NCBI GenBank assembly: GCA_051294905.1
Contig: CM119372.1
Coordinates: 992,001-1,056,000, forward strand
Direction of reading: 5' to 3'
Source of the DNA: Botryllus schlosseri
Taxonomy: Eukaryota
Length of the DNA stretch: 64,000 nucleotides
The notes under the pieces were generated by a model. That model made no database searches. It was given only the letters and a program-made list of their open reading frames with translations, and was not told the DNA's origin. This document shows positions 1 to 64,000 of the stretch, piece after piece. Each line of letters begins with the position of its first letter. The stretch's first letter is position 1. The position numbers were made by a program, and so were the translations under genes.

Positions 1-3000
1 GTAGATAGAATCGAAAAATCTAATCGAAAATATTTACGAAGTTTGGATGCGACATATTTGGTTTTTTTTTTTAAATTATTCATATCCATGATTCGAAATA
101 CTTTTGACTAACTTATGTTGTCGACATAAGATAAGCGTGAAGTGTACAAATTTCGATGTTGCGCAAATACCACAAACTTTGCTTGCTTTCAGAGCCGGCA
201 ACTAAATGCAAGACAGACTTTACGCAAAAGTTGCTATTCTGAAAATTTTGTCAAGGTAATGGTTTGAAAACTTATACTTGAGCACTACGAAATGTACAAG
301 TACTTTATCTTTACACGACGTTTTTTGTAAAATGAATACTAATTTTATTGAAAAAATAAAAAAGAGCGAAAAATTACATTTTATCCCGGAGCGCAACAAG
401 AAAAATCGTATGAATTTGTAAACTGACATAATAATAATTCTACTTGTACACTTTTTCACATTTTATAACACTTTAAGTAGTACTTAACAGTTTCAGTTAT
501 AAATAAAATACGGAATATAAACTAATCGAAAAATTCGGTAACCAATTTCGCGTAGGCTATGCATACAAATGAGGAAAGTTACATCAACGCGTGTTAACTA
601 TCGAGTTATCGAATGATTTTTTCCTTACATCAAAACAACTAGAGTGTGTAACTACATTAAAAAACGTATCTAAATGAGCTCCAGGGCATTGTGATTATGC
701 AGCATACCAAATTTCATCACACATTGCATGATGGAACAACTTTAAAACTAACGCAGTTCTATAGCAACTTTTGCCTAAATCTGTTTTCGCTAGCGTGTAC
801 ATATACATAGTCAGCTTTAATAACAGAATTATCATGCTAATATGTGACTCCTCACCCTGAAACTTGGTACGTAGTTGTAGGACACTGGCATTTTACTTAT
901 TCTAGACATGCAAAAATAAATCATGCAGGTATTAGTATTAAGCTCTACTCAGTAAACTGCGATCTGAAATAAGTCGTAGGGATGGTACCACAAAAAATAA
1001 CTATTCATCGTTTTGTATGGCCACATATTGTAGTGTTGCGACATAGAGCGGGCGCATCAGTGCAAGTTTTGAAAGCTGGAAAAGATACGCTCGTATTATT
1101 TGATTCGGATATTAATCCTGTGGAATCTCAAGTTATTCGTAGTCATTGGAAGGATAATTGCATCATAGATGTGCAGGAAAAAGAGATCTTTCGATTTGTG
1201 GGTGTCGTCAATATTCAACGAAAATCCGGCCATATAATTGTGCGCGGGTCCCATTGTTGAAATTGAATTGATCAGCGTGACGTTTTACATACTGCGCTGT
1301 ATCGAAAGCATCAATGCCAGTTGAATATCGTCGAATGACTGTCTATAATGTTAATGACATACAAGAGTCCTAGTTATCTAAGCTGTGGATTTGCATAGCT
1401 GCTTGTCGATATATATGGATACAAGAATGGAACTCGTGAAGCGACATCGAAACATCAAGCGATCTGGAGGATTTCAGCAAGTGAATCGATGCAATGACGC
1501 ACAATGATATCATTGATATATTATGCTCTTTTTCGAAATAAATGAACTCGTACACTATGCAATGCTATTTCAATCAGACTGATTAAGTATCAGCTAAAGT
1601 ATAAGACACGAAAAAAGCTCGGCACTGAATCGTTATATTATGGGAATCGATTCGACTTCTCGGAATCGTAATTAAATGAATGTATCGACAGACAACAAGT
1701 TAGTTGAAAAGTAAAACTAAGCACCAACGAATATCCGTGAAAGGGTTGTAATCTCGGTGAAATAGTGTGCGACACATTTTTCCACAAGTCGAATGCATGT
1801 CGGTTCATACTAAGACCATGTTACGGCCAAATATGTGTGTTTTTCTGTCTCCAAGTCAGCTACCCCCACATTGAATGTACAGAGTCGGTGCATGTATGAG
1901 ACTTCAGAACATTTGAAAGTTATGCAAATTCCAGGATCCTCATTTTCAAAGTAGCTTAGATCTCGAAATAAGCTCTGACTCGCTATTTTCCTCAAAGCAT
2001 GGAATTATCACGAGTATCACCTTCGATCGTTGAAGAAAAGGATGAGATTATATCCGAAGCATATTCCTTGACCAGGAATTTTATCATGTACGAACTCGAT
2101 GGCTCATGCGTTAAGGTGAATACGAAAGCAGAGAGAACCTTACGTCGAGTTGGGGATGAAATGTTCGAGCAACATCGAACTGTCCTAAACGCAGTCTCCA
2201 AACGTCTCCGCTATAGCGATGTTGAAGTCAATGAAAAATATGAAGAATATTTACCCAATGAGCGAATGTTCCTGATGATAGCTGATGAAATTTGCAAAGA
2301 TACCAAAGAAAATTGGGGTAGGATTGTCTCCCTTTTTGTGCTGGGTAGCATTCTTGCTCGCAAGAACGAGGATGAACATCATGGGGAGCATATAGAAGCT
2401 ATCATACAGACAGTCGGAAATTACATTGCTAGCAGAAGACTAAAGTAGATAGTGCGAAATGGAGGATGGGTGGGTGATTTACATGCTTTGCTTATGATTT
2501 ATAAATTATCTTTTAGCATGAGATATATATTGTATCCGCTCCCCAGAGCCCATATCATCTCTCGATGATGAAACTCAGCTTTACCTTCCAATTCGGTTCC
2601 CGATACGATAACTTTCATCCGTATGATCATTAAGGCTTCTATTTTTGTTGTAGGATGGCTTTGTAGAATTCTTTGATAATACCGCTTTCGACTACAATAA
2701 AGTTTGGCAGGGACTCGTGTTTGTCGGGATCGGACTGGCATCTATTGCAATGGCATTATCAAGATAATGGATGTTCGCGTGTTTTGTCTCATGTAATATT
2801 TTAAGAATAAAATTCTTCATCGTTTAATCGCATCCATTTTACTGTAGGACCTATACAGTTTCTTCTGAGGATACTCGAAGGATTGCCCCATATGGAAACC
2901 TTCTTTATACTTTTAATTTTTCAAATTTCTACAGCTACGTAAGGAAATTGTTAGGATTACCCAGAATACATTGCAGGTCAAATTTGATTCGATTACGAGC

Positions 3001-3650
3001 ATTATAGCGACAGAGATTTACGATAGTGTAAAATGACCTACCTTACGACATCAAATTTCGTCTTCTCTCCAAGTGGGTATATCATGTTCTATAATATTGT
3101 CCATACCGAACAAATATAAATTTGCCTGTGCTGTTGCTTTGCAAGAATACTTTGCTCACATAGTAACCAATTTCTGGTGGATCCCGAATCGATATAGACA
3201 GAAATGCGAAAAGGTACATTGACATGTCTTAACTTCTGCCATAGAAGTTGCGTTTCTGACTACTTAAAAGTTGCTAGAGCTCACGCTGTTTTATCGTCGT
3301 ATTGATGTTCGTTTTGAAAAGTAGCATGCTCAATGGTTCATGTTCACATTATTCAGTTTAATTAGGTTTTGCGCAAAGAAAAATAAAATTCACGCAAAAG
3401 TCGGTATTGCTCCGCGATGATTTTGATGTTGTTCCATACCGATGTGGGAGGTAGTACACTTAATTTCGAAAAGTACGCAGATAACTACTTCTACTAAATT
3501 CTTACACTTCTAAGCTTCTACACTGAATCTTGTGAAGTATATAGAAAAGGAAAACTAACGAATAATTCATGAAGTTCCGATAGGCTATATTTGAGGTAAT
3601 GATTCCCATGCGAATGAAAAGTAAGAGCAGAAGGTTAGTATATCAACGAA
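1..3650 (+). repeat. Left arm of a long near-perfect inverted repeat (may extend beyond the left edge of the window)
   Basis: Reverse complement of ~4843-8491. Mirrored ORF pairs have coordinate sums of 8492-8493. By eye there are about 9 substitutions and 2 homopolymer indels between the arms. Confidence 0.97.
1999..2469 (+). pseudogene. Bcl-2 family (Bcl-2/Bcl-xL/Mcl-1-like) gene with in-frame TAG at the first BH2 Trp; copy 1
   Basis: BH4-like SLTRNFIMYEL, BH3 LRRVGDEM and BH1 ENWGRIVSLFVLG, followed by LK*IVRNGGW (BH2 consensus WIxxNGGW) with TAG at 2446-2448. A GT at 2470 follows GGW, where Bcl-2 family genes typically have an intron. The downstream exon or TM anchor was not confidently located. 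Confidence 0.85.
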
Positions 3651-4549
3651 ATCATTACTTCTTGTACTTTAGTAGGACTTTACTGCTACAATGTACTTTT
3701 TTCAGTGGACCAGTGGTCTTGGTGAGTGTTGTCAGTTTCATCTCTATCCTACGAAAAGCTACTTGAGTACTTCACGGGTTCGTATCATCGCAAATAATAT
3801 ATTCTAAACATGTTTAGATAGCGAGGAGTTGTAATTATAGGTGAAAGGGACAAATTTTATCTAAAACTGAAACTGTAAAGTACCGATAAAGTAGTCTAGA
3901 GTATTTTTTATGTTTATTCAGCTCAATGAATATCTTCATTTGGCCTGCTTACTACATTTTAAAGATTTTCTACGCTAGAAAAATCGCTGTAACATGATAA
4001 GTATATTATAATTAATCTTATCAGCGCGGCACAGTACATTCGAGTAAATTCATTAAATTAGCTTATGTTTATGAAATTATTTGGTTTCCGAATTCTATCT
4101 AAAACTGAAACCGACGAGTATCGGTAAAAGCAGTCTTAAACCGTAGTCACTTATTACGTGGAGAGAGGCGATAGCGAAGTACTCGTGCATTTTGTACTAC
4201 TCAAGTATAGGTTTTATCTGCTTGCACTAAACTTAATCAAGTGATTAACTATTTACACTGCATCTAATTCTATTTCAGAGTATTCAGTTTTCAGGTAAAC
4301 TATACCTGCAATACTTACTTTTTAACTCACTTGGAAATCATCACGTCTTGTACTTTACTAGAAATTTACTGCTACTAAATGTTGGAATGTACTGTTTTCA
4401 GCGGTCTTCATGAGTGGTGCAAGTTTCATCTATATCCTACGACGCATTTTCGCGCTGCAGAATGACTTATCGCAATAAAAATAACAAAAATACTTCGAGA
4501 ATTTGCGAACTCTCACTGCGCGATATTTGAGTTTTACGATGAGTGATAA

Positions 4550-4852
4550 CTCTATCATAGATGTGAAGGGGGAAGAGATCTTTCGGTTTGTGGGTGTCGT
4601 TAATATTCAACGAAAATCCGGCTACATAATCGTGCGGGGGAGCCATTGTTGAATTTGAATTGATCAACGTAGCGCTATTCATATTGCGCTGTACCGAAAG
4701 CTTCAATGGTCCTGGTGTAGTTGTTCCTAATCCAGACATTCTGCTCGTACGGATGACAGCAAAGCGAAACCACGAAACCTCGAAACATCAATCGATCTGG
4801 AGGATTTCAAGCAGCGAATCGACGCAATGACGGGTAACGATATCGTTGATAT
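4550..4852 (+). repeat. Diverged third copy of arm segment ~1165-1520, located in the palindrome spacer
   Basis: Shared blocks include ATCATAGATGTG, GAGATCTTTCG, TTTGTGGGTGTCGT, AATATTCAACGAAAATCCGG and CGAAACATCAA..CGATCTGGAGGATTTCA. Confidence 0.85.
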
Positions 4853-7800
4853 ACTAACCTTCTGCTCTTACTTTTCATTCGCATGGGAATCATTACCTCA
4901 AATATAGCCTATCGGAACTTCATGAATTATTCGTTAGTTTTCCTTTTCTATATACTTCACAAGATTCAGTGTAGAAGCTTAGAAGTGTAAGAATTTAGTA
5001 GAAGTAGTTATCTGCGTACTTTTCGAAATTAAGTGTACTACCTCCCAAATCGGTATGGAACAACATCAAAATCATCGCGGAGCAATACCGACTTTTGCGT
5101 GAATTTTATTTTTCTTTGCGCAAAACCTAATTAAACTGAATAATGTGAACATGAACCATTGAGCATGCTACTTTTCAAAACGAACATCAATACGACGATA
5201 AAACAGCGTGAGCTCTAGCAACTTTTAAGTGGTCAGAAACGCAACTTCTATGGCAGAAGTTAAGACATGTCAATGTACCTTTTCGCATTTCTGTCTATAT
5301 CAATTCGGGATCCACCAGAAATTGGTTACTATGTGAGCAAAGTATTCTTGCAAAGCAACAGCACAGGCAAATTTATATTTGTTCGGTATGGACAATATTA
5401 TAGAACATGATATACCCACTTGGAGAGAAGACGAAATTTGATGTCGTAAGGTAGGTCATTTTACACTATCGTAAATCTCTGTCGCTATAATGCTCGTAAT
5501 CGAATCAAATTTGACCTGCAATGTATTCTGGGTAATCCTAACAATTTCCTTACGTAGCTGTAGAAATTTGAAAAATTAAAAGTATAAAGAAGGTTTCCAT
5601 ATGGGGCAATCCTTCGAGTATCCTCAGAAGAAACTGTATAGGTCCTACAGTAAAATGGATGCGATTAAACGATGAAGAATTTTATTCTTAAAATATTACA
5701 TGAGACAAAACACGCGAACATCCATTATCTTGATAATGCCATTGCAATAGATGTCAGTCCGATCCCGACAAACACGAGTCCCTGCCAAACTTTATTGTAG
5801 TCGAAAGCGGTATTATCAAAGAATTCTACAAAGCCATCCTACAACAAAAATAGAAGCCTTAATGATCATACGGATGAAAGTTATCGTATCGGGAACCGAA
5901 TTGGAAGGTAAAGCTGAGTTTCATCATCGAGAGATGATATGGGCTCTGGGGAGCGGATACAATATATATCTCATGCTAAAAGATAATTTATAAATCATAA
6001 GCAAAGCATGTAAATCACCCACCCATCCTCCATTTCGCACTATCTACTTTAGTCTTCTGCTAGCAATGTAATTTCCGACTGTCTGTATGATAGCTTCTAT
6101 ATGCTCCCCATGATGTTCATCCTCGTTCTTGCGAGCAAGAATGCTACCCAGCACAAAAAGGGAGACAATCCTACCCCAATTTTCTTTGGTATCTTTGCAA
6201 ATTTCATCAGCTATCATCAGGAACATTCGCTCATTGGGTAAATATTCTTCATATTTTTCATTGACTTCAACATCGCTATAGCGGAGACGTTTGGAGACTG
6301 CGTTTAGGACAGTTCGATGTTGCTCGAACATTTCATCCCCAACTCGACGTAAGGTTCTCTCTGCTTTCGTATTCACCTTAACGCATGAGCCATCGAGTTC
6401 GTACATGATAAAATTCCTGGTCAAGGAATATGCTTCGGATATAATCTCATCCTTTTCTTCAACGATCGAAGGTGATACTCGTGATAATTCCATGCTTTGA
6501 GGAAAATAGCGAGTCAGAGCTTATTTCGAGATCTAAGCTACTTTGAAAATGAGGATCCTAGAATTTGCATAACTTTCAAATGTTCTGAAGTCTCATACAT
6601 GCACCGACTCTGTACATTCAATGTGGGGGTAGCTGACTTGGAGACAGAAAAACACACATATTTGGCCGTAACATGGTCTTAGTATGAACCGACATGCATT
6701 CGACTTGTGGAAAAATGTGTCGCACACTATTTCACCGAGATTACAACCCTTTCACGGATATTCGTTGGTGCTTAGTTTTACTTTTCAACTAACTTGTTGT
6801 CTGTCGATACATTCATTTAATTACGATTCCGAGAAGTCGAATCGATTCCCATAATATAACGATTCAGTGCCGAGCTTTTTTCGTGTCTTATACTTTAGCT
6901 GATACTTAATCAGTCTGATTGAAATAGCATTGCATAGTGTACGAGTTCATTTATTTCGAAAAAGAGCATAATATATCAATGATATCATTGTGCGTCATTG
7001 CATCGATTCACTTGCTGAAATCCTCCAGATCGCTTGATGTTTCGATGTCGCTTCACGAGTTCCATTCTTGTATCCATATATATCGACAAGCAGCTATGCA
7101 AATCCACAGCTTAGATAACTAGGACTCTTGTATGTCATTAACATTATAGACAGTCATTCGACGATATTCAACTGGCATTGATGCTTTCGATACAGCGCAG
7201 TATGTAAAACGTCACGCTGATCAATTCAATTTCAACAATGGGACCCGCGCACAATTATATGGCCGGATTTTCGTTGAATATTGACGACTCCCACAAATCG
7301 AAAGATCTCTTTTTCCTGCACATCTATGATGCAATTATCCTTCCAATGACTACGAATAACTTGAGATTCCACAGGATTAATATCCGAATCAAATAATACG
7401 AGCGTATCTTTTCCAGCTTTCAAAACTTGCACTGATGCGCCCGCTCTATGTCGCAACACTACAATATGTGGCCATACAAAACGATGTATAGTTATTTTTT
7501 GTGGTACCATCCCTACGACTTATTTCAGATCGCAGTTTACTGAGTAGAGCTTAATACTAATACCTGCATGATTTATTTTTGCATGTCTAGAATAAGTAAA
7601 ATGCCAGTGTCCTACAACTACGTACCAAGTTTCAGGGTGAGGAGTCACATATTAGCATGATAATTCTGTTATTAAAGCTGACTATGTATATGTACACGCT
7701 AGCGAAAACAGATTTAGGCAAAAGTTGCTATAGAACTGCGTTAGTTTTAAAGTTGTTCCATCATGCAATGTGTGATGAAATTTGGTATGCTGCATAATCA

Positions 7801-8491
7801 CAATGCCCTGGAGCTCATTTAGATACGTTTTTTTAATGTAGTTACACATTCTAGTTGTTTTGATGTAAGGAAAAAATCATTCGATAACTCGATAGTTAAC
7901 ACGCGTTGATGTAACTTTCCTCATTTGTATGCATAGCCTACGCGAAATTGGTTACCGAATTTTTCGATTAGTTTATATTCCGTATTTTATTTATAACTGA
8001 AACTGTTAAGTACTACTTAAAGTGTTATAAAATGTGAAAAAGTGTACAAGTAGAATTATTATTATGTCAGTTTACAAATTCATACGATTTTTCTTGTTGC
8101 GCTCCGGGATAAAATGTAATTTTTCGCTCTTTTTTATTTTTTCAATAAAATTAGTATTCATTTTACAAAAAACGTCGTGTAAAGATAAAGTACTTGTACA
8201 TTTCGTAGTGCTCAAGTATAAGTTTTCAAACCATTACCTTGACAAAATTTTCAGAATAGCAACTTTTGCGTAAAGTCTGTCTTGCATTTAGTTGCCGGCT
8301 CTGAAAGCAAGCAAAGTTTGTGGTATTTGCGCAACATCGAAATTTGTACACTTCACGCTTATCTTATGTCGACAACATAAGTTAGTCAAAAGTATTTCGA
8401 ATCAGGGATATGAATAATTTAAAAAAAAAACCAAATATGTCGCATCCAAACTTCGTAAATATTTTCGATTAGATTTTTCGATTCTATCTAC
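4843..8491 (-). repeat. Right arm of the long inverted repeat
   Basis: Position 8491 pairs with position 1. The inner end TCGTTGATATACTAACC (from 4843) mirrors GGTTAGTATATCAACGA (ending 3649). Confidence 0.97.
6023..6493 (-). pseudogene. Bcl-2 family gene, copy 2 (identical protein, same BH2 TAG)
   Basis: Mirror copy in the right palindrome arm. The 149-aa ORF is identical to copy 1 and stops at 6046-6044. Confidence 0.85.
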
Positions 8492-9000
8492 TTTAAAAGA
8501 CTCAGTGTAGAAGTTTCGAAACTTGCATGAATTACAAGCTACATAATACAATTAGTTAACACGCGTTGATGTAACTTTCCTCATTTGTATGCAAGCCTAT
8601 GCGAAATTGGTTACCGAATTTTTCGATTAGTTTATATTCCGAATTTTATTTAAGTACTACTAAAATTGTTATAAAATATGAAAAAGTATACAAGTAGAAT
8701 TAATATTATGTCATGAATAATTAGTTTACAAATTCATACGAATTTTCTTGTTGCGTTCCGGGATAACATGTAATTTTTCGCTCTTTTTTATTTTTTATTT
8801 TTTCAATAAAATTAGTATTCATTTAACAAAAAACGTCGTGTTAAGGTAAAGTACTTGTACATTTCATAGTGCTCAAGTATAAGTTTTTAAACTATTAACT
8901 TGATAAAGTTTTCAGAATAGAGACTTTTGCGTAAAGTCTGTCTTGCATTTAGTTGCCAGCTCTGAAAGCAGGCAAAGTTTGTGGTATTTGTGCAACATTT
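7893..9000 (+). repeat. Diverged direct duplication of ~450 bp (7893-8340 and 8553-9000), plus a partial third copy at ~9190-9285
   Basis: TAGTTAACACGCGTTGATGTAACTTTCCTCATTTGTATGCA through CAAAGTTTGTGGTATTTG is repeated with scattered substitutions and indels. Confidence 0.85.
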
Positions 9001-10828
9001 AAAATCGATAAAGTAGTCTAAAACCTAGTCACTTTTTACGTGGACGGAGTACATAGCGAAGTACTTGTACATTTTGGAGCACTCAATTATAGGTTTGGCC
9101 TGCTTGCGCTATACTTAATGAATCATTCCTATGTCATAACTACTTGAGTTGTTGGTGCGTGTAGACAAAAACCTACTTGAGAACATAATTTTTATTTTTC
9201 AATAAAATTAGTATTCATCTTACAAAAACGTCGTGAAAAGGTAAAGTACTTGTACATTTCGGAGTACTCAAGTATAGGTTTTGTCATCTTATTATATGCT
9301 CAGTATATTATATGTCAAGAATTGTGGAGCATTTATGTGGGTCTCCGGGGCGCTCTTCATTGAGTGTCCGTGTTGAGCGATAAGTTTAATTCGCGAAATT
9401 AGTGTGTTCAAATCAGGCCTGTCGCCAACATGGTGATGTCGCATAAGCCCTAAATACACATAATAGAATATCAAGGAAAAGTATCATCTAACGTATAATG
9501 AATGTTATTTATTTCTCGGAAGCAAGTTATTATCAAAACATAGTGGTCAAAATTATCGCAGAGCAATACCGATTTTGCGTAAATTCCGTTATGCGTCCGA
9601 CTATGTTACTAGGGATTATGTAGTTAGTTAGGAAATTAGGAGTCCTATCTTCCCAATCGGTATGGAACAACATCAAAATCATCACAAAGCAATATCGAAT
9701 TTTGCGTGCATTCTGTTATGCGTTTTACTACGGTAGTATGCGCATCTGCATACAGGTGTCCAGACGTGTACTTTCTACTATATTCGCTCCTAACATTATA
9801 GCAGCGCCCGACGCAGCTTACATTATTACGTTATAAGACGCTGGCGGCGTTTCACTGTCGGTTTAATCACCCTTATTCTAGTGACATGAAAAGGACTGAA
9901 TCGTATGAAATGTGGTCACTACAAGAATCGAGCGAAAGCGCTGTTTCACGCCGTCTTGCATCGGTCCTAGGGTTTGTCTACTAACAGTTCTTAGTTTTGA
10001 TTAATGAAAAATATAGTGATTGAAAATAGATCACTGGATTATTTACTTTTATAACTTTATATTTTGTGAAGTAGAGAGTAGTTTAAGGTTAAGATAGTAT
10101 AACCTTGGTGAGTGCTATCGTCTCACTCGATCATCATCTTTAAATCAGGGCTATCTCAATGATGTTGACTAAATTTACGGTTTCAGAACGCGCTAATTAG
10201 ACCTTATCGTTATGACGCTGGGGTTCGCGTACAGGTATCGAAAGTGTTTGTATAAATAATGCCCTGCGAATCGCACGCCTGCGGCTATTGTTAGTTCGAT
10301 TATTTTCGCCTTGGGATTCGCGTATATGCTACTAAGCTGTTACGACTTCGAAACGTGCACATGCGAGGGATTTGTTTCCGTAGCTCTGAACTTGAGAATC
10401 GCTTGCCTGCGTCTAATGAAAATAAGTCGTAAAATGTGGAGCCTGCAGAGACCGTAACTTGTATACATAAAATCAAGTTTAAAAATATGGACGGATGAGT
10501 TATCTCTGACCAATAGAGTAATATAACCGCCTATAGTTTAGTGAGGGAATTGCTATAATGTATATCCAAACAATCGTTGCAGACTCTGAATGTTACCAAG
10601 GTCCTTATCACAAAAAATCATACATCAGAAGCGTAGGGATTGATATTATCGAGTCGCAGCGCTCAAAATCGCAAAGGTATTCAATACATATTGCTAAATA
10701 CACATGGAAAATAGGTATTGAAATTCACAAAACATTGCAATCGCCTAATTCCTCTGTGATGACATCATAAACCGGGCATAGTCCGACGCAAATTATATTA
10801 TGAGAGTGTTTACATTCTAAATAGCCTG

Positions 10829-10848
10829 AGGGGCGGGGCGTATAAAAA
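10829..10848 (+). promoter_or_regulatory. GC box abutting a TATA box (candidate Pol II core promoter)
   Basis: GGGGCGGGGCG is followed directly by TATAAAAA, with an ATG about 35 nt downstream. Confidence 0.4.
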
Positions 10849-10940
10849 GGATAATAATACTACTCACAGCACGCGTCAAAAATGTACGATTCCACCGGAG
10901 AAGTGAGAAAATCCCCAAAAAATCGTAACCTGACGCGCCA

Positions 10941-11225
10941 TATGCGGAGCAGAATTATTCATGAGAATGTGCTCGTAGTCTTGTAATTTCAGAAAATCCG
11001 ACGGAAGCGTTGGATCATCTCCTCCAGAAACGCGGGAAATTGATTTCTTCCCCGAATCGGACACCTCGCGATCAGGTTTTTCGATATAAAATTCATGAGA
11101 ATGCGCACGCGACGCGACGATACTCACAGGATCTCAACTCCTCTTGTTATATTGCGGAGATTATCCGGATAACTTACGTCGATTCCGTCAATCACTAGCA
11201 TACCTTGAGATACTAATAAGATAGT
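10941..11225 (+). pseudogene. Possible frameshifted CARD/death-fold remnant
   Basis: Pieces from three frames read MRSRIIHEN / ARSLVISENPTEALDHLLQKRGKLIS / QLLLLYCGDYPDNLRRFRQSL, which resembles CARD helix patterns. Frameshifts are needed and recognition is by eye only. Confidence 0.25.
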
Positions 11226-12434
11226 AATGAGATGTCGGGAATTTGAGTATCGCGGACGCTTTTTGCTTGGAAACTGTGTAAATGAAAGCTGTACTTTCTC
11301 TTCACGATATATTCTGACTCCTCCATCATCGTTCAATTATATGTCCAAGTTATTGAATTCGTATTTTTCTGTGAACAGTTATTCATCTACATCAGTGGTT
11401 ATTAACCTTTAGTAATCTGGCAAACCCTTACGCTAATTTGCGAGGCTTTATCGAACCCCAAATTTTCGCCTATAGTCTACGACATTACACATCCAGCCCC
11501 TTGCTATACAGAATACTGGTGCGCAAAATGAACCATGCATCAACATTCAACAACATTGAAAGAACAAAACCATTGAAATATGATTTTCACACAAAAGATA
11601 ATGAATTTACTGTAAATCGGTATGACTGACGCTGTATCAGTGTGTGTGTTGAGCTCCACCGAACCCCTGGGGCTCCTGCGAACCAGTACAGATAAGAACC
11701 AATGCTCTATACATATTGTGCATTTTCTGTCTATATTAACTATTCTGAATGTGGTGGAGAAAAAAAATAACATCGTTTGAAAGCGCCAGTTTTCAATAGG
11801 AATAATAATTGAGATAAATCTGGAAAGGCATCAATTATGACTGATTAGTGTCGGTTGAGGTTTCGCGAAACAGTAAAACTTCGAAAAGCCCGAAAAGTAT
11901 AACTTCTTTCGACTGACACAGCCTTTTGAAACGTGTCGAAGTCCTCGCCGGTGTATCATTTAATATTACGCCATTAGCTGGGTATGCAGCCTGATCTGAC
12001 ATATCTATTTCGCCTATTACCGACAAGTACCACTTCATTTTATTCTTTCGTCCGTTAATGCTATCTTCCGTAACATTTCATTCAGCGTCCATGCTTCTTA
12101 ATAAATGTTAAAGGCCAAGGTGGGTGTCTGATTTCAAAGACTACTCCAAGTCGTTTCGACACCTTCCTATCTTTTCAGTGTATCGCAATCTTGTGGCGTC
12201 TTGATGAAAAATATAGACTGAGCTGAACACACAATAGTAGTCAGCCAGCAGGCTTGTACAACTAGATAAATATAGTTGTATATAATTAGACTAAAAGATC
12301 GTAATGCCAGAATTCAAATTCTGATCTTATTTGTGATATTTCTAAGCTCTCATTTTCATTCTAATCTAATTCCTGATTTTCCTGAAAAGGCTGCAGGAGA
12401 ACTGTATAGTGCGAAACGAGCCAAGCTTGCTGTA

Positions 12435-13062
12435 CAGTAGGGCTCTTCAAAAATGACTTTTTTTCTCAAATCGTACTGGCTACTTGATAAAATTGTTAGG
12501 TTACCTCATTTAAGCCTACACACAAAATTTGGTTCAATTCCAGCCAGTAACCGCTTTGCTACAGGAGAAGAAAGTTTCTATTTAGTATATAAAAATAAAT
12601 AATAAAAAATTTGAAAATTTTCTGTTCACCCCATGAAAATGTTAGGCTGTCTATAGAAACGATGCTCACCAAATTTGGTTCAATTACAACCAGGGGAAGC
12701 GGAGTTATTGCCGTTGAAAAATTTGGATTTGAATAAAATAGTATTTACGGTGACCGATTTTTGTTTATTTATTATAGTTGTGCTCACCGTAAATACTATT
12801 TTATTCAAATCCAAATTTTTCGACGGCAATAACTCCGCTTCCACAGGTTGGAATTGAATCAAATTCGGTGAACAGAACATTTTCAAATTTTTTATTATTT
12901 ATTTTCATGCAATAAATAGAAACTTTCTTCTCCTGTAGCAAAGCGGTTACTGGCTGGAATCGAACCAAATTTTGTGTGTAGGCTTAAATTAGGTAACCTG
13001 ACAATTTTATCAAGTAGCCAGTATGATTTTAGAAAAAAAGTCATTTTTGAAGAGCCCTACTG
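12435..13062. mobile_element. Fold-back MITE with TA target duplication (Tc1/mariner-type)
   Basis: TA|CAGTAGGGCTCTTCAAAAATGAC...GTCATTTTTGAAGAGCCCTACTG|TA. The element is self-complementary over nearly its whole length. Confidence 0.9.
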
Positions 13063-14452
13063 TACAGACATTTGCCATCCTCATGTTTGTGAATGAACTC
13101 CGATTTGATATGAACTGACCTTGATTTCTGTCGCATTACTTTTGCCTAGTCGGTAGTTTACGTTCCAATCATTTGGAAAATACTGTGTAGCTATAACTGG
13201 AATTCTAATTTGATTCGGAAAATTTGCCACCAAAGTCAAGGCCGTGCCGCGAACGTTTCATCTCAAAGCGATACCACGCTGCGATGTTTCTGACTGCGAT
13301 GGGAAAATCCAAATTTAATTAAAAACAGGCGAATGTCCGATACCAAAACCTTGACTGATGAAGTCCTTGCCCCCATCACGAATTAAACTAGATAAGTTAA
13401 TTCTCGACATATCTTACACACCAGAGCTGGTAGACTATATAGAACACCAACAATATCAGGTTCAGTTCACATCACACCAGAGTTCATTCTCATAAGCACG
13501 AGAATGGCGAATACCCGCACGCCAAGCTTTGCTCGATTCGCACTATACACTTGTCCTGTACTATTTTAAGAAAACCAGATATTTAATTATTATTAAAATT
13601 AGAGCATTGAAGAATTTCACATGTTAGATTACTGCCATTCGGCATAATTAGTGTATCTATACTATCAAAACTATCTATAGTTATCTGGTTCTGATAAAAA
13701 CATGTCCCAACACGACTCAATAAACCCAAACTTCCTGTGATGTAAAGATTTCCCTTGTGTCACTAAATTTCCTGTCACTTGTCCCAAGTGACATGTTTGA
13801 TAAATGTCGCCTCTGTGTTCTGAATCTTATCTCGATCAGGAGCCGTTACATAATCGTGCGAACTGCATCGCTCAATATTGCCATCGATTCGTGCAAAAAT
13901 ACGAAAACATCTCTCACATACCACATGAAATATTTTAGCCGTGAGACACGCGCAACGCATATATCGTACCAGAGTTTCCCATTTGAGATGGTCGAAAATC
14001 AGTTTTAATTGTAAACAACATTGTTGACAAACATTATTTGACTAGGTGACGCGAGGTAATAACTATTTCTTGTTGGCAAGAAGACGTAATCGTTTCGATG
14101 CCAGTGGTTTACAAGAAATGCCACGTTCATACTGAAATTAACCGCACTCGTTTCTAGAACAACTAACATGTAAACTAAAATTTGAGCTGGACACAATGAT
14201 TCGAGTATACTCGATTATCAGTCAAGTATCAATTGTAATGATTCGAGTATTAGGACTGGGAAAAAATCGAGTGATTGAGTGATTCGATTCTGAATCGAGT
14301 ATTAGGCTTCAAGTCAAGTCGAGTATCCTTCATTACAGCAGTATGAATGCTGTAGAAAGTTCAAATATGTGCTTTTAGGCGATCACAGAGAATGCAATGA
14401 CGGCTTTACGTCACGTCAAAGATAAATTCGTATATTTTCGACCATACACACC

Positions 14453-15317
14453 AGTGTTGGGATGATTCGAGTCACCTTTTTCGTATGACTTGACTTGAAT
14501 CGAGTCACTTTGCAAAATAACTTGACTTGACTCGGCGTTTCAGAAATTAGGATTGATTCGTGAACCCGAGCAAACTCACGAGTCAAATTCACGTCCTCAA
14601 GTGATCGGTGTTGATAAAAATCACTGTATCTTGCCTATGTTCGGATTGTTCGCGAAACGCTGTTGTAACCCGTGAGAGCCACCAATCATTCAATGATCGT
14701 GCATTTTACTGAGCCTCCTTTGTTCTCTCACAAATAAATTGACCCCAAAGAAGTGATCAGAACTTACAGTATACGTTGTCGTAAACTAGTAGTAATGTAA
14801 TTTGTAGCAAAATATCTATGTATTGCATCTTATCAATTCGCTTCCCTATTCTCTATTTTGGTTGGTAATTATAAACTGAGTCTATGCAATTACTTGGTGG
14901 TTTAGCAGTTCTATGTATATGTGAGCGATACAGCGCCTTCTTGCGGGTATATTTAACTCTATATTCGTTCATCGGTTCAAAATCAAACAGCTAGCAAAAT
15001 ACAATGATGTAATCATGCCTCATACTTCGAAAAAGCAGCATGACTCGTGACTTGACTTGACTTGACTTGACTTGACTTGACTTGACTTGACTTGACTTGA
15101 CTTGACTTGACTTGACTTGACTTGACTTGACTTGACTTGACTTGACTTGACTTGACTTGACTTGACTCGATTTGACTGGAGTCACCTCCAAAAATCGAGT
15201 GACTTGACTTGACTCGAGTCGCCTTCGAAAATCGATTGACTCGACTTGACTCCAGTCAAAATGTGGAATGACTCGAATTTACTTGCGACTCGAAGGTTAT
15301 GACTTGATCCAACACTA
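14453..15317. mobile_element. MITE with GACTCGAGTC/GACTT subterminal motifs
   Basis: Ends are CAGTGTTGG...CCAACACTA, flanked by ACACAC on both sides. The element contains an expanded (GACTT)n array. Confidence 0.6.
15049..15167 (+). repeat. (GACTT)n pentanucleotide microsatellite, ~23 units
   Basis: A perfect tandem GACTT run. It accounts for the spurious VKSSQ-repeat ORF. Confidence 0.97.
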
Positions 15318-18300
15318 ACACACTTTTTGACGATGCTTTGGATTGATCGCGGCTTCATAGAAATGTCATTTCCACTAGCGTGCTAATGTACTACATGTTT
15401 CGTATGCTGAGATGCGATCAGTCGAGGTACTAGAATCATTGTACCCAGCTCTACTCCGTAATGAGCGCAAATTCTACACATGTTCTGGCCTGCGCTGTTC
15501 CCTCAACAAAAACATGAGAAACATCTACTACCAGCCCTTGATCAATAATAAACCACCTATTCTGTTATTGTATGTCGATCGTAGTGTATCTTCCCACTAT
15601 TAATATTCATCGCCCTGCAGTCACATCACGAATTCTCGTATTTCTCAAACAAGGCCTTTCACCGGGTCACGACCCCAAAAACAATCGTGTTTTCTCACTG
15701 GTTCACAATATAAGCGCACCCACTGAACTCTACGGTGTTAATTTGACATTCATGTCTACAATGCATAAGTACAAAGCTCGTTTACAATTCAAGGAATGTT
15801 ACGGCGTTCTTTCGCGAGACAATAATTGAACTCTAGCGAATTCCCGCTGTTTTTCGTGAATTGAGACTCCTTGCGAAAACACGATCTTATACGAGTAAGT
15901 GCGCATGGCAAAATACTTGTAAATGTGTAATTTGATTCAAAATCGACGTTTAGTATTCGAGTAACAGTTATTACAATATTATCTCAGTAATAATGACGTA
16001 TGGAAAGTTAAAATACGCGCATATTATGTGACCATGGCCACAAAGACAATAATTCCAGTTCTACAACACATTAAAGGATATGTTGGTAATTTTTTGACCG
16101 TTCCTATGTCATTTGTGACAATGTTGTGGGTTGGTCACGACGAAAATATCGAAACTATAATTCTCGTTGATACTATTGTAAGATATACGGGTCCGTGGAT
16201 ATACGAGCATGCGACACATGAACTTGAGGGTAAAATTACGGGTCAGGGATGGGCTTGGGATGGGATTGTATATAGGGGCGGATTATAGTTTGGTTGGGGA
16301 TAGGAAATATGTAAGGGTTCATTTCTGGGTTGCATGTGGGGTTAGGGTTAGTTTTTTGGTAATATAATCACAGGCTGAAGTGAAGCATACGAAAGTGTCC
16401 CATGGCCATTGCTCAACCCTACAACCATACAATGTTCTTTCCATTCTCTAATAGTTCCTGACGATTACACCTGACGAGTGTCACAACGGTTTATTTCAAT
16501 ATGAATATTGAATATATTACTCAATTGTTGTTGTTTTGGTATTACTGTCAGTATATTCTTTCTCATTATTCCTGGATATTCAATTTTATACTAAAACTAT
16601 GCAGCTCCAAGACACTCTTTCTAGTAATTCTAGATTTGCGTCGCCGGCATGAAAATTCGAGTATTTCGTACTCGGAAAAATCGTCTCCCACTAGTCTACC
16701 CGATTCATATTCGAGTACTCGAATCATTGTATGTCAATCCCTTTACAAACAGACTTTTGATTAGCTTCCATAAATGCATTGCACATTCAATTGGAAGTAT
16801 CGCGTTCCCTACGGATATACGTTTTTGTGGTCTTGAAAGGTTCTTTGCTCCCGTGAAATTGATTTGATCTTGATGCACATGATACCGCTAATTGATAGCC
16901 ACAACATTCACATAAAGCATGCACATATCTGATATTCACAAAAAATCAATAGCGCCTCACTATACGCGTCATTTCGCTTCGCGAGAAATCTATTATTTAA
17001 TATATTATTTACGTCTCATCAAGGTTAACCCTACATCTATACGCGCGATGAATTCCATTCTGTTGGTGAATGAAGGACGGTCACATCTTATCTAAATCCA
17101 CATCTCTATGCCCAAGCGCAATACCTTCCATACTATGGAGGTAAATCACTTTGAATCGCGCGAAAGATGCGTGTCACAATAACTGCCACCTTCGAATTCT
17201 AAATATACGTCGTCATTAGGGGTGGGCATTAGAGTATTAGAATCCGAATCCGAATAAACTAATCTGCGAGGCTCCCGCAAACCCCAAATTTTATTCGCCA
17301 AAATAAAATCTGTCCCGTTACATTGTAACACATAACTATAGAATACCGGTGCACAAAATGAACTGTACATCAACAAGAGTGTTAAAAGAACAGAACCAAT
17401 AGGACTTTCACCCAAAACGAAATGATAATTTTCAATATTTACTGCAAATTAGTCTGGCGTCCTCTGTATTGGTATGTGTGTCTTGTCCTCCAGCAAACAC
17501 CTGAGACTGGATCAGCGAAGCCCTGGAGTTCGTGTTAACCACGGTTCAAAACCACCGATGTAGCGCAAAAGCTACGACCGTTAGTGGAAATGGAATTTCT
17601 GCAAAGTCCTGATCAACCCGCAGAATTTTCACAAAGTGCAATGATCAAATAACCAAAATATATTTATTATGACGTATAGAACTGGCATTATTTCCTTTGC
17701 GATCGTATACAAGGTACACGACATCCACAGTTTTATAACGTAATGACTGATACTCGAATATACTCGACTCGAAGCGTCATATTCGCCTCTGATTCGATTC
17801 ACTCAGGTACCACATTTTGCCCAGCCATATATTCGTCACAAGTTCTTTTGCTTCTGTTTCCCTCTCCGTCTCTTTCCGTCTCTCGAACTATTCGAGTTTG
17901 GATTCGACTTTATATGATATACAACGTATTTCTAACTGGCTGTAACTTGACTTAAATGCGGTACTACACGAAGGTATTGCTTTTCTCCTTCTATTGATTT
18001 TCTCAAAGGCCAGGTAATAAACCCAATATGATTATAGGATGTAATAGAGCAATGTCTGTGCGCGATATCTGCATATCAACCGCACTGCCGCGGCACCATA
18101 TTACAAGCTAACGCTTCGGATTAGCTTCGTGGTGTCTTATTTACAAACAGAAAAATAGCGACAGCATACGGATTCACATCACAACACTAATTTATGATCT
18201 CAATTAGCCCTATTGATATCGATACTAATAAAAACCGATGACTAGCGCCTTCACGAATAAACTTGATATATTCGGCCAATATTCAAAATATATGGCATTA

Positions 18301-18379
18301 ATCTTAAGACGAATTTCCGAGACTTCAGAGCATTATTTGAACAGCTTTACAACCATTTCTATGCTTGGATATGAACATA

Positions 18380-18915
18380 AACCTCGCCGTCCGCCACATG
18401 CCACCTCATTTTGTCGCTTGCGTCTTATATTCTTCTCTGAGAGAGAGAGAGAGAGAGAAAGAGAGAGTCTTTATTTTCATCGAACCAAAATACATAACAA
18501 ACGGCAGTGATGGTGGTACAGAAAATATGCGTGCACAGTGTTCGGTATTAGATAGGAATGATCGATAAGACCGTGAAGGTCATCTAGTCTGATCACACCA
18601 GCATCAAACAGGTACACTTGACTATGAACAGTCTGGCTGTAAAGAAATGTTTAGTGAAAGGAAAATAGAAAAAAATTAAACAATGGTAGCAAATGATCAA
18701 TGAAGCAATGTCTGGGCGAGGTAGGGCAAGAGTGTTAGTGTATTAGTGCATTACTTTTCATTCAGTGTGCATGCCTCTTATTTACTTCGCCTAGGCTAAG
18801 GTGGGTGTCTGATCTTAAAGGCTACTCCAAGTTGTTTCGACACCTTCCTATCTTTTCATTGTATCGCAGTCTTGTGATGTTTTGAAATGATGAAAATATT
18901 AATAAACCTTATTGA
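18380..18915 (+). mobile_element. LINE 3'UTR fragment, interrupted at ~18439-18750 by the 3' end of a second retroelement in reverse orientation ((TC)n tail)
   Basis: The flanks match the 3'UTR at 60880-61120. The insert is the reverse complement of ~62510-62905, which ends in AATAAA followed by (TC)n. Confidence 0.75.
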
Positions 18916-18950
18916 TTGAAACTAGAAATGCTGCATCTGGACACCTGTAG

Positions 18951-19357
18951 CAGAGGTGGTCCGTAACGAATCACTTCTACTTTTGTATATAGTACTCCAT
19001 TAGGTTATGCCTTCTTGGACTAATTACTCAAGTCAGCCAAGTGGTTACGGTTTCAGACTACTTCTACTTATTATGCAAAACTAGACCTAGAGTATAGGCC
19101 CTACTTACTTTTTGACGTACTTGGAAATCCCTACTGTAAGTAAAGGCGGTCAGTAGCAAATCGCTTATAATTTTAAAGAGTAGGCCTAGTCCAGTAGATT
19201 CGCCTGCTTGCACTAATTACTCAAATTGCTATGATTTTAGGATACTTTGAGTTTTGACGGCGAATCTAGACTCTACTTATACTGGTCCTCAAGTACAAAT
19301 CTTCGACGTTACTTTTCGTGAGTAGGCTACCAACAATGACAACTTTGACCACTTCTG
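18951..19357. mobile_element. MITE with CAGAGGTGGTC...GACCACTTCTG ends and ACTACTT-rich interior
   Basis: 11-bp TIR with one mismatch. Related fragments occur at ~24270-24400, 29000-29420 and 55500-55660. Confidence 0.55.
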
Positions 19358-21642
19358 CCTGTGAGCTGTTAAAATAGATTAATAGTCCCAGTCTTGAAGT
19401 CGCAGATTATAGATCTCTGACTCCCTAATATACCATGTTGTGAAGTCACCAAAATTGCGGATATAATTTTTTATCTCCGATGGCTGATACCGATATCTAT
19501 TTTAATGCGTTATATCGAATCGATATTATTAACCGATATACCCAGCCGTGCTCTATAGTCCCGATATGATCTGAATGCAAGCTGTCCATGACGACAGCTG
19601 AAGTCAACCAAGCACGACCGCCACCGCTGAAATTTAGATTCATCAAACTTGGATCGGAGAATTAGTAGTTTACTGTTTGCAGTGTTGACGGGCCTCTGAT
19701 CTATTCGGAGGTTAATGCGCTGCAGCTGACGGGTTGACTGTCTCACGCTTGGTTTGAGAACATGATCTATTGCTAGCTGTGTGTTGCACCTGGGGACTGG
19801 AATGGAATCTTTCTATGTTAGGGTTATCATACTATATTTTAAGATCCGAAAAACAGGACACTTTCTTCAAACTACAAAATTTGCAATACCGCACGAGAAA
19901 ACGGGTAGTATGGAAATTTTTATGACCAATGTTAGTTGAGTGAACAGAAGGTCATTTTTACGACTCGGCTCCCGAATGACCTGCTCCCAAGTATAATCGG
20001 TTAGTCATGAGATGACCCTATTTTTTTAGTCAGCCTACCAGCGACGATCGGTGTTACTGTGTTTCCTACTAAGTTTCCTTCAATTTCGTGTGAATCCAGA
20101 TTCCACGTTTGTTGTGACGTTTTGTAGTTTTAGGTATGTAGCCTACTGTACAGTGTACAGTCGCCTAGCTCTCAAAGCTATAAAAAGAGGGCGGAATGCG
20201 AAGAAAGGAGACATTTGGTCGTCCTCCGAGCACATTTTACATTTCCCGAAAAAAGAGAACAAATAGTATTCTATATAAAGTACTGTGCGCTGCCAATAGC
20301 TGCATTCGACCCATTAGAAGGGCTGGACATAGCATTTTGAATACACGAATCTGAATCTAGTGTTCATTGTAATGATTATAGTCCAGTAGTTACAGTTAGC
20401 CTACACGCGATTTTGAGATCAGAGGTTCCCGACTCATCGCCCCCCCCCCCCCTATAAATACGGATCCAAAAAGAGGACATATAAACGTGAAATTTAATCA
20501 CCTAACTCTGATCATTGGTGAATTGACTAATAAAAACATCATTTTCCGAGTGCCATATACGCCGTTTTCATTTTTGGTAGCGGTTATTAAATGTAATTTA
20601 TTGGACGTTATATTTTCTCCCCTACCTCCCCCAATCGCCCCTCTGAGATATTTTCACTGTCCGCTTGTTCTCGAAATCGCCACGTTGGCAACTACTGATC
20701 TAACTCAACCTGACCTATCGACACATTCATTTTCATCACTGGTCGTTTTATGATATTCCTTTTTTCTTTCCATCCAGTGTGCATCCCCATTATTTACATC
20801 GCCTAGGCCAGGTGGCTGTCTGATTTCTAGGACTACTACTCCAAGTCATTTCGATACCTTCCTATCTTTTCATTGTATCGCAGTCTCGTGGTGTTTTGAA
20901 ATGATTGGATTAATTGATAAACTGATACTGATACTAATACTGATTCGTTTGGTCGTATCTTATTGTGGTTCGCGCAACAATACTTGCACTGAAAGTAGGT
21001 CTCGAACCGGAAAAGCTAGGGAAGAACTGGTCCACTGTACATAAAAAGCACTGGTATAAATCTAAGTTACCGTGGAGAGCTGGATTGCGGTGATGCCGGT
21101 CAATCCGTGATCGTTAATTAAGCGTTAGTAGGCTAATCGATTGGCTTCCGTTGTACAGATGGCGATCAGCCACTAATCGGCGAATTTTAATCAGTTAAAC
21201 TATAGAGATTGTAGTCCATCTCTACAGTTGAACGTTACTCTCTAAAGAATCTGCATCTCAGCCTCCAGGTGACCTTGCTCGCTGATTAAATTATCCTCGA
21301 TTAGGACAATCGGGGATTGGCGATTACTTTTCAATCGCTATCTGTGCAATTCACTCTGTCCTTTGGACGTTTACTCACAAGTAATAAACTACTATAGTCC
21401 AATCACGCGCAGGACTGAACTTAGAAAACGATTACTTGATTCAAACTATGCGGCCATTTTCGCAGCCGACGTGCAGTGGCACCCTGGCGTGCGATCGTGG
21501 CGACACAATAGACAGCACAGCGTTTCGGTGCTCTCTAATCTTGCGGAAACAATTTTCATAATGCAATGCGATTTTGGAAAGGTAATTGTGACCTGTTTTG
21601 AATGATATTGACATTTCTGTGTGCTAATAATTCCGTTCGTTG

Positions 21643-21643
21643 G

Positions 21644-21678
<35 letters not shown>
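21643..21678 (+). repeat. (GATT)n microsatellite
   Basis: Tandem TTGA/GATT run. Confidence 0.9.
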
Positions 21679-21680
<2 letters not shown>

Positions 21681-22044
21681 GGTAAATTACACTAAAGAAA
21701 TTAAACCATGCACTAATTGTAGTTACATACCTAAGTCCTAACATCAACGGTGAGCATTGCTAATTGAATGCGTAAAAGGCCGCGAACGACATGACCACAT
21801 ATATGTTCAGTTCATATGTATATAGTTCACAGACAGAGCTATTGATTTACGGATTTTGCAGACATATTACCACTGTGCACAACGCCCAGATTTACTCTCC
21901 GCGCCTCCATTTTCTCTCAACGCCCCACAATCGCCCAGTTTGTTGCTAGCACTGTATCTTTATAGCATATTACATGTGGTGATTTGGTGATACGATTGTT
22001 GATATACAATGTTCTTCTCAATTCTCTGCTAGCTGTTGTCGATT

Positions 22045-22078
22045 ACCCCTGACGAGTGTCACCCGAAAATATTCGGGT
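22045..22078 (+). ncRNA. Minimal type I hammerhead ribozyme motif (Penelope-like repeat)
   Basis: ACCC-CTGACGA-G(TGTCACC)C-GAAA-ATAT-TC-GGGT. Stem I is ACCC/GGGT, the CUGANGA and GAAA cores are intact, stem III has a palindromic ATAT loop, and the cleavage triplet is UUC. Confidence 0.7.
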
Positions 22079-22328
22079 TCATTTCAATATGAATATATTA
22101 TTCAGTTGCACATTTATATCTATTACCTGTATATATCGTTTGTTACGGTTTTATCGTCACTAGTCCGTGCTCACGCTAACACTAGAAATGATATACTCGT
22201 AATGAAATAGATCCGAATATTTGGGCTGACAACTCGCCAGGCGTAATCGTCAGCAACTAGCAGAGAATTGGAAGAACATTGTATATCAGAAATCTTTCCA
22301 ATTCTCTACTTACTAGTTGCTGACGATT

Positions 22329-22362
22329 ACCCCTGACGAGAGTCAACCGAAAATATTCGTAT
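22329..22362 (+). ncRNA. Minimal hammerhead motif with degraded stem I
   Basis: ACCC-CTGACGA-GAGTCAACC-GAAA-ATAT-TC-GTAT. An inverted degraded copy lies at ~22210-22290, between this copy and the one at 22045. Confidence 0.5.
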
Positions 22363-24408
22363 TTATTTCAATATGGATATATTATTCGATAGTATATTGC
22401 AGTTCTGTACCTCTAATAAGCTCTTCAAATACTAAAAATATTATAGATGGAGTTATGAAACACGTTAGCTGTGTTCTCATAATAGATATAGGATATGCTC
22501 GCGTTCACACAGAACCTTTCGACAAGGTTCGCGTTCACACGAACCTGAACCTTTCAGAGGTTCACACAATTCCTACTGTTTCTACTAAACTGATACTGTA
22601 GACTGCCCTGACTCTAGAGCAGTTGTTGCAGGCGCAGTTGTTTATCAAGACACTGTGATTCCATTACAGATTAATTCGAACCACGATTGTCATAATCTCC
22701 AACATTTAGATCAGAAATCTACGTTTCAATCTGCACTAATGTTAAACGGAAATTAGAAAAATACGAATACTGATATGCGTCATAACCTATACTTTACAAC
22801 TACGGCGCTTGAAATGCAGAATCAGTTCTCAGGTGCGGGTAACTGTTTTTCGGAATCAGTACGATAATAACATTCGATTAATACAAATTATTCTAATTTC
22901 CGAGCAGCTTATGATGAATCGCGCTGTCGCAGTTGAATCTTGGATCGCCAGTGCCTCACCTATCCTACGCGCTATATGTTTGAAGAAAAAATACGGAAAT
23001 CGCATAATTATGCGTGTAAAAATGTCCACAATTAGTCATTCATGAGTATCCGTAGGAAAATACTAATACTCGTTGAAGATGTCCACAATTTTATTTGACG
23101 GGTGAGGAGGCACTGCTTAAAACCTGTCTCTCCCGAGTTCACGCCCTGAATGAAGTCATGTCATTCGCAAATCTATAATAATTTCTGTCTCGATGGTGAA
23201 ATGATGAGTAAAATTTCCGCCTCGCTGATAGTTATTAGCTACGGAGCTGAATTTCATAAAATACAGGCATAATTACTACGAGAAGAAAGTCTCTTTACTA
23301 TACACCTTCATAACTTCTCAGTGTGTGTATGCAACGCATTGTTGCTTCTTAGCCATGCCATCTTGTAAGTGATTAACATCTAAATTATCATTTGTCTTGA
23401 AAATGTTGGCCTGTGTTTACTCAAAAACTAATCTGATTATTAGCCGAGCAAAGCTAAGTCAATAAAGTACTAACCTAAAGCCTAGAAGATGACACTGATT
23501 CAGGAATCCATCGACTATCAATCACGGATGGATGGGCATACGAAAAATTGTCTTGAGACGATATCATTTAGCTATTAGTGAAGAGGTTTTATCGATGTGA
23601 TCGAACAGCTGGTTGCGTTTCTTGTTTATGATTCTCATTTCCTAGATATGTATTAGTTGGGCGTAGACATATTCCATGAATGGACTTCCAAATATTCTTT
23701 AGTAGTTTATGAAACCAAAAGTAAGCTGACTTTCTGCTATTATACTCATGTAATTCTGTCGAGTAGAATGCAGGGCTAGGAAAATTCGAGCACCTGAGTG
23801 ATTCGATTCTGAATCGAGTATTAGGATTCGAGTACGTAAAGTTCAAATATGTATCAGTACCTTTTATACCGCCACAAAGATTATCATGCCAGTACTACAT
23901 CACATTCAAGATAATATGGTGTTTTTCGACCATACCTATATTTCATTGCACTCAGTTACATTGGTGTGAGTTGATCGCGACTTCACAGATATGTCATTTT
24001 CACGAACATGCGTAGCTTTGGATGCTGTGATACGACCAATCGAGATTTCAAAGCTTCCATGTGGAAAAATAGCATCCAAACTATAATTCTTGCTCATTAA
24101 TTAATTCTTAGCGGAAAAGAGGCGTATCATTTTAGTGCTCGAAATATCATCTATCAGTACTCAACTCTAATCATTAGAATGAATACTCGATTCGGATAAG
24201 AGTGCTCGAATCATTGTGCGCTGCTATGGTAGAAAATATAGTTTTGGAACCAAAATATATATTCAGAGCTGGTCACTGGTTAGTAACGAAGTACTTCTAC
24301 TAACCTTGAGTAGATTTTACCTAGATAGCTGTGGTTTAGTTCAGACTACTTCTACTTCAGAATTCGACTTTTCTAGACAAAACAATGACCATAATACTTA
24401 ATGTTCTA

Positions 24409-25083
24409 CAGGGTTGTAACCGAGTCACATGCCAATCTCACTGTTATAGTTTTGACTCGAGTCAATTCGAGTCATTTTCAATTCAACACCGAGTCAATTC
24501 CGAGTCCCAGTCAGTGAGTAGAGGGTCGAGTCCGAGTCATAGTGCTGTGAATCGAGTCGAAGTCATTGTGCTCACTGTTCAGTTTGGAGTTCAATCCTGT
24601 TCAAGCCAGCTCACTCTGTCTGTTCACTCTGCTCGAGTGATATAGAATGGCTCGCATTCATAATATCGTAATTTTTCTCAGTTCTAAATAACAGTTTCTG
24701 ACCGTATTTTCCGAGCATCAGGGACAGACGAAATACCCATAATGTTGTGACTTCACTACTCTTAGAAGTTACAATGAAATGTCTGTCTTGGCCGTCCTAG
24801 TCTCGAGTCATACGACTTGGTTCGATTCATGCACAATGACTCGAGTACAAGTCGAGTCAATTCACGAATTGAATAGAGTCGAGTCATCAAAACTCGTGAC
24901 ACGAGTCAGTGGCGTAGGAGCATATGCTGTCGACCATGGCTTTCGTTGAAAATGCCGCCCAAATTGTGAAATAGTTTCAATCGTTTCAACTCACATTTTG
25001 CCGCCGCCTAGCAGCCTGCCGCCGCAGAGCTAAAAGCGCCAAGTGGCTGCTACGCCGCTCACTCGAGTCATTACAATGCCCTG
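24409..25083. mobile_element. CAGGGTTGTAAC-family hAT-type MITE with a nested small MITE (24907-25060)
   Basis: Same family as 46706-47273. The nested element CAGTGGCGTAG...CTACGCCGCTC is flanked by ACACGAGT and ACTCGAGT. Confidence 0.7.
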
Positions 25084-25819
25084 CTGTTTTACGTGCTTGG
25101 ACATCACGACTTCTACTTGTAGGCTACTTGAGTAGCCTACCAACGATGACTACTTTAACCACCACAGCTCCCCCATTGACATAAATACCTGAATGCTCCA
25201 CCACTTCTGGTTACAATCAAGTACACTAGCCCTTTTTGCAAAATCCGCCCACCTGAATTCTATCCGAAACAAGTACGAAATGTAAGTAGATATTTGTGTG
25301 TGCTGTATGGGAATTTCCTTCGATGAGAAGAATTAGCCGGCAGCACGCCTTATCGCGTCTGATTAGGAAGTCAATATTTGGAAACATATCACCCGGTGTG
25401 AAGCAAGATATGTATTGATTATAAAGCAAGTCGAATGGCCTATTTACCGTACGCTATTTTCACTGTGTCTATATATATCGGTAGGTCTATGCGATGAATA
25501 GCATTATAGCTTTACAACAAACAGATTGACCACCGGTAGATGATGCTATTGGAATAATCCAGAACCGCCGGTCCCGGTCCTCCAAATTTATCACACTTTT
25601 CCAATTGCAAAATGCAAGAAATTATACACTTGTCGACACCAACAAACCGCTTGCAGAAACTTTTACAGAGCCAAGTATGAAATGTTTCTAATATTTTCCT
25701 TTGAGATCCAGATACTTGTTATGATCACGATGATTTTTCGCGGTTTGTTGAGCTAAAAAGCCGTAAGTTTGAGAACCACTGGAATAATTTCAATAATTTC
25801 AAGATAGCGTAATTAACAT

Positions 25820-25970
25820 TCAATAGCGTAATGGTGGAGAGTCCGGCGCCTTGATCGGCAGGTAGTGGGTAGAAACCCCGTCCGGTTCAGACCAAAGACC
25901 TGGTTAGTAACACTTGTATCCATGGTTTCCCTTCTTGGTGGCGTTTTTGATAGCACAGAGGGGTGGAGCA
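25820..25970 (+). mobile_element. Degraded tRNA-derived SINE
   Basis: A-box TAGCGTAATGG and degenerate B-box GGGTAGAAACCC at tRNA-like spacing, followed by CCGGTTCAGACCAAAGAC. No intact cloverleaf. Confidence 0.45.
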
Positions 25971-28900
25971 AAACTTAGAGAGCCATACTAGGCTATACTC
26001 TGCGTCTACATCTTTCTTATCCAGTAACATATGCACAATTGCACATCATGCACTCATGGTATGCATATGCAGATTGTGTGTGTGTGTAGCCTATGAGTCG
26101 GTAAACCCTATATGCCGAAAAAACAAAAATGTGCTACGTCCATTTCAGGAATATTACCACGGCGAACGACGTAACACTCGGTCGTATATGTTTTGTCACG
26201 AAAAACTCACGATCAGAATGAAAGCTAATTTTTATATTTCAGGCCTTTCTGCAAAGATATACCGGTGGCGACCTAATAATAAAACCGTCTCTTTGAATGT
26301 GTCTAGATTCGACTCGCAAAACCGTTTCGATATTCCGCAATTCTGGCATCTTGAAAGTCGTCCAAGTAAAGCCTCGACGAAAATAGCTCCTCTCGACTTG
26401 TAATTCCCAATGAAGCAGTCTGACTTCCACGGGCATAAGCAGAGAACATCTCAACTCGACTTTATCCCGATGTCTGAGGTTTTCAGTGTGCAGGATCGGT
26501 TGAATAGGTACATAATTACCAAAAATCGACACGTTGATCCAACGGATGTTGTCTGGGTTCAGCAAATGGACGCTACATCCGAAATAATTGGGCTTCGTGG
26601 CACTGTGCCATATCGTCACATCTGCAGCATGGCTCTCGTCAAGCGCTTTTCGTAGGAGCCTTTGTTGACGACACAAAGTCGATATGATCCGCATCAGACA
26701 TGGGGCGCGGTTATACTGCAATAATGTAATCGATCACGATTATTTCTGAAAAATTTCGAATACAGCAAAATTTCACAGCAGCGTCTGCACATCAAGTTTG
26801 GCTCGATTCGCACTATGCATCGTAAGTTTACCTTTACCATCGAATAGCCTATATATTGATTGCCAGCGTGGGTAGCGCAGGTGGGAATCGTAGGATATTA
26901 TATTGTTTCTTGGAAAGATTCGAAGAATATATGTCGATTAATTATATACAGTATTATTAAAGTGTACGGAACTTATAGTCCGAGATGACATGACTCACCA
27001 AATTATACACATGATCGATGATCAGCTGTTCAATAACAATTGCTGACTGTATAAAGCTCGATTTCTAAGTAGGGGTATGGTGGCTAAACTCGTCTGATAA
27101 GCATAAATTTAGATACTTGGGTCTTTTCAAGTAAGACTTCATTTCGAACTCCAGTGGAAATACTTCATTGTGAAATATGCTGCAGACTGAGTTTAGATTT
27201 TTCGATTCGCAGTCTGGAACTAATCAAGATCAAATCTAAATCCTCACATGCGAATTCACGATACAGCGAAGCACGTACTCACCCTCCTAGTGCTGCCCGT
27301 TATAACACTTCCGCTAGACTTTTGTCATGATAGGAACCAATTATCAACTTGACACCTCGGGTTTGTAGCGTCATAACGTTCTGTTGAAAACATTTTGTTA
27401 TCATAAGTGTTTTGTCGAGTGGAGAATGACATCGCTGTTTTGTACTGTGGTCGGTATCTCGTTACTGTCGAGAGAATACGCGTGTTGACATTCAAATGAC
27501 TTTCTGGCGATGAATAGTGAGTTCCTAGAGACGCTAGTCCAAGATAGCATCGGCAAATCCCGGTGTCGATGTGCGACTCCGATACAGACCAGTGCTGGTT
27601 ATTAACCTGTGTGCCCCGAGCTAGTCTCAGTACCCGTGGAGGTCAATTCAAGACACACACTCGATCAAATCATGCACATGATTCGTGATGATACGCGCCT
27701 GTCTTGGACATCATTGGTTACATGCAATAGACGCGATCAGTAGTTGAATAGTGACTGTTGTGGCGAAATCGAAAGCCCATCATTACGAAATGCAAATACT
27801 GTATCTAATATTCATAGATCATGTGTATAATTAAACAACTGGTATCACGCTGTTGCGTTTCGACCGAACAAAAGCGATGGCACTTTCCAATATGAAGCCT
27901 CGTATTTCAAACTGGTGTCTGAAGTGAGCAGCAGAAGTCCCAGAGAAACTCAAACTCGTTCCGTCCCATCAGAGCACAGGCTCGGTCCAACTTCATTCGA
28001 GAGAGCGTTTGGTATTCGGTGAAGATTTCAAGCAATGCCAAGTGCTCACTGCTCAGTGCTCACTGCTCATGCTCAGTTTTGAGTGTCTCTAGTCTACTCG
28101 ATAGCTTTGACAGTTGATGACGGCTTGCAGACGGCGGCGGTGCTTTGTCTTCAATTACGTCAGCGGTCATCACATTATATTAGAATTATACAGTTTATTG
28201 AGTGACGAAATAACACCTATCTGTAATCATTGCTGTCCTTCGCCTTTACTAGTCAAGAATAGTTCGCAGCATATACTATTTATTTTATGCTCGGGAGAGA
28301 GAGAGATATATAATACGTGTCTTCCAAATTTAAAAACAATTTCACGGACTATTTGCCACACTTAAATATCGAATCGGTATAAATCTTGCGACCGAACAAC
28401 TCCGATTTCCCATTCTTGTTTTGTTGTAAAATAGGGTTATCATATTTGGGTGTCGGGAAAGGAGGACACTTTTTCAAAATTTTCAAACTTAGAATACCGG
28501 AGGGAAATCTTGAAAATATGGCAAAGTCGGTTGACTAAAAAAAGGTCAACTTTCTCGCTCAGCGCCCAAAATGCAGTTTTTCGTACACATCATCAGTTGA
28601 ACAGCTTCTTGGAGGTACAGAACTTCAATATACTATTCAATTGTACATTATCAATTGGGTGACAAAAAAAACTTTCCGGCTCAGCTTCCGAAATATAGCC
28701 GTCTGGGCGTTACTTCTTCAGTGCTCATTTACTGTCTATCAGTCGAACTTTGTCCTAAATTTAACCAAAATTCTCAAAAAAGAGGACAAAATCTCAAAAA
28801 TAAGGACATTTAGGCGTCCTCGGAGCACATTATTAAAAACCTCAAAAATTAGGACGTATGCGATGGTAACCCCAATATACAATGTTGTTTTCAAGTCTCT

Positions 28901-31802
28901 ACTAGCTGCTGACGAGTGTCAGTCGAAGATAACAGGATTTATTTCGATATTCATTTTTGTATACATGGGTTGTCTCGGCCTGTTGCTACTGAAAATTTAC
29001 TCGTAGCCGCGATGCAAACATATGCCAAAACTACTTTCTACTTCGCAAAATATATAGTGCAATAAGAACGTTTTGCGTATGGAATTGTCAAGTAGACGTG
29101 GTGTAAAATAACACCGTTAGCGTATGTAGTGTATATAGGCAAAACCTACTTGGGTACTCCGAATAAGTAGAGTATTTCGTTACTCACCACCTCTGGCGGT
29201 GCGAAAACGAGTTGCTTGAAACGAAGTATCTAGTCGCCGAGTTCGTCACTACTAGAGATAGAATATGTCCACCGACACTACTTCCTCACGTGATACTACT
29301 TCTGCAAGGCAAAACTGGGCCTAGAATACTCACTTGCAAATCGCTACTTGCAATCGATTGGAAATTTACTAGGTTACTACTACTACTCGAGTACCAATGA
29401 TGACTACTACGACCTCCTCTGCCTGATAGTCCCGTACCAGCAGGTTGCACACCCCTAGACTATTGCCCCCTAACAGCCTCAATCGACATAAGGAATCTAC
29501 CGTTCTCTTATAATTGCGAATACAACCGGACTCATTTCTGCGCAAATTTCCTCTATCGCGCGAAATAAAATTTCAAGTTGCACAATGCACATGTCACATT
29601 TGAAATCATTGACCCCACATGAGCAGCGTGGGTTCAAGCAGAGTCAAACAGATTTAAAATTGTACAACTTAGATTAGAATTGTAGCTACACAGGTTTTTT
29701 TCTAAATGAGATTGAAATTAGAATTACAGAATTCCTAAAAACTTGGAAATTGGATGGAATTCCGATTTAGAAAGAAATACAACAGAAATCTAGTGATAAG
29801 CGTGAAAATGACAAATGTCTGTTCAAGTGTACAGTGTACACTAAACTTGGCTCGATTTGCACTGTAGCAATTTCACAAATTGGGTTGGAATTAAATTATA
29901 AGCATTTCAATCTAATTTTTGTGCACTAGAATTTTCCAGTTGTACAAATCTGGATTCACGTAGCGACGCAGGTGAGCATTTCGTTTCAATGGTTCCTCGT
30001 CACAACGAAAATTTCTCGTTAACCAGTGGGTTATTTAGTCAGTAAATAATCAGGCATGCGACATATGTACCGTAGCAAGTCGACTCTGCCGCAAGAGTTG
30101 CATTCATCACAATATCAAGTGCCAAAGTACATATATTTTATCGTAACTCAAAGTATTTCCAACTGTCTATTACACTCTTAACAAAGCGTCATTGGAAATC
30201 CGATTGGATTCAAACAAATACAAAAGTTGAAGGCAAAGTGTGAAGTGGCAATGGCAATACACGCTTTGAACAGTATAACACGAGCAATGTTACAGGTAAC
30301 GACGACATACGACACACAGGAAATATATCACTCTAATGGGAGATTTCAGATTTGTGCCTGTAAAAACCTAGCTAGTTTGTAAATTACAGTGATTTAATCA
30401 TTCCAAAACACCACAGAATTGCAATACAATGAATAGATAGGAAGTAGTTGAATCGACTAGTAGCAATCTTTGAATCAAATATCTGTTATGTTCTTCATCT
30501 TGTTTGAACAATAACTCATACGACGAGGTTGCAATATGAAATCAGTATATTATCAGCAGAATAACTTCAAGACAGGCGACACGATCCAGAGTTCAGTTAA
30601 AACGAAAGACGGTAGACAACAGAACACAGGGTATAAATACGAAGCACGATACACAAGGAAATAATGATTGGCAGTAATTACTAATCCTAGACAAATAAGA
30701 GACAAACGATACCAACGTAAACTGCACGAACATAACAATATCTACCTGGGCCAAGAACAGATAAATAAGAGACAAGTAAATTGACTAGTGAAAAGTGAGA
30801 AAACCTCCACCATTGCTTTCGGCCAGCTCTCACCAAGTGCTAGGCCATAGACCTAAAATTTCAAGAACTGGCAAGAAAAATTCCAATTCTCCCAATAGCG
30901 GTGGATAACAGAACAATAAATACATTTCTCTTAAATGCTTCTGCCAACGCCACTTTACCGAATTTGGCATTATACCGTATTACATTTGCACGACTGAAGA
31001 GCTTCTTTGAGGTACAGAACTTCAATATACTTTTCAATTTGTAAGACTGTAAATCATTTCACGAGCGTTATAAGTATAACAGACTCAAGCTTAGTTTAGT
31101 AGCCCAAAGACACACCAACTGTTGTACCAAAAATTTAGTCACTGTAGTACACCCAAACCCTATTTTCATACATTTGTGGACAAAAATCAGGAAGAACTAA
31201 AATTGGTTAACAGTTGAAGTGCCAGGGATTACCGCATTATTCTACTGAGTAAAACCATGGCGGCCCCATCCCCTCCAGGGACTATTTTATAGTAGCAAAC
31301 ATGGATGATGGTCAAGTAGAATAGGAAATAGTCCACAGTAGAGTTGAGATAGTTGCCAACATTGGCGCTACTCAAGTAGAACAACAACCTGTTACAGTCA
31401 AGATAGTATGTCAGCCGACATTGGTTCTACTCAAGTCGAATTGACAAAATAGATGCACCCATGGCCACGATGTAGCGTATGGATATTGGATTGGCAACAC
31501 CAGCAGATATATTAATGTCAAAAATTTAATCGGAGTAGACTTGGACTAGAAAATTTCCAGCTCTTCCACATTAGATTAGAATTAGAATTAGAATTACAGT
31601 TAGTTTTGTTTCCATATAAGACTAGAACTAGAATTATAACAGCACATATTTTTACAAATTAGATTAGAATTTAACAATTGCTGAATTTGCAAAAACTTGG
31701 ACATTGCATGAAATTTAGTTTATATCAAATCAGAGTTAATTTTCATTGAGCACAGGAATAACAAATGTCTGTAAAACAAGCTTGGCTCGTTCCGGACTAT
31801 AC

Positions 31803-32086
31803 CAATGGTTCTCAATCTGGGGCGTGAAAGCGTGTGAGGGGGGGCAGGGTTGTGAAGCTGCGGTGTACTGAACAGAAATTTCACGCTCCGCACCATTTAC
31901 CTCTAATCCATAGTTATTGCTCTGTGTCTCCCTGAGTCCAATTTCATATTTGTGAATTCTCTGATCAACAGTCACAACTTTCCATGGTTGCATTTTGCAT
32001 TGTACGATATGGCTAAAAGGGGGGCGTGAAATATTTCACTATCATTATGGGGAGGCCGCATGTCTAAAAAAGTTTGAGAACCACTG
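31803..32086. mobile_element. hAT-type MITE
   Basis: CAATGGTTCTCAA...TTGAGAACCACTG flanked on both sides by ACTATAC. Confidence 0.75.
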
Positions 32087-32092
32087 ACTATA

Positions 32093-32758
32093 CAGTAGGG
32101 GTGTTAAAAAAATGCTTTTTTTCTCAAATTGTACTGGTTACTTGATAAAATTGCTAGGTTACCTAATTTAAGCCTACACACCAAATTTGGTCCAATTCAA
32201 ACCAGTAGCCGCATTGCTACAAGAGAGCAAAGTTTCTATTTATTATACCGTAAAAATATTTCAAAATTTTCTGTTCACCCCATGAAAGTGTTAGGTTGTC
32301 TATTGAAACGATGTTCACCATTTTTGACTCAATTCCAACCAGTGGAAGCGGAGTTATTGCCGTCGAAAAATTTGGATTAGAATAAAATAGTATATACGGT
32401 GGCCAATTCTTTAATTGTTTAATATAGTTGTGCATACGGATCACCGTAAATACTATTTTATTCAAATCTAAATTTTTGACGGCAATAACTCCACTTCCAC
32501 TGGTTGGAATTGAGCCAAATTTGGTGAGCGTCGTTTCTATAGACAACCGACCAATTTCATGGGGTGAACAGAAAATTTTGAAATTTTTTCATATTAATTT
32601 TTATATAATAAATAGAAACTTTGTTCTCCCGTAGCAATGCGGCTACTGGTTGGAATTGAACCAAATTTGGTGTGCAGTCTTAAATTAGGTAACCTAACAA
32701 TTTTGTCAAGTAGCCAATACGATTTGAGAAAAATTGTCATTTTTGAACACCTCTACTG
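32093..32758. mobile_element. Fold-back MITE with TA TSD, same family as 12435-13062
   Basis: TA|CAGTAGGGGTGTTAAAAAAATG...CATTTTTGAACACCTCTACTG|TA, with a long internal palindrome. Confidence 0.9.
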
Positions 32759-32969
32759 TACAGTTCTCCTGGAATACCAGAGATTAGACTAGAATTAAAA
32801 TTACATCATTCAAACATGGCACACATTAGATTAGAATTCGAGCGAAGAAACATTACACATCTTGGATTACCCACATTTAGCTCTAATTAATCTAATTCGG
32901 TGACCAGAATTATTTAGTTGTCCAAGTCTGCATGAAAGTGCTATATTCACACATTTGTAAAGTAAACCA

Positions 32970-33873
32970 TCAGGAACAACTAGAACTCGTAAACAATTGA
33001 AGAACTTTATCATCTTTCATGTCGTCTGTAACATTAACACGTTCCATCTCGGTGACGCCCCATCCAAAGATCGAAGCAAACTCTTTTAAGAAAAGAGGCA
33101 GAACATTTTCCACAGTCGCAACATCTCCAGTCTCCGCACTCAAAGAAGTTACACCTTTACCTTCGATACCACAAGGCACGATTTTAGAAAACCAGGATAG
33201 TTCCGTGTCGCAATTTAACGCAATCCCATGCGAAAACACTCTTTGTTGTGCATTAACCCCGATCGCACATACTTTTTTATCTTTGATCCAAACGCCTGTG
33301 TGCGGAGATCGGGCCGCTTTGAGGCCGTATTCATTACAAATGTTGATCGATATTTGCTCAAGTTTGCATAAATAGTCTCTCACCGATATGGGTACTTGCC
33401 TCATACTAAAAATTGGATACACGACTAGTTGTCCAGGACCATGGAACGTTATTAACCCACCTCTGTTAGTTCTGGCGAAGTCAGCACCAAGATTTTCTAG
33501 GTATCTTTGTTCCTCGGTGGTGTATTGTTTGTTTCTGTACCCAACGGTGTACACTGGCGGGTGTTGTAAGAGTAACAAAGTGGGACTGGCGGAATAGTGA
33601 TTGTCTTTGGTCCACTTTACTAAATTTTGCTGCAACCGGAGTGTCTTGGCGTACTGAACGCTGCCCAGGTAGAACGTGCGGAAAAGGACTTCCTTCATCG
33701 GACTCGTATTGCGTAAACTACAGTAAAAGTTCATGTAAATCAAGAATGCATCCGTGACATAATGAATAATATGGTTAATATAGCTCATGGGTCGCCGATA
33801 ATTTTTACATGGCTGCTTTGAAAATTAAAAAAAATCAATGATCAGTAACGTACTTGGAAAAAATTACCGTCAT
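32970..33873 (-). CDS. LIPT2: Octanoyltransferase / lipoyltransferase 2 (LipB family)
   Basis: Motifs LLLQHPPVYTVG, RGGLITFHGPGQLVVYP, KKVCAIG, HGIALN and IVPCG. The main exon is 33717-32970, after acceptor TTTTACTGTAG. A 20-nt first exon at 33873-33854 (MTVIFS, GTACGT donor, phase 2) joins in frame to give 255 aa, but this exon is less certain. Confidence 0.93.
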
Positions 33874-35216
33874 TTTATTTGAAAAAACGGTCTGTTATGT
33901 ACAACAAGTGAAAGTACGGTATAGATTTAGAAATGATAAATTTTTAAAGATATCACATTTTTAAATTTATTTCATGGCTTCATTTAGAGCGCTCATGGTC
34001 TCCAGGTTGGAAACCTCTGATATTGTGATATATAATAGTTATTACCGGATAACACTCCCAAGTAAAAAAGAATAAAGGAATGAAAAATCATCTCTTTCGA
34101 CTATTGAGATTGAGATATCAATTCGTCCTTAGCATGCATCAACTATTATAGCTTAGCTTACGAAATTGGATTATGAGCACGATTAGTAGCTATTCGAAGC
34201 CTTTATACTGACATGGGAAACCCTAAAAATCTGCAAACATGCGGCTTCAAGGACACAAATATTCTACGTCCTCTTCTTCTTTGCTCAGTTAGTTTGTTGC
34301 AAACGTCCTTTCTTTGCTCAGTTAGTTTGTTGCAAACTGCTAACCAGTGCCGAGTGTGTCGATAATGTCATTGTTGATACTCAGGTATCGCAGGTGTCAC
34401 TCAGATCAGTATCAATTTAGTAATATTTTCATCATTTCTAAACACCACGAAACTGTCGGGTAGCCGGCAAGATGCTGTTCCAAAACTGGTTCTAATTGCG
34501 CTAATACAGTAATTTGCACAAGTCTGCTAAAATGCCATTTTCAAGCTAAGAGGTCTGCTGTATCGTGTATCCTTCAACATAATTTCTGCAGGCACACAAA
34601 GCAGAAGTATTATGTGCATTGCACTGCACGCTTTCAGCATAAGGTTTAGTACTTGTATCAGCACTGTAACGTACTTCAAATTCTGCGAATCGATATAACG
34701 TGTTCCCATCGCAGTCAATCACAAGCTGTAGTTTGCATAAGTGACTATGAAGTCGGTGGTTTAACCTCAGCATGTATCAAGCGCTCTTCCTCCCTCCTGA
34801 TGTCGTGTAAGCTAAGTAGTTGCTGGTTGTATTGGATACGGCATGTTCGACTACTAATTTTCATTTACGTACTTCGATGGTGTCCCAGTAGCACCCCGGT
34901 GTCTAGATTTCCATGAGCGCTTACTAATAGTTTGCTGAAGCGCTTCTTGGAGGTACAGAACTTCAATAATAGTTTGCTGTCTAATCAGTATCGAATTAAA
35001 AAATACTCTCATTCTCACTTTTAATTTTGTTGACTCAACCATCATCAACACAAAGGATAACTCACGCACCTTTTTAATAATAATTCAAAAAATGAAGTTC
35101 AAATCGGATAAAAAAATTCAAAAAATTTGGAGTACGAGAAAATGAGTTGGAAACTTTGACACGCAATAACCGTTCCCTCGACACCCAACAGAAGAATGCA
35201 ATATGAAGTGAAGCGG

Positions 35217-41346
<6,130 letters not shown>

Positions 41347-41631
41347 CGCACTATCAATGGAGTATTGTCCAAAACCGAATGCTTGAAATAGTTTTATCTC
41401 CTTTATCTATGATTCTTATGAATGAAAGCACGGATGAGGCAATACTACGAAATACCGAAAATCCATGTAAACATTGACTGCCACATGGCGTAATACGAGT
41501 AATATTTGTCTTGCCAGATATTCACGCCAACGTTGCGTAGCAATTATGAATATTTCATCATTATTTGATTCAACGGGTGCATCATAGATACCAAATTCTT
41601 CAATTCTATGCCATATACAATACATATCGGT

Positions 41632-41670
41632 AATATATATATATATATATATATATACTTATATATATAT
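41632..41670. repeat. (AT)n microsatellite upstream of AK6
   Basis: Interrupted TA run. Confidence 0.9.
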
Positions 41671-41721
41671 TATTGCTTCAATATTATCTTGGTATAGCAG
41701 TGATGTGCGTTGGACGGACTC

Positions 41722-43743
41722 AGTTACTTCGTTTCCATGCACGGCCGACGGACGGCCGAAAGGCCATGTCGCATGCGTTGTATATGTCGGCCGTGTTTCC
41801 ATGACCAGGCGTAATCCGATCGTGACTTGGCCTAACTAGGTGGGCGAAACGTTCACGTTCACGATGACGTTTTTGGCTTACTTACTCAGTAATAATTTAA
41901 TAATAATCAAAGATTGCGATAAATGACTCGGTAGGATTGAGCCGAGATGACTTGTAGCGGTCATTCAATCAAACATCCCGCTTTGACCTTGAACACGACG
42001 TAGGCCTAAATCCATCCAACATATAAGATGGTCAATGGTCATGATGAACCACTTGCTTAAAACTAACAGAAGACAAAATAAAACGGAAAAAAGATGAAGA
42101 TTAGGTGTCATATCCTAGTATGTGGGAGATATAGATATGGAATATCGTGGTCCGATAATTTCAAACACAGAATAGTAACTTGGCCATTAGTCTACCGGTA
42201 TTACTGTTTCGTCGGCGTGATTCAGACATGAACTTCGAGTGTCTTGTTCATGATTTGCTGACCAGGGTTATGTGAATAGGTTCACCTAGTTTTTGGTCAA
42301 GCGGTAGTTTGCATTGTATCAATGCACCAGAACACAAACACTCGAATTGTGGCAGCAGCGTATGTGAGCAGATCGCGAAGAAGATTTGGGTAGCCTACGG
42401 GTTATTCGTTGCAGTACCGGTACTGCTAGTTTCCGTTGCAATCATAATTAAATTCCTGGTTTCTCAATGCGTCCAAGATTTGTCCGGAGTGCAGCCATGG
42501 TTAATTTGATACGAAAAGTGTATTGTAAGTAGCAAATAGCAATTTGCTAATCGAAGACACAGCGCAAGCATGGCCGAACGGCTAACCTGAAGTATTCACT
42601 CGATGGCCGAAGTGGGTGTGCTTGCGCGTTCGTCGGCCGAGTCTCTCGAGAATGGGCCCATCGGCCGTGCATGGAAACGCAGTAATTTACCTCGTTTCCA
42701 TGCTCGGCCGACGGTCGGCCGAAAGGCCATGGCGCATGCGTTGTACATGTCGGCCGTGTTTCCATGACCAGGCGTAATCCGACCGTGACTTGGCCGAACT
42801 AGGTGGGCGAAGCGATCGCAATGACGTTTTTGGCTTACTTTATGTAATAATTTCATATTAATCACAAGATTGCGATAAATGACTCGGTAGGAATGAGCCG
42901 AGATGACTTGTAGCGGCCATTCAGTCAAACAACACGCTTTGACCTTGAACACGTAGGCCTAAATCCATCCAACATGTAAAATGGTCATGATGAACCAAAT
43001 CATCAACAGGACACTTGAAGTTCATGTCTGAATCATGACGACGAAACAGTAGTACCGGTAGACTACTAGACAAGTTACTACTGTGCGTTCGAAATTATTG
43101 GACCACGATATCCCATATCTATATCCCCACATACTAAGATATGCCACCAATTTTCATCTTTTTTCCATTTCATTTTATCTTCTAACAAGTAGTAACTTGT
43201 CCAGTAGTCTACCGGTACTACTGTTTCGTCGTCATGATTCAGACATGAACTTCAAGTGTCCTGTTGATGATTTGCTTACAAGGGGAATTCGAATAAGTTC
43301 AACTAGTTTGTGGTCAAGCGGTATAGTTTGTATTGTACCCATGCACCAGAACACAAACCCTCGAATTGTGGCGGCAGCGTATCTGATCAGATCGCGAAGA
43401 TTTCGGTAGCCTCTACGGGTATAATTCGTAGCAGTACCGGTACTACTAAATTCCATTGCAATCATAATTAAATTCCGAGTTTTTCAAGGCGTCCAAGATC
43501 CGTCCGGAGTGCAGCCATAGTTAATTTGATACAAAAAGTGTATTGTAAGTAGCTAATACCAATTCGCTAATCCAAGACACAGCGCGAGCATGGCCGAAGG
43601 GCTTGAGCCGAAGGATTCACTCGATGGCCGACGAGTCGGCCGACGTGGGTGTGCAATCTGTGCATGCGCAATAAAATTATCTCGTTCGTCGGCCGAATCT
43701 CTCGAAAATGGGCCCATCGGCCGTGCATGGAAACGCAGTAATT
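41722..43743. mobile_element. Head-to-tail tandem dimer of a ~1-kb TIR element (junction ~42686)
   Basis: Each unit starts TTAC.TCGTTTCCATGC.CGGCCGA and ends TCGGCCGTGCATGGAAACGCAGTAAT. GACTC flanks both outer ends. Superfamily not assigned. Confidence 0.85.
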
Positions 43744-44329
43744 GACTCGGATAGGGTTCGGACCGGATTTTGCACAATCTAGAGACATTCGGATCGTATT
43801 CAGATTCTATTGCAGATTTTGTTTCGGAAATTTTCGGATAGTTGTAACTTTTGCTTTGGATAATTTTGGATAGTTCTGACCAGGCGTGACTAAACATATT
43901 CTGATAGGACTGATAGCACTCTAAACCTGTTCTGTCACAGATTCAAGCATATATGAATCTGCTAACCCTACCTTTGGCCTTTGTAAACACTACTCTGCTC
44001 AGATGCACAATTTAGGGTTGCCATATTTTGGAATAATAGTGAGTTGATCGAAATTTAAAACGGACGATTTTGCAATATTTACTTGAAGTTTTATTTCGTT
44101 GACTAAAAAAAGTCATCACTTTCATTCGACTCCCGAATGACCCGCTCGAACGTCCGTATCACCTATTTCACCACATTTATGCCGATTTTTAGTTGACTCT
44201 GTTCATCATCCTAGCTGTAAACGCTGTAAATGAGGACGAATTGCCAAAAAGGAGGACATTTAGGCGTCCTCGGAGGACATTTTCAATTTCCTCAAAAAAT
44301 AGGACATAGGATTATCATCTAACACAATA

Positions 44330-44790
44330 CGGTTCGGTTCATCAGCAATTTTTATCAGTACAATATATCACGATATTTCAATAGGTATAGAAGGTAAAGA
44401 AAGGAGGATGGCGAGACGACTTGGGGTGAAATCAGACACCCACCTTGGCCTACGCGATTTAAAGAGGAGGCATGCACACTGAATGAAAAGTAAAAGAAAA
44501 TAACATAAAAAGAAATCGACAAAATGAGGTGGCATGTCACGGAAGGCGAGATCGAAAGGTCAGGTCGTGGTCCGGTAATCTTGAGGGCGGATTAGTAGGC
44601 CTATTCATTTAGTGAAATTGCTTGTACTTCTACTTGAATGTGGACATGCTCGTCGACTGTCGGATAGCCGGCGAGATATCTGTTCCGTGCACACGTCAGG
44701 CCCGGCATATTTGAAGGATAGATCGATGATCTTTTAGGTCGATCATATGATAATTGGACTCGGGAGCTGAGCCGGCAAGTTGACATTTTT
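44330..44790 (-). mobile_element. 5'-truncated LINE (degraded ORF2 C-terminus plus 3'UTR)
   Basis: Reverse complement of ~60700-61110, for example TTGAATGTGGACATGCTCGTCGACTGTCGGAT. Confidence 0.8.
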
Positions 44791-44819
44791 TTAGTCAACC
44801 AACTGAAAGTGTGAAAGGA

Positions 44820-45352
44820 AAAACCGATATTGATTTTTACAGGCCGATACCGATACCGATATATCGGCTCACTCACAAGGCCGATACCGATATCATATGC
44901 CGATATTAATAGGGAAGGAGCAGAGAACAATTTCACCAAAAATATTATATATTAGGCAAGATGGCACTTGTACAATGTACATGCCACAGAAAGCTGAACA
45001 ACAAACAAGAAAACTGAAATTGAAAAGAATTATTGCTTAAATTTGGGATAACCCAAAAAGCAAAATATGATACAGAATTGCAGATCAGTCCAGAAAAGGT
45101 AGATTGTAATGCAGGGAGCATAGTTTCTCTGCATGCTCACCCAGCTAAACTCGTCCTGCAAGGGTAAATCTGTCATAGATCGCCCTTTGCGTCGTCGATT
45201 TCTTGAGATTGAGAACACGGAGCATTAAATTTCCGAAATTTTTGAATTTTTTTTAAATATAAAATATCGGCCTTTAGGCCGATATCGATAATCGGGAAAG
45301 CTCTAAATATCGGCCTCGATAATCGGCCATGTCGATAATCGGTCGACCTCTA
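44820..45352. mobile_element. Partial MITE with CCGATA/TATCGG subterminal repeats
   Basis: Clusters of CCGATA on the left and TATCGG on the right. The right end is TCGGTCGACCTCTA. Confidence 0.55.
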
Positions 45353-45838
45353 CTCCGGTATTGCGAGTCTGAAAATTTTGAAATAGTGACTTCTTGTCAT
45401 ATTTCCAAAATATGGTAATCCGTTGCATTAGGTAAGTCCACTGTAAATACACGATGTAAAAATTATTGCCTACTTCATTTGTGCAACGTTTACTCGTTGG
45501 TGTTATTATCGTAGATTCACAACATAGATTACCAAATAACTGATGGGATCGGCTATCTATAGGCGACTAGGGCGTAGCCTAATGAACTAATTCACACTTT
45601 CCCGCTCAGCGCCCAAAATACCGTATTTTCCTCCACACTGTCAGGTGGTTGACTAAAAAAAAAGTCCTCCGAGGACACTTTCAAAAAAGTCAAAAATGAG
45701 GACAAATCCTCTTAGAAGAGAACGTATGGTAACCCTATGCAACGAGAGGCAATTTGCAGACTAAAATTCAATTAACAACCACCAAACTCTTCGCGTACCA
45801 CTCAGAAACCAGAGAATAACAGCAAACGAACCTTAATT

Positions 45839-46161
45839 TAGGGTCACCATATTTTAGAATCGGGAAAGTAGGACACTTTGACCAAATCAGAAAAGCTAGG
45901 AAAAGTTTTAGACGTTCAAGATTGAAGTCAGCGGATTTTGCTATTTTTTCTGGAAAATTTGCAGGGTTGACTATAAAAAGAAAGGTTTCGATCGAACCAG
46001 GAATTTCCAGCTATAACGTTCGTATTTGCTATATAGCGTCATTTCTGCCCATTTTTTACGTGAATCTGTCCATTATCTTAGTAGTAAAAGCTGTCAAGGA
46101 GGACGATTGCCAAAAAGGAGGACAAATCCTCCTATAGGAGGACGTATGGTTGGTAACCCTG
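45839..46161. mobile_element. TAGGGTTACCATA-family MITE (GAGGAC motifs)
   Basis: TAGGGTCACCAT...TGGTAACCCTG flanked by CCTTAATT and CCTCAATT. Relatives lie at ~19818-20250, 28432-28873, 44012-44310, 45400-45737 and 62115-62308. Confidence 0.7.
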
Positions 46162-46705
46162 CCTCAATTGCTTCTGTGTGGTCCTAAACCTGAAATATGT
46201 TTTTCATCGATAATTTTGTTCACATTAAGCTATGGACCGTTTCTTTGTAAAGTCGAACTTTGGCGCCAAAATTGAAGAAATCCTTTTCTATGGCGAAAGG
46301 CTATAGTAATTTGGAGTATACAGCGTCACCTACCGGAGATGTATCTCATTCAATTTTCAGGTTTGTGTAATGTACTGTACATTCTGCAAAGTGATGCGCT
46401 GTTAAAATATTGCATATTCGCAACACTGGCCAATAGAATCTGTCATTTGATCTACCACTAGATTTCATCATATCAAAACAGAGCAAGACTGCGGTCTCGT
46501 TTTGTCGCAGCCGCAAGGCACGGAATCCTAATCAATCCCCAATACACGACCCTCAGAATAGACATAGGTTAGGCTTGACTGAAAGACATACTCATGAGAA
46601 CTAAATACGACTTTATGTGATGAAAATTTGCGAATTTAGAACGACCAATATTATTTTTTCATTTATTTAAGATAAGCTTGTCGGCTGACTGTCAGCATAT
46701 AGGAG

Positions 46706-47273
46706 CAGGGTTGTAACCAAGTCACAAGGCTCCGAGTCACAAGTCAATTTCACTTTTATATTTTTGACTCGAGTCAAGTCGAGTCATTTTCAATTCCCAC
46801 CGAGTCAAGTCCGAGTCCAAGTCAGCGAACAGAGGACCAAGTCCGAGTCATGGTATTATGACTCGAGTCCGAGTCCAAGTCATTGTGTTGACTGCTCAGT
46901 TGCCAGTTAAAGTCTTCCTAAATCCACTTTTCTAACTCTGTTTGGTGATATTGAATGGTTCGCATTTATGATATATCAATTTTCCTCACTTTTAGCAGTT
47001 TCTCGTCGCATTTTCAAGCACCAGTACCAACAAACGAAATCCCAATAATGTGTTGGCTTCGAAATTACAATGAAATGTCGGTCTTGGCCGTCTTAATCTC
47101 GAGTCAATGACTTGCTTCGAGTCATGCGCAATGACTCGAGTCCAAGTCGATTCAATACACAGATTGACTCGAGTCGAGTCATGTCCGTATTTTGAGAAAA
47201 TGACTCGAGTCAAGTCGAGTCATCCGAAAATCGTGACTCGAGTCGAGTCATGACTCGAGTCATTACAACCCTG
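46706..47273. mobile_element. hAT-type MITE with GACTCGAGTC subterminal arrays
   Basis: CAGGGTTGTAA...TTACAACCCTG with a perfect 8-bp TSD TATAGGAG. Confidence 0.92.
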
Positions 47274-47506
47274 TATAGGAGTGGAGTTTCGTGAGGTGCG
47301 AAATGTTATTGTGGTCATGATATGCATGGGACTGACGACGAATACCTTATGATATATTCACAAAATCTACTAATCTGCATAATTGGTTCCATTTCCAGTA
47401 GTAAAATGTTTTATAAATGTGTAATAATATAATATACACTTTTGAAGAGCTTCTTGGAGGCACATAACTTTAATATACAATTGAATAGTCATTCATATTG
47501 AATGGA

Positions 47507-47550
47507 ACCCGAGCATTTTCGGCTGACGCTCGTCAGGGGTAAGCGTCAGC
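47507..47550 (-). ncRNA. Minimal type I hammerhead ribozyme motif
   Basis: Minus strand reads GCTGACGCTT-ACCC-CTGACGA-GCGTCAGCC-GAAA-ATGC-TC-GGGT. Stem I and the core are intact, and the 5' flank GCTGACG is complementary to loop II CGTCAGC. Confidence 0.7.
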
Positions 47551-48286
47551 AACTAGTAGAGAATTGGAAAGAACATTGTATATCAACAATCGTATCACAA
47601 AATATGACGTCACCGGCATTAAATTTCAAACAATCGGGGCAAAGAGAGCGCTTAAGCTCAATGTACTATTATCCTTTTATACCTTTTTCATATTAATCGA
47701 ATTCGAATGTTTGCTTAATATGATTCCATATCTATTGAATAACGTCCCTCGGGATTCAACTTCCTTGTCACGTTTGACTCTACGTTTGCACAAAACTTGT
47801 AAAATGCAGCAAAAAAGACTGCGTAATTCTCTTTTGCATAGCAACAGATTGTCTTCGTGAATTTCTCCGATTTACGTCAACTCTGCAAAGCGCACGTCAA
47901 TGTTTTAACTGATTTACTTGAAATTTCGTGGAGAAAGGAACACGAATTTTACAATCCTCTTGATACCTTCCGGCGTCGTTTATACGGCCGACTGTCGCTA
48001 AATAAATAGAGTCGCAGCACGCAACTTTTCATCACACGCAGTGACATTGCTTCAGCAGATTAGTAATAACGATATTGTCATGAGACGAGTCTAGCTTATA
48101 TTGCGTCGTTGTGACAGTATGTTTTACATTTGATCAATATTATATATCTTGGTGTAATTGTGCTCAGACTAGTGAATTGCTAGTGATGGGCAATTTGTTT
48201 ATAGCAGGAGAACGCCAACGGGTTTTTGTCAGTACAGAATTCAGTAAATGGTTGAAATTCTCAGTCATAAAAAGCAGGGTTGTAAC

Positions 48287-50411
48287 CAGGGCTGTGGAGT
48301 CGGTAAATTTTACCATCGACTCCGGCTCCGACTCCGACTCCACACATTTTCAATATACCGGCTCCGACTCCGACTCCGACTCCTGAGTCTTAAAACGTAC
48401 CGACTCCGACTCCGACTCCGACTCCAGAGTCTTTAAACGTACCGACTCCGACTCCCGACTCCGACTCCGACTCCAACAATATTAACAATTTACTTCGAAA
48501 ATTATATGCCACGTTGTCGGTTGAATGACTATCATAGAACCATCAAACATATGCAAACATATGATATACGGTGGCATGCTAAACTGTTTCATTGTGGAAC
48601 AGCTCGAATTATCCACTATGCAATTAACATGAAATAAAGATTTGCTAAATATCCTTCCTTTTTCAAGTTTTTGTAACATGGACTCTCTAATATCCTGAAA
48701 TGTATGAATATGAATCATTCAAATATGGCAGATATCAAATCCTGTTTAATAAAAATGTAGATAAAAATCCAAGTGTAGCTCTTGTGTATGAGTCAGAAAC
48801 TAATAAAGAGATTGAACTTACTAATTTTGTCATTACACACTATCCTGATTACAAGCACACACACTCTTACTACTAATATACATTGGTGATAAATGGAATT
48901 TAGTTAAGTAGGCCTAGTCGAAGACCATAGCCTATGTCTAGTCTACCTCTACATGTACTTAATAAAGTATTCAAGGATTGGGACTTGCAGTCTTTCTTAA
49001 TCATTTGTTTGACCCAAACAGCTAAGCTACACTACAAATATTTTTAATTTTGTCAAGTGGGAAGCATCATTTGGTCATATTTACATCATTTTAACAATTT
49101 TACAAAACCAGCCAATGCATTTGCTCTGTCACAGTATCATGGTATAATTCCAGAAATTGCATCAATGTTGACTGTATCGCGAAAACGCATATTGCGATTT
49201 TCTTCCCCTATGCAGCTGAGTTGTAATTTGCAAGTATTAATGTCTAATTTTATCTATATCAGGGGCGGGCAACTTTTTCGACCAAAGGGACACATGAGAT
49301 TTACGAACCATGGCGCGGGCAACTGGAATGTTGATAACCTTTTTTCAGTCGTCCGATAGGAGCGAACTGAATTAGGTGACATTGCAAACCAGACTTATAT
49401 TAATACGCTCTAAAATTGATAACAATATGTCATGCAACTGTGCAGTGCGCAATCAGGCCCTGGTCGCGCAAAGCGCGAAATTTTTTTGCAAGATAATGAC
49501 TGAATTATATCAATAGATATGTTGCTAACATACATTGGGGGTCGCATCTGTATACCACAGGGCTCATTTGGCAAGGACAGGATTATTCGACGCTTAGACA
49601 TAGCAAAATCGACGGTATCAGTGAACATGCCTCTATAATTTTGCGCAAATGTTTTGTGGACGATATCACTGCGAGTACACAAGCGAAGCCGCATGTTGGA
49701 CGACATTTTTTAATTAACTAACTAATTTCGAATATAGTTAGACTCAATTCTGTGAATAATATGTATTTATCATTTTCAGAAGGGGGCTCAAATACTGAAT
49801 GCAAGAATCTAGTGACAATAAATCATGCGAAGTACCGAGAAAAATTTCAAGTCAAATAAATCTGTCATGAAATATTCTACTTTATGGTGATATACGAAGA
49901 TCTGGGATAAATGTGGCTGGCCCCTGGATACGTCAATGCGTCAGAACTGTTGTTTTAGTCATCATCAAATTTCGCGGTCATGCTAATCAAATTATGGTTC
50001 GCCTTGCAATTGTACCTGATGTCATAAATAATTTCGAGAATTACCTAGCAGGCCACACCTAACCTTCTCGTGTGCCAAATTTGGCCTGCGTGCCACGGGC
50101 TGGCCGCACTTGATCTGTATGGTTATTAATAACAGTGATTGGCGGTACATAAAAATTCTATTGAAAATTCTTTGAAAGCAAATGTTTACATGATAGACAA
50201 GTTGGAGTCGGAGTCGGAGTCGAAGTAAGGGTCATTCTCACAAACTCCGACTCCGACTCCAGTCAGTATTTTCCTATCGACTCCGACTCCGACTCCGACT
50301 CCAGCAATTATAGTTTTCACGACTCCGACTCCGACTCCGACTCCATCAAGCGAAAATTACCCAGACTCCGACTCCGACTCCACCGACTCCGACTCCGACT
50401 CCACAGCCCTG
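48287..50411. mobile_element. 2.1-kb non-autonomous TIR element with (GACTCC)n arrays, inserted into the TIR of a CAGGGTTGTAAC MITE (host 48275-~50790)
   Basis: CAGGGCTGTGGAGTCGG...CCGACTCCACAGCCCTG with a perfect 8-bp TSD GTTGTAAC. Confidence 0.9.
49260..50112. mobile_element. Nested hAT-type element (third nesting level)
   Basis: CAGGGGCGGGCAAC...GCTGGCCGCACTTG flanked by ATCTATAT and ATCTGTAT. Confidence 0.7.
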
Positions 50412-50830
50412 GTTGTAACGAAGTCACAAGGTTCCGTGTCACAAGTCCATGTCATTTTTATAGTTTTGACTCGAGTCAAGTCGAGTCATCTTCGATTCAC
50501 CACCGAGTCAAATCCGAGTCCAAATCGGCGAGCAGAGGGTCGAGTCCAAGTCATACTGTTATGACTCGAGCCGAAGTCGAAGTCATTATGTTGACTGCTC
50601 AGTTAAACCCACTTTTCACAATTTTGGTTGGTGATATCGAATGGATTACTAACATACTTATTCTCATCACTTTTAACATTTAGCTTCTGGTCGCATTTCC
50701 GGGTACCAATATAGTCTACTAATAGACGAAATACCAAGAGTGTGGTAACTTTGCTATTCTTCGAAATTACTATGACGTGTCGGCCAAGCTCTGTACCTCA
50801 AGATTCCAAATGTTCAGTCCTGAGTAAATC

Positions 50831-50864
50831 CCCCGAATATTTTCGGCTGATACTCGTCAGGGGC
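50831..50864 (-). ncRNA. Minimal hammerhead motif, with a degraded plus-strand partner at 50961-50994
   Basis: Minus strand reads GCCC-CTGACGA-GTATCAGCC-GAAA-ATAT-TC-GGGG. Confidence 0.6.
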
Positions 50865-52824
50865 AATATTCAACAACCAGCAGGCCTATACAAAATTGGA
50901 AAGCACTTTATATACGCATCACCGAATATGACGTCAATTCCCTTATAGTTAGTGACGATTACCCCTGACGAGTTTCAGTCGAAGAATTCGGGGTGAATAG
51001 TCTATATTATTCAATTGTATATTGAAGGAAGAGGTTAAACCCTGTGGAACTAACTATCTCGTGATTCTGATAAATTAAGGTGTTTAGTTACCAAAAAAAA
51101 ACTCCAAACGTCACTAAAATAACCCCTTAGTTGCTCATCAGTCGTAGATTGGATTTGCGTGGGCAATATAACGCTATGCGTTTTTCGATATCACCCGTAC
51201 GTAGTCAATGCCTTATTACTAAGAGTAGCCTAATTGAAGACGAATTGTAACGGTCAAGACTGAATATTTACAGAAGACAAACGCAAGGAATACGTTTTTA
51301 GACTTTGAATAATACGCAGTAACCAATAGTCGCGTCGAAAGACTTGCTATGCTTAAAGATTGCGGCATTTTTCTATACGCATTCCTTTGAATAAATTTCG
51401 ATAGCAATCGTGTAATTACTCACACCTGGAGTCTTGAGTGCGCTGTTTAATCTTCGAGTAGATTAACGTGGTGCTACTCACTGCCTTGTATGACTAAAAT
51501 GCGAACGGTATTTTTGTTCGGTATCCATTTCGTCACCACCGTTTTTAAACGTTATTAACGTGATAAGTATCGTAACTTGTCAGCTATCAGGTTATATATA
51601 GACGATGTGTTATATTTTCAGCCGGACTTGACACTGAATAATTACGAGTTCTAAAATAAGAGTCTCCACGACACAGGAAAGAATTTTGATCATACATATC
51701 ACAGCGTACACACCTAGCTATATGATACGATGCGTATTCCTAATATTGATAGTCATATTGCTCGGCTGTAAATAGCATACAAACCAATCTACGATAACAT
51801 CGTTGATCGCGAAACATGTGCTAGTTTATCACCGCCATATATAGTTGTGTCTGCACATGACCATGTGAAACTGAGACTGTCTTATTATTTATCTTGACAC
51901 GATTTCAATGGCACTTGTAGGTAAGGGTGACTCGCTACATTGGTCATATCATTATTTAACAGGTAACCGCTTTGGTAATCGGCTGTAATTGTGTGTTTTA
52001 TAACTCAACAGTGATTAATACGCAGCACGCTTATCAACTCACAGTAAAAGTACCTCCTTCACGAATTTGTATTACGAATTACTTCGTTTTAAGATCACAT
52101 ATGTTATTCCCGTCTCTTTTTATGTGTGTCAAATTAGAATGATCTGACTATAGAGTCGGCCTGGCAATGAATTCACGCTAGTTTCGTATTAGAACGATTT
52201 GCAGTCATTATTCAAACGATTGTTATTTACCCATAGGGTATGATACCGAAAGTTACTAAGCCTCGAAACAATATCGCGACTTTGTATAAATGCCGATCCG
52301 TTTCCAGTAGATAGCACAAAACGTACTGATGGTATAGGTGCGTCCACCGCTAGTATTTAGAATCATTCTCAACCATAGATTGGGAGAAGCGTATGACATT
52401 TGAGTCGAAAGTGTAAAATAATTGAAACGTATTTTTTTATAGACACTTTTCAGTTGAGTTGAGTTTATGGTTAATAATTTTATCCTTTCAAAATCGCGTG
52501 CGATTAATGATAGGAAGGTTTCAAAACGTCTTGGTGTAGTATTTGAAATCAGACACCTACCCGGACCAAGACTATGTAAATAAGGTACGTGCACAGTGCA
52601 CACTGAATGGAAAGTAACAGAAGACACCATAGAAAGGTCAAACGATGAAAATGAGGTAGCATGTGTCGGAAAGGCAAGATCGATATATCCGATGGCCCGG
52701 TATTCTCGATTGCTGACTAGTATTTATTTGCGGAGGCATCAAATCTTTTGTACTTGAATAATCCAAGTCATTGGTTTCTAACTTTTTCAGAATATAAATA
52801 TATCACCATCAATATAGAATCGAC

Positions 52825-55800
52825 ATGTTTCAAACCGCTATGTGCAGTAGGAATGTATTTGCCGGCGTACTAATCGCACTGTCTTTGGCTGCTTTAGCAG
52901 CGAGCATGCCAACCGTGTGCAGAGAGCCTTGTCTGCGAACGCGATACGGCGACTTCGTGGAGAGATGCGAAGACATGGGATCACCGATGCAAGGTAAAAT
53001 TTACCCCTGACTGCAGATGATAGCCGAAAAGAAGATTTATTTCAGTATGAATACATTAGTCAAAGGCAGATTTGCGCTATGTTAGCTTATCTATGTGTTG
53101 TATGGGGCATGGGCTTTCCAGTCAGAGTTGGAGAGAGAACCGGAAAATATTCATCTCTTTCAAATTGGATCAGAATTAGAATTACTGAGTTGACAAAAAC
53201 TTGGAAATTGAATTCCATTTCGAATAAGAAAGAAATATCAATTCCTACCATATCACATTTCATTCTCATAACAATGGCGATGACAAATGTCTGTACACCA
53301 AACTTGGCCCGTACCCCATACTATACAGTTCACCTGTCGCATTTTCAGGAAAACAATAATTTAGAATTTATACTAAAACTAAGCCTAGAATTTTTTTCAC
53401 AAATTAGGTTAGAAGTAGACTACCGGCATTTTACTCTAATTAGCTCTAATTATCTAGCTGTCTAAGTCTGTCTGGCATTGATGATTAATTTGAACCGATT
53501 ATTATTTCAGAATACTGCGAAATTTGTAGAAATCACGGTTTCTGTCCTGAGTTACCGGCATGGGCAAGACCGGTTTTGCAAGGTGAGTGATAAGATATTA
53601 CTATGCTACGCATTCGTCTGTAGCGATAACTTCCGATTAACAGCACAATTCCAACACTGTTTGATGGGCATCGAATGAATGTCGCACCCTAAGATAAGAC
53701 TTTAATTAAGTTCCGATCAAAACTCACTCCGTATGATTGTATCCGAATAACTAGTGACGCAGATCGCACATAGTTAGCGATCATACGAATATTTCACTGG
53801 AACTCGGAAAACATGCGTTTCAATATCCGCTGAATACATGGAGTGATCCCTTTGGTAGCTTTTCCGAATAAGATTCGAAATAGGATTAGAGCTACATAGT
53901 TTTATTTCCAAATTCTAATGGCATTCGAATTACTGAATTTGCAAAATCAAATAAGAGTGCATTCTCATACGCCTGAGAATGGCAAACGTCTGTACACCAA
54001 GCTTGGTTCGTTTCGTACTATACAGCTCTCCTGTAGCATTTTCAGGAAAACCAGAAATCGGATGATCTGCGTTGCGTTATAATCAGTCTAATTAGACAAC
54101 TAGAATCATCAAGCGGTCCAAGTGTTATCCGAAAGTGAACGGCGATCACTTGGTGTGAGCCGTGTCGCGAACCGAAACTGATTGCGCACCATATCAGCTA
54201 TCGCAGCTATTCGAGCGAAAGCGAAAAAGCAAATAAAATCAGATCAGAAGCCTATATGGATTAATGGCGACTCGTTAACTACCTACGAAACTGATTTGTT
54301 GCGACATCGTCAATCATTGTAACTTATCCTTTGATATGAAGAATCGAGTAGGTATTTGGTCTGCAATCGATGAGATATGTTGTTGCTTTTGTGATCATGG
54401 TGTTTCGACTACTGTGTACAATAGGGTTGTTCAAAATTACTTTTCTCTCAGATTTGTGCGGCTATTAGCTAAAATTGTTAGGTTGGCTATAAAAAATTTG
54501 GCTCAATTCTAACTAGAAGTAAAGGTATCAAAGCTGTCAAATTTTGAATTCAATACTAAAGTCAAAAAAATTGTTAGCCTACTAACCCATGACATTGTTA
54601 TACTGGCTGCAAAAAATAAGCAAAATAGATTTGACTCGATTCCAAACAGTCGAAGTGTACTTATTCGAATTTTTCATTAATAATTCTAGGATTGCACACC
54701 GTAAATACTATTGTCTCAAATTCAAGATTTTCTACTCCAATAACTTCGCTTTTACCTGTTGGAACACCATAGGCCGGTATTCCTTTTATGATTTCCGGCA
54801 GTCGACTTATAGCACGGTCCACATACGCGGATCATATATAGCTATGAGACATAGACTATATACGTTCCAATTTCAGTCGGCTGGAACCCGTTCGTTGCCA
54901 AGACCTGCGACCATTACCCTCCCAGCGTTGTGACCGAATGCGACTCTGACTATCGTGTGGGCTCGACGTGCAATCTGCGGTGTAGCGAAGGATATTTGCC
55001 CGCGCCGGAATTGTACAGAGGATTCGGAGGAGAACACACACACGACGAACTGATGTCATTCAAAACGACTTGCAGGTAATGCTTATTTTGATTCAGTGTA
55101 CATTATGAATAGATCTTTATGCAAGCAACGTCATCTTCTATCTTACAATGTAGGTACAAGCGAAGGCTTTAAGAAATCGAATTCTATAGAATTTGTGATA
55201 CAATTGTTGATATACAACATTGGGAACATTCTATTTCCAATTCTCTACAAGTAGCTGACGAATACCCCTAACGAATTTCTGCCGAATATATTCTGGTTCG
55301 GTTCAAAATAAATATATTATTCAAAACAAATGGAAGTAAATCAGCTCCATACGTTGGTAGTTGACGCCTTACCAATTAACAAACTGATAACGATATAGCT
55401 GCATTTTCAAACACTGCAGAATTGTACAACCTACTCATCTAGTTAAGTTAACGGTCGACTAACCACTATTTTTTATGAGTAGCTCTTATTGTAGTTGAGG
55501 ATTTTGAAAAGTGAGTAATTCTTGAGAGGTGCAATGGTCAGTACCGAAGTACTTCTACTTTTCGAAGTACCTCAAGTACTTCAACTTGATTTTGTCTACT
55601 CCGGCTATTTGTTCAAGTGGTAATGATTTTAGTTTTTTCAGCAAAACTAATCTGAGACATTATGATAGGCATACTACGCTATCGAGAAGTCCGACTGGAT
55701 CGACCTACCCGTACCTAGTACCTACCTACACGCATAATAACATTTCAATAACGTTATTTTGTACAGTTATTCTCTCGATGGCTCATCCGTAGAATGGAGT

Positions 55801-58361
55801 TCGAGCAATTTCTCTTGCGTCGCAAAGCAGGACATCATGGACAAGTTCTATCCCGACACTATCCAGGTCTGTTGAACACACAGGTCTTTAACGGGGCTGG
55901 GAGTTAGACTTGAACTCTTATTATTAATTTATGCTAAAATCCCACAAGAATTCCAAAACTTTGCAAAACGGAATGACCGCGTTCTATCAAATATTTCATC
56001 GGGCATAAATTAAAAGTCTCCGATGTCACATGGTTTCTGATCGTGCAGTTCTTAAAACTCCACTTCTGCGAACACCCTCTTTAACGCGGCCTGTTTACGA
56101 GATATTCATTCGAAACAACGAACGTTCGCGAGCGGTCTTACTTGACCTCAAAAATGCTGAACAGAGATTTTTTGCTATTCATCCGAGTGCATTTACGCAT
56201 AGATATCCACTGCGTGAACTAAATACCACTGAATTTGGATAATCTGTTCCCCCCTCGGATACTCACCAACATCAAAGAAGGTTTTCAGCTGTAGCTCGTC
56301 CCTGTATGCAACACCACTCTACCAGTCTTGTGCAAAATTCAATCACGTATATTAGTGTCAATACATGAGATAAGATATCGTCTGATGTTCTACTCTCTGC
56401 TCTCAAGATACCGTTACATTATTTTTGGAATGACCTTATATTATTCATTTAATTTCTAATTTTCCACGATGCTGCGTCGTATTTTTCCTACGTTTTCTTC
56501 AATTTATTTATTCTTAGCTAATCTTTAGTTTTGGAAGTAACGACTTCTGTAATAGATGCTCGTCTTTGAAGACTCTGTTATATCGAGCCTCCCGCCCATG
56601 CCATACATTTCTATAAATCGCATTTCGGCGAATCGAATTTTTGTTATGTATGCTATTGAATAGTGTATTATTGTATATTGAAATATACCCAAATATTTTC
56701 GACTGACAGTCGTCAGGGTAATACTACAATATGAATATATTATTCAATTGTATGTTGAAGTTCTGTACTTCCAAGAAGCTCGTCAAATATACTTAATACT
56801 CATGCGTGTTACTGATTTGCATGATTGACAAATAATGATCCTCTCTCAGATGTTCGGACCGCCGCTATTGCCCCCTAGCCCATATCCAGACAGCTACGTA
56901 ATCGACCTTTTCGACGATGAGCTAACGGCTGTGAGTGAAGATGATAGCGAACAATCGGGAGATGACGTGAGTTGGAGAATGAAATTGAAATCAGCAACCG
57001 GGCATCTTTGGATAGAGTCGCGCCTTTGCTTCCGCATGTCGATACGGTTTTTGATGAATTTCGCTTCTAAGTCCACATTCATTGAAAATTATCAATTTAC
57101 CTCGAGACTTTTTGTGTGACCCTTATCAAGAGATAACGGCAGACTTGGACTAGATAATTCTAGTTGTCTAATTAGACTAAAGGGAAATACCGATGGTCTA
57201 ATACTAATCTAATTTATGAAACGTTTCCATGCTCTAATTTAATTCTAATCTAATTTCTGGTTATCCCGAAAATGTTACAGGAGAACTCTACAGTGCAAAA
57301 ACTGCGTAGCTATAATTCTAATCCTAATCCAACTTGGAAAAGTTGTTAACTATAATTCTAATTCTAGTCTAATTTGGTAAAATCTGTGTAGCTATAATTC
57401 TAATTTGATAATTTGGAACAGCTGACTTTGGTTAACGGCACAATAATCATCCTAATAATAAACATCGAAAACGCGTGACAATCACATTAAATATTGGATG
57501 GAAAGATTTGGGACATGCATCAGTATAGAATAGAATAACGAAATAATATTATTACATTATATAGCAACTCCTTCTGTTGGAATAAATCTGGATGACATAA
57601 TTTATTAATTTATTTAACTCCAATGCAGATGAATGAAATGCAGACCTGACTTTCTGAATATCACAGAGAATTCTCTCATTGCAGATGGTCCCAGACGACA
57701 GAAGGACTCTCGGACTCTTCAATTTCTGTGGCAGTGCTTGCGCCAGGGCTGGGAGAAGTTACAAATACGGCTGCTCGCAAGTGGGAGGTATGAATAACAT
57801 TAGGCTTTTTTTGTAAAGACGGCGGAAGAATAGCACATAAGAAGCTTTTTGGCCGTAGCTATAAATCGACAGTGACATTCGAAATAGGATAGACCACTGT
57901 TTCTTACCCTTACCCATTTTATCGCTGTTTATCAAGTCTACAGTTGGCACCAAATGGTTGCACGATAATTGAGCCAAATTTGAGTTAAAACCGGTCTAAA
58001 GAGGGTCTGCAAAGACATAAAGATTGAGAACCAATGCATTAGAACATGGATTTCACACAGACATTGCAAATGAGGGTGACTTCTGCTGTGTGAGTCGGCT
58101 ATAGGCTACGTGTCTTGTCGTCACGTTTAAGAACCACAGACATATAGCCGAATATCATTTACAGTCACTCATACGTTCATACGTTTATTTTGAAAGGAAT
58201 ATATACATTATACATACATGATGTGTTCTTTTGTGCGAGCCATGGCGAATTACAGTCTATTTGAAGGCTTATAAATGAACAAATTCTCGTTTTCAGCATA
58301 TTTCTGCATCGTTTGCCGAATGCGAAGACTCTGCGCGACAAGTCGCTCTTTCTTGGGTTGA
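52825..58361 (+). CDS. Secreted 274-aa precursor: signal peptide, 6-Cys module, Sushi/CCP domain, acidic spacer, RR site, cationic 6-Cys C-terminal peptide
   Basis: Exons are 52825-52993, 53511-53582, 54877-55075, 55767-55866, 56850-56966, 57685-57787 and 58297-58361, all GT-AG with consistent phases 1,1,2,0,0,1. The Sushi signature is CDHYPPSVVTECDSDYRVGSTCNLRCSEGY...TTCSYSLDGSSVEWSSSNFSC. Joins after exon 4 are inferred from splice signals and frame. Confidence 0.8.
54419..54765. mobile_element. Degraded partial copy of the CAGTAGGG fold-back MITE (intron 2 of the Sushi gene)
   Basis: TA|CAATAGGGTTGTTCAAAATTAC, plus internal CACCGTAAATACTATT and CAATAACT.CGCTT blocks. Confidence 0.6.
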
Positions 58362-60499
58362 TTTACAGCTGAGGAAGAGCCTGAGAAAGGGAACAGCCAT
58401 CGCCAGGAATAAAGATTCTGGAATTAGGTTGTTGCTTCGACTATACCCGGGCCGAAGGGCTTGGACATGCGTCACGTGACAGTGATGGACGAGCAACACA
58501 CAAGTCTCTCAGGCAAACCCGACCGACTTGGACAATTAGGCTTGTATAGAGCCAAATGCTTGCAATCTGATCTTATCTGATTTGTTAAATGTTTCTATGA
58601 TCTAAATTTAATTCTAATCTAATTCCCGGTTTTCCTACACGAGAACTGTATCGCGCAAAACGAGACATTTTAAGCTCGTTGTGCAAACATTTGCGATTCT
58701 CATGCTTACAAGAATATACTGTGATTTGAAATAAACTTGACTTGATTTTTATTGTGTTTCTTTCTAATTAGGAATTGAATTCGATTTCAAAGTTTTTGCG
58801 AATTCAATAATTCCAATCTGATTTGGAAAAGCTGAAAATTTTCTTGTTCTGGCTCTGATCTCAAATACGCAACAATTATAAAATGCGTTCACTTAGAGTC
58901 CCTATTTCATTGTTGAAACGTAATTATGGTCACTTGCAGAACGATTCCATGCAGCAGCTCACATTATTACATTCCAATATAAGATAGCCAACATATGGTC
59001 GCAATTTTTTTCTGTAGATATCTCCGTGTCGTGTCTCGGTTATGATAAAACTTTCAAACGAAACTTTTCATTTTTATCGCATTCTTGTGGCGTTTCGAGA
59101 GGATGAAATATGAATGAACCTGAAACTGAAAATGACTTCATTGTGTCGCGAAATAGCTTTGATCGGATTAGCCTTCTTTGTTTGTTTTTGAGGTATTCAT
59201 GGTGTTTGTCGACTACTATGGGCATTTACACCAGGCCGATATTCTCCATTTCTATTCCGTAACTGCCGACTTATAGCACGGCCCACTTCTAGGCTTTTCG
59301 TGAGACAATGCTTACGCGGATGAGGTGGCGAGGAGGAGCCTAGATAAACCTCCAACACTTAGGTATCGGAATTCTGAATTCGGATTAGCCTTATTCAGTC
59401 AACGACGAAATGGTAACAATGCAACAAGATATCTCTCGTGTTTGGAACTGTCAAATTCATTGTAGGTCGATGGCAAAGCCGCTTATATTGGGAAACGAAA
59501 TTCGAATTTATGAAGAATCACCAGGGAAACACTTGAAACAAAATTCTGTTGACATCGATTTGAGACTTGATTCAGGCTGATTGCAATGTGCTGATTTCAA
59601 AAATGCCATCGGTTTTCTCCTATCACGTCAAGTTTTTGCTCACGTATGCCCACTTCTGTCCTCGTTAGGGCTACTGTTTTATCGGCTTATGACTGTATTC
59701 AGGCGAACGAATCATCTTAATATTGCCAAATCTACTATTTGCGAATAAAAAGGCCCTATGATCAGTCATATAATGCAATACTATCGTGTATATATATACG
59801 CTGGTTGATGAAGTGTTCAAATGAAAAATAACAGCATGGATTTTGAGGCATCTTGGGATCGAGGAATTTCCATGCAGCCCGCGAGCGACCTGAAGTGTTG
59901 CATCCTGCCCGCGACGTCAGTTGAGTCTGACATTCCCTGCTCTACAGCATTCACCCGAAATGTGCAGGTATCCTGATTTTTGGTGCATTTTTGTTCTCTT
60001 CACGATAGGAATGCACAGCCTAACATTAAAGTAAGTTGTATCGAGGGGTCAACTGAATAATTAAGCAAGGTAAGGCACATGTATCGAATTAGGTCGATGT
60101 TTAACGGCATTTTTAGTTGCAGGGTACTCTCGTCCAATCCACTCCAAATTTATATATGAATCATAAAATGGAATATATTTGCTTTACACTTTTAATGATG
60201 CACGCGGTATAGTATGCACCAGAGTTGGATAAATTCCATTAATTCAGTTTAATTACAATTACAATTATAATTACTGTTAAACATTTAATTGATTCGGTAG
60301 AGAGGTGCTATTTGACAACCGCAGCGACGTATAGTTAGCAACAATCACAAGCTATTCATGTTTCATTCATGATTCGAAGAATACCCTTTAATCAGAAAAA
60401 ACTCGAACATTTTTGAACTATTCCCAATCATAAGTACTGAAAATACAAACACAGAGATTTTTTAAGCAACTGCTAACAACCAAAAGTTTAAGCAACTTG

Positions 60500-61120
60500 G
60501 GCCCCAAAGGGGCCTGGCTGCCCATCCAATAAGTCGCTGCTGAAGAGATTCGGCGTCCTAAACATAGAAGATATGCGGAAACTAGAAATCGCCAAGTTTA
60601 TGTATCAGTTTCACTGCGGTCGTTGCCCCGAATACTTCAATGACTTCTTTACCTCTGAATCAAAAGCGCACAAGTACAACACACGCGCGTCCACGTCGTC
60701 CAAATATCATATGATCGACCGAAAAGATCATCGCTCCATCAAATATGCCGGACCTGATGTGTGGAACAGTATCCCGCCGGCCATCCGACAGTCGACGAGC
60801 ATGTCCACATTCAAGTCGAAATACAAGCAATTACTACTAAATAAATACAGTCCATCCTCTAGATTACCGGACCACGACTGACCTATCGATCTCGCTTCCC
60901 ATGACATGCCGCCCTATTTCTTGTCGCATTCTTTTTCTATACTATCTTCTTTACTTTCATTCAGTGTGCATGCCTCCTCTTTACATCGCCTAGGCCAAGG
61001 TGGGTGTCAGATTCCATAGACTACTCCTTGTCGCTTCGACATCTTCCTGTCTTTTCATTGTATCGCATTTTTGTGGTGTATTGAACTGATAAAATTGCTA
61101 ATAAACCAATGATGATGATG
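60500..61120 (+). mobile_element. 5'-truncated CR1/L2-group LINE: ORF2 C-terminus, 3'UTR, AATAAA and (ATG)n tail
   Basis: ...LLKRFGVLNIEDMRKLEIAKFMY...HKYNTR...YAGPDVWNSIPPAIRQSTSMSTFKSKYK matches the ORF2 C-terminal pattern of this LINE group. Candidate TSD AACTTG at 60494-60499 and 61121-61126. Confidence 0.85.
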
Positions 61121-62509
61121 AACTTGCTACGACTAACAACGAATAGGTTACAAGACAGGCAATGAAATGTAATCAAACGAAGTCACAGAGCTGAGTATAC
61201 GGCAAATGAAATGTAATTGGGAAGGCGTCAGTGATAAGGATGATATCGATAAGGTGTGTAAAATTAAAATAAATGCAAAAGGAAAGAAGCTCCTGATAAC
61301 TACAAATTACAAAATTTTGGTTCACATTTACAGTTTCACTTGCTCAAAAACTGTTGGATGGCATATATGATGAATATTAGGGTGCGAAAAGTTTCTGGCT
61401 CCAGTAAATTTGGCTATGATTGGAGTAAGATTGGGAGAACATCTCTTCAAATGCGTGATCAAGTTTGATGAGGCCTTGGTTTGAAAACTTGAATTTATTT
61501 TTGCAATTGTCGCAGCAAGCTTCGGTACTGGTCAAAGATTTAAAAACAACTTTGACCATGGTATAGGAAATCGCTAAACACAGGTTTCGCAAGAGTTTAT
61601 TTGCTGTTCATCCATTTTTGAAATATTAAGATTTGGGCTATATTGTAATTTGCTAAGTTTTCTGTTGCTTCTGAAGTCTGGGAAACAGTTTAGCATGGCT
61701 GAATTATCTAGTTAACGAGGCACACATAGTATACCTATGTAAATAAGCTTAAATATTTTATGTTGTGCTTGTCAAGTTTCAATAGCAATGTCATGTCATT
61801 GAAATTATAATTCACCAATATTTTTATCAAATTTCAATTACAATGACATGAAAAATTGTAATTAATACATTTAGCTCAATTACAAATTACAATTGATCCA
61901 ACTCTGGTAAACACTTAGGGTTGCATTTAAAACAAAAATCAATTTAAAACAAACATGTTTAAAACAAGGCCCTTGTTTAAATCATGTTTTTTATTGTTTT
62001 TAAGCCATGACATCATGAATATTTAATTGTGACGCCACAGTGGATAGGCATTGACAATTAAAAATACAGAGCGAAAATCGACGAAATGGGCTTCCGACCA
62101 CTGTCATCATAAACTAAGGTTACCATATTTTGGGAATCTGAAAAGAGGACACTTTTTCAAAATTTTCAGACTTACAATTCCGAGTTTGTAGTTTGTATCT
62201 CAATCTAAATTTTCAAAAAAGAGGACATTTGGGCGTCCTCCGAGGACACTCTAAAAAAAGAAAAAAAAGAGGACAAATCCTCCTAAAAGAGGACGTATGG
62301 CAACCCTATATAGACATACCAAAAATATATTTAAAATATCTTTAACTACAGCGCTATGCAGCATTTGACGGTCGGCGGTCATCATCATCAGAACACCCAT
62401 TCCGTACCAATGATCTATATATACGTGCTAAAACTGTCTAACTGACGACGATTTCGAGGGTTCCAGCCATAGATTCAAAAATGACCCACTTCATCACCTC
62501 TGGTCGTTA

Positions 62510-62906
62510 TATTAACACTGTTGCCCTACCCCGCCCAGACATTGCTTCATTGATCATTTCCTACTATCGTTTACTTTTTATTTTTGCTTTCCTTTTTTAA
62601 CTAACATATTTTACAGCCAGACTGATAGTAATATAGAGTCAAGTGTACCTCTTCGATGCGGGTGTGATCAAACTAGTTGACCCTCAAGGTCATATCGATC
62701 ACTCCTATCTGATACCGAATATTGTGCCGAATAGTGCGCCGTTAACTCTTGAAAAGATCCACCCGAAAAGTCTTCGAGTTTAATAAATTATATACTACAG
62801 TAGATGTTGTATTGAATAGTGTGCATGCATATTTTCTGTACCACCATCATTGCCGTCTGTTGTTTTGTATTTTGTTTGGATGAAAATAAAGACTGTCTCT
62901 CTCTCT
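62510..62906 (+). mobile_element. Retroelement 3' end with AATAAA and (TC)n tail
   Basis: A second copy lies in reverse orientation at ~18439-18750. Confidence 0.6.
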
Positions 62907-63789
62907 ATCATGAAGTGCACTTAAAATTGTAAGCAAAAATGGGGCGTTTTCGCAATTTACACATGGTATATTTGAGTAATAATAGCATGGGTGTAAATGA
63001 GCCAAATACACCCATACCATAAAAATACACCCCAAGCATTGGCATTTGGGGGTGAATAATCAGGCTGTCCGGCAAATATGAAGTTTAGGATTCAATCAGC
63101 GCTGACTGCCTCCCAAAAATTCGACTGTTGGATTTTTAAGTCTTTGTCGGTCAGAAGCCTGGATAAGCGGGCAGGGGTGTGTTAAAAATCCAGTCGAATT
63201 TTCGAAATCGCGCTATGTATCTTCGCGATGAATGTAAAGTTACTAATTGGATAAGACACTACTAATAATACAGAGAATCTTCGAAAATATATTCAGTTTT
63301 AAGTTGCTGTTACCAGACCTGGACAACTAGATAACGCTAGTTGTCCAATTATACGAATTAAAGTGAAATTCAATTCTAATTTGTGAAATCTTTCTGTGCT
63401 CTAATTTTAATTCTAATCTAATTTCTGCTACAGGAGAACTGTATAGTGAGAAACGAGCCAAGCTTGCTGTGCAGACAGTTGCTATTCTCACGATTCAAGT
63501 TTTCGCGAATTCGTAAATTGTAATTTTAATCTAACTTGGAAAATAACTTTTATCTATAATTCCTATTTAAATGTAATTTCGAAATACCTGCGTCGCTATC
63601 ATTGTAATTCTACTCTAATTTGAAAAAAACTTGTAGTTGTAATTTAATTCTAATATAATTTAAAAAAGGTGAAAATTTAGCTACGAGTATTTCTGCCTAT
63701 GCTGCCTTCGCAGGCAATGTCACTATCATAACCATCAGCGGGCGCTAAAGAGCCGCAAGACCTCAAACCCTCAAAACAGATTGTTGACG

Positions 63790-64000
63790 TTATATTTTTC
63801 GGAACTTCATCTCCGAGAAGTGCAGGGTGGACCTCATCCGCGTAATTCCTGTTCCGTCCCACCAAAATCCCTTGTCGCCTGTTTTGATGAAGTCTCCATT
63901 CAGGTTGCTGCGGGCGCACCACCAGCCTCCTTCGTAGAGAGAAGCGCAATGCGCTGACGAAGGATCGTGATCCGCGTCCTTCGTTGAGAATTGCCAATTG
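63790..64000 (-). CDS. C-terminal coding part of a fibrinogen-related domain (FReD; ficolin/angiopoietin/tenascin-like) protein, partial
   Basis: The frame from 63999 reads NWQFSTKDADHDPSSAHCASLYEGGWWCARSNLNGDFIKTGDKGFWWDGTGITRMRSTLHFSEMKFRKI*, with FSTxDxDxD, GGWW, SNLNG and SEMK motifs. This is a different frame from the listed 106-aa ORF. Confidence 0.93.
   Translation of the reverse strand, partial: NWQFSTKDADHDPSSAHCASLYEGGWWCARSNLNGDFIKTGDKGFWWDGTGITRMRSTLHFSEMKFRKI

Follow-up and report, generated by a model that had tools for sequence, protein, structure and literature searches.

A dispersed repeat with a predicted type I hammerhead of single-pair stem II in Botryllus schlosseri, probably the 3' end of a Penelope-like retroelement

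Introduction

A contiguous stretch of 64,000 nt from Botryllus schlosseri, here called the window, contains scattered copies of a repeat with a very small hammerhead motif. What are these copies, how were they inserted, and how might a hammerhead with a single base pair in stem II fold? Hammerheads of Penelope-like retroelements (PLEs) are already known as a class, and the hammerhead described here is a structural variant. According to Cervera and De la Pena (2014), helix II of the PLE hammerheads is larger than usual and helix III is the minimal one (PMC4209133). Activity has been demonstrated for a metagenomic type II hammerhead in which a 1-bp stem II is combined with a 6-bp pseudoknot (PMC3088659). 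The build described below joins two reductions that have so far been read separately: a 1-bp stem II with a putative pseudoknot and a stem III available only in the dimer.

Results

The repeat family

The repeat is ~230 bp long (47445-47676), longer than the unit originally described, and is represented in the window by 11 hammerhead-region copies and four further tail-only pieces, which together make up 2.3% of it. All ten places named in the original prediction carry the repeat, and nhmmer adds a copy near 53007 (+ strand, E = 0.0064). The hammerhead-region copies are as follows.

16427-16619, + strand: copy with the GAAA region deleted; a degraded tail (16577-16619) follows an insertion
21978-22114, + strand: intact-core copy (C3 22049, C17 22074) with 4-bp stem I, palindrome and 5/7 putative pseudoknot pairs, tail-less
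22187-22294, - strand: inverted copy lacking the tail, one half of a head-to-head pair, with a mutated core
22293-22425, + strand: other half of this pair, with the tail, an intact core (C3 22333) and a broken stem I
28875-28950, + strand: core-mutated copy that has lost 13 nt between the two CTGACGA direct repeats
47445-47676, - strand: most complete copy (~232 bp) with 5' extension, hammerhead region (C3 47536, C17 47511) and 3' tail
50822-50936, - strand: intact-core copy (C3 50860, C17 50835) that keeps the palindrome and 3 bp of stem I; forms a head-to-head pair with 50934-51027
50934-51027, + strand: degraded partner of the preceding copy; the junction overlaps the TGACGTCA palindrome at 50929-50936
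53001-53073, + strand: very degraded copy, the one added here; it begins a few bases past the first intron donor
55189-55324, + strand: degraded sense copy with mutated core in the intron following the Sushi-like exon
56649-56723, - strand: 5'-truncated inverted intronic copy; core letters kept, G10.1 changed, U17, putative pseudoknot strand absent

As for the proposed check by a hammerhead-model search, a covariance model built from seven window copies recovers 10 copies at E ≤ 6e-4, three of them independent of the model, and one weak unrelated match. Rfam, on the other hand, returned no hammerhead family for the window even at E ≤ 10. Descriptors that demand a multi-pair helix II would presumably miss the motif as well, so that counts of animal hammerheads may be too low. 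A pattern of core, G-N7-C and N4 matches five times in the window with at most one mismatch, four of these exactly, compared with a mean of 0.05 and a maximum of 1 in 100 shuffles. The family is abundant throughout the genome (41,537 contigs matched).

Scans with the family-specific pattern found no members in metagenomes and none in phages; the single match in prokaryote genomes and the two in viral contigs do not extend into the motif. Scans for the architecture gave 4 viral and 82 metagenome loci. These are taken as chance matches, with a convincing pseudoknot in 0 of 58 distinct contexts and a 4-bp stem I-like pairing in three. The other CTGANGA...GAAA matches (2272 and 6220 in Bcl-2 coding sequence, 58369 and 28596) were judged by eye to be chance.

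The hammerhead fold

The majority sequence corresponds to a type I hammerhead: its core is complete, stem I has 4 bp and stem II 1 bp, and stem III is the palindrome AAUAUU. Core elements CUGANGA, GAAA and UH in a three-way junction are present in the four exact copies and in the majority letters. At 47513, 47514, 47528 and 47543 these letters (71-99% of contig depth) restore the palindrome and the consensus loop. Stem I is open-ended and paired beside the cut site (4/4 positions in 22049 and 47536, 3/4 in 50860); it shows no compensatory changes. The block order is that of an ordinary type I hammerhead, and a non-circular permutation of the kind outlined in PMC10085705 was rejected.

No copy in the window is fully intact. 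Four intact cores had been predicted, which holds for the catalytic core letters only: stem I has 2/4 pairs in 22333(+), and the palindrome is lost in 47536(-). Core, stem I of at least 3 bp, the G10.1-C11.1 pair and the palindrome are all kept only in 22049(+) and 50860(-), each with 5/7 pseudoknot pairs. The original prediction put the cut after C22074, and this placement is right.

The palindromic, dimer-type stem III of the original prediction was borne out by the majority sequence, and cleavage would, by analogy, take place in a dimer. A 1-bp stem II had also been presented as established for PLE and retrozyme hammerheads. Fig. S3 of PMC4209133 does not support this; helix II has at least 3 bp in 56/56 rows there. 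The minimal PLE hammerheads of that study, which include Ciona and Oikopleura, share with the present motif the type I order, the 4-bp stem I, G10.1-C11.1 and a vestigial palindromic helix III that implies dimer cleavage, and likewise occur as dispersed single motifs, in opposite-strand pairs and at high copy number. In contrast, their helix II has 3-8 bp, A9 is mostly followed by an unpaired base, and they are described without tertiary contacts, whereas here stem II has 1 bp and a 7-bp complement of loop II lies upstream of stem I (PMC4209133). The short-stem-III variants of Lunse, Weinberg and Breaker (2017), as portrayed in citing papers, resemble the present motif in their palindromic, very short stem III, PLE association and dimer cleavage (PMC6765202, PMC7761336). 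Forms with a pseudoknot or a 1-bp stem II may be among those variants.

A putative pseudoknot

Loop II, 7 nt long, is complementary over its whole length to a 7-nt strand that lies upstream of stem I; the original prediction overlooked this.

47522-47528, - strand: loop II of 7 nt, with G10.1-C11.1 as its only closing pair; it can pair with the upstream strand as well as with the core
47544-47550, - strand: 5' strand of the putative pseudoknot (GCUGACG), 3 nt upstream of stem I

Such a complement is expected in 0.3% of random 17-nt stretches (chance 0.003). Judged from the letters, the 7-bp pairing is probably a pseudoknot, which would explain the 1-bp stem II. Its covariation is not above that of shuffles (two-sided changes, 265/500; score, 257/500), and its positions vary more than the flanks in the window copies (31/131 compared with 110/847 differences).

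Known pseudoknotted hammerheads offer the closest comparison. Perreault et al. (2011) described pseudoknots in all three hammerhead types, with membership defined by at least 4 Watson-Crick pairs between loop II and an extension of stem I (PMC3088659). As in the present motif, a 1-bp stem II occurs there, and a Watson-Crick contact of 6-7 bp replaces the loop-loop tertiary contacts. Their 1-bp example is, however, a fast metagenomic type II ribozyme, whereas the motif described here is type I, lies at the end of an animal retroelement, has no monomeric stem III and has a putative pseudoknot without covariation.

Alternatively, the complementarity of loop II may be a folding switch or a by-product rather than a stabilizing pseudoknot, with the ribozyme mostly off or vestigial. 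The upstream CTGACGA duplicates the core heptamer exactly at a spacing of 13 nt, so that loop II can pair either with the core, giving an inactive hairpin, or with the upstream decoy; the deletion in copy 28909 lies between these two repeats. The core-loop hairpin (-5.4 kcal/mol) and the upstream-loop helix (-7.8 kcal/mol) are close in energy, and the minimum-free-energy structure takes the former. In copy 47536(-), which has lost the stem III palindrome, the upstream/loop II helix is lengthened to 9 bp and reaches into A9 and G10.1 of the core. The majority base opposite G10.1 is mismatched (99% of depth at 47543) and leaves G10.1 free for C11.1, which counts against a switch. Moreover, stem II would otherwise be impossible, and a loop II contact 5' of stem I rescues hammerheads with a short stem II (PMC3088659). 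The absence of covariation fits a switch. Overall, we regard a switch or by-product instead of a pseudoknot as possible but doubtful, and switch and pseudoknot may coexist.

In a speculative combination of both, which we put forward only tentatively, the hammerhead of an ascidian PLE lineage would fold only when the 7-bp pseudoknot and the dimer helix form together. Loop II would toggle between blocking and bracing the core, giving a protein- or dimer-gated switch. If so, an animal retroelement would for the first time be seen to carry a hammerhead with the pseudoknot architecture of the metagenomic type, in tens of thousands of copies missed by Rfam models. The motif of ~45 nt, with separable putative pseudoknot, dimer helix and decoy hairpin, would be a compact construct for studying what gates cleavage.

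Cleavage and decay

Catalytic activity of the source hammerhead is putative. In the computed fold, the majority sequence forms decoy hairpins (-12.2 kcal/mol), compared with +5.2 kcal/mol for the nested monomer hammerhead. The AAUAUU dimer helix contributes only -0.2 kcal/mol, and a competing inactive dimer reaches -11.2 kcal/mol. Since the naked RNA is predicted to misfold, cleavage would probably be weak, dimer-dependent and protein-assisted. In an anole PLE, the hammerhead requires protein for cleavage, insertion in vitro does not depend on the ribozyme, and no read ends mark the cut (PMC11167929). By analogy, cleavage is probably not needed for insertion. Neither the 2,478 bulk nor the 7,681 single-cell reads show RNA ends piling up at the cut site; this says little for or against cleavage.

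The original prediction held that the core should be better conserved than its flanks across copies. This is not the case in the window (16/117 compared with 110/847 differences, p = 0.88). We take such decay as what copies dead on arrival would show; it argues against a function for the host and not against a ribozyme in the source element.

Architecture of the insertions

The repeat has a fixed 3' end and ragged 5' ends. The same tail terminates seven window pieces, and at 47441 depth falls from ~1.4e5 to 18-89, with loose ends in 180 contigs and 98 RNA reads. Toward 47690, depth decreases stepwise. The tail of ~30-40 bp is optional, and tail-less copies mostly stop 30-45 nt earlier. It contains neither poly(A) nor a microsatellite and has no unusual fold (z -0.99 and 0.13). 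Further pieces and the candidate target-site duplications (TSDs) are listed below.

22176-22188 and 22426-22438: probable 13-bp TSD around the whole 22187-22425 pair (10/13, P = 0.016)
28600-28644, - strand: tail-only, 5'-truncated insertion with 13-bp TSD (11/13, P = 0.0008)
30997-31036, - strand: tail-only, 5'-truncated insertion with 13-bp TSD (11/13, P = 0.0012)
34938-34966, - strand: tail-only, 5'-truncated insertion with perfect 13-bp TSD (13/13, P = 0.0005)
47444-47432 and 47689-47677, - strand: possible TSD of the 47445-47676 copy (9/13, P = 0.07)
56727-56783, + strand: 3' piece with tail, arranged head-to-head with the copy at 56649-56723; TSD absent

Among seven tail-bearing units tested, four have TSDs (13/13, 11/13, 11/13 and 10/13; P 0.0005-0.016), one is doubtful and in two they are absent. 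The ~13-bp TSDs tend to start with CA[A/G]. Three head-to-head pairs are present in the window; in two of them the tail is found on one member only, and the third is rearranged. Furthermore, the strand changes at 8 of the 15 joints listed in DNA contigs. An ATG past the cut site opens ~18 codons up to the tail end, and an open frame of this length is unremarkable by chance.

Discussion

TSDs, 5' truncation, head-to-head pairs and a one-sided tail match the known structure of PLEs (PMC3846280, PMC8557442). In Adineta, Pen2a has a 218-bp pseudo-LTR (pLTR), an adjacent inverted pLTR, a 9-bp TSD and an optional 31-bp tail; pLTR and tail contain the first 22 aa of the ORF (PMC3846280). EN+ PLEs, including the anole PAc, thus resemble the present family in a terminal unit of ~200 bp, an inverted 5'-truncated partner, an optional tail of 30-40 bp, a TSD and a hammerhead adjoining a possible ORF start, but the window copies have no attached ORF and TSDs of ~13 bp compared with 8-10 bp in rotifer PLEs (PMC3846280, PMC8557442, PMC11167929). 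With a probability of about 80%, the copies are neutral, decaying 3' ends of ~230 bp (pLTR and optional tail) of a PLE whose source element carries the hammerhead. An autonomous PLE may have left them as 5'-truncated products, or they may form a non-autonomous, pLTR-only family.

EN+ PLEs are characterized by an ORF for a telomerase-like RT with a GIY-YIG endonuclease. The absence of an RT or GIY-YIG ORF from the window was confirmed by a Pfam search, which gave no such match in 269 of 319 stop-to-stop frames of at least 55 aa; of the 50 frames outside this set three were scanned separately, and most of the others come from duplicate arms or simple repeats. No Pfam match was obtained for the frames upstream of copy 47536, so they are probably not an endonuclease remnant. 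Used in a profile search, the putative N-terminal peptide matched four of 1,874 candidates, all of 72-156 aa and free of Pfam domains; the best of them looks like element sequence continued into its flank. Since a link to an RT or endonuclease was not found, PLE membership is argued from structure, and from this we infer that the mobilizing enzyme is that of a PLE. Its protein would bind the element RNA and nick the target, giving the ~13-bp TSDs. Reverse transcription would begin either at the end of the tail or ~30-40 nt inward of it and would mostly end early, often with an inverted 5' piece added. Stem III, a palindrome of 6 nt, would form in the dimer only, and cleavage would be helped by the element protein, as in the anole PLE.

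The original prediction left the origin between PLE pLTRs and retrozymes; the PLE part agrees with the insertion structures, and the tandem retrozyme part does not. As a non-LTR retrozyme, the family would consist of tandem hammerhead repeats with circular RNA intermediates, and the copies would be dispersed monomers. The unit of ~230 bp lies within the retrozyme range of ~150-300 bp (PMC7761336), dispersed monomers exist, and a derivation of retrozymes from PLE pLTRs has been argued (bioRxiv 2026.07.22.740005). Like the present family, non-LTR retrozymes are non-coding, ~230 bp long and PLE-related, with a type I hammerhead (PMC7761336; bioRxiv 10.64898/2026.07.22.740005). However, Tandem Repeats Finder detects no array at any copy in the window, so the family is not tandem here, and the insertions, 5'-truncated and head-to-head, stop at the fixed tail rather than at the cut site. 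Nor is there a sign of dedicated RNA: bulk RNA depth is equal in both read orientations, and 98% of the reads continue into unlike flanks. In two of the listed contig joints the 5' part connects back to the tail end, and tandem units may therefore occur, if rarely. As to circular RNA, no RNA joint is present among the 15 of 51 joints shown, from libraries ill-suited to small circles. Overall, a retrozyme is unlikely.

A SINE or LINE 3' tail moved by a non-PLE enzyme, with the hammerhead fit a relic or coincidence, is very unlikely. LINE machinery also yields ~13-bp TSDs, 5' truncation and 5' inversion, with which the insertions are compatible, and neither a linked PLE ORF nor an Rfam match was found. 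Against this, the majority sequence joins core, G10.1-C11.1, stem I and palindromic stem III, the tail lacks poly(A) or microsatellite, and a one-sided tail is described as a PLE signature.

The original prediction placed two degraded copies in introns of a Sushi gene. They are indeed intronic, with three hammerhead-bearing copies instead of two, in a + strand gene (~52826-57100, exons modelled by eye) whose Sushi match is weak (E = 0.013, 16.3 bits, under the cut-off of 20.7). That some copies are domesticated host regulators, for example by cutting intronic pre-mRNA of this gene, is extremely improbable: two of the three are in sense orientation, but core or stem positions are mutated in all three, the core does not stand out from the flanks in conservation, read variants are dominated by C>T and G>A (45/95 places), and at the repeat's share of the window intronic copies are expected. 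Nothing suggests a host role for the repeats.

Some minor observations concern the surroundings of the repeat. A TATA-like motif at 47673-47683 was dropped as a promoter; it overlaps the likely TSD. Just 5' of the hammerhead lies a splice-acceptor-like pyrimidine tract with CTAG, with no RNA joint there among those listed. The intron of Drosophila Penelope is a parallel for a splice acceptor in this position. The best named matches of LIPT2 are from ascidians (Styela clava, 58%).

Copies and layout of the hammerhead motif

All ten places listed in the original prediction carry the ~230-bp repeat. In the window, nhmmer detects 11 copies of the hammerhead region, and four further pieces comprise the 3' end only. 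Measured over intervals set by hand, the family occupies 1,490 bp, or 2.3% of the window, and the copies are 63–95% identical to their own majority sequence. A covariance model built from seven copies recovered ten in the window (E≤6e-4), and the core pattern matches five times versus 0.05 expected. A search of the window against Rfam gave no hammerhead, even at E≤10. Some cores had been described as intact. No copy among the 11 has a full set of motif elements; 22049 and 50860 (named by the position of core C3) are nearest to complete.

From 5' to 3', the motif consists of a 7-nt strand, a 3-nt linker, the 4-nt stem I, CUGACGA, G10.1, a 7-nt loop, C11.1, GAAA, a 4-nt loop, U16.1, C17 and the other side of stem I. 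The reads show the unusual letters of copy 47536 to be confined to that copy. The majority letters at contig depth (47513, 92%; 47514, 71%; 47528, 97%; 47543, 99%; among 40 of 138 variant rows listed) bring back both the AAUAUU palindrome and a mismatched base opposite G10.1.

Stem II and the putative pseudoknot

Hammerheads of Penelope-like elements (PLEs) are a known class, and the doubly reduced build seen here is a variant of it, probably pseudoknotted. The original prediction took a 1-bp stem II to be established for this class. Fig. S3 of Cervera and De la Pena (PMC4209133) does not support this, with at least 3 bp in all 56 rows, and helix II is described there as larger than usual. A review (PMC7761336) describes these minimal variants as being without helix III or tertiary contacts.

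Loop II and the strand 5' of stem I are complementary over 7 bp, including one G-U pair; a match like this arises in 0.3% of random stretches. Perreault et al. (PMC3088659) describe hammerheads of all three types that contain pseudoknots. One of these, of type II, combines a 6-bp pseudoknot with a stem II of 1 bp and has a cleavage rate of >1.2 per minute. Three points speak against the pseudoknot. In seven copies, its covariation is not above that of shuffles. The positions concerned vary more than their flanks in the window copies (31/131 vs 110/847). The upstream strand is a duplicate of the core heptamer; thus, loop II can alternatively pair with the core (computed energies of -5.4 kcal/mol with the core vs -7.8 kcal/mol with the upstream strand).

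Literature searches found neither the Botryllus family nor any pseudoknotted PLE hammerhead whose stem II is 1 bp long; the Terminon paper and the study by Lunse et al. (2017) may cover it. Type I hammerhead loci are listed for Didemnum (n=9, PMC8704543).

Directly upstream of the putative pseudoknot strand, a pyrimidine tract ends in CTAG (47551–47580, minus strand), which looks like a 3' splice site. A comparable 3' splice site has been reported for the Drosophila Penelope intron. Among the joints listed, no spliced reads occur at this tract.

Abundance and insertion structure

The longest copy spans 47445–47676 (minus strand). Four runs (one of DNA, three of RNA) were compared to 47270–47870 at 80% likeness, and 41,537 contigs were placed on the element. 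The family is very abundant: summed depth, which is not copy number, reaches 2.6 million on the element and 10–29 in the flanks. The depth profile has a sharp edge at 47441 and drops stepwise toward 47690.

Seven window pieces share a common 3' tail end, and most tail-less copies end 30–45 nt before it. Three pairs are arranged head to head, and the tail is confined to a single member in two of these.

Head-to-head pairs
22187–22425
50822–51027
56649–56783

Among the joints listed from the DNA run (15 of 51), eight switch strand. Direct repeats of ~13 bp are found at both ends of four of the seven tail-bearing units tested (13/13, 11/13, 11/13 and 10/13 matches; P 0.0005–0.016); one further unit is doubtful and two have none. 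One of the four repeats encloses a whole inverted pair, and this pair is therefore a single insertion event. The copy of the target-site duplication (TSD) on the tail side starts with CA[A/G] in all four cases, which suggests a target preference or priming microhomology.

TSD copies adjoining the tail
34925–34937
30984–30996
28587–28599
22426–22438

A plus-strand tail piece (50787–50803) lies immediately left of the inverted copy 50822–50936, and the plus-strand partner of that copy ends where the piece starts. This arrangement looks like a rearranged insertion.

The PLE described in PMC3846280 has a 218-bp pseudo-LTR, an adjacent inverted pseudo-LTR, a 9-bp TSD and an optional 31-bp tail; codons 1–22 of its ORF lie within pseudo-LTR plus tail. 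An inverted 5'-truncated copy and a one-sided tail of 30–40 bp are given as general PLE features in PMC8557442. The insertion structure found here parallels these features and favours the pseudo-LTR reading of the original prediction. The most likely explanation is that the repeats are PLE pseudo-LTR ends in decay (probability about 0.8).

An ATG soon after the cut site opens ~18 codons up to the tail end, a length attainable by chance. A profile search with this peptide retrieved four proteins among 1,874 candidates, none of which contains a Pfam domain. The best of them is a spurious frame through another element copy. The tail-encoded peptide is common to P0123 and P0124, short frames from large ENA contigs; their upstream part differs, and they may come from a related subfamily or species. 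As originally stated, no RT or GIY-YIG family matched in the window (269 of 319 frames scanned). With neither such a match nor a domain-bearing peptide match, the link of the family to a PLE enzyme is putative.

Folding, cleavage and RNA reads

When folded without pseudoknots, the majority sequence forms decoy hairpins (-12.2 kcal/mol), compared with +5.2 kcal/mol for the nested monomer hammerhead. The computed stem III helix of the dimer has -0.2 kcal/mol and the competing dimer -11.2 kcal/mol. On this model, naked RNA of the majority sequence should cleave poorly. The anole PLE hammerhead (PMC11167929) is reported to cleave only with its protein and to be dispensable for insertion in vitro, with no read ending at the cut site. 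It is taken as the best model for the Botryllus family.

Bulk RNA contains 2,478 element reads (~6% of the run) in balanced orientations, 98% of which continue into unlike sequence. No pile of RNA ends is present anywhere on the element in these reads or in 7,681 single-cell reads. Provided that the bulk library is stranded, this agrees with scattered copies being transcribed passively. It has little bearing on catalysis.

Selection and host genes

Conservation of the core above its flanks, one of two points on which the original prediction was staked, is absent. Among the window copies, differences from the majority occur at 16/117 core sites and at 110/847 sites elsewhere (p=0.88). Since the core decays like the rest, there is no post-insertion selection. 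Copies do lie in introns, as predicted for a Sushi gene; they number three instead of two, and the Sushi match, in the third exon of this plus-strand gene, is sub-threshold. All three copies are damaged, and there is no sign of domestication.

Other genes
32973–33824, minus strand, intronless LIPT2 (gene at ~32973–33695; best named relatives ascidian: Styela clava, 58%, then Ciona, Phallusia and Clavelina entries, which points to an ascidian host, probably near Styela)
39895–41274, minus strand, exons with an AAA_18 domain (Pfam), presumably of an adenylate kinase 6-like gene
63793–63999, minus strand, fibrinogen C-domain exon

Other features of the window

A near-perfect inverted duplication (1–3658 and 4834–8491; 3,659 bp, 99.6% identical, 1,175-bp spacer) extends past the window start. 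Each arm contains a Bcl-2-family exon (1972–2448, plus strand; 6044–6520, minus strand; Pfam E=3e-15). Either a duplication of very recent date or a fold-back in the assembly could account for it.

A 129-aa frame (60492–60881) has no Pfam match; by eye, we take it to resemble the C terminus of a LINE protein of the L2/CR1 type. The repeat family directly after it (60955–61107; also found at 12075, 18756 and 20836) could represent the 3' UTR of this LINE-like frame.

MITE-like families (long internal or short terminal inverted repeats)
12430–13070 and 32085–32764
28427–28873, 44228–44812 and 62110–62277

The MITE-like element at 28427–28873 harbours one of the tail-only pieces of the hammerhead family.

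Follow-up and report, generated by a model that had tools for sequence, protein, structure and literature searches.

What does the seven-exon gene at 52825-58361 of the Botryllus schlosseri window (the whole stretch of 64,000 nucleotides that was analysed) encode, and would its C-terminal part be released as a peptide? The preliminary description took the product for a secreted precursor combining a Sushi domain with two homologous six-cysteine modules (A and B), the second a candidate amidated defence peptide.

Gene structure and transcription

The gene is genuine, spliced and transcribed. Its features are as follows.

52783-52790, + strand: splice-acceptor-like pyrimidine tract and AG, with the ATG 34 nt downstream (seen in the sequence only)
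52825-52993, + strand: exon 1, predicted signal peptide, then the N-terminal half of module A (Cys 32, 36, 48)
53511-53582, + strand: exon 2, remaining half of module A (Cys 59, 62, 68), then a linker
54877-55075, + strand: exon 3, bulk of a Sushi-like domain of the six-cysteine selectin type, its C2-C3 loop being long
55767-55866, + strand: exon 4, remainder of that domain, including Trp157, Cys164 and a single N-glycosylation motif at residue 161
56850-56966, + strand: exon 5, proline-rich segment and acidic spacer
57685-57787, + strand: exon 6, Arg-Arg as a candidate site for a convertase, followed by the N-terminal half of module B (Cys 234, 238, 249)
58297-58361, + strand: coding part of exon 7, rest of module B (Cys 257, 260, 266) with the final Gly and the stop codon
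58362-58735, + strand: probable 3' UTR, with AATAAA at 58408 and at 58730

The exons join into a frame of 825 nt encoding 274 residues, in which the only stop is the terminal one, and another in-frame stop precedes the ATG. All six introns have GT..AG ends, with phases 1, 1, 2, 0, 0 and 1, and GC content is 0.46-0.55 in the exons versus 0.33-0.38 in the introns. Contigs from runs X1 and X3, which belong to one study and are presumed to be RNA, contain five of the six joints (1-2, 3-4, 4-5, 5-6 and 6-7), and joint 6-7 also occurs in two raw RNA reads of run X8. Joint 2-3 is absent among the contig matches listed; the alignment with the homologue P0001 (see below) crosses it without a gap, and exon 2 aligns with the P0001 N-terminus. 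The proposed splicing of exons 5-7 to exons 1-4 is thus seen in the contigs, through joints 4-5, 5-6 and 6-7. Exons 3, 4 and 6 occur in at least two sequence versions among the contigs, some of which alter amino acids. Read depth over the exon bins was about 0-4 in two bulk RNA runs of unknown tissue, sampled at 6% and 13%.

The acceptor-like tract at 52783-52790 may mark a 5' UTR intron or a trans-splice acceptor; no joint to it appears among the contig matches listed. At the 3' end, the second AATAAA is the likelier polyadenylation signal, since one spliced X3 contig continues as far as 58515, and the first signal is disrupted in X1, X3 and X8 by a variant at 58410. No second copy of the gene was found within the 64-kb window by tblastn. 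The same window also carries a LipB-like ORF.

Anatomy of the precursor and its homologue

One homologue, P0001, was found, with 49% identity over 222 residues. It keeps the Sushi-like domain, the acidic spacer, the Arg-Arg, the cysteine spacing of module B and the terminal Gly, so that the two proposed processing signals are retained in the sole homologue. The flanking residues are also preserved (RR-TL, and SRSF-x-G-stop). Identity is 26/48 in the peptide, 42/74 in the Sushi-like domain and 39-44% in the spacer, and it concentrates in the amide tail (6/8). The persistence of Arg-Arg, six cysteines and Gly-stop at 49% overall identity supports, at the sequence level, a processed precursor.

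The predicted signal peptide has a hydrophobic core at about residues 11-26 (hydropathy up to 2.7, the sole basis of the prediction), with -3/-1 cleavage candidates after residues 23-27. Module A follows, with cysteine spacing 3,11,10,2,5, a net charge of -3 and no dibasic release site. Module B has spacing 3,10,7,2,5 in both the window protein and P0001, with no adjacent cysteines. These spacings are as originally given and each module has six cysteines, but the homology claimed between the two is borderline, since a Cys-fixed shuffle gave p=0.036 with the window's module B and p=0.38 with that of the homologue.

The Sushi assignment held in its framework and fell short in its score. Cysteines 91, 102, 112, 116, 146 and 164, Trp157 and the C-x-x-G-Y motif are present and all are kept in P0001. 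The Pfam model PF00084 matched exon 3 alone partially (E=0.011, 16.6 bits), below the gathering cut-off of 20.7; that scan was run by exon, so the domain, split over two exons, was scanned only in pieces, and the scan of whole P0001 gave no Sushi match. A profile built from 44 selectin-type repeats gave scores of 21.1 bits, for exon 3, and 19.5 bits, the best of 500 shuffles reaching 9.3; it was made from matches of the same exon and covers residues 100-122 only. The phmmer matches include fish E-selectin, the best named being that of Salmo trutta. With selectin-type Sushi/CCP repeats (PF00084) the domain shares the C-x3-C-x2-GY core, six cysteines, a Trp before the last Cys and an exon that begins in phase 1. 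It differs in being single, in its 29-residue C2-C3 loop and in its sub-cut-off score, and lectin, EGF and transmembrane parts are absent here, the domain being fused to a peptide precursor. The whole-protein fold model (pLDDT 37.7) was unusable for a beta-sandwich check.

The spacer at 201-224 has a net charge of -11 and is followed by Arg-Arg at 225-226, then 47 residues and a Gly. A second Arg-Arg at 263-264, within module B, is absent from P0001, and the only dibasic site common to both proteins falls exactly on the border of spacer and module B. The predicted peptide contains six Arg, one Lys and no Asp or Glu (charge +7, pI 9.6), with 55% hydrophobic residues and a hydrophobic moment up to 0.59; the 47-mer amide with three disulfides would have an average mass of about 5189 Da. 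Recomputation thus returned the very acidic spacer, the Arg-Arg, the 47 residues plus Gly and the residue counts first reported. The precursor anatomy stands through splicing and P0001, but the strong cationic charge does not carry over to the homologue, whose peptide has a charge of +4, a pI of 8.9 and less amphipathic helices. AlphaFold models the P0001 peptide as a helix-loop-helix at pLDDT 55, with no disulfide assignment. Searches with a low-confidence module B model were uninformative (nothing at E<=0.001 in Foldseek; best Z 4.0 in a VIA fold search, to unrelated helical bundles), and a complex prediction of the Sushi and spacer part with module B scored 0.01, which is evidence neither way.

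The product appears to belong to no described family, as had been supposed, since Pfam, PDB, ESM Atlas and literature searches gave no match, and no description of this domain architecture was found in the literature searches. The ESM Atlas had no usable match for exon 6 or P0001 168-220. In PDB sequence searches P0001 gave three chance matches (E 0.8-1.1) and a module B profile none. Word-index searches among longer proteins gave no match to exon 3 (10 candidates) or exon 1 (2008 candidates), and for P0001 the one match among 20 candidates was P0001 itself, all of which is weak evidence. A metagenome scan with P0001 hit none of 155 candidate stretches; the one hit among 161 with exon 3 was set aside as a chance match to a bacterial-type locus of 62% GC.

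Processing and possible roles of the peptide

We tentatively favour a cationic, six-cysteine, turgencin-like defence peptide, carried by a pro-domain, released at the Arg-Arg site and amidated. By established peptide-precursor chemistry, the precursor would enter the secretory pathway, a convertase of PC1/3 or PC2 type would cut the conserved Arg-Arg (not a furin consensus, because the site is dibasic without a P4 Arg), and PAM would turn the terminal Gly into an amide. The product would be a 47-residue, probably amidated, three-disulfide cationic peptide, most likely acting in host defence. By analogy, the spacer (-11) could neutralise the peptide (+7) in storage, the peptide could fold as a disulfide-tied helical hairpin as in turgencins, with predicted pairs C1-C6, C2-C5 and C3-C4, and module A with the Sushi-like domain could either serve as a pro-domain with a fold of its own or be released alongside the peptide for recognition, like BRICHOS in polychaete antimicrobial peptide (AMP) precursors. 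An anionic pro-region, a dibasic site and a C-terminal cationic peptide are all present as in those precursors, with the signal peptide predicted by hydropathy, and this match of layout, including the folded domain, counts by analogy for defence.

Defence is only slightly more plausible than a hormone role. With the same processing, it is quite possible, if less probable, that the amidated product serves as a ligand in signalling (a neuropeptide, a hormone or something cytokine-like), with the Sushi part as its carrier or presenter. The charge drift from +7 to +4 and the less amphipathic homologue helices would count against a membrane-active defence peptide, while the amide tail (6/8) and aromatic motifs persist. 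The peptide is conserved like the Sushi-like domain, which would suit a membrane-active peptide and a target-specific ligand equally well; receptor ligands are more typically this conserved, in peptide and amide tail, than fast-changing AMPs. A dibasic site with a Gly is equally a neuroendocrine signature, and Sushi-type folds bind peptide or cytokine ligands, for example in the ectodomains of class B GPCRs and in IL-15 receptor alpha. The very low bulk RNA depth suits a ligand and is unlike an abundant haemocyte effector; the single homologue and the lack of a second gene copy in the window were also counted against defence. Against a ligand stand the +7 charge of the window's peptide without any acidic residue, the AMP pattern of a long anionic spacer immediately preceding a cationic peptide, and the Pfam hormone families, none of which gave an accepted match (exon 1 matched Eclosion at E=0.089, below the cut-off; P0001 gave none).

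It is unlikely that the product remains uncut, or is cut incidentally, and works whole as a secreted protein of three modules in recognition or adhesion, for instance in interactions of complement type, in allorecognition or between gametes. The Sushi-like domain and the sequence versions of exons 3, 4 and 6, some with amino-acid changes, would suit such a role, and at least one cysteine module would stay attached, because the slightly acidic module A has no dibasic release site. However, RR-TL and Gly-stop are both kept beside a spacer of just 39-44% identity, and the sole shared dibasic site falls exactly at the module B border. Very improbable is a vanabin-like role, in which the modules would be helical hairpins that bind metal or act in redox chemistry, the acidic tract being an accessory. 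Ascidian VanabinX, which in the excerpt of PMC9486056 combines a Cys-rich core with a long acidic domain, and the helical model are in keeping with it, but vanabins are there given 16-18 cysteines in one core, versus six plus six here with a Sushi-like domain between, and Pfam and PDB sequence searches gave no vanabin match.

For either a defence peptide or a ligand, the Sushi-like domain might be a built-in binding partner of the amidated helical peptide, holding, shielding or presenting it after cleavage, although we regard this as doubtful. If true, peptide precursors that bring their own chaperone would form a new class, here in the sister group of vertebrates: either a hormone shipped with a receptor-like carrier or, after cathelin and BRICHOS, a third defence-peptide pro-domain type. 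If the peptide is a ligand, it would be a new amidated signalling peptide of a probable invertebrate chordate. The candidate is concrete and synthesisable, with a predicted mass, and P0001 supplies a second natural version for comparison.

Comparison with known peptide systems

Cathelin and BRICHOS are described folded pro-domains of C-terminal defence peptides, and a Sushi-type one was not found in our searches. As far as the excerpt of PMC6265681 goes, nicomicin, arenicin, alvinellacin and capitellacin come from polychaete BRICHOS-domain precursors with a signal peptide, a folded domain in an anionic pro-region, a dibasic site and a cationic C-terminal peptide, and size is alike (239 versus 274 residues here). 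Here a Sushi-like domain and an extra six-cysteine module replace BRICHOS, where none was found by Pfam in the seven exon pieces or P0001, and the peptide differs in its six cysteines and amide signal.

Botryllin, in the part of PMC9966394 available, has a 158-residue precursor yielding a 37-residue, styelin-like helical peptide with a charge of about +11. The present gene shares with botryllin and the styelins an ascidian pre-propeptide yielding a cationic peptide, but it is not botryllin, whose precursor differs and for which that part describes no Sushi domain. St-CRPs were set aside for their different CC-C-C-CC cysteine pattern.

The closest outline is that of turgencins A and B from the ascidian Synoicum turgens, which the available excerpts of PMC7024374 describe as antibacterial, with a C-terminal amide, disulfides C1-C6, C2-C5 and C3-C4, and a helix-loop-helix fold. 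Membership of that family was rejected: turgencins have 35-36 residues versus 47-48 here, spacings 3,4,8,2,3 (A) and 3,4,7,2,3 (B) versus 3,10,7,2,5, and the motifs CXMAC and KKXGG, whereas the window protein and P0001 show C-x-x-A-C, lacking the Met, and neither has Lys-Lys-x-Gly-Gly. No turgencin precursor or gene is given in those excerpts, and the comparison therefore covers the peptide and leaves the pro-regions aside. The preliminary description had anticipated this mixture of common outline and different loop lengths. Six non-adjacent cysteines, the C-x3-C opening, C-x2-C and a cationic nature are shared; the amide is known in turgencins and predicted here from Gly-stop, and the helix-loop-helix is seen here in the AlphaFold model of the P0001 peptide (pLDDT 55). 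By eye and without statistics, three of the five spacings of turgencin B (3, 7, 2) equal those of the window, and turgencin B, the window peptide and P0001 all have Ala before C2 and Gly four residues past C3. The pI of the P0001 peptide (8.9) lies between those of turgencin B (8.33) and turgencin A (9.24). It is doubtful, though conceivable, that this is the first gene for a turgencin-type fold; the gene does offer a possible genetic handle on ascidian turgencin-like cysteine peptides.

Gene model and transcript evidence

The seven-exon spliced model of the preliminary description holds. The exons are separated by introns of 509-1294 nt, all GT..AG, and join into an 825-nt frame encoding 274 aa, with one stop, at the end. 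GC content is higher in the exons (0.46-0.55) than in the introns (0.33-0.38).

Exons of the predicted precursor gene (window coordinates; GT..AG borders)
52825-52993, + strand, exon 1
53511-53582, + strand, exon 2
54877-55075, + strand, exon 3
55767-55866, + strand, exon 4
56850-56966, + strand, exon 5
57685-57787, + strand, exon 6
58297-58361, + strand, exon 7

Splice and expression evidence comes from four of 24 sequencing runs, with X1 and X3 belonging to one study and presumed to be RNA. Contigs of X1 and X3 carry joints 1-2, 3-4, 4-5, 5-6 and 6-7, all located where the model places its GT..AG borders. Two raw RNA reads from run X8 additionally support joint 6-7; joint 2-3 was absent among the matches listed for contigs and reads of the four runs. 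The presence of joints 4-5, 5-6 and 6-7 in contigs connects exons 5-7 by splicing to exon 4, so they do not stand apart from exons 1-4. At 52783-52790, 34 nt ahead of the start codon, lies an acceptor-like site, possibly used for trans-splicing; the matches listed include no upstream joint.

Expression looks weak or local in the two bulk RNA samples, because exon bins are only ~0-4 reads deep in the raw runs, of which about 6% and 13%, respectively, were covered. The bins with high depth are repeats of the introns and flanks. Dispersed repeats in the flanks and intron 4 (50800-51100, 56519-56819 and 58927-59528) are deeply covered by reads on both strands, and a short-unit repeat at 50165-50680 translates into runs of Asp-Ser and of Thr-Pro in two frames. 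There are at least eight coding variants; four of the eight listed are synonymous and four change a residue, and none hits a cysteine, the RR or the final Gly. Two versions of exon 3 (compared over 54875-55070) occur in X1 and in X3, with 3 and 11 differences in 196 nt; they reflect either alleles that have diverged or a close paralogue at another genomic site.

Elsewhere in the window, a large inverted duplication (58-3658 and 4834-8435; 3000 nt identical and a further 607 nt at 99%) is either very recent or an assembly artefact. Both arms contain a Bcl-2-family ORF (1972-2445, +; 6047-6520, -; Pfam E=3.5e-15). An uninterrupted lipoyl/octanoyl-transferase ORF lies at 32973-33824 (-) (Pfam LplA-B_cat E=3.8e-48), and its three start variants have no match in the protein collection searched.

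Precursor domains and the homologue P0001

The N-terminal hydrophobic stretch has an 11-residue hydropathy maximum of 2.7, against never more than 1.2 later, and with -3/-1 cleavage candidates it is judged a signal peptide. Recomputed from the spliced protein, the cysteine spacings are those originally described, 3,11,10,2,5 for module A and 3,10,7,2,5 for module B. A Sushi assignment is likely, as a partial match. The domain contains six cysteines, with a long loop between C2 and C3, and Pfam Sushi matches exon 3 below cut-off (E=0.011) and P0001 not at all. A profile of 44 selectin-type repeats, which spans residues 100-122 only and was built from matches to exon 3 itself, scores 21.1 bits for the model and 19.5 for P0001 (best of 500 shuffles, 9.3). 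Whole-protein structure prediction gives pLDDT 37.7, too low for a usable model.

P0001, a 220-aa protein from a single Logan contig, is the one close homologue found. It is one of 17 proteins matching exon 3 at E<=0.001 in a full HMMER search; similarity of the other 16 is confined to short stretches that are Sushi-like or repetitive, and the best of them is by name a fish E-selectin. P0001 aligns to residues 58-274 with 49% identity over 222 residues (Sushi 42/74, spacer regions 13/33 and 8/18, module B 26/48, tail 6/8). All six cysteines of the Sushi part, RR-TL and SRSF-x-G-stop are conserved in it, its module B has identical cysteine spacing, and its spacer is likewise acidic (net -7). 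The RR and terminal Gly persist in the one homologue available. The signal peptide and first half of module A are missing, probably through truncation; residues 4-18, the rest of module A, have spacing 6,2,3.

The suggestion that modules A and B are homologous fared less evenly. In each, a phase-1 intron interrupts the sequence two or three residues ahead of the fourth cysteine. Shuffling with the cysteines kept in place gives p=0.036 for module B of the window protein but 0.38 for that of P0001. Homology is thus suggestive only.

Proposed processing and possible function of the peptide

The acidic spacer, RR, cationic module B and terminal Gly originally noted are all present. Residues 201-224, the spacer, carry a net charge of -11, and RR (225-226) is followed by 47 residues with one Lys, six Arg and no acidic residue, then Gly. 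A second RR lies inside module B and is absent from P0001. From established precursor chemistry, the protein would most likely enter the secretory pathway, be cleaved on the C-terminal side of RR by a convertase of the PC1/3 or PC2 type, and have its last Gly converted to an amide by PAM. The resulting peptide would have 47 residues and three disulfides, with a computed mass of ~5189 Da and pI of 9.6. Module B of P0001 is modelled as a helix-loop-helix at low confidence (pLDDT 55).

A defence peptide is the best reading, held tentatively at somewhat below an even chance, because the layout is like that of BRICHOS antimicrobial precursors and the peptide resembles the amidated six-Cys turgencins. 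Against it, the peptide of P0001 has a charge of only +4 and lower amphipathicity, the tail is the best-conserved part, and bulk expression is low. The same four observations favour a receptor ligand, which is therefore retained as a real, if less probable, role. That the protein acts uncleaved in recognition is unlikely, and a metal binder like the vanabins, as described in the available part of PMC9486056, is very improbable.

Comparison with known precursors

In the accessible portion of PMC6265681, BRICHOS precursors have an anionic region before the cationic peptide, a layout that the window protein repeats; it is not itself a BRICHOS precursor. The turgencins are amidated six-Cys ascidian peptides (PMC7024374, available in part). 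By eye, three of the five cysteine spacings of turgencin B equal those of the window peptide, and both have Ala in front of C2 and Gly four residues past C3. The likeness first remarked on stands, as do the differing loops. Turgencin membership is rejected on length, on two spacings and on both motifs. The turgencin ending (7-8,2,3) is nearer to the partial module A of P0001 than to that of the window (10,2,5). Identity with botryllin (PMC9966394) and St-CRP (PMC13208793) is also rejected on the parts of these papers available, and no such protein appears in the available parts of PMC10608444, PMC12212465 and PMC13542503. Neither the architecture nor a matching family was found described in the literature searched, mostly outside subscription journals. 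The gene product is a pro-domain-plus-peptide precursor, a known general kind; its Sushi pro-domain seems not to have been described before and its cysteine framework to be new, both being known from two sequences.
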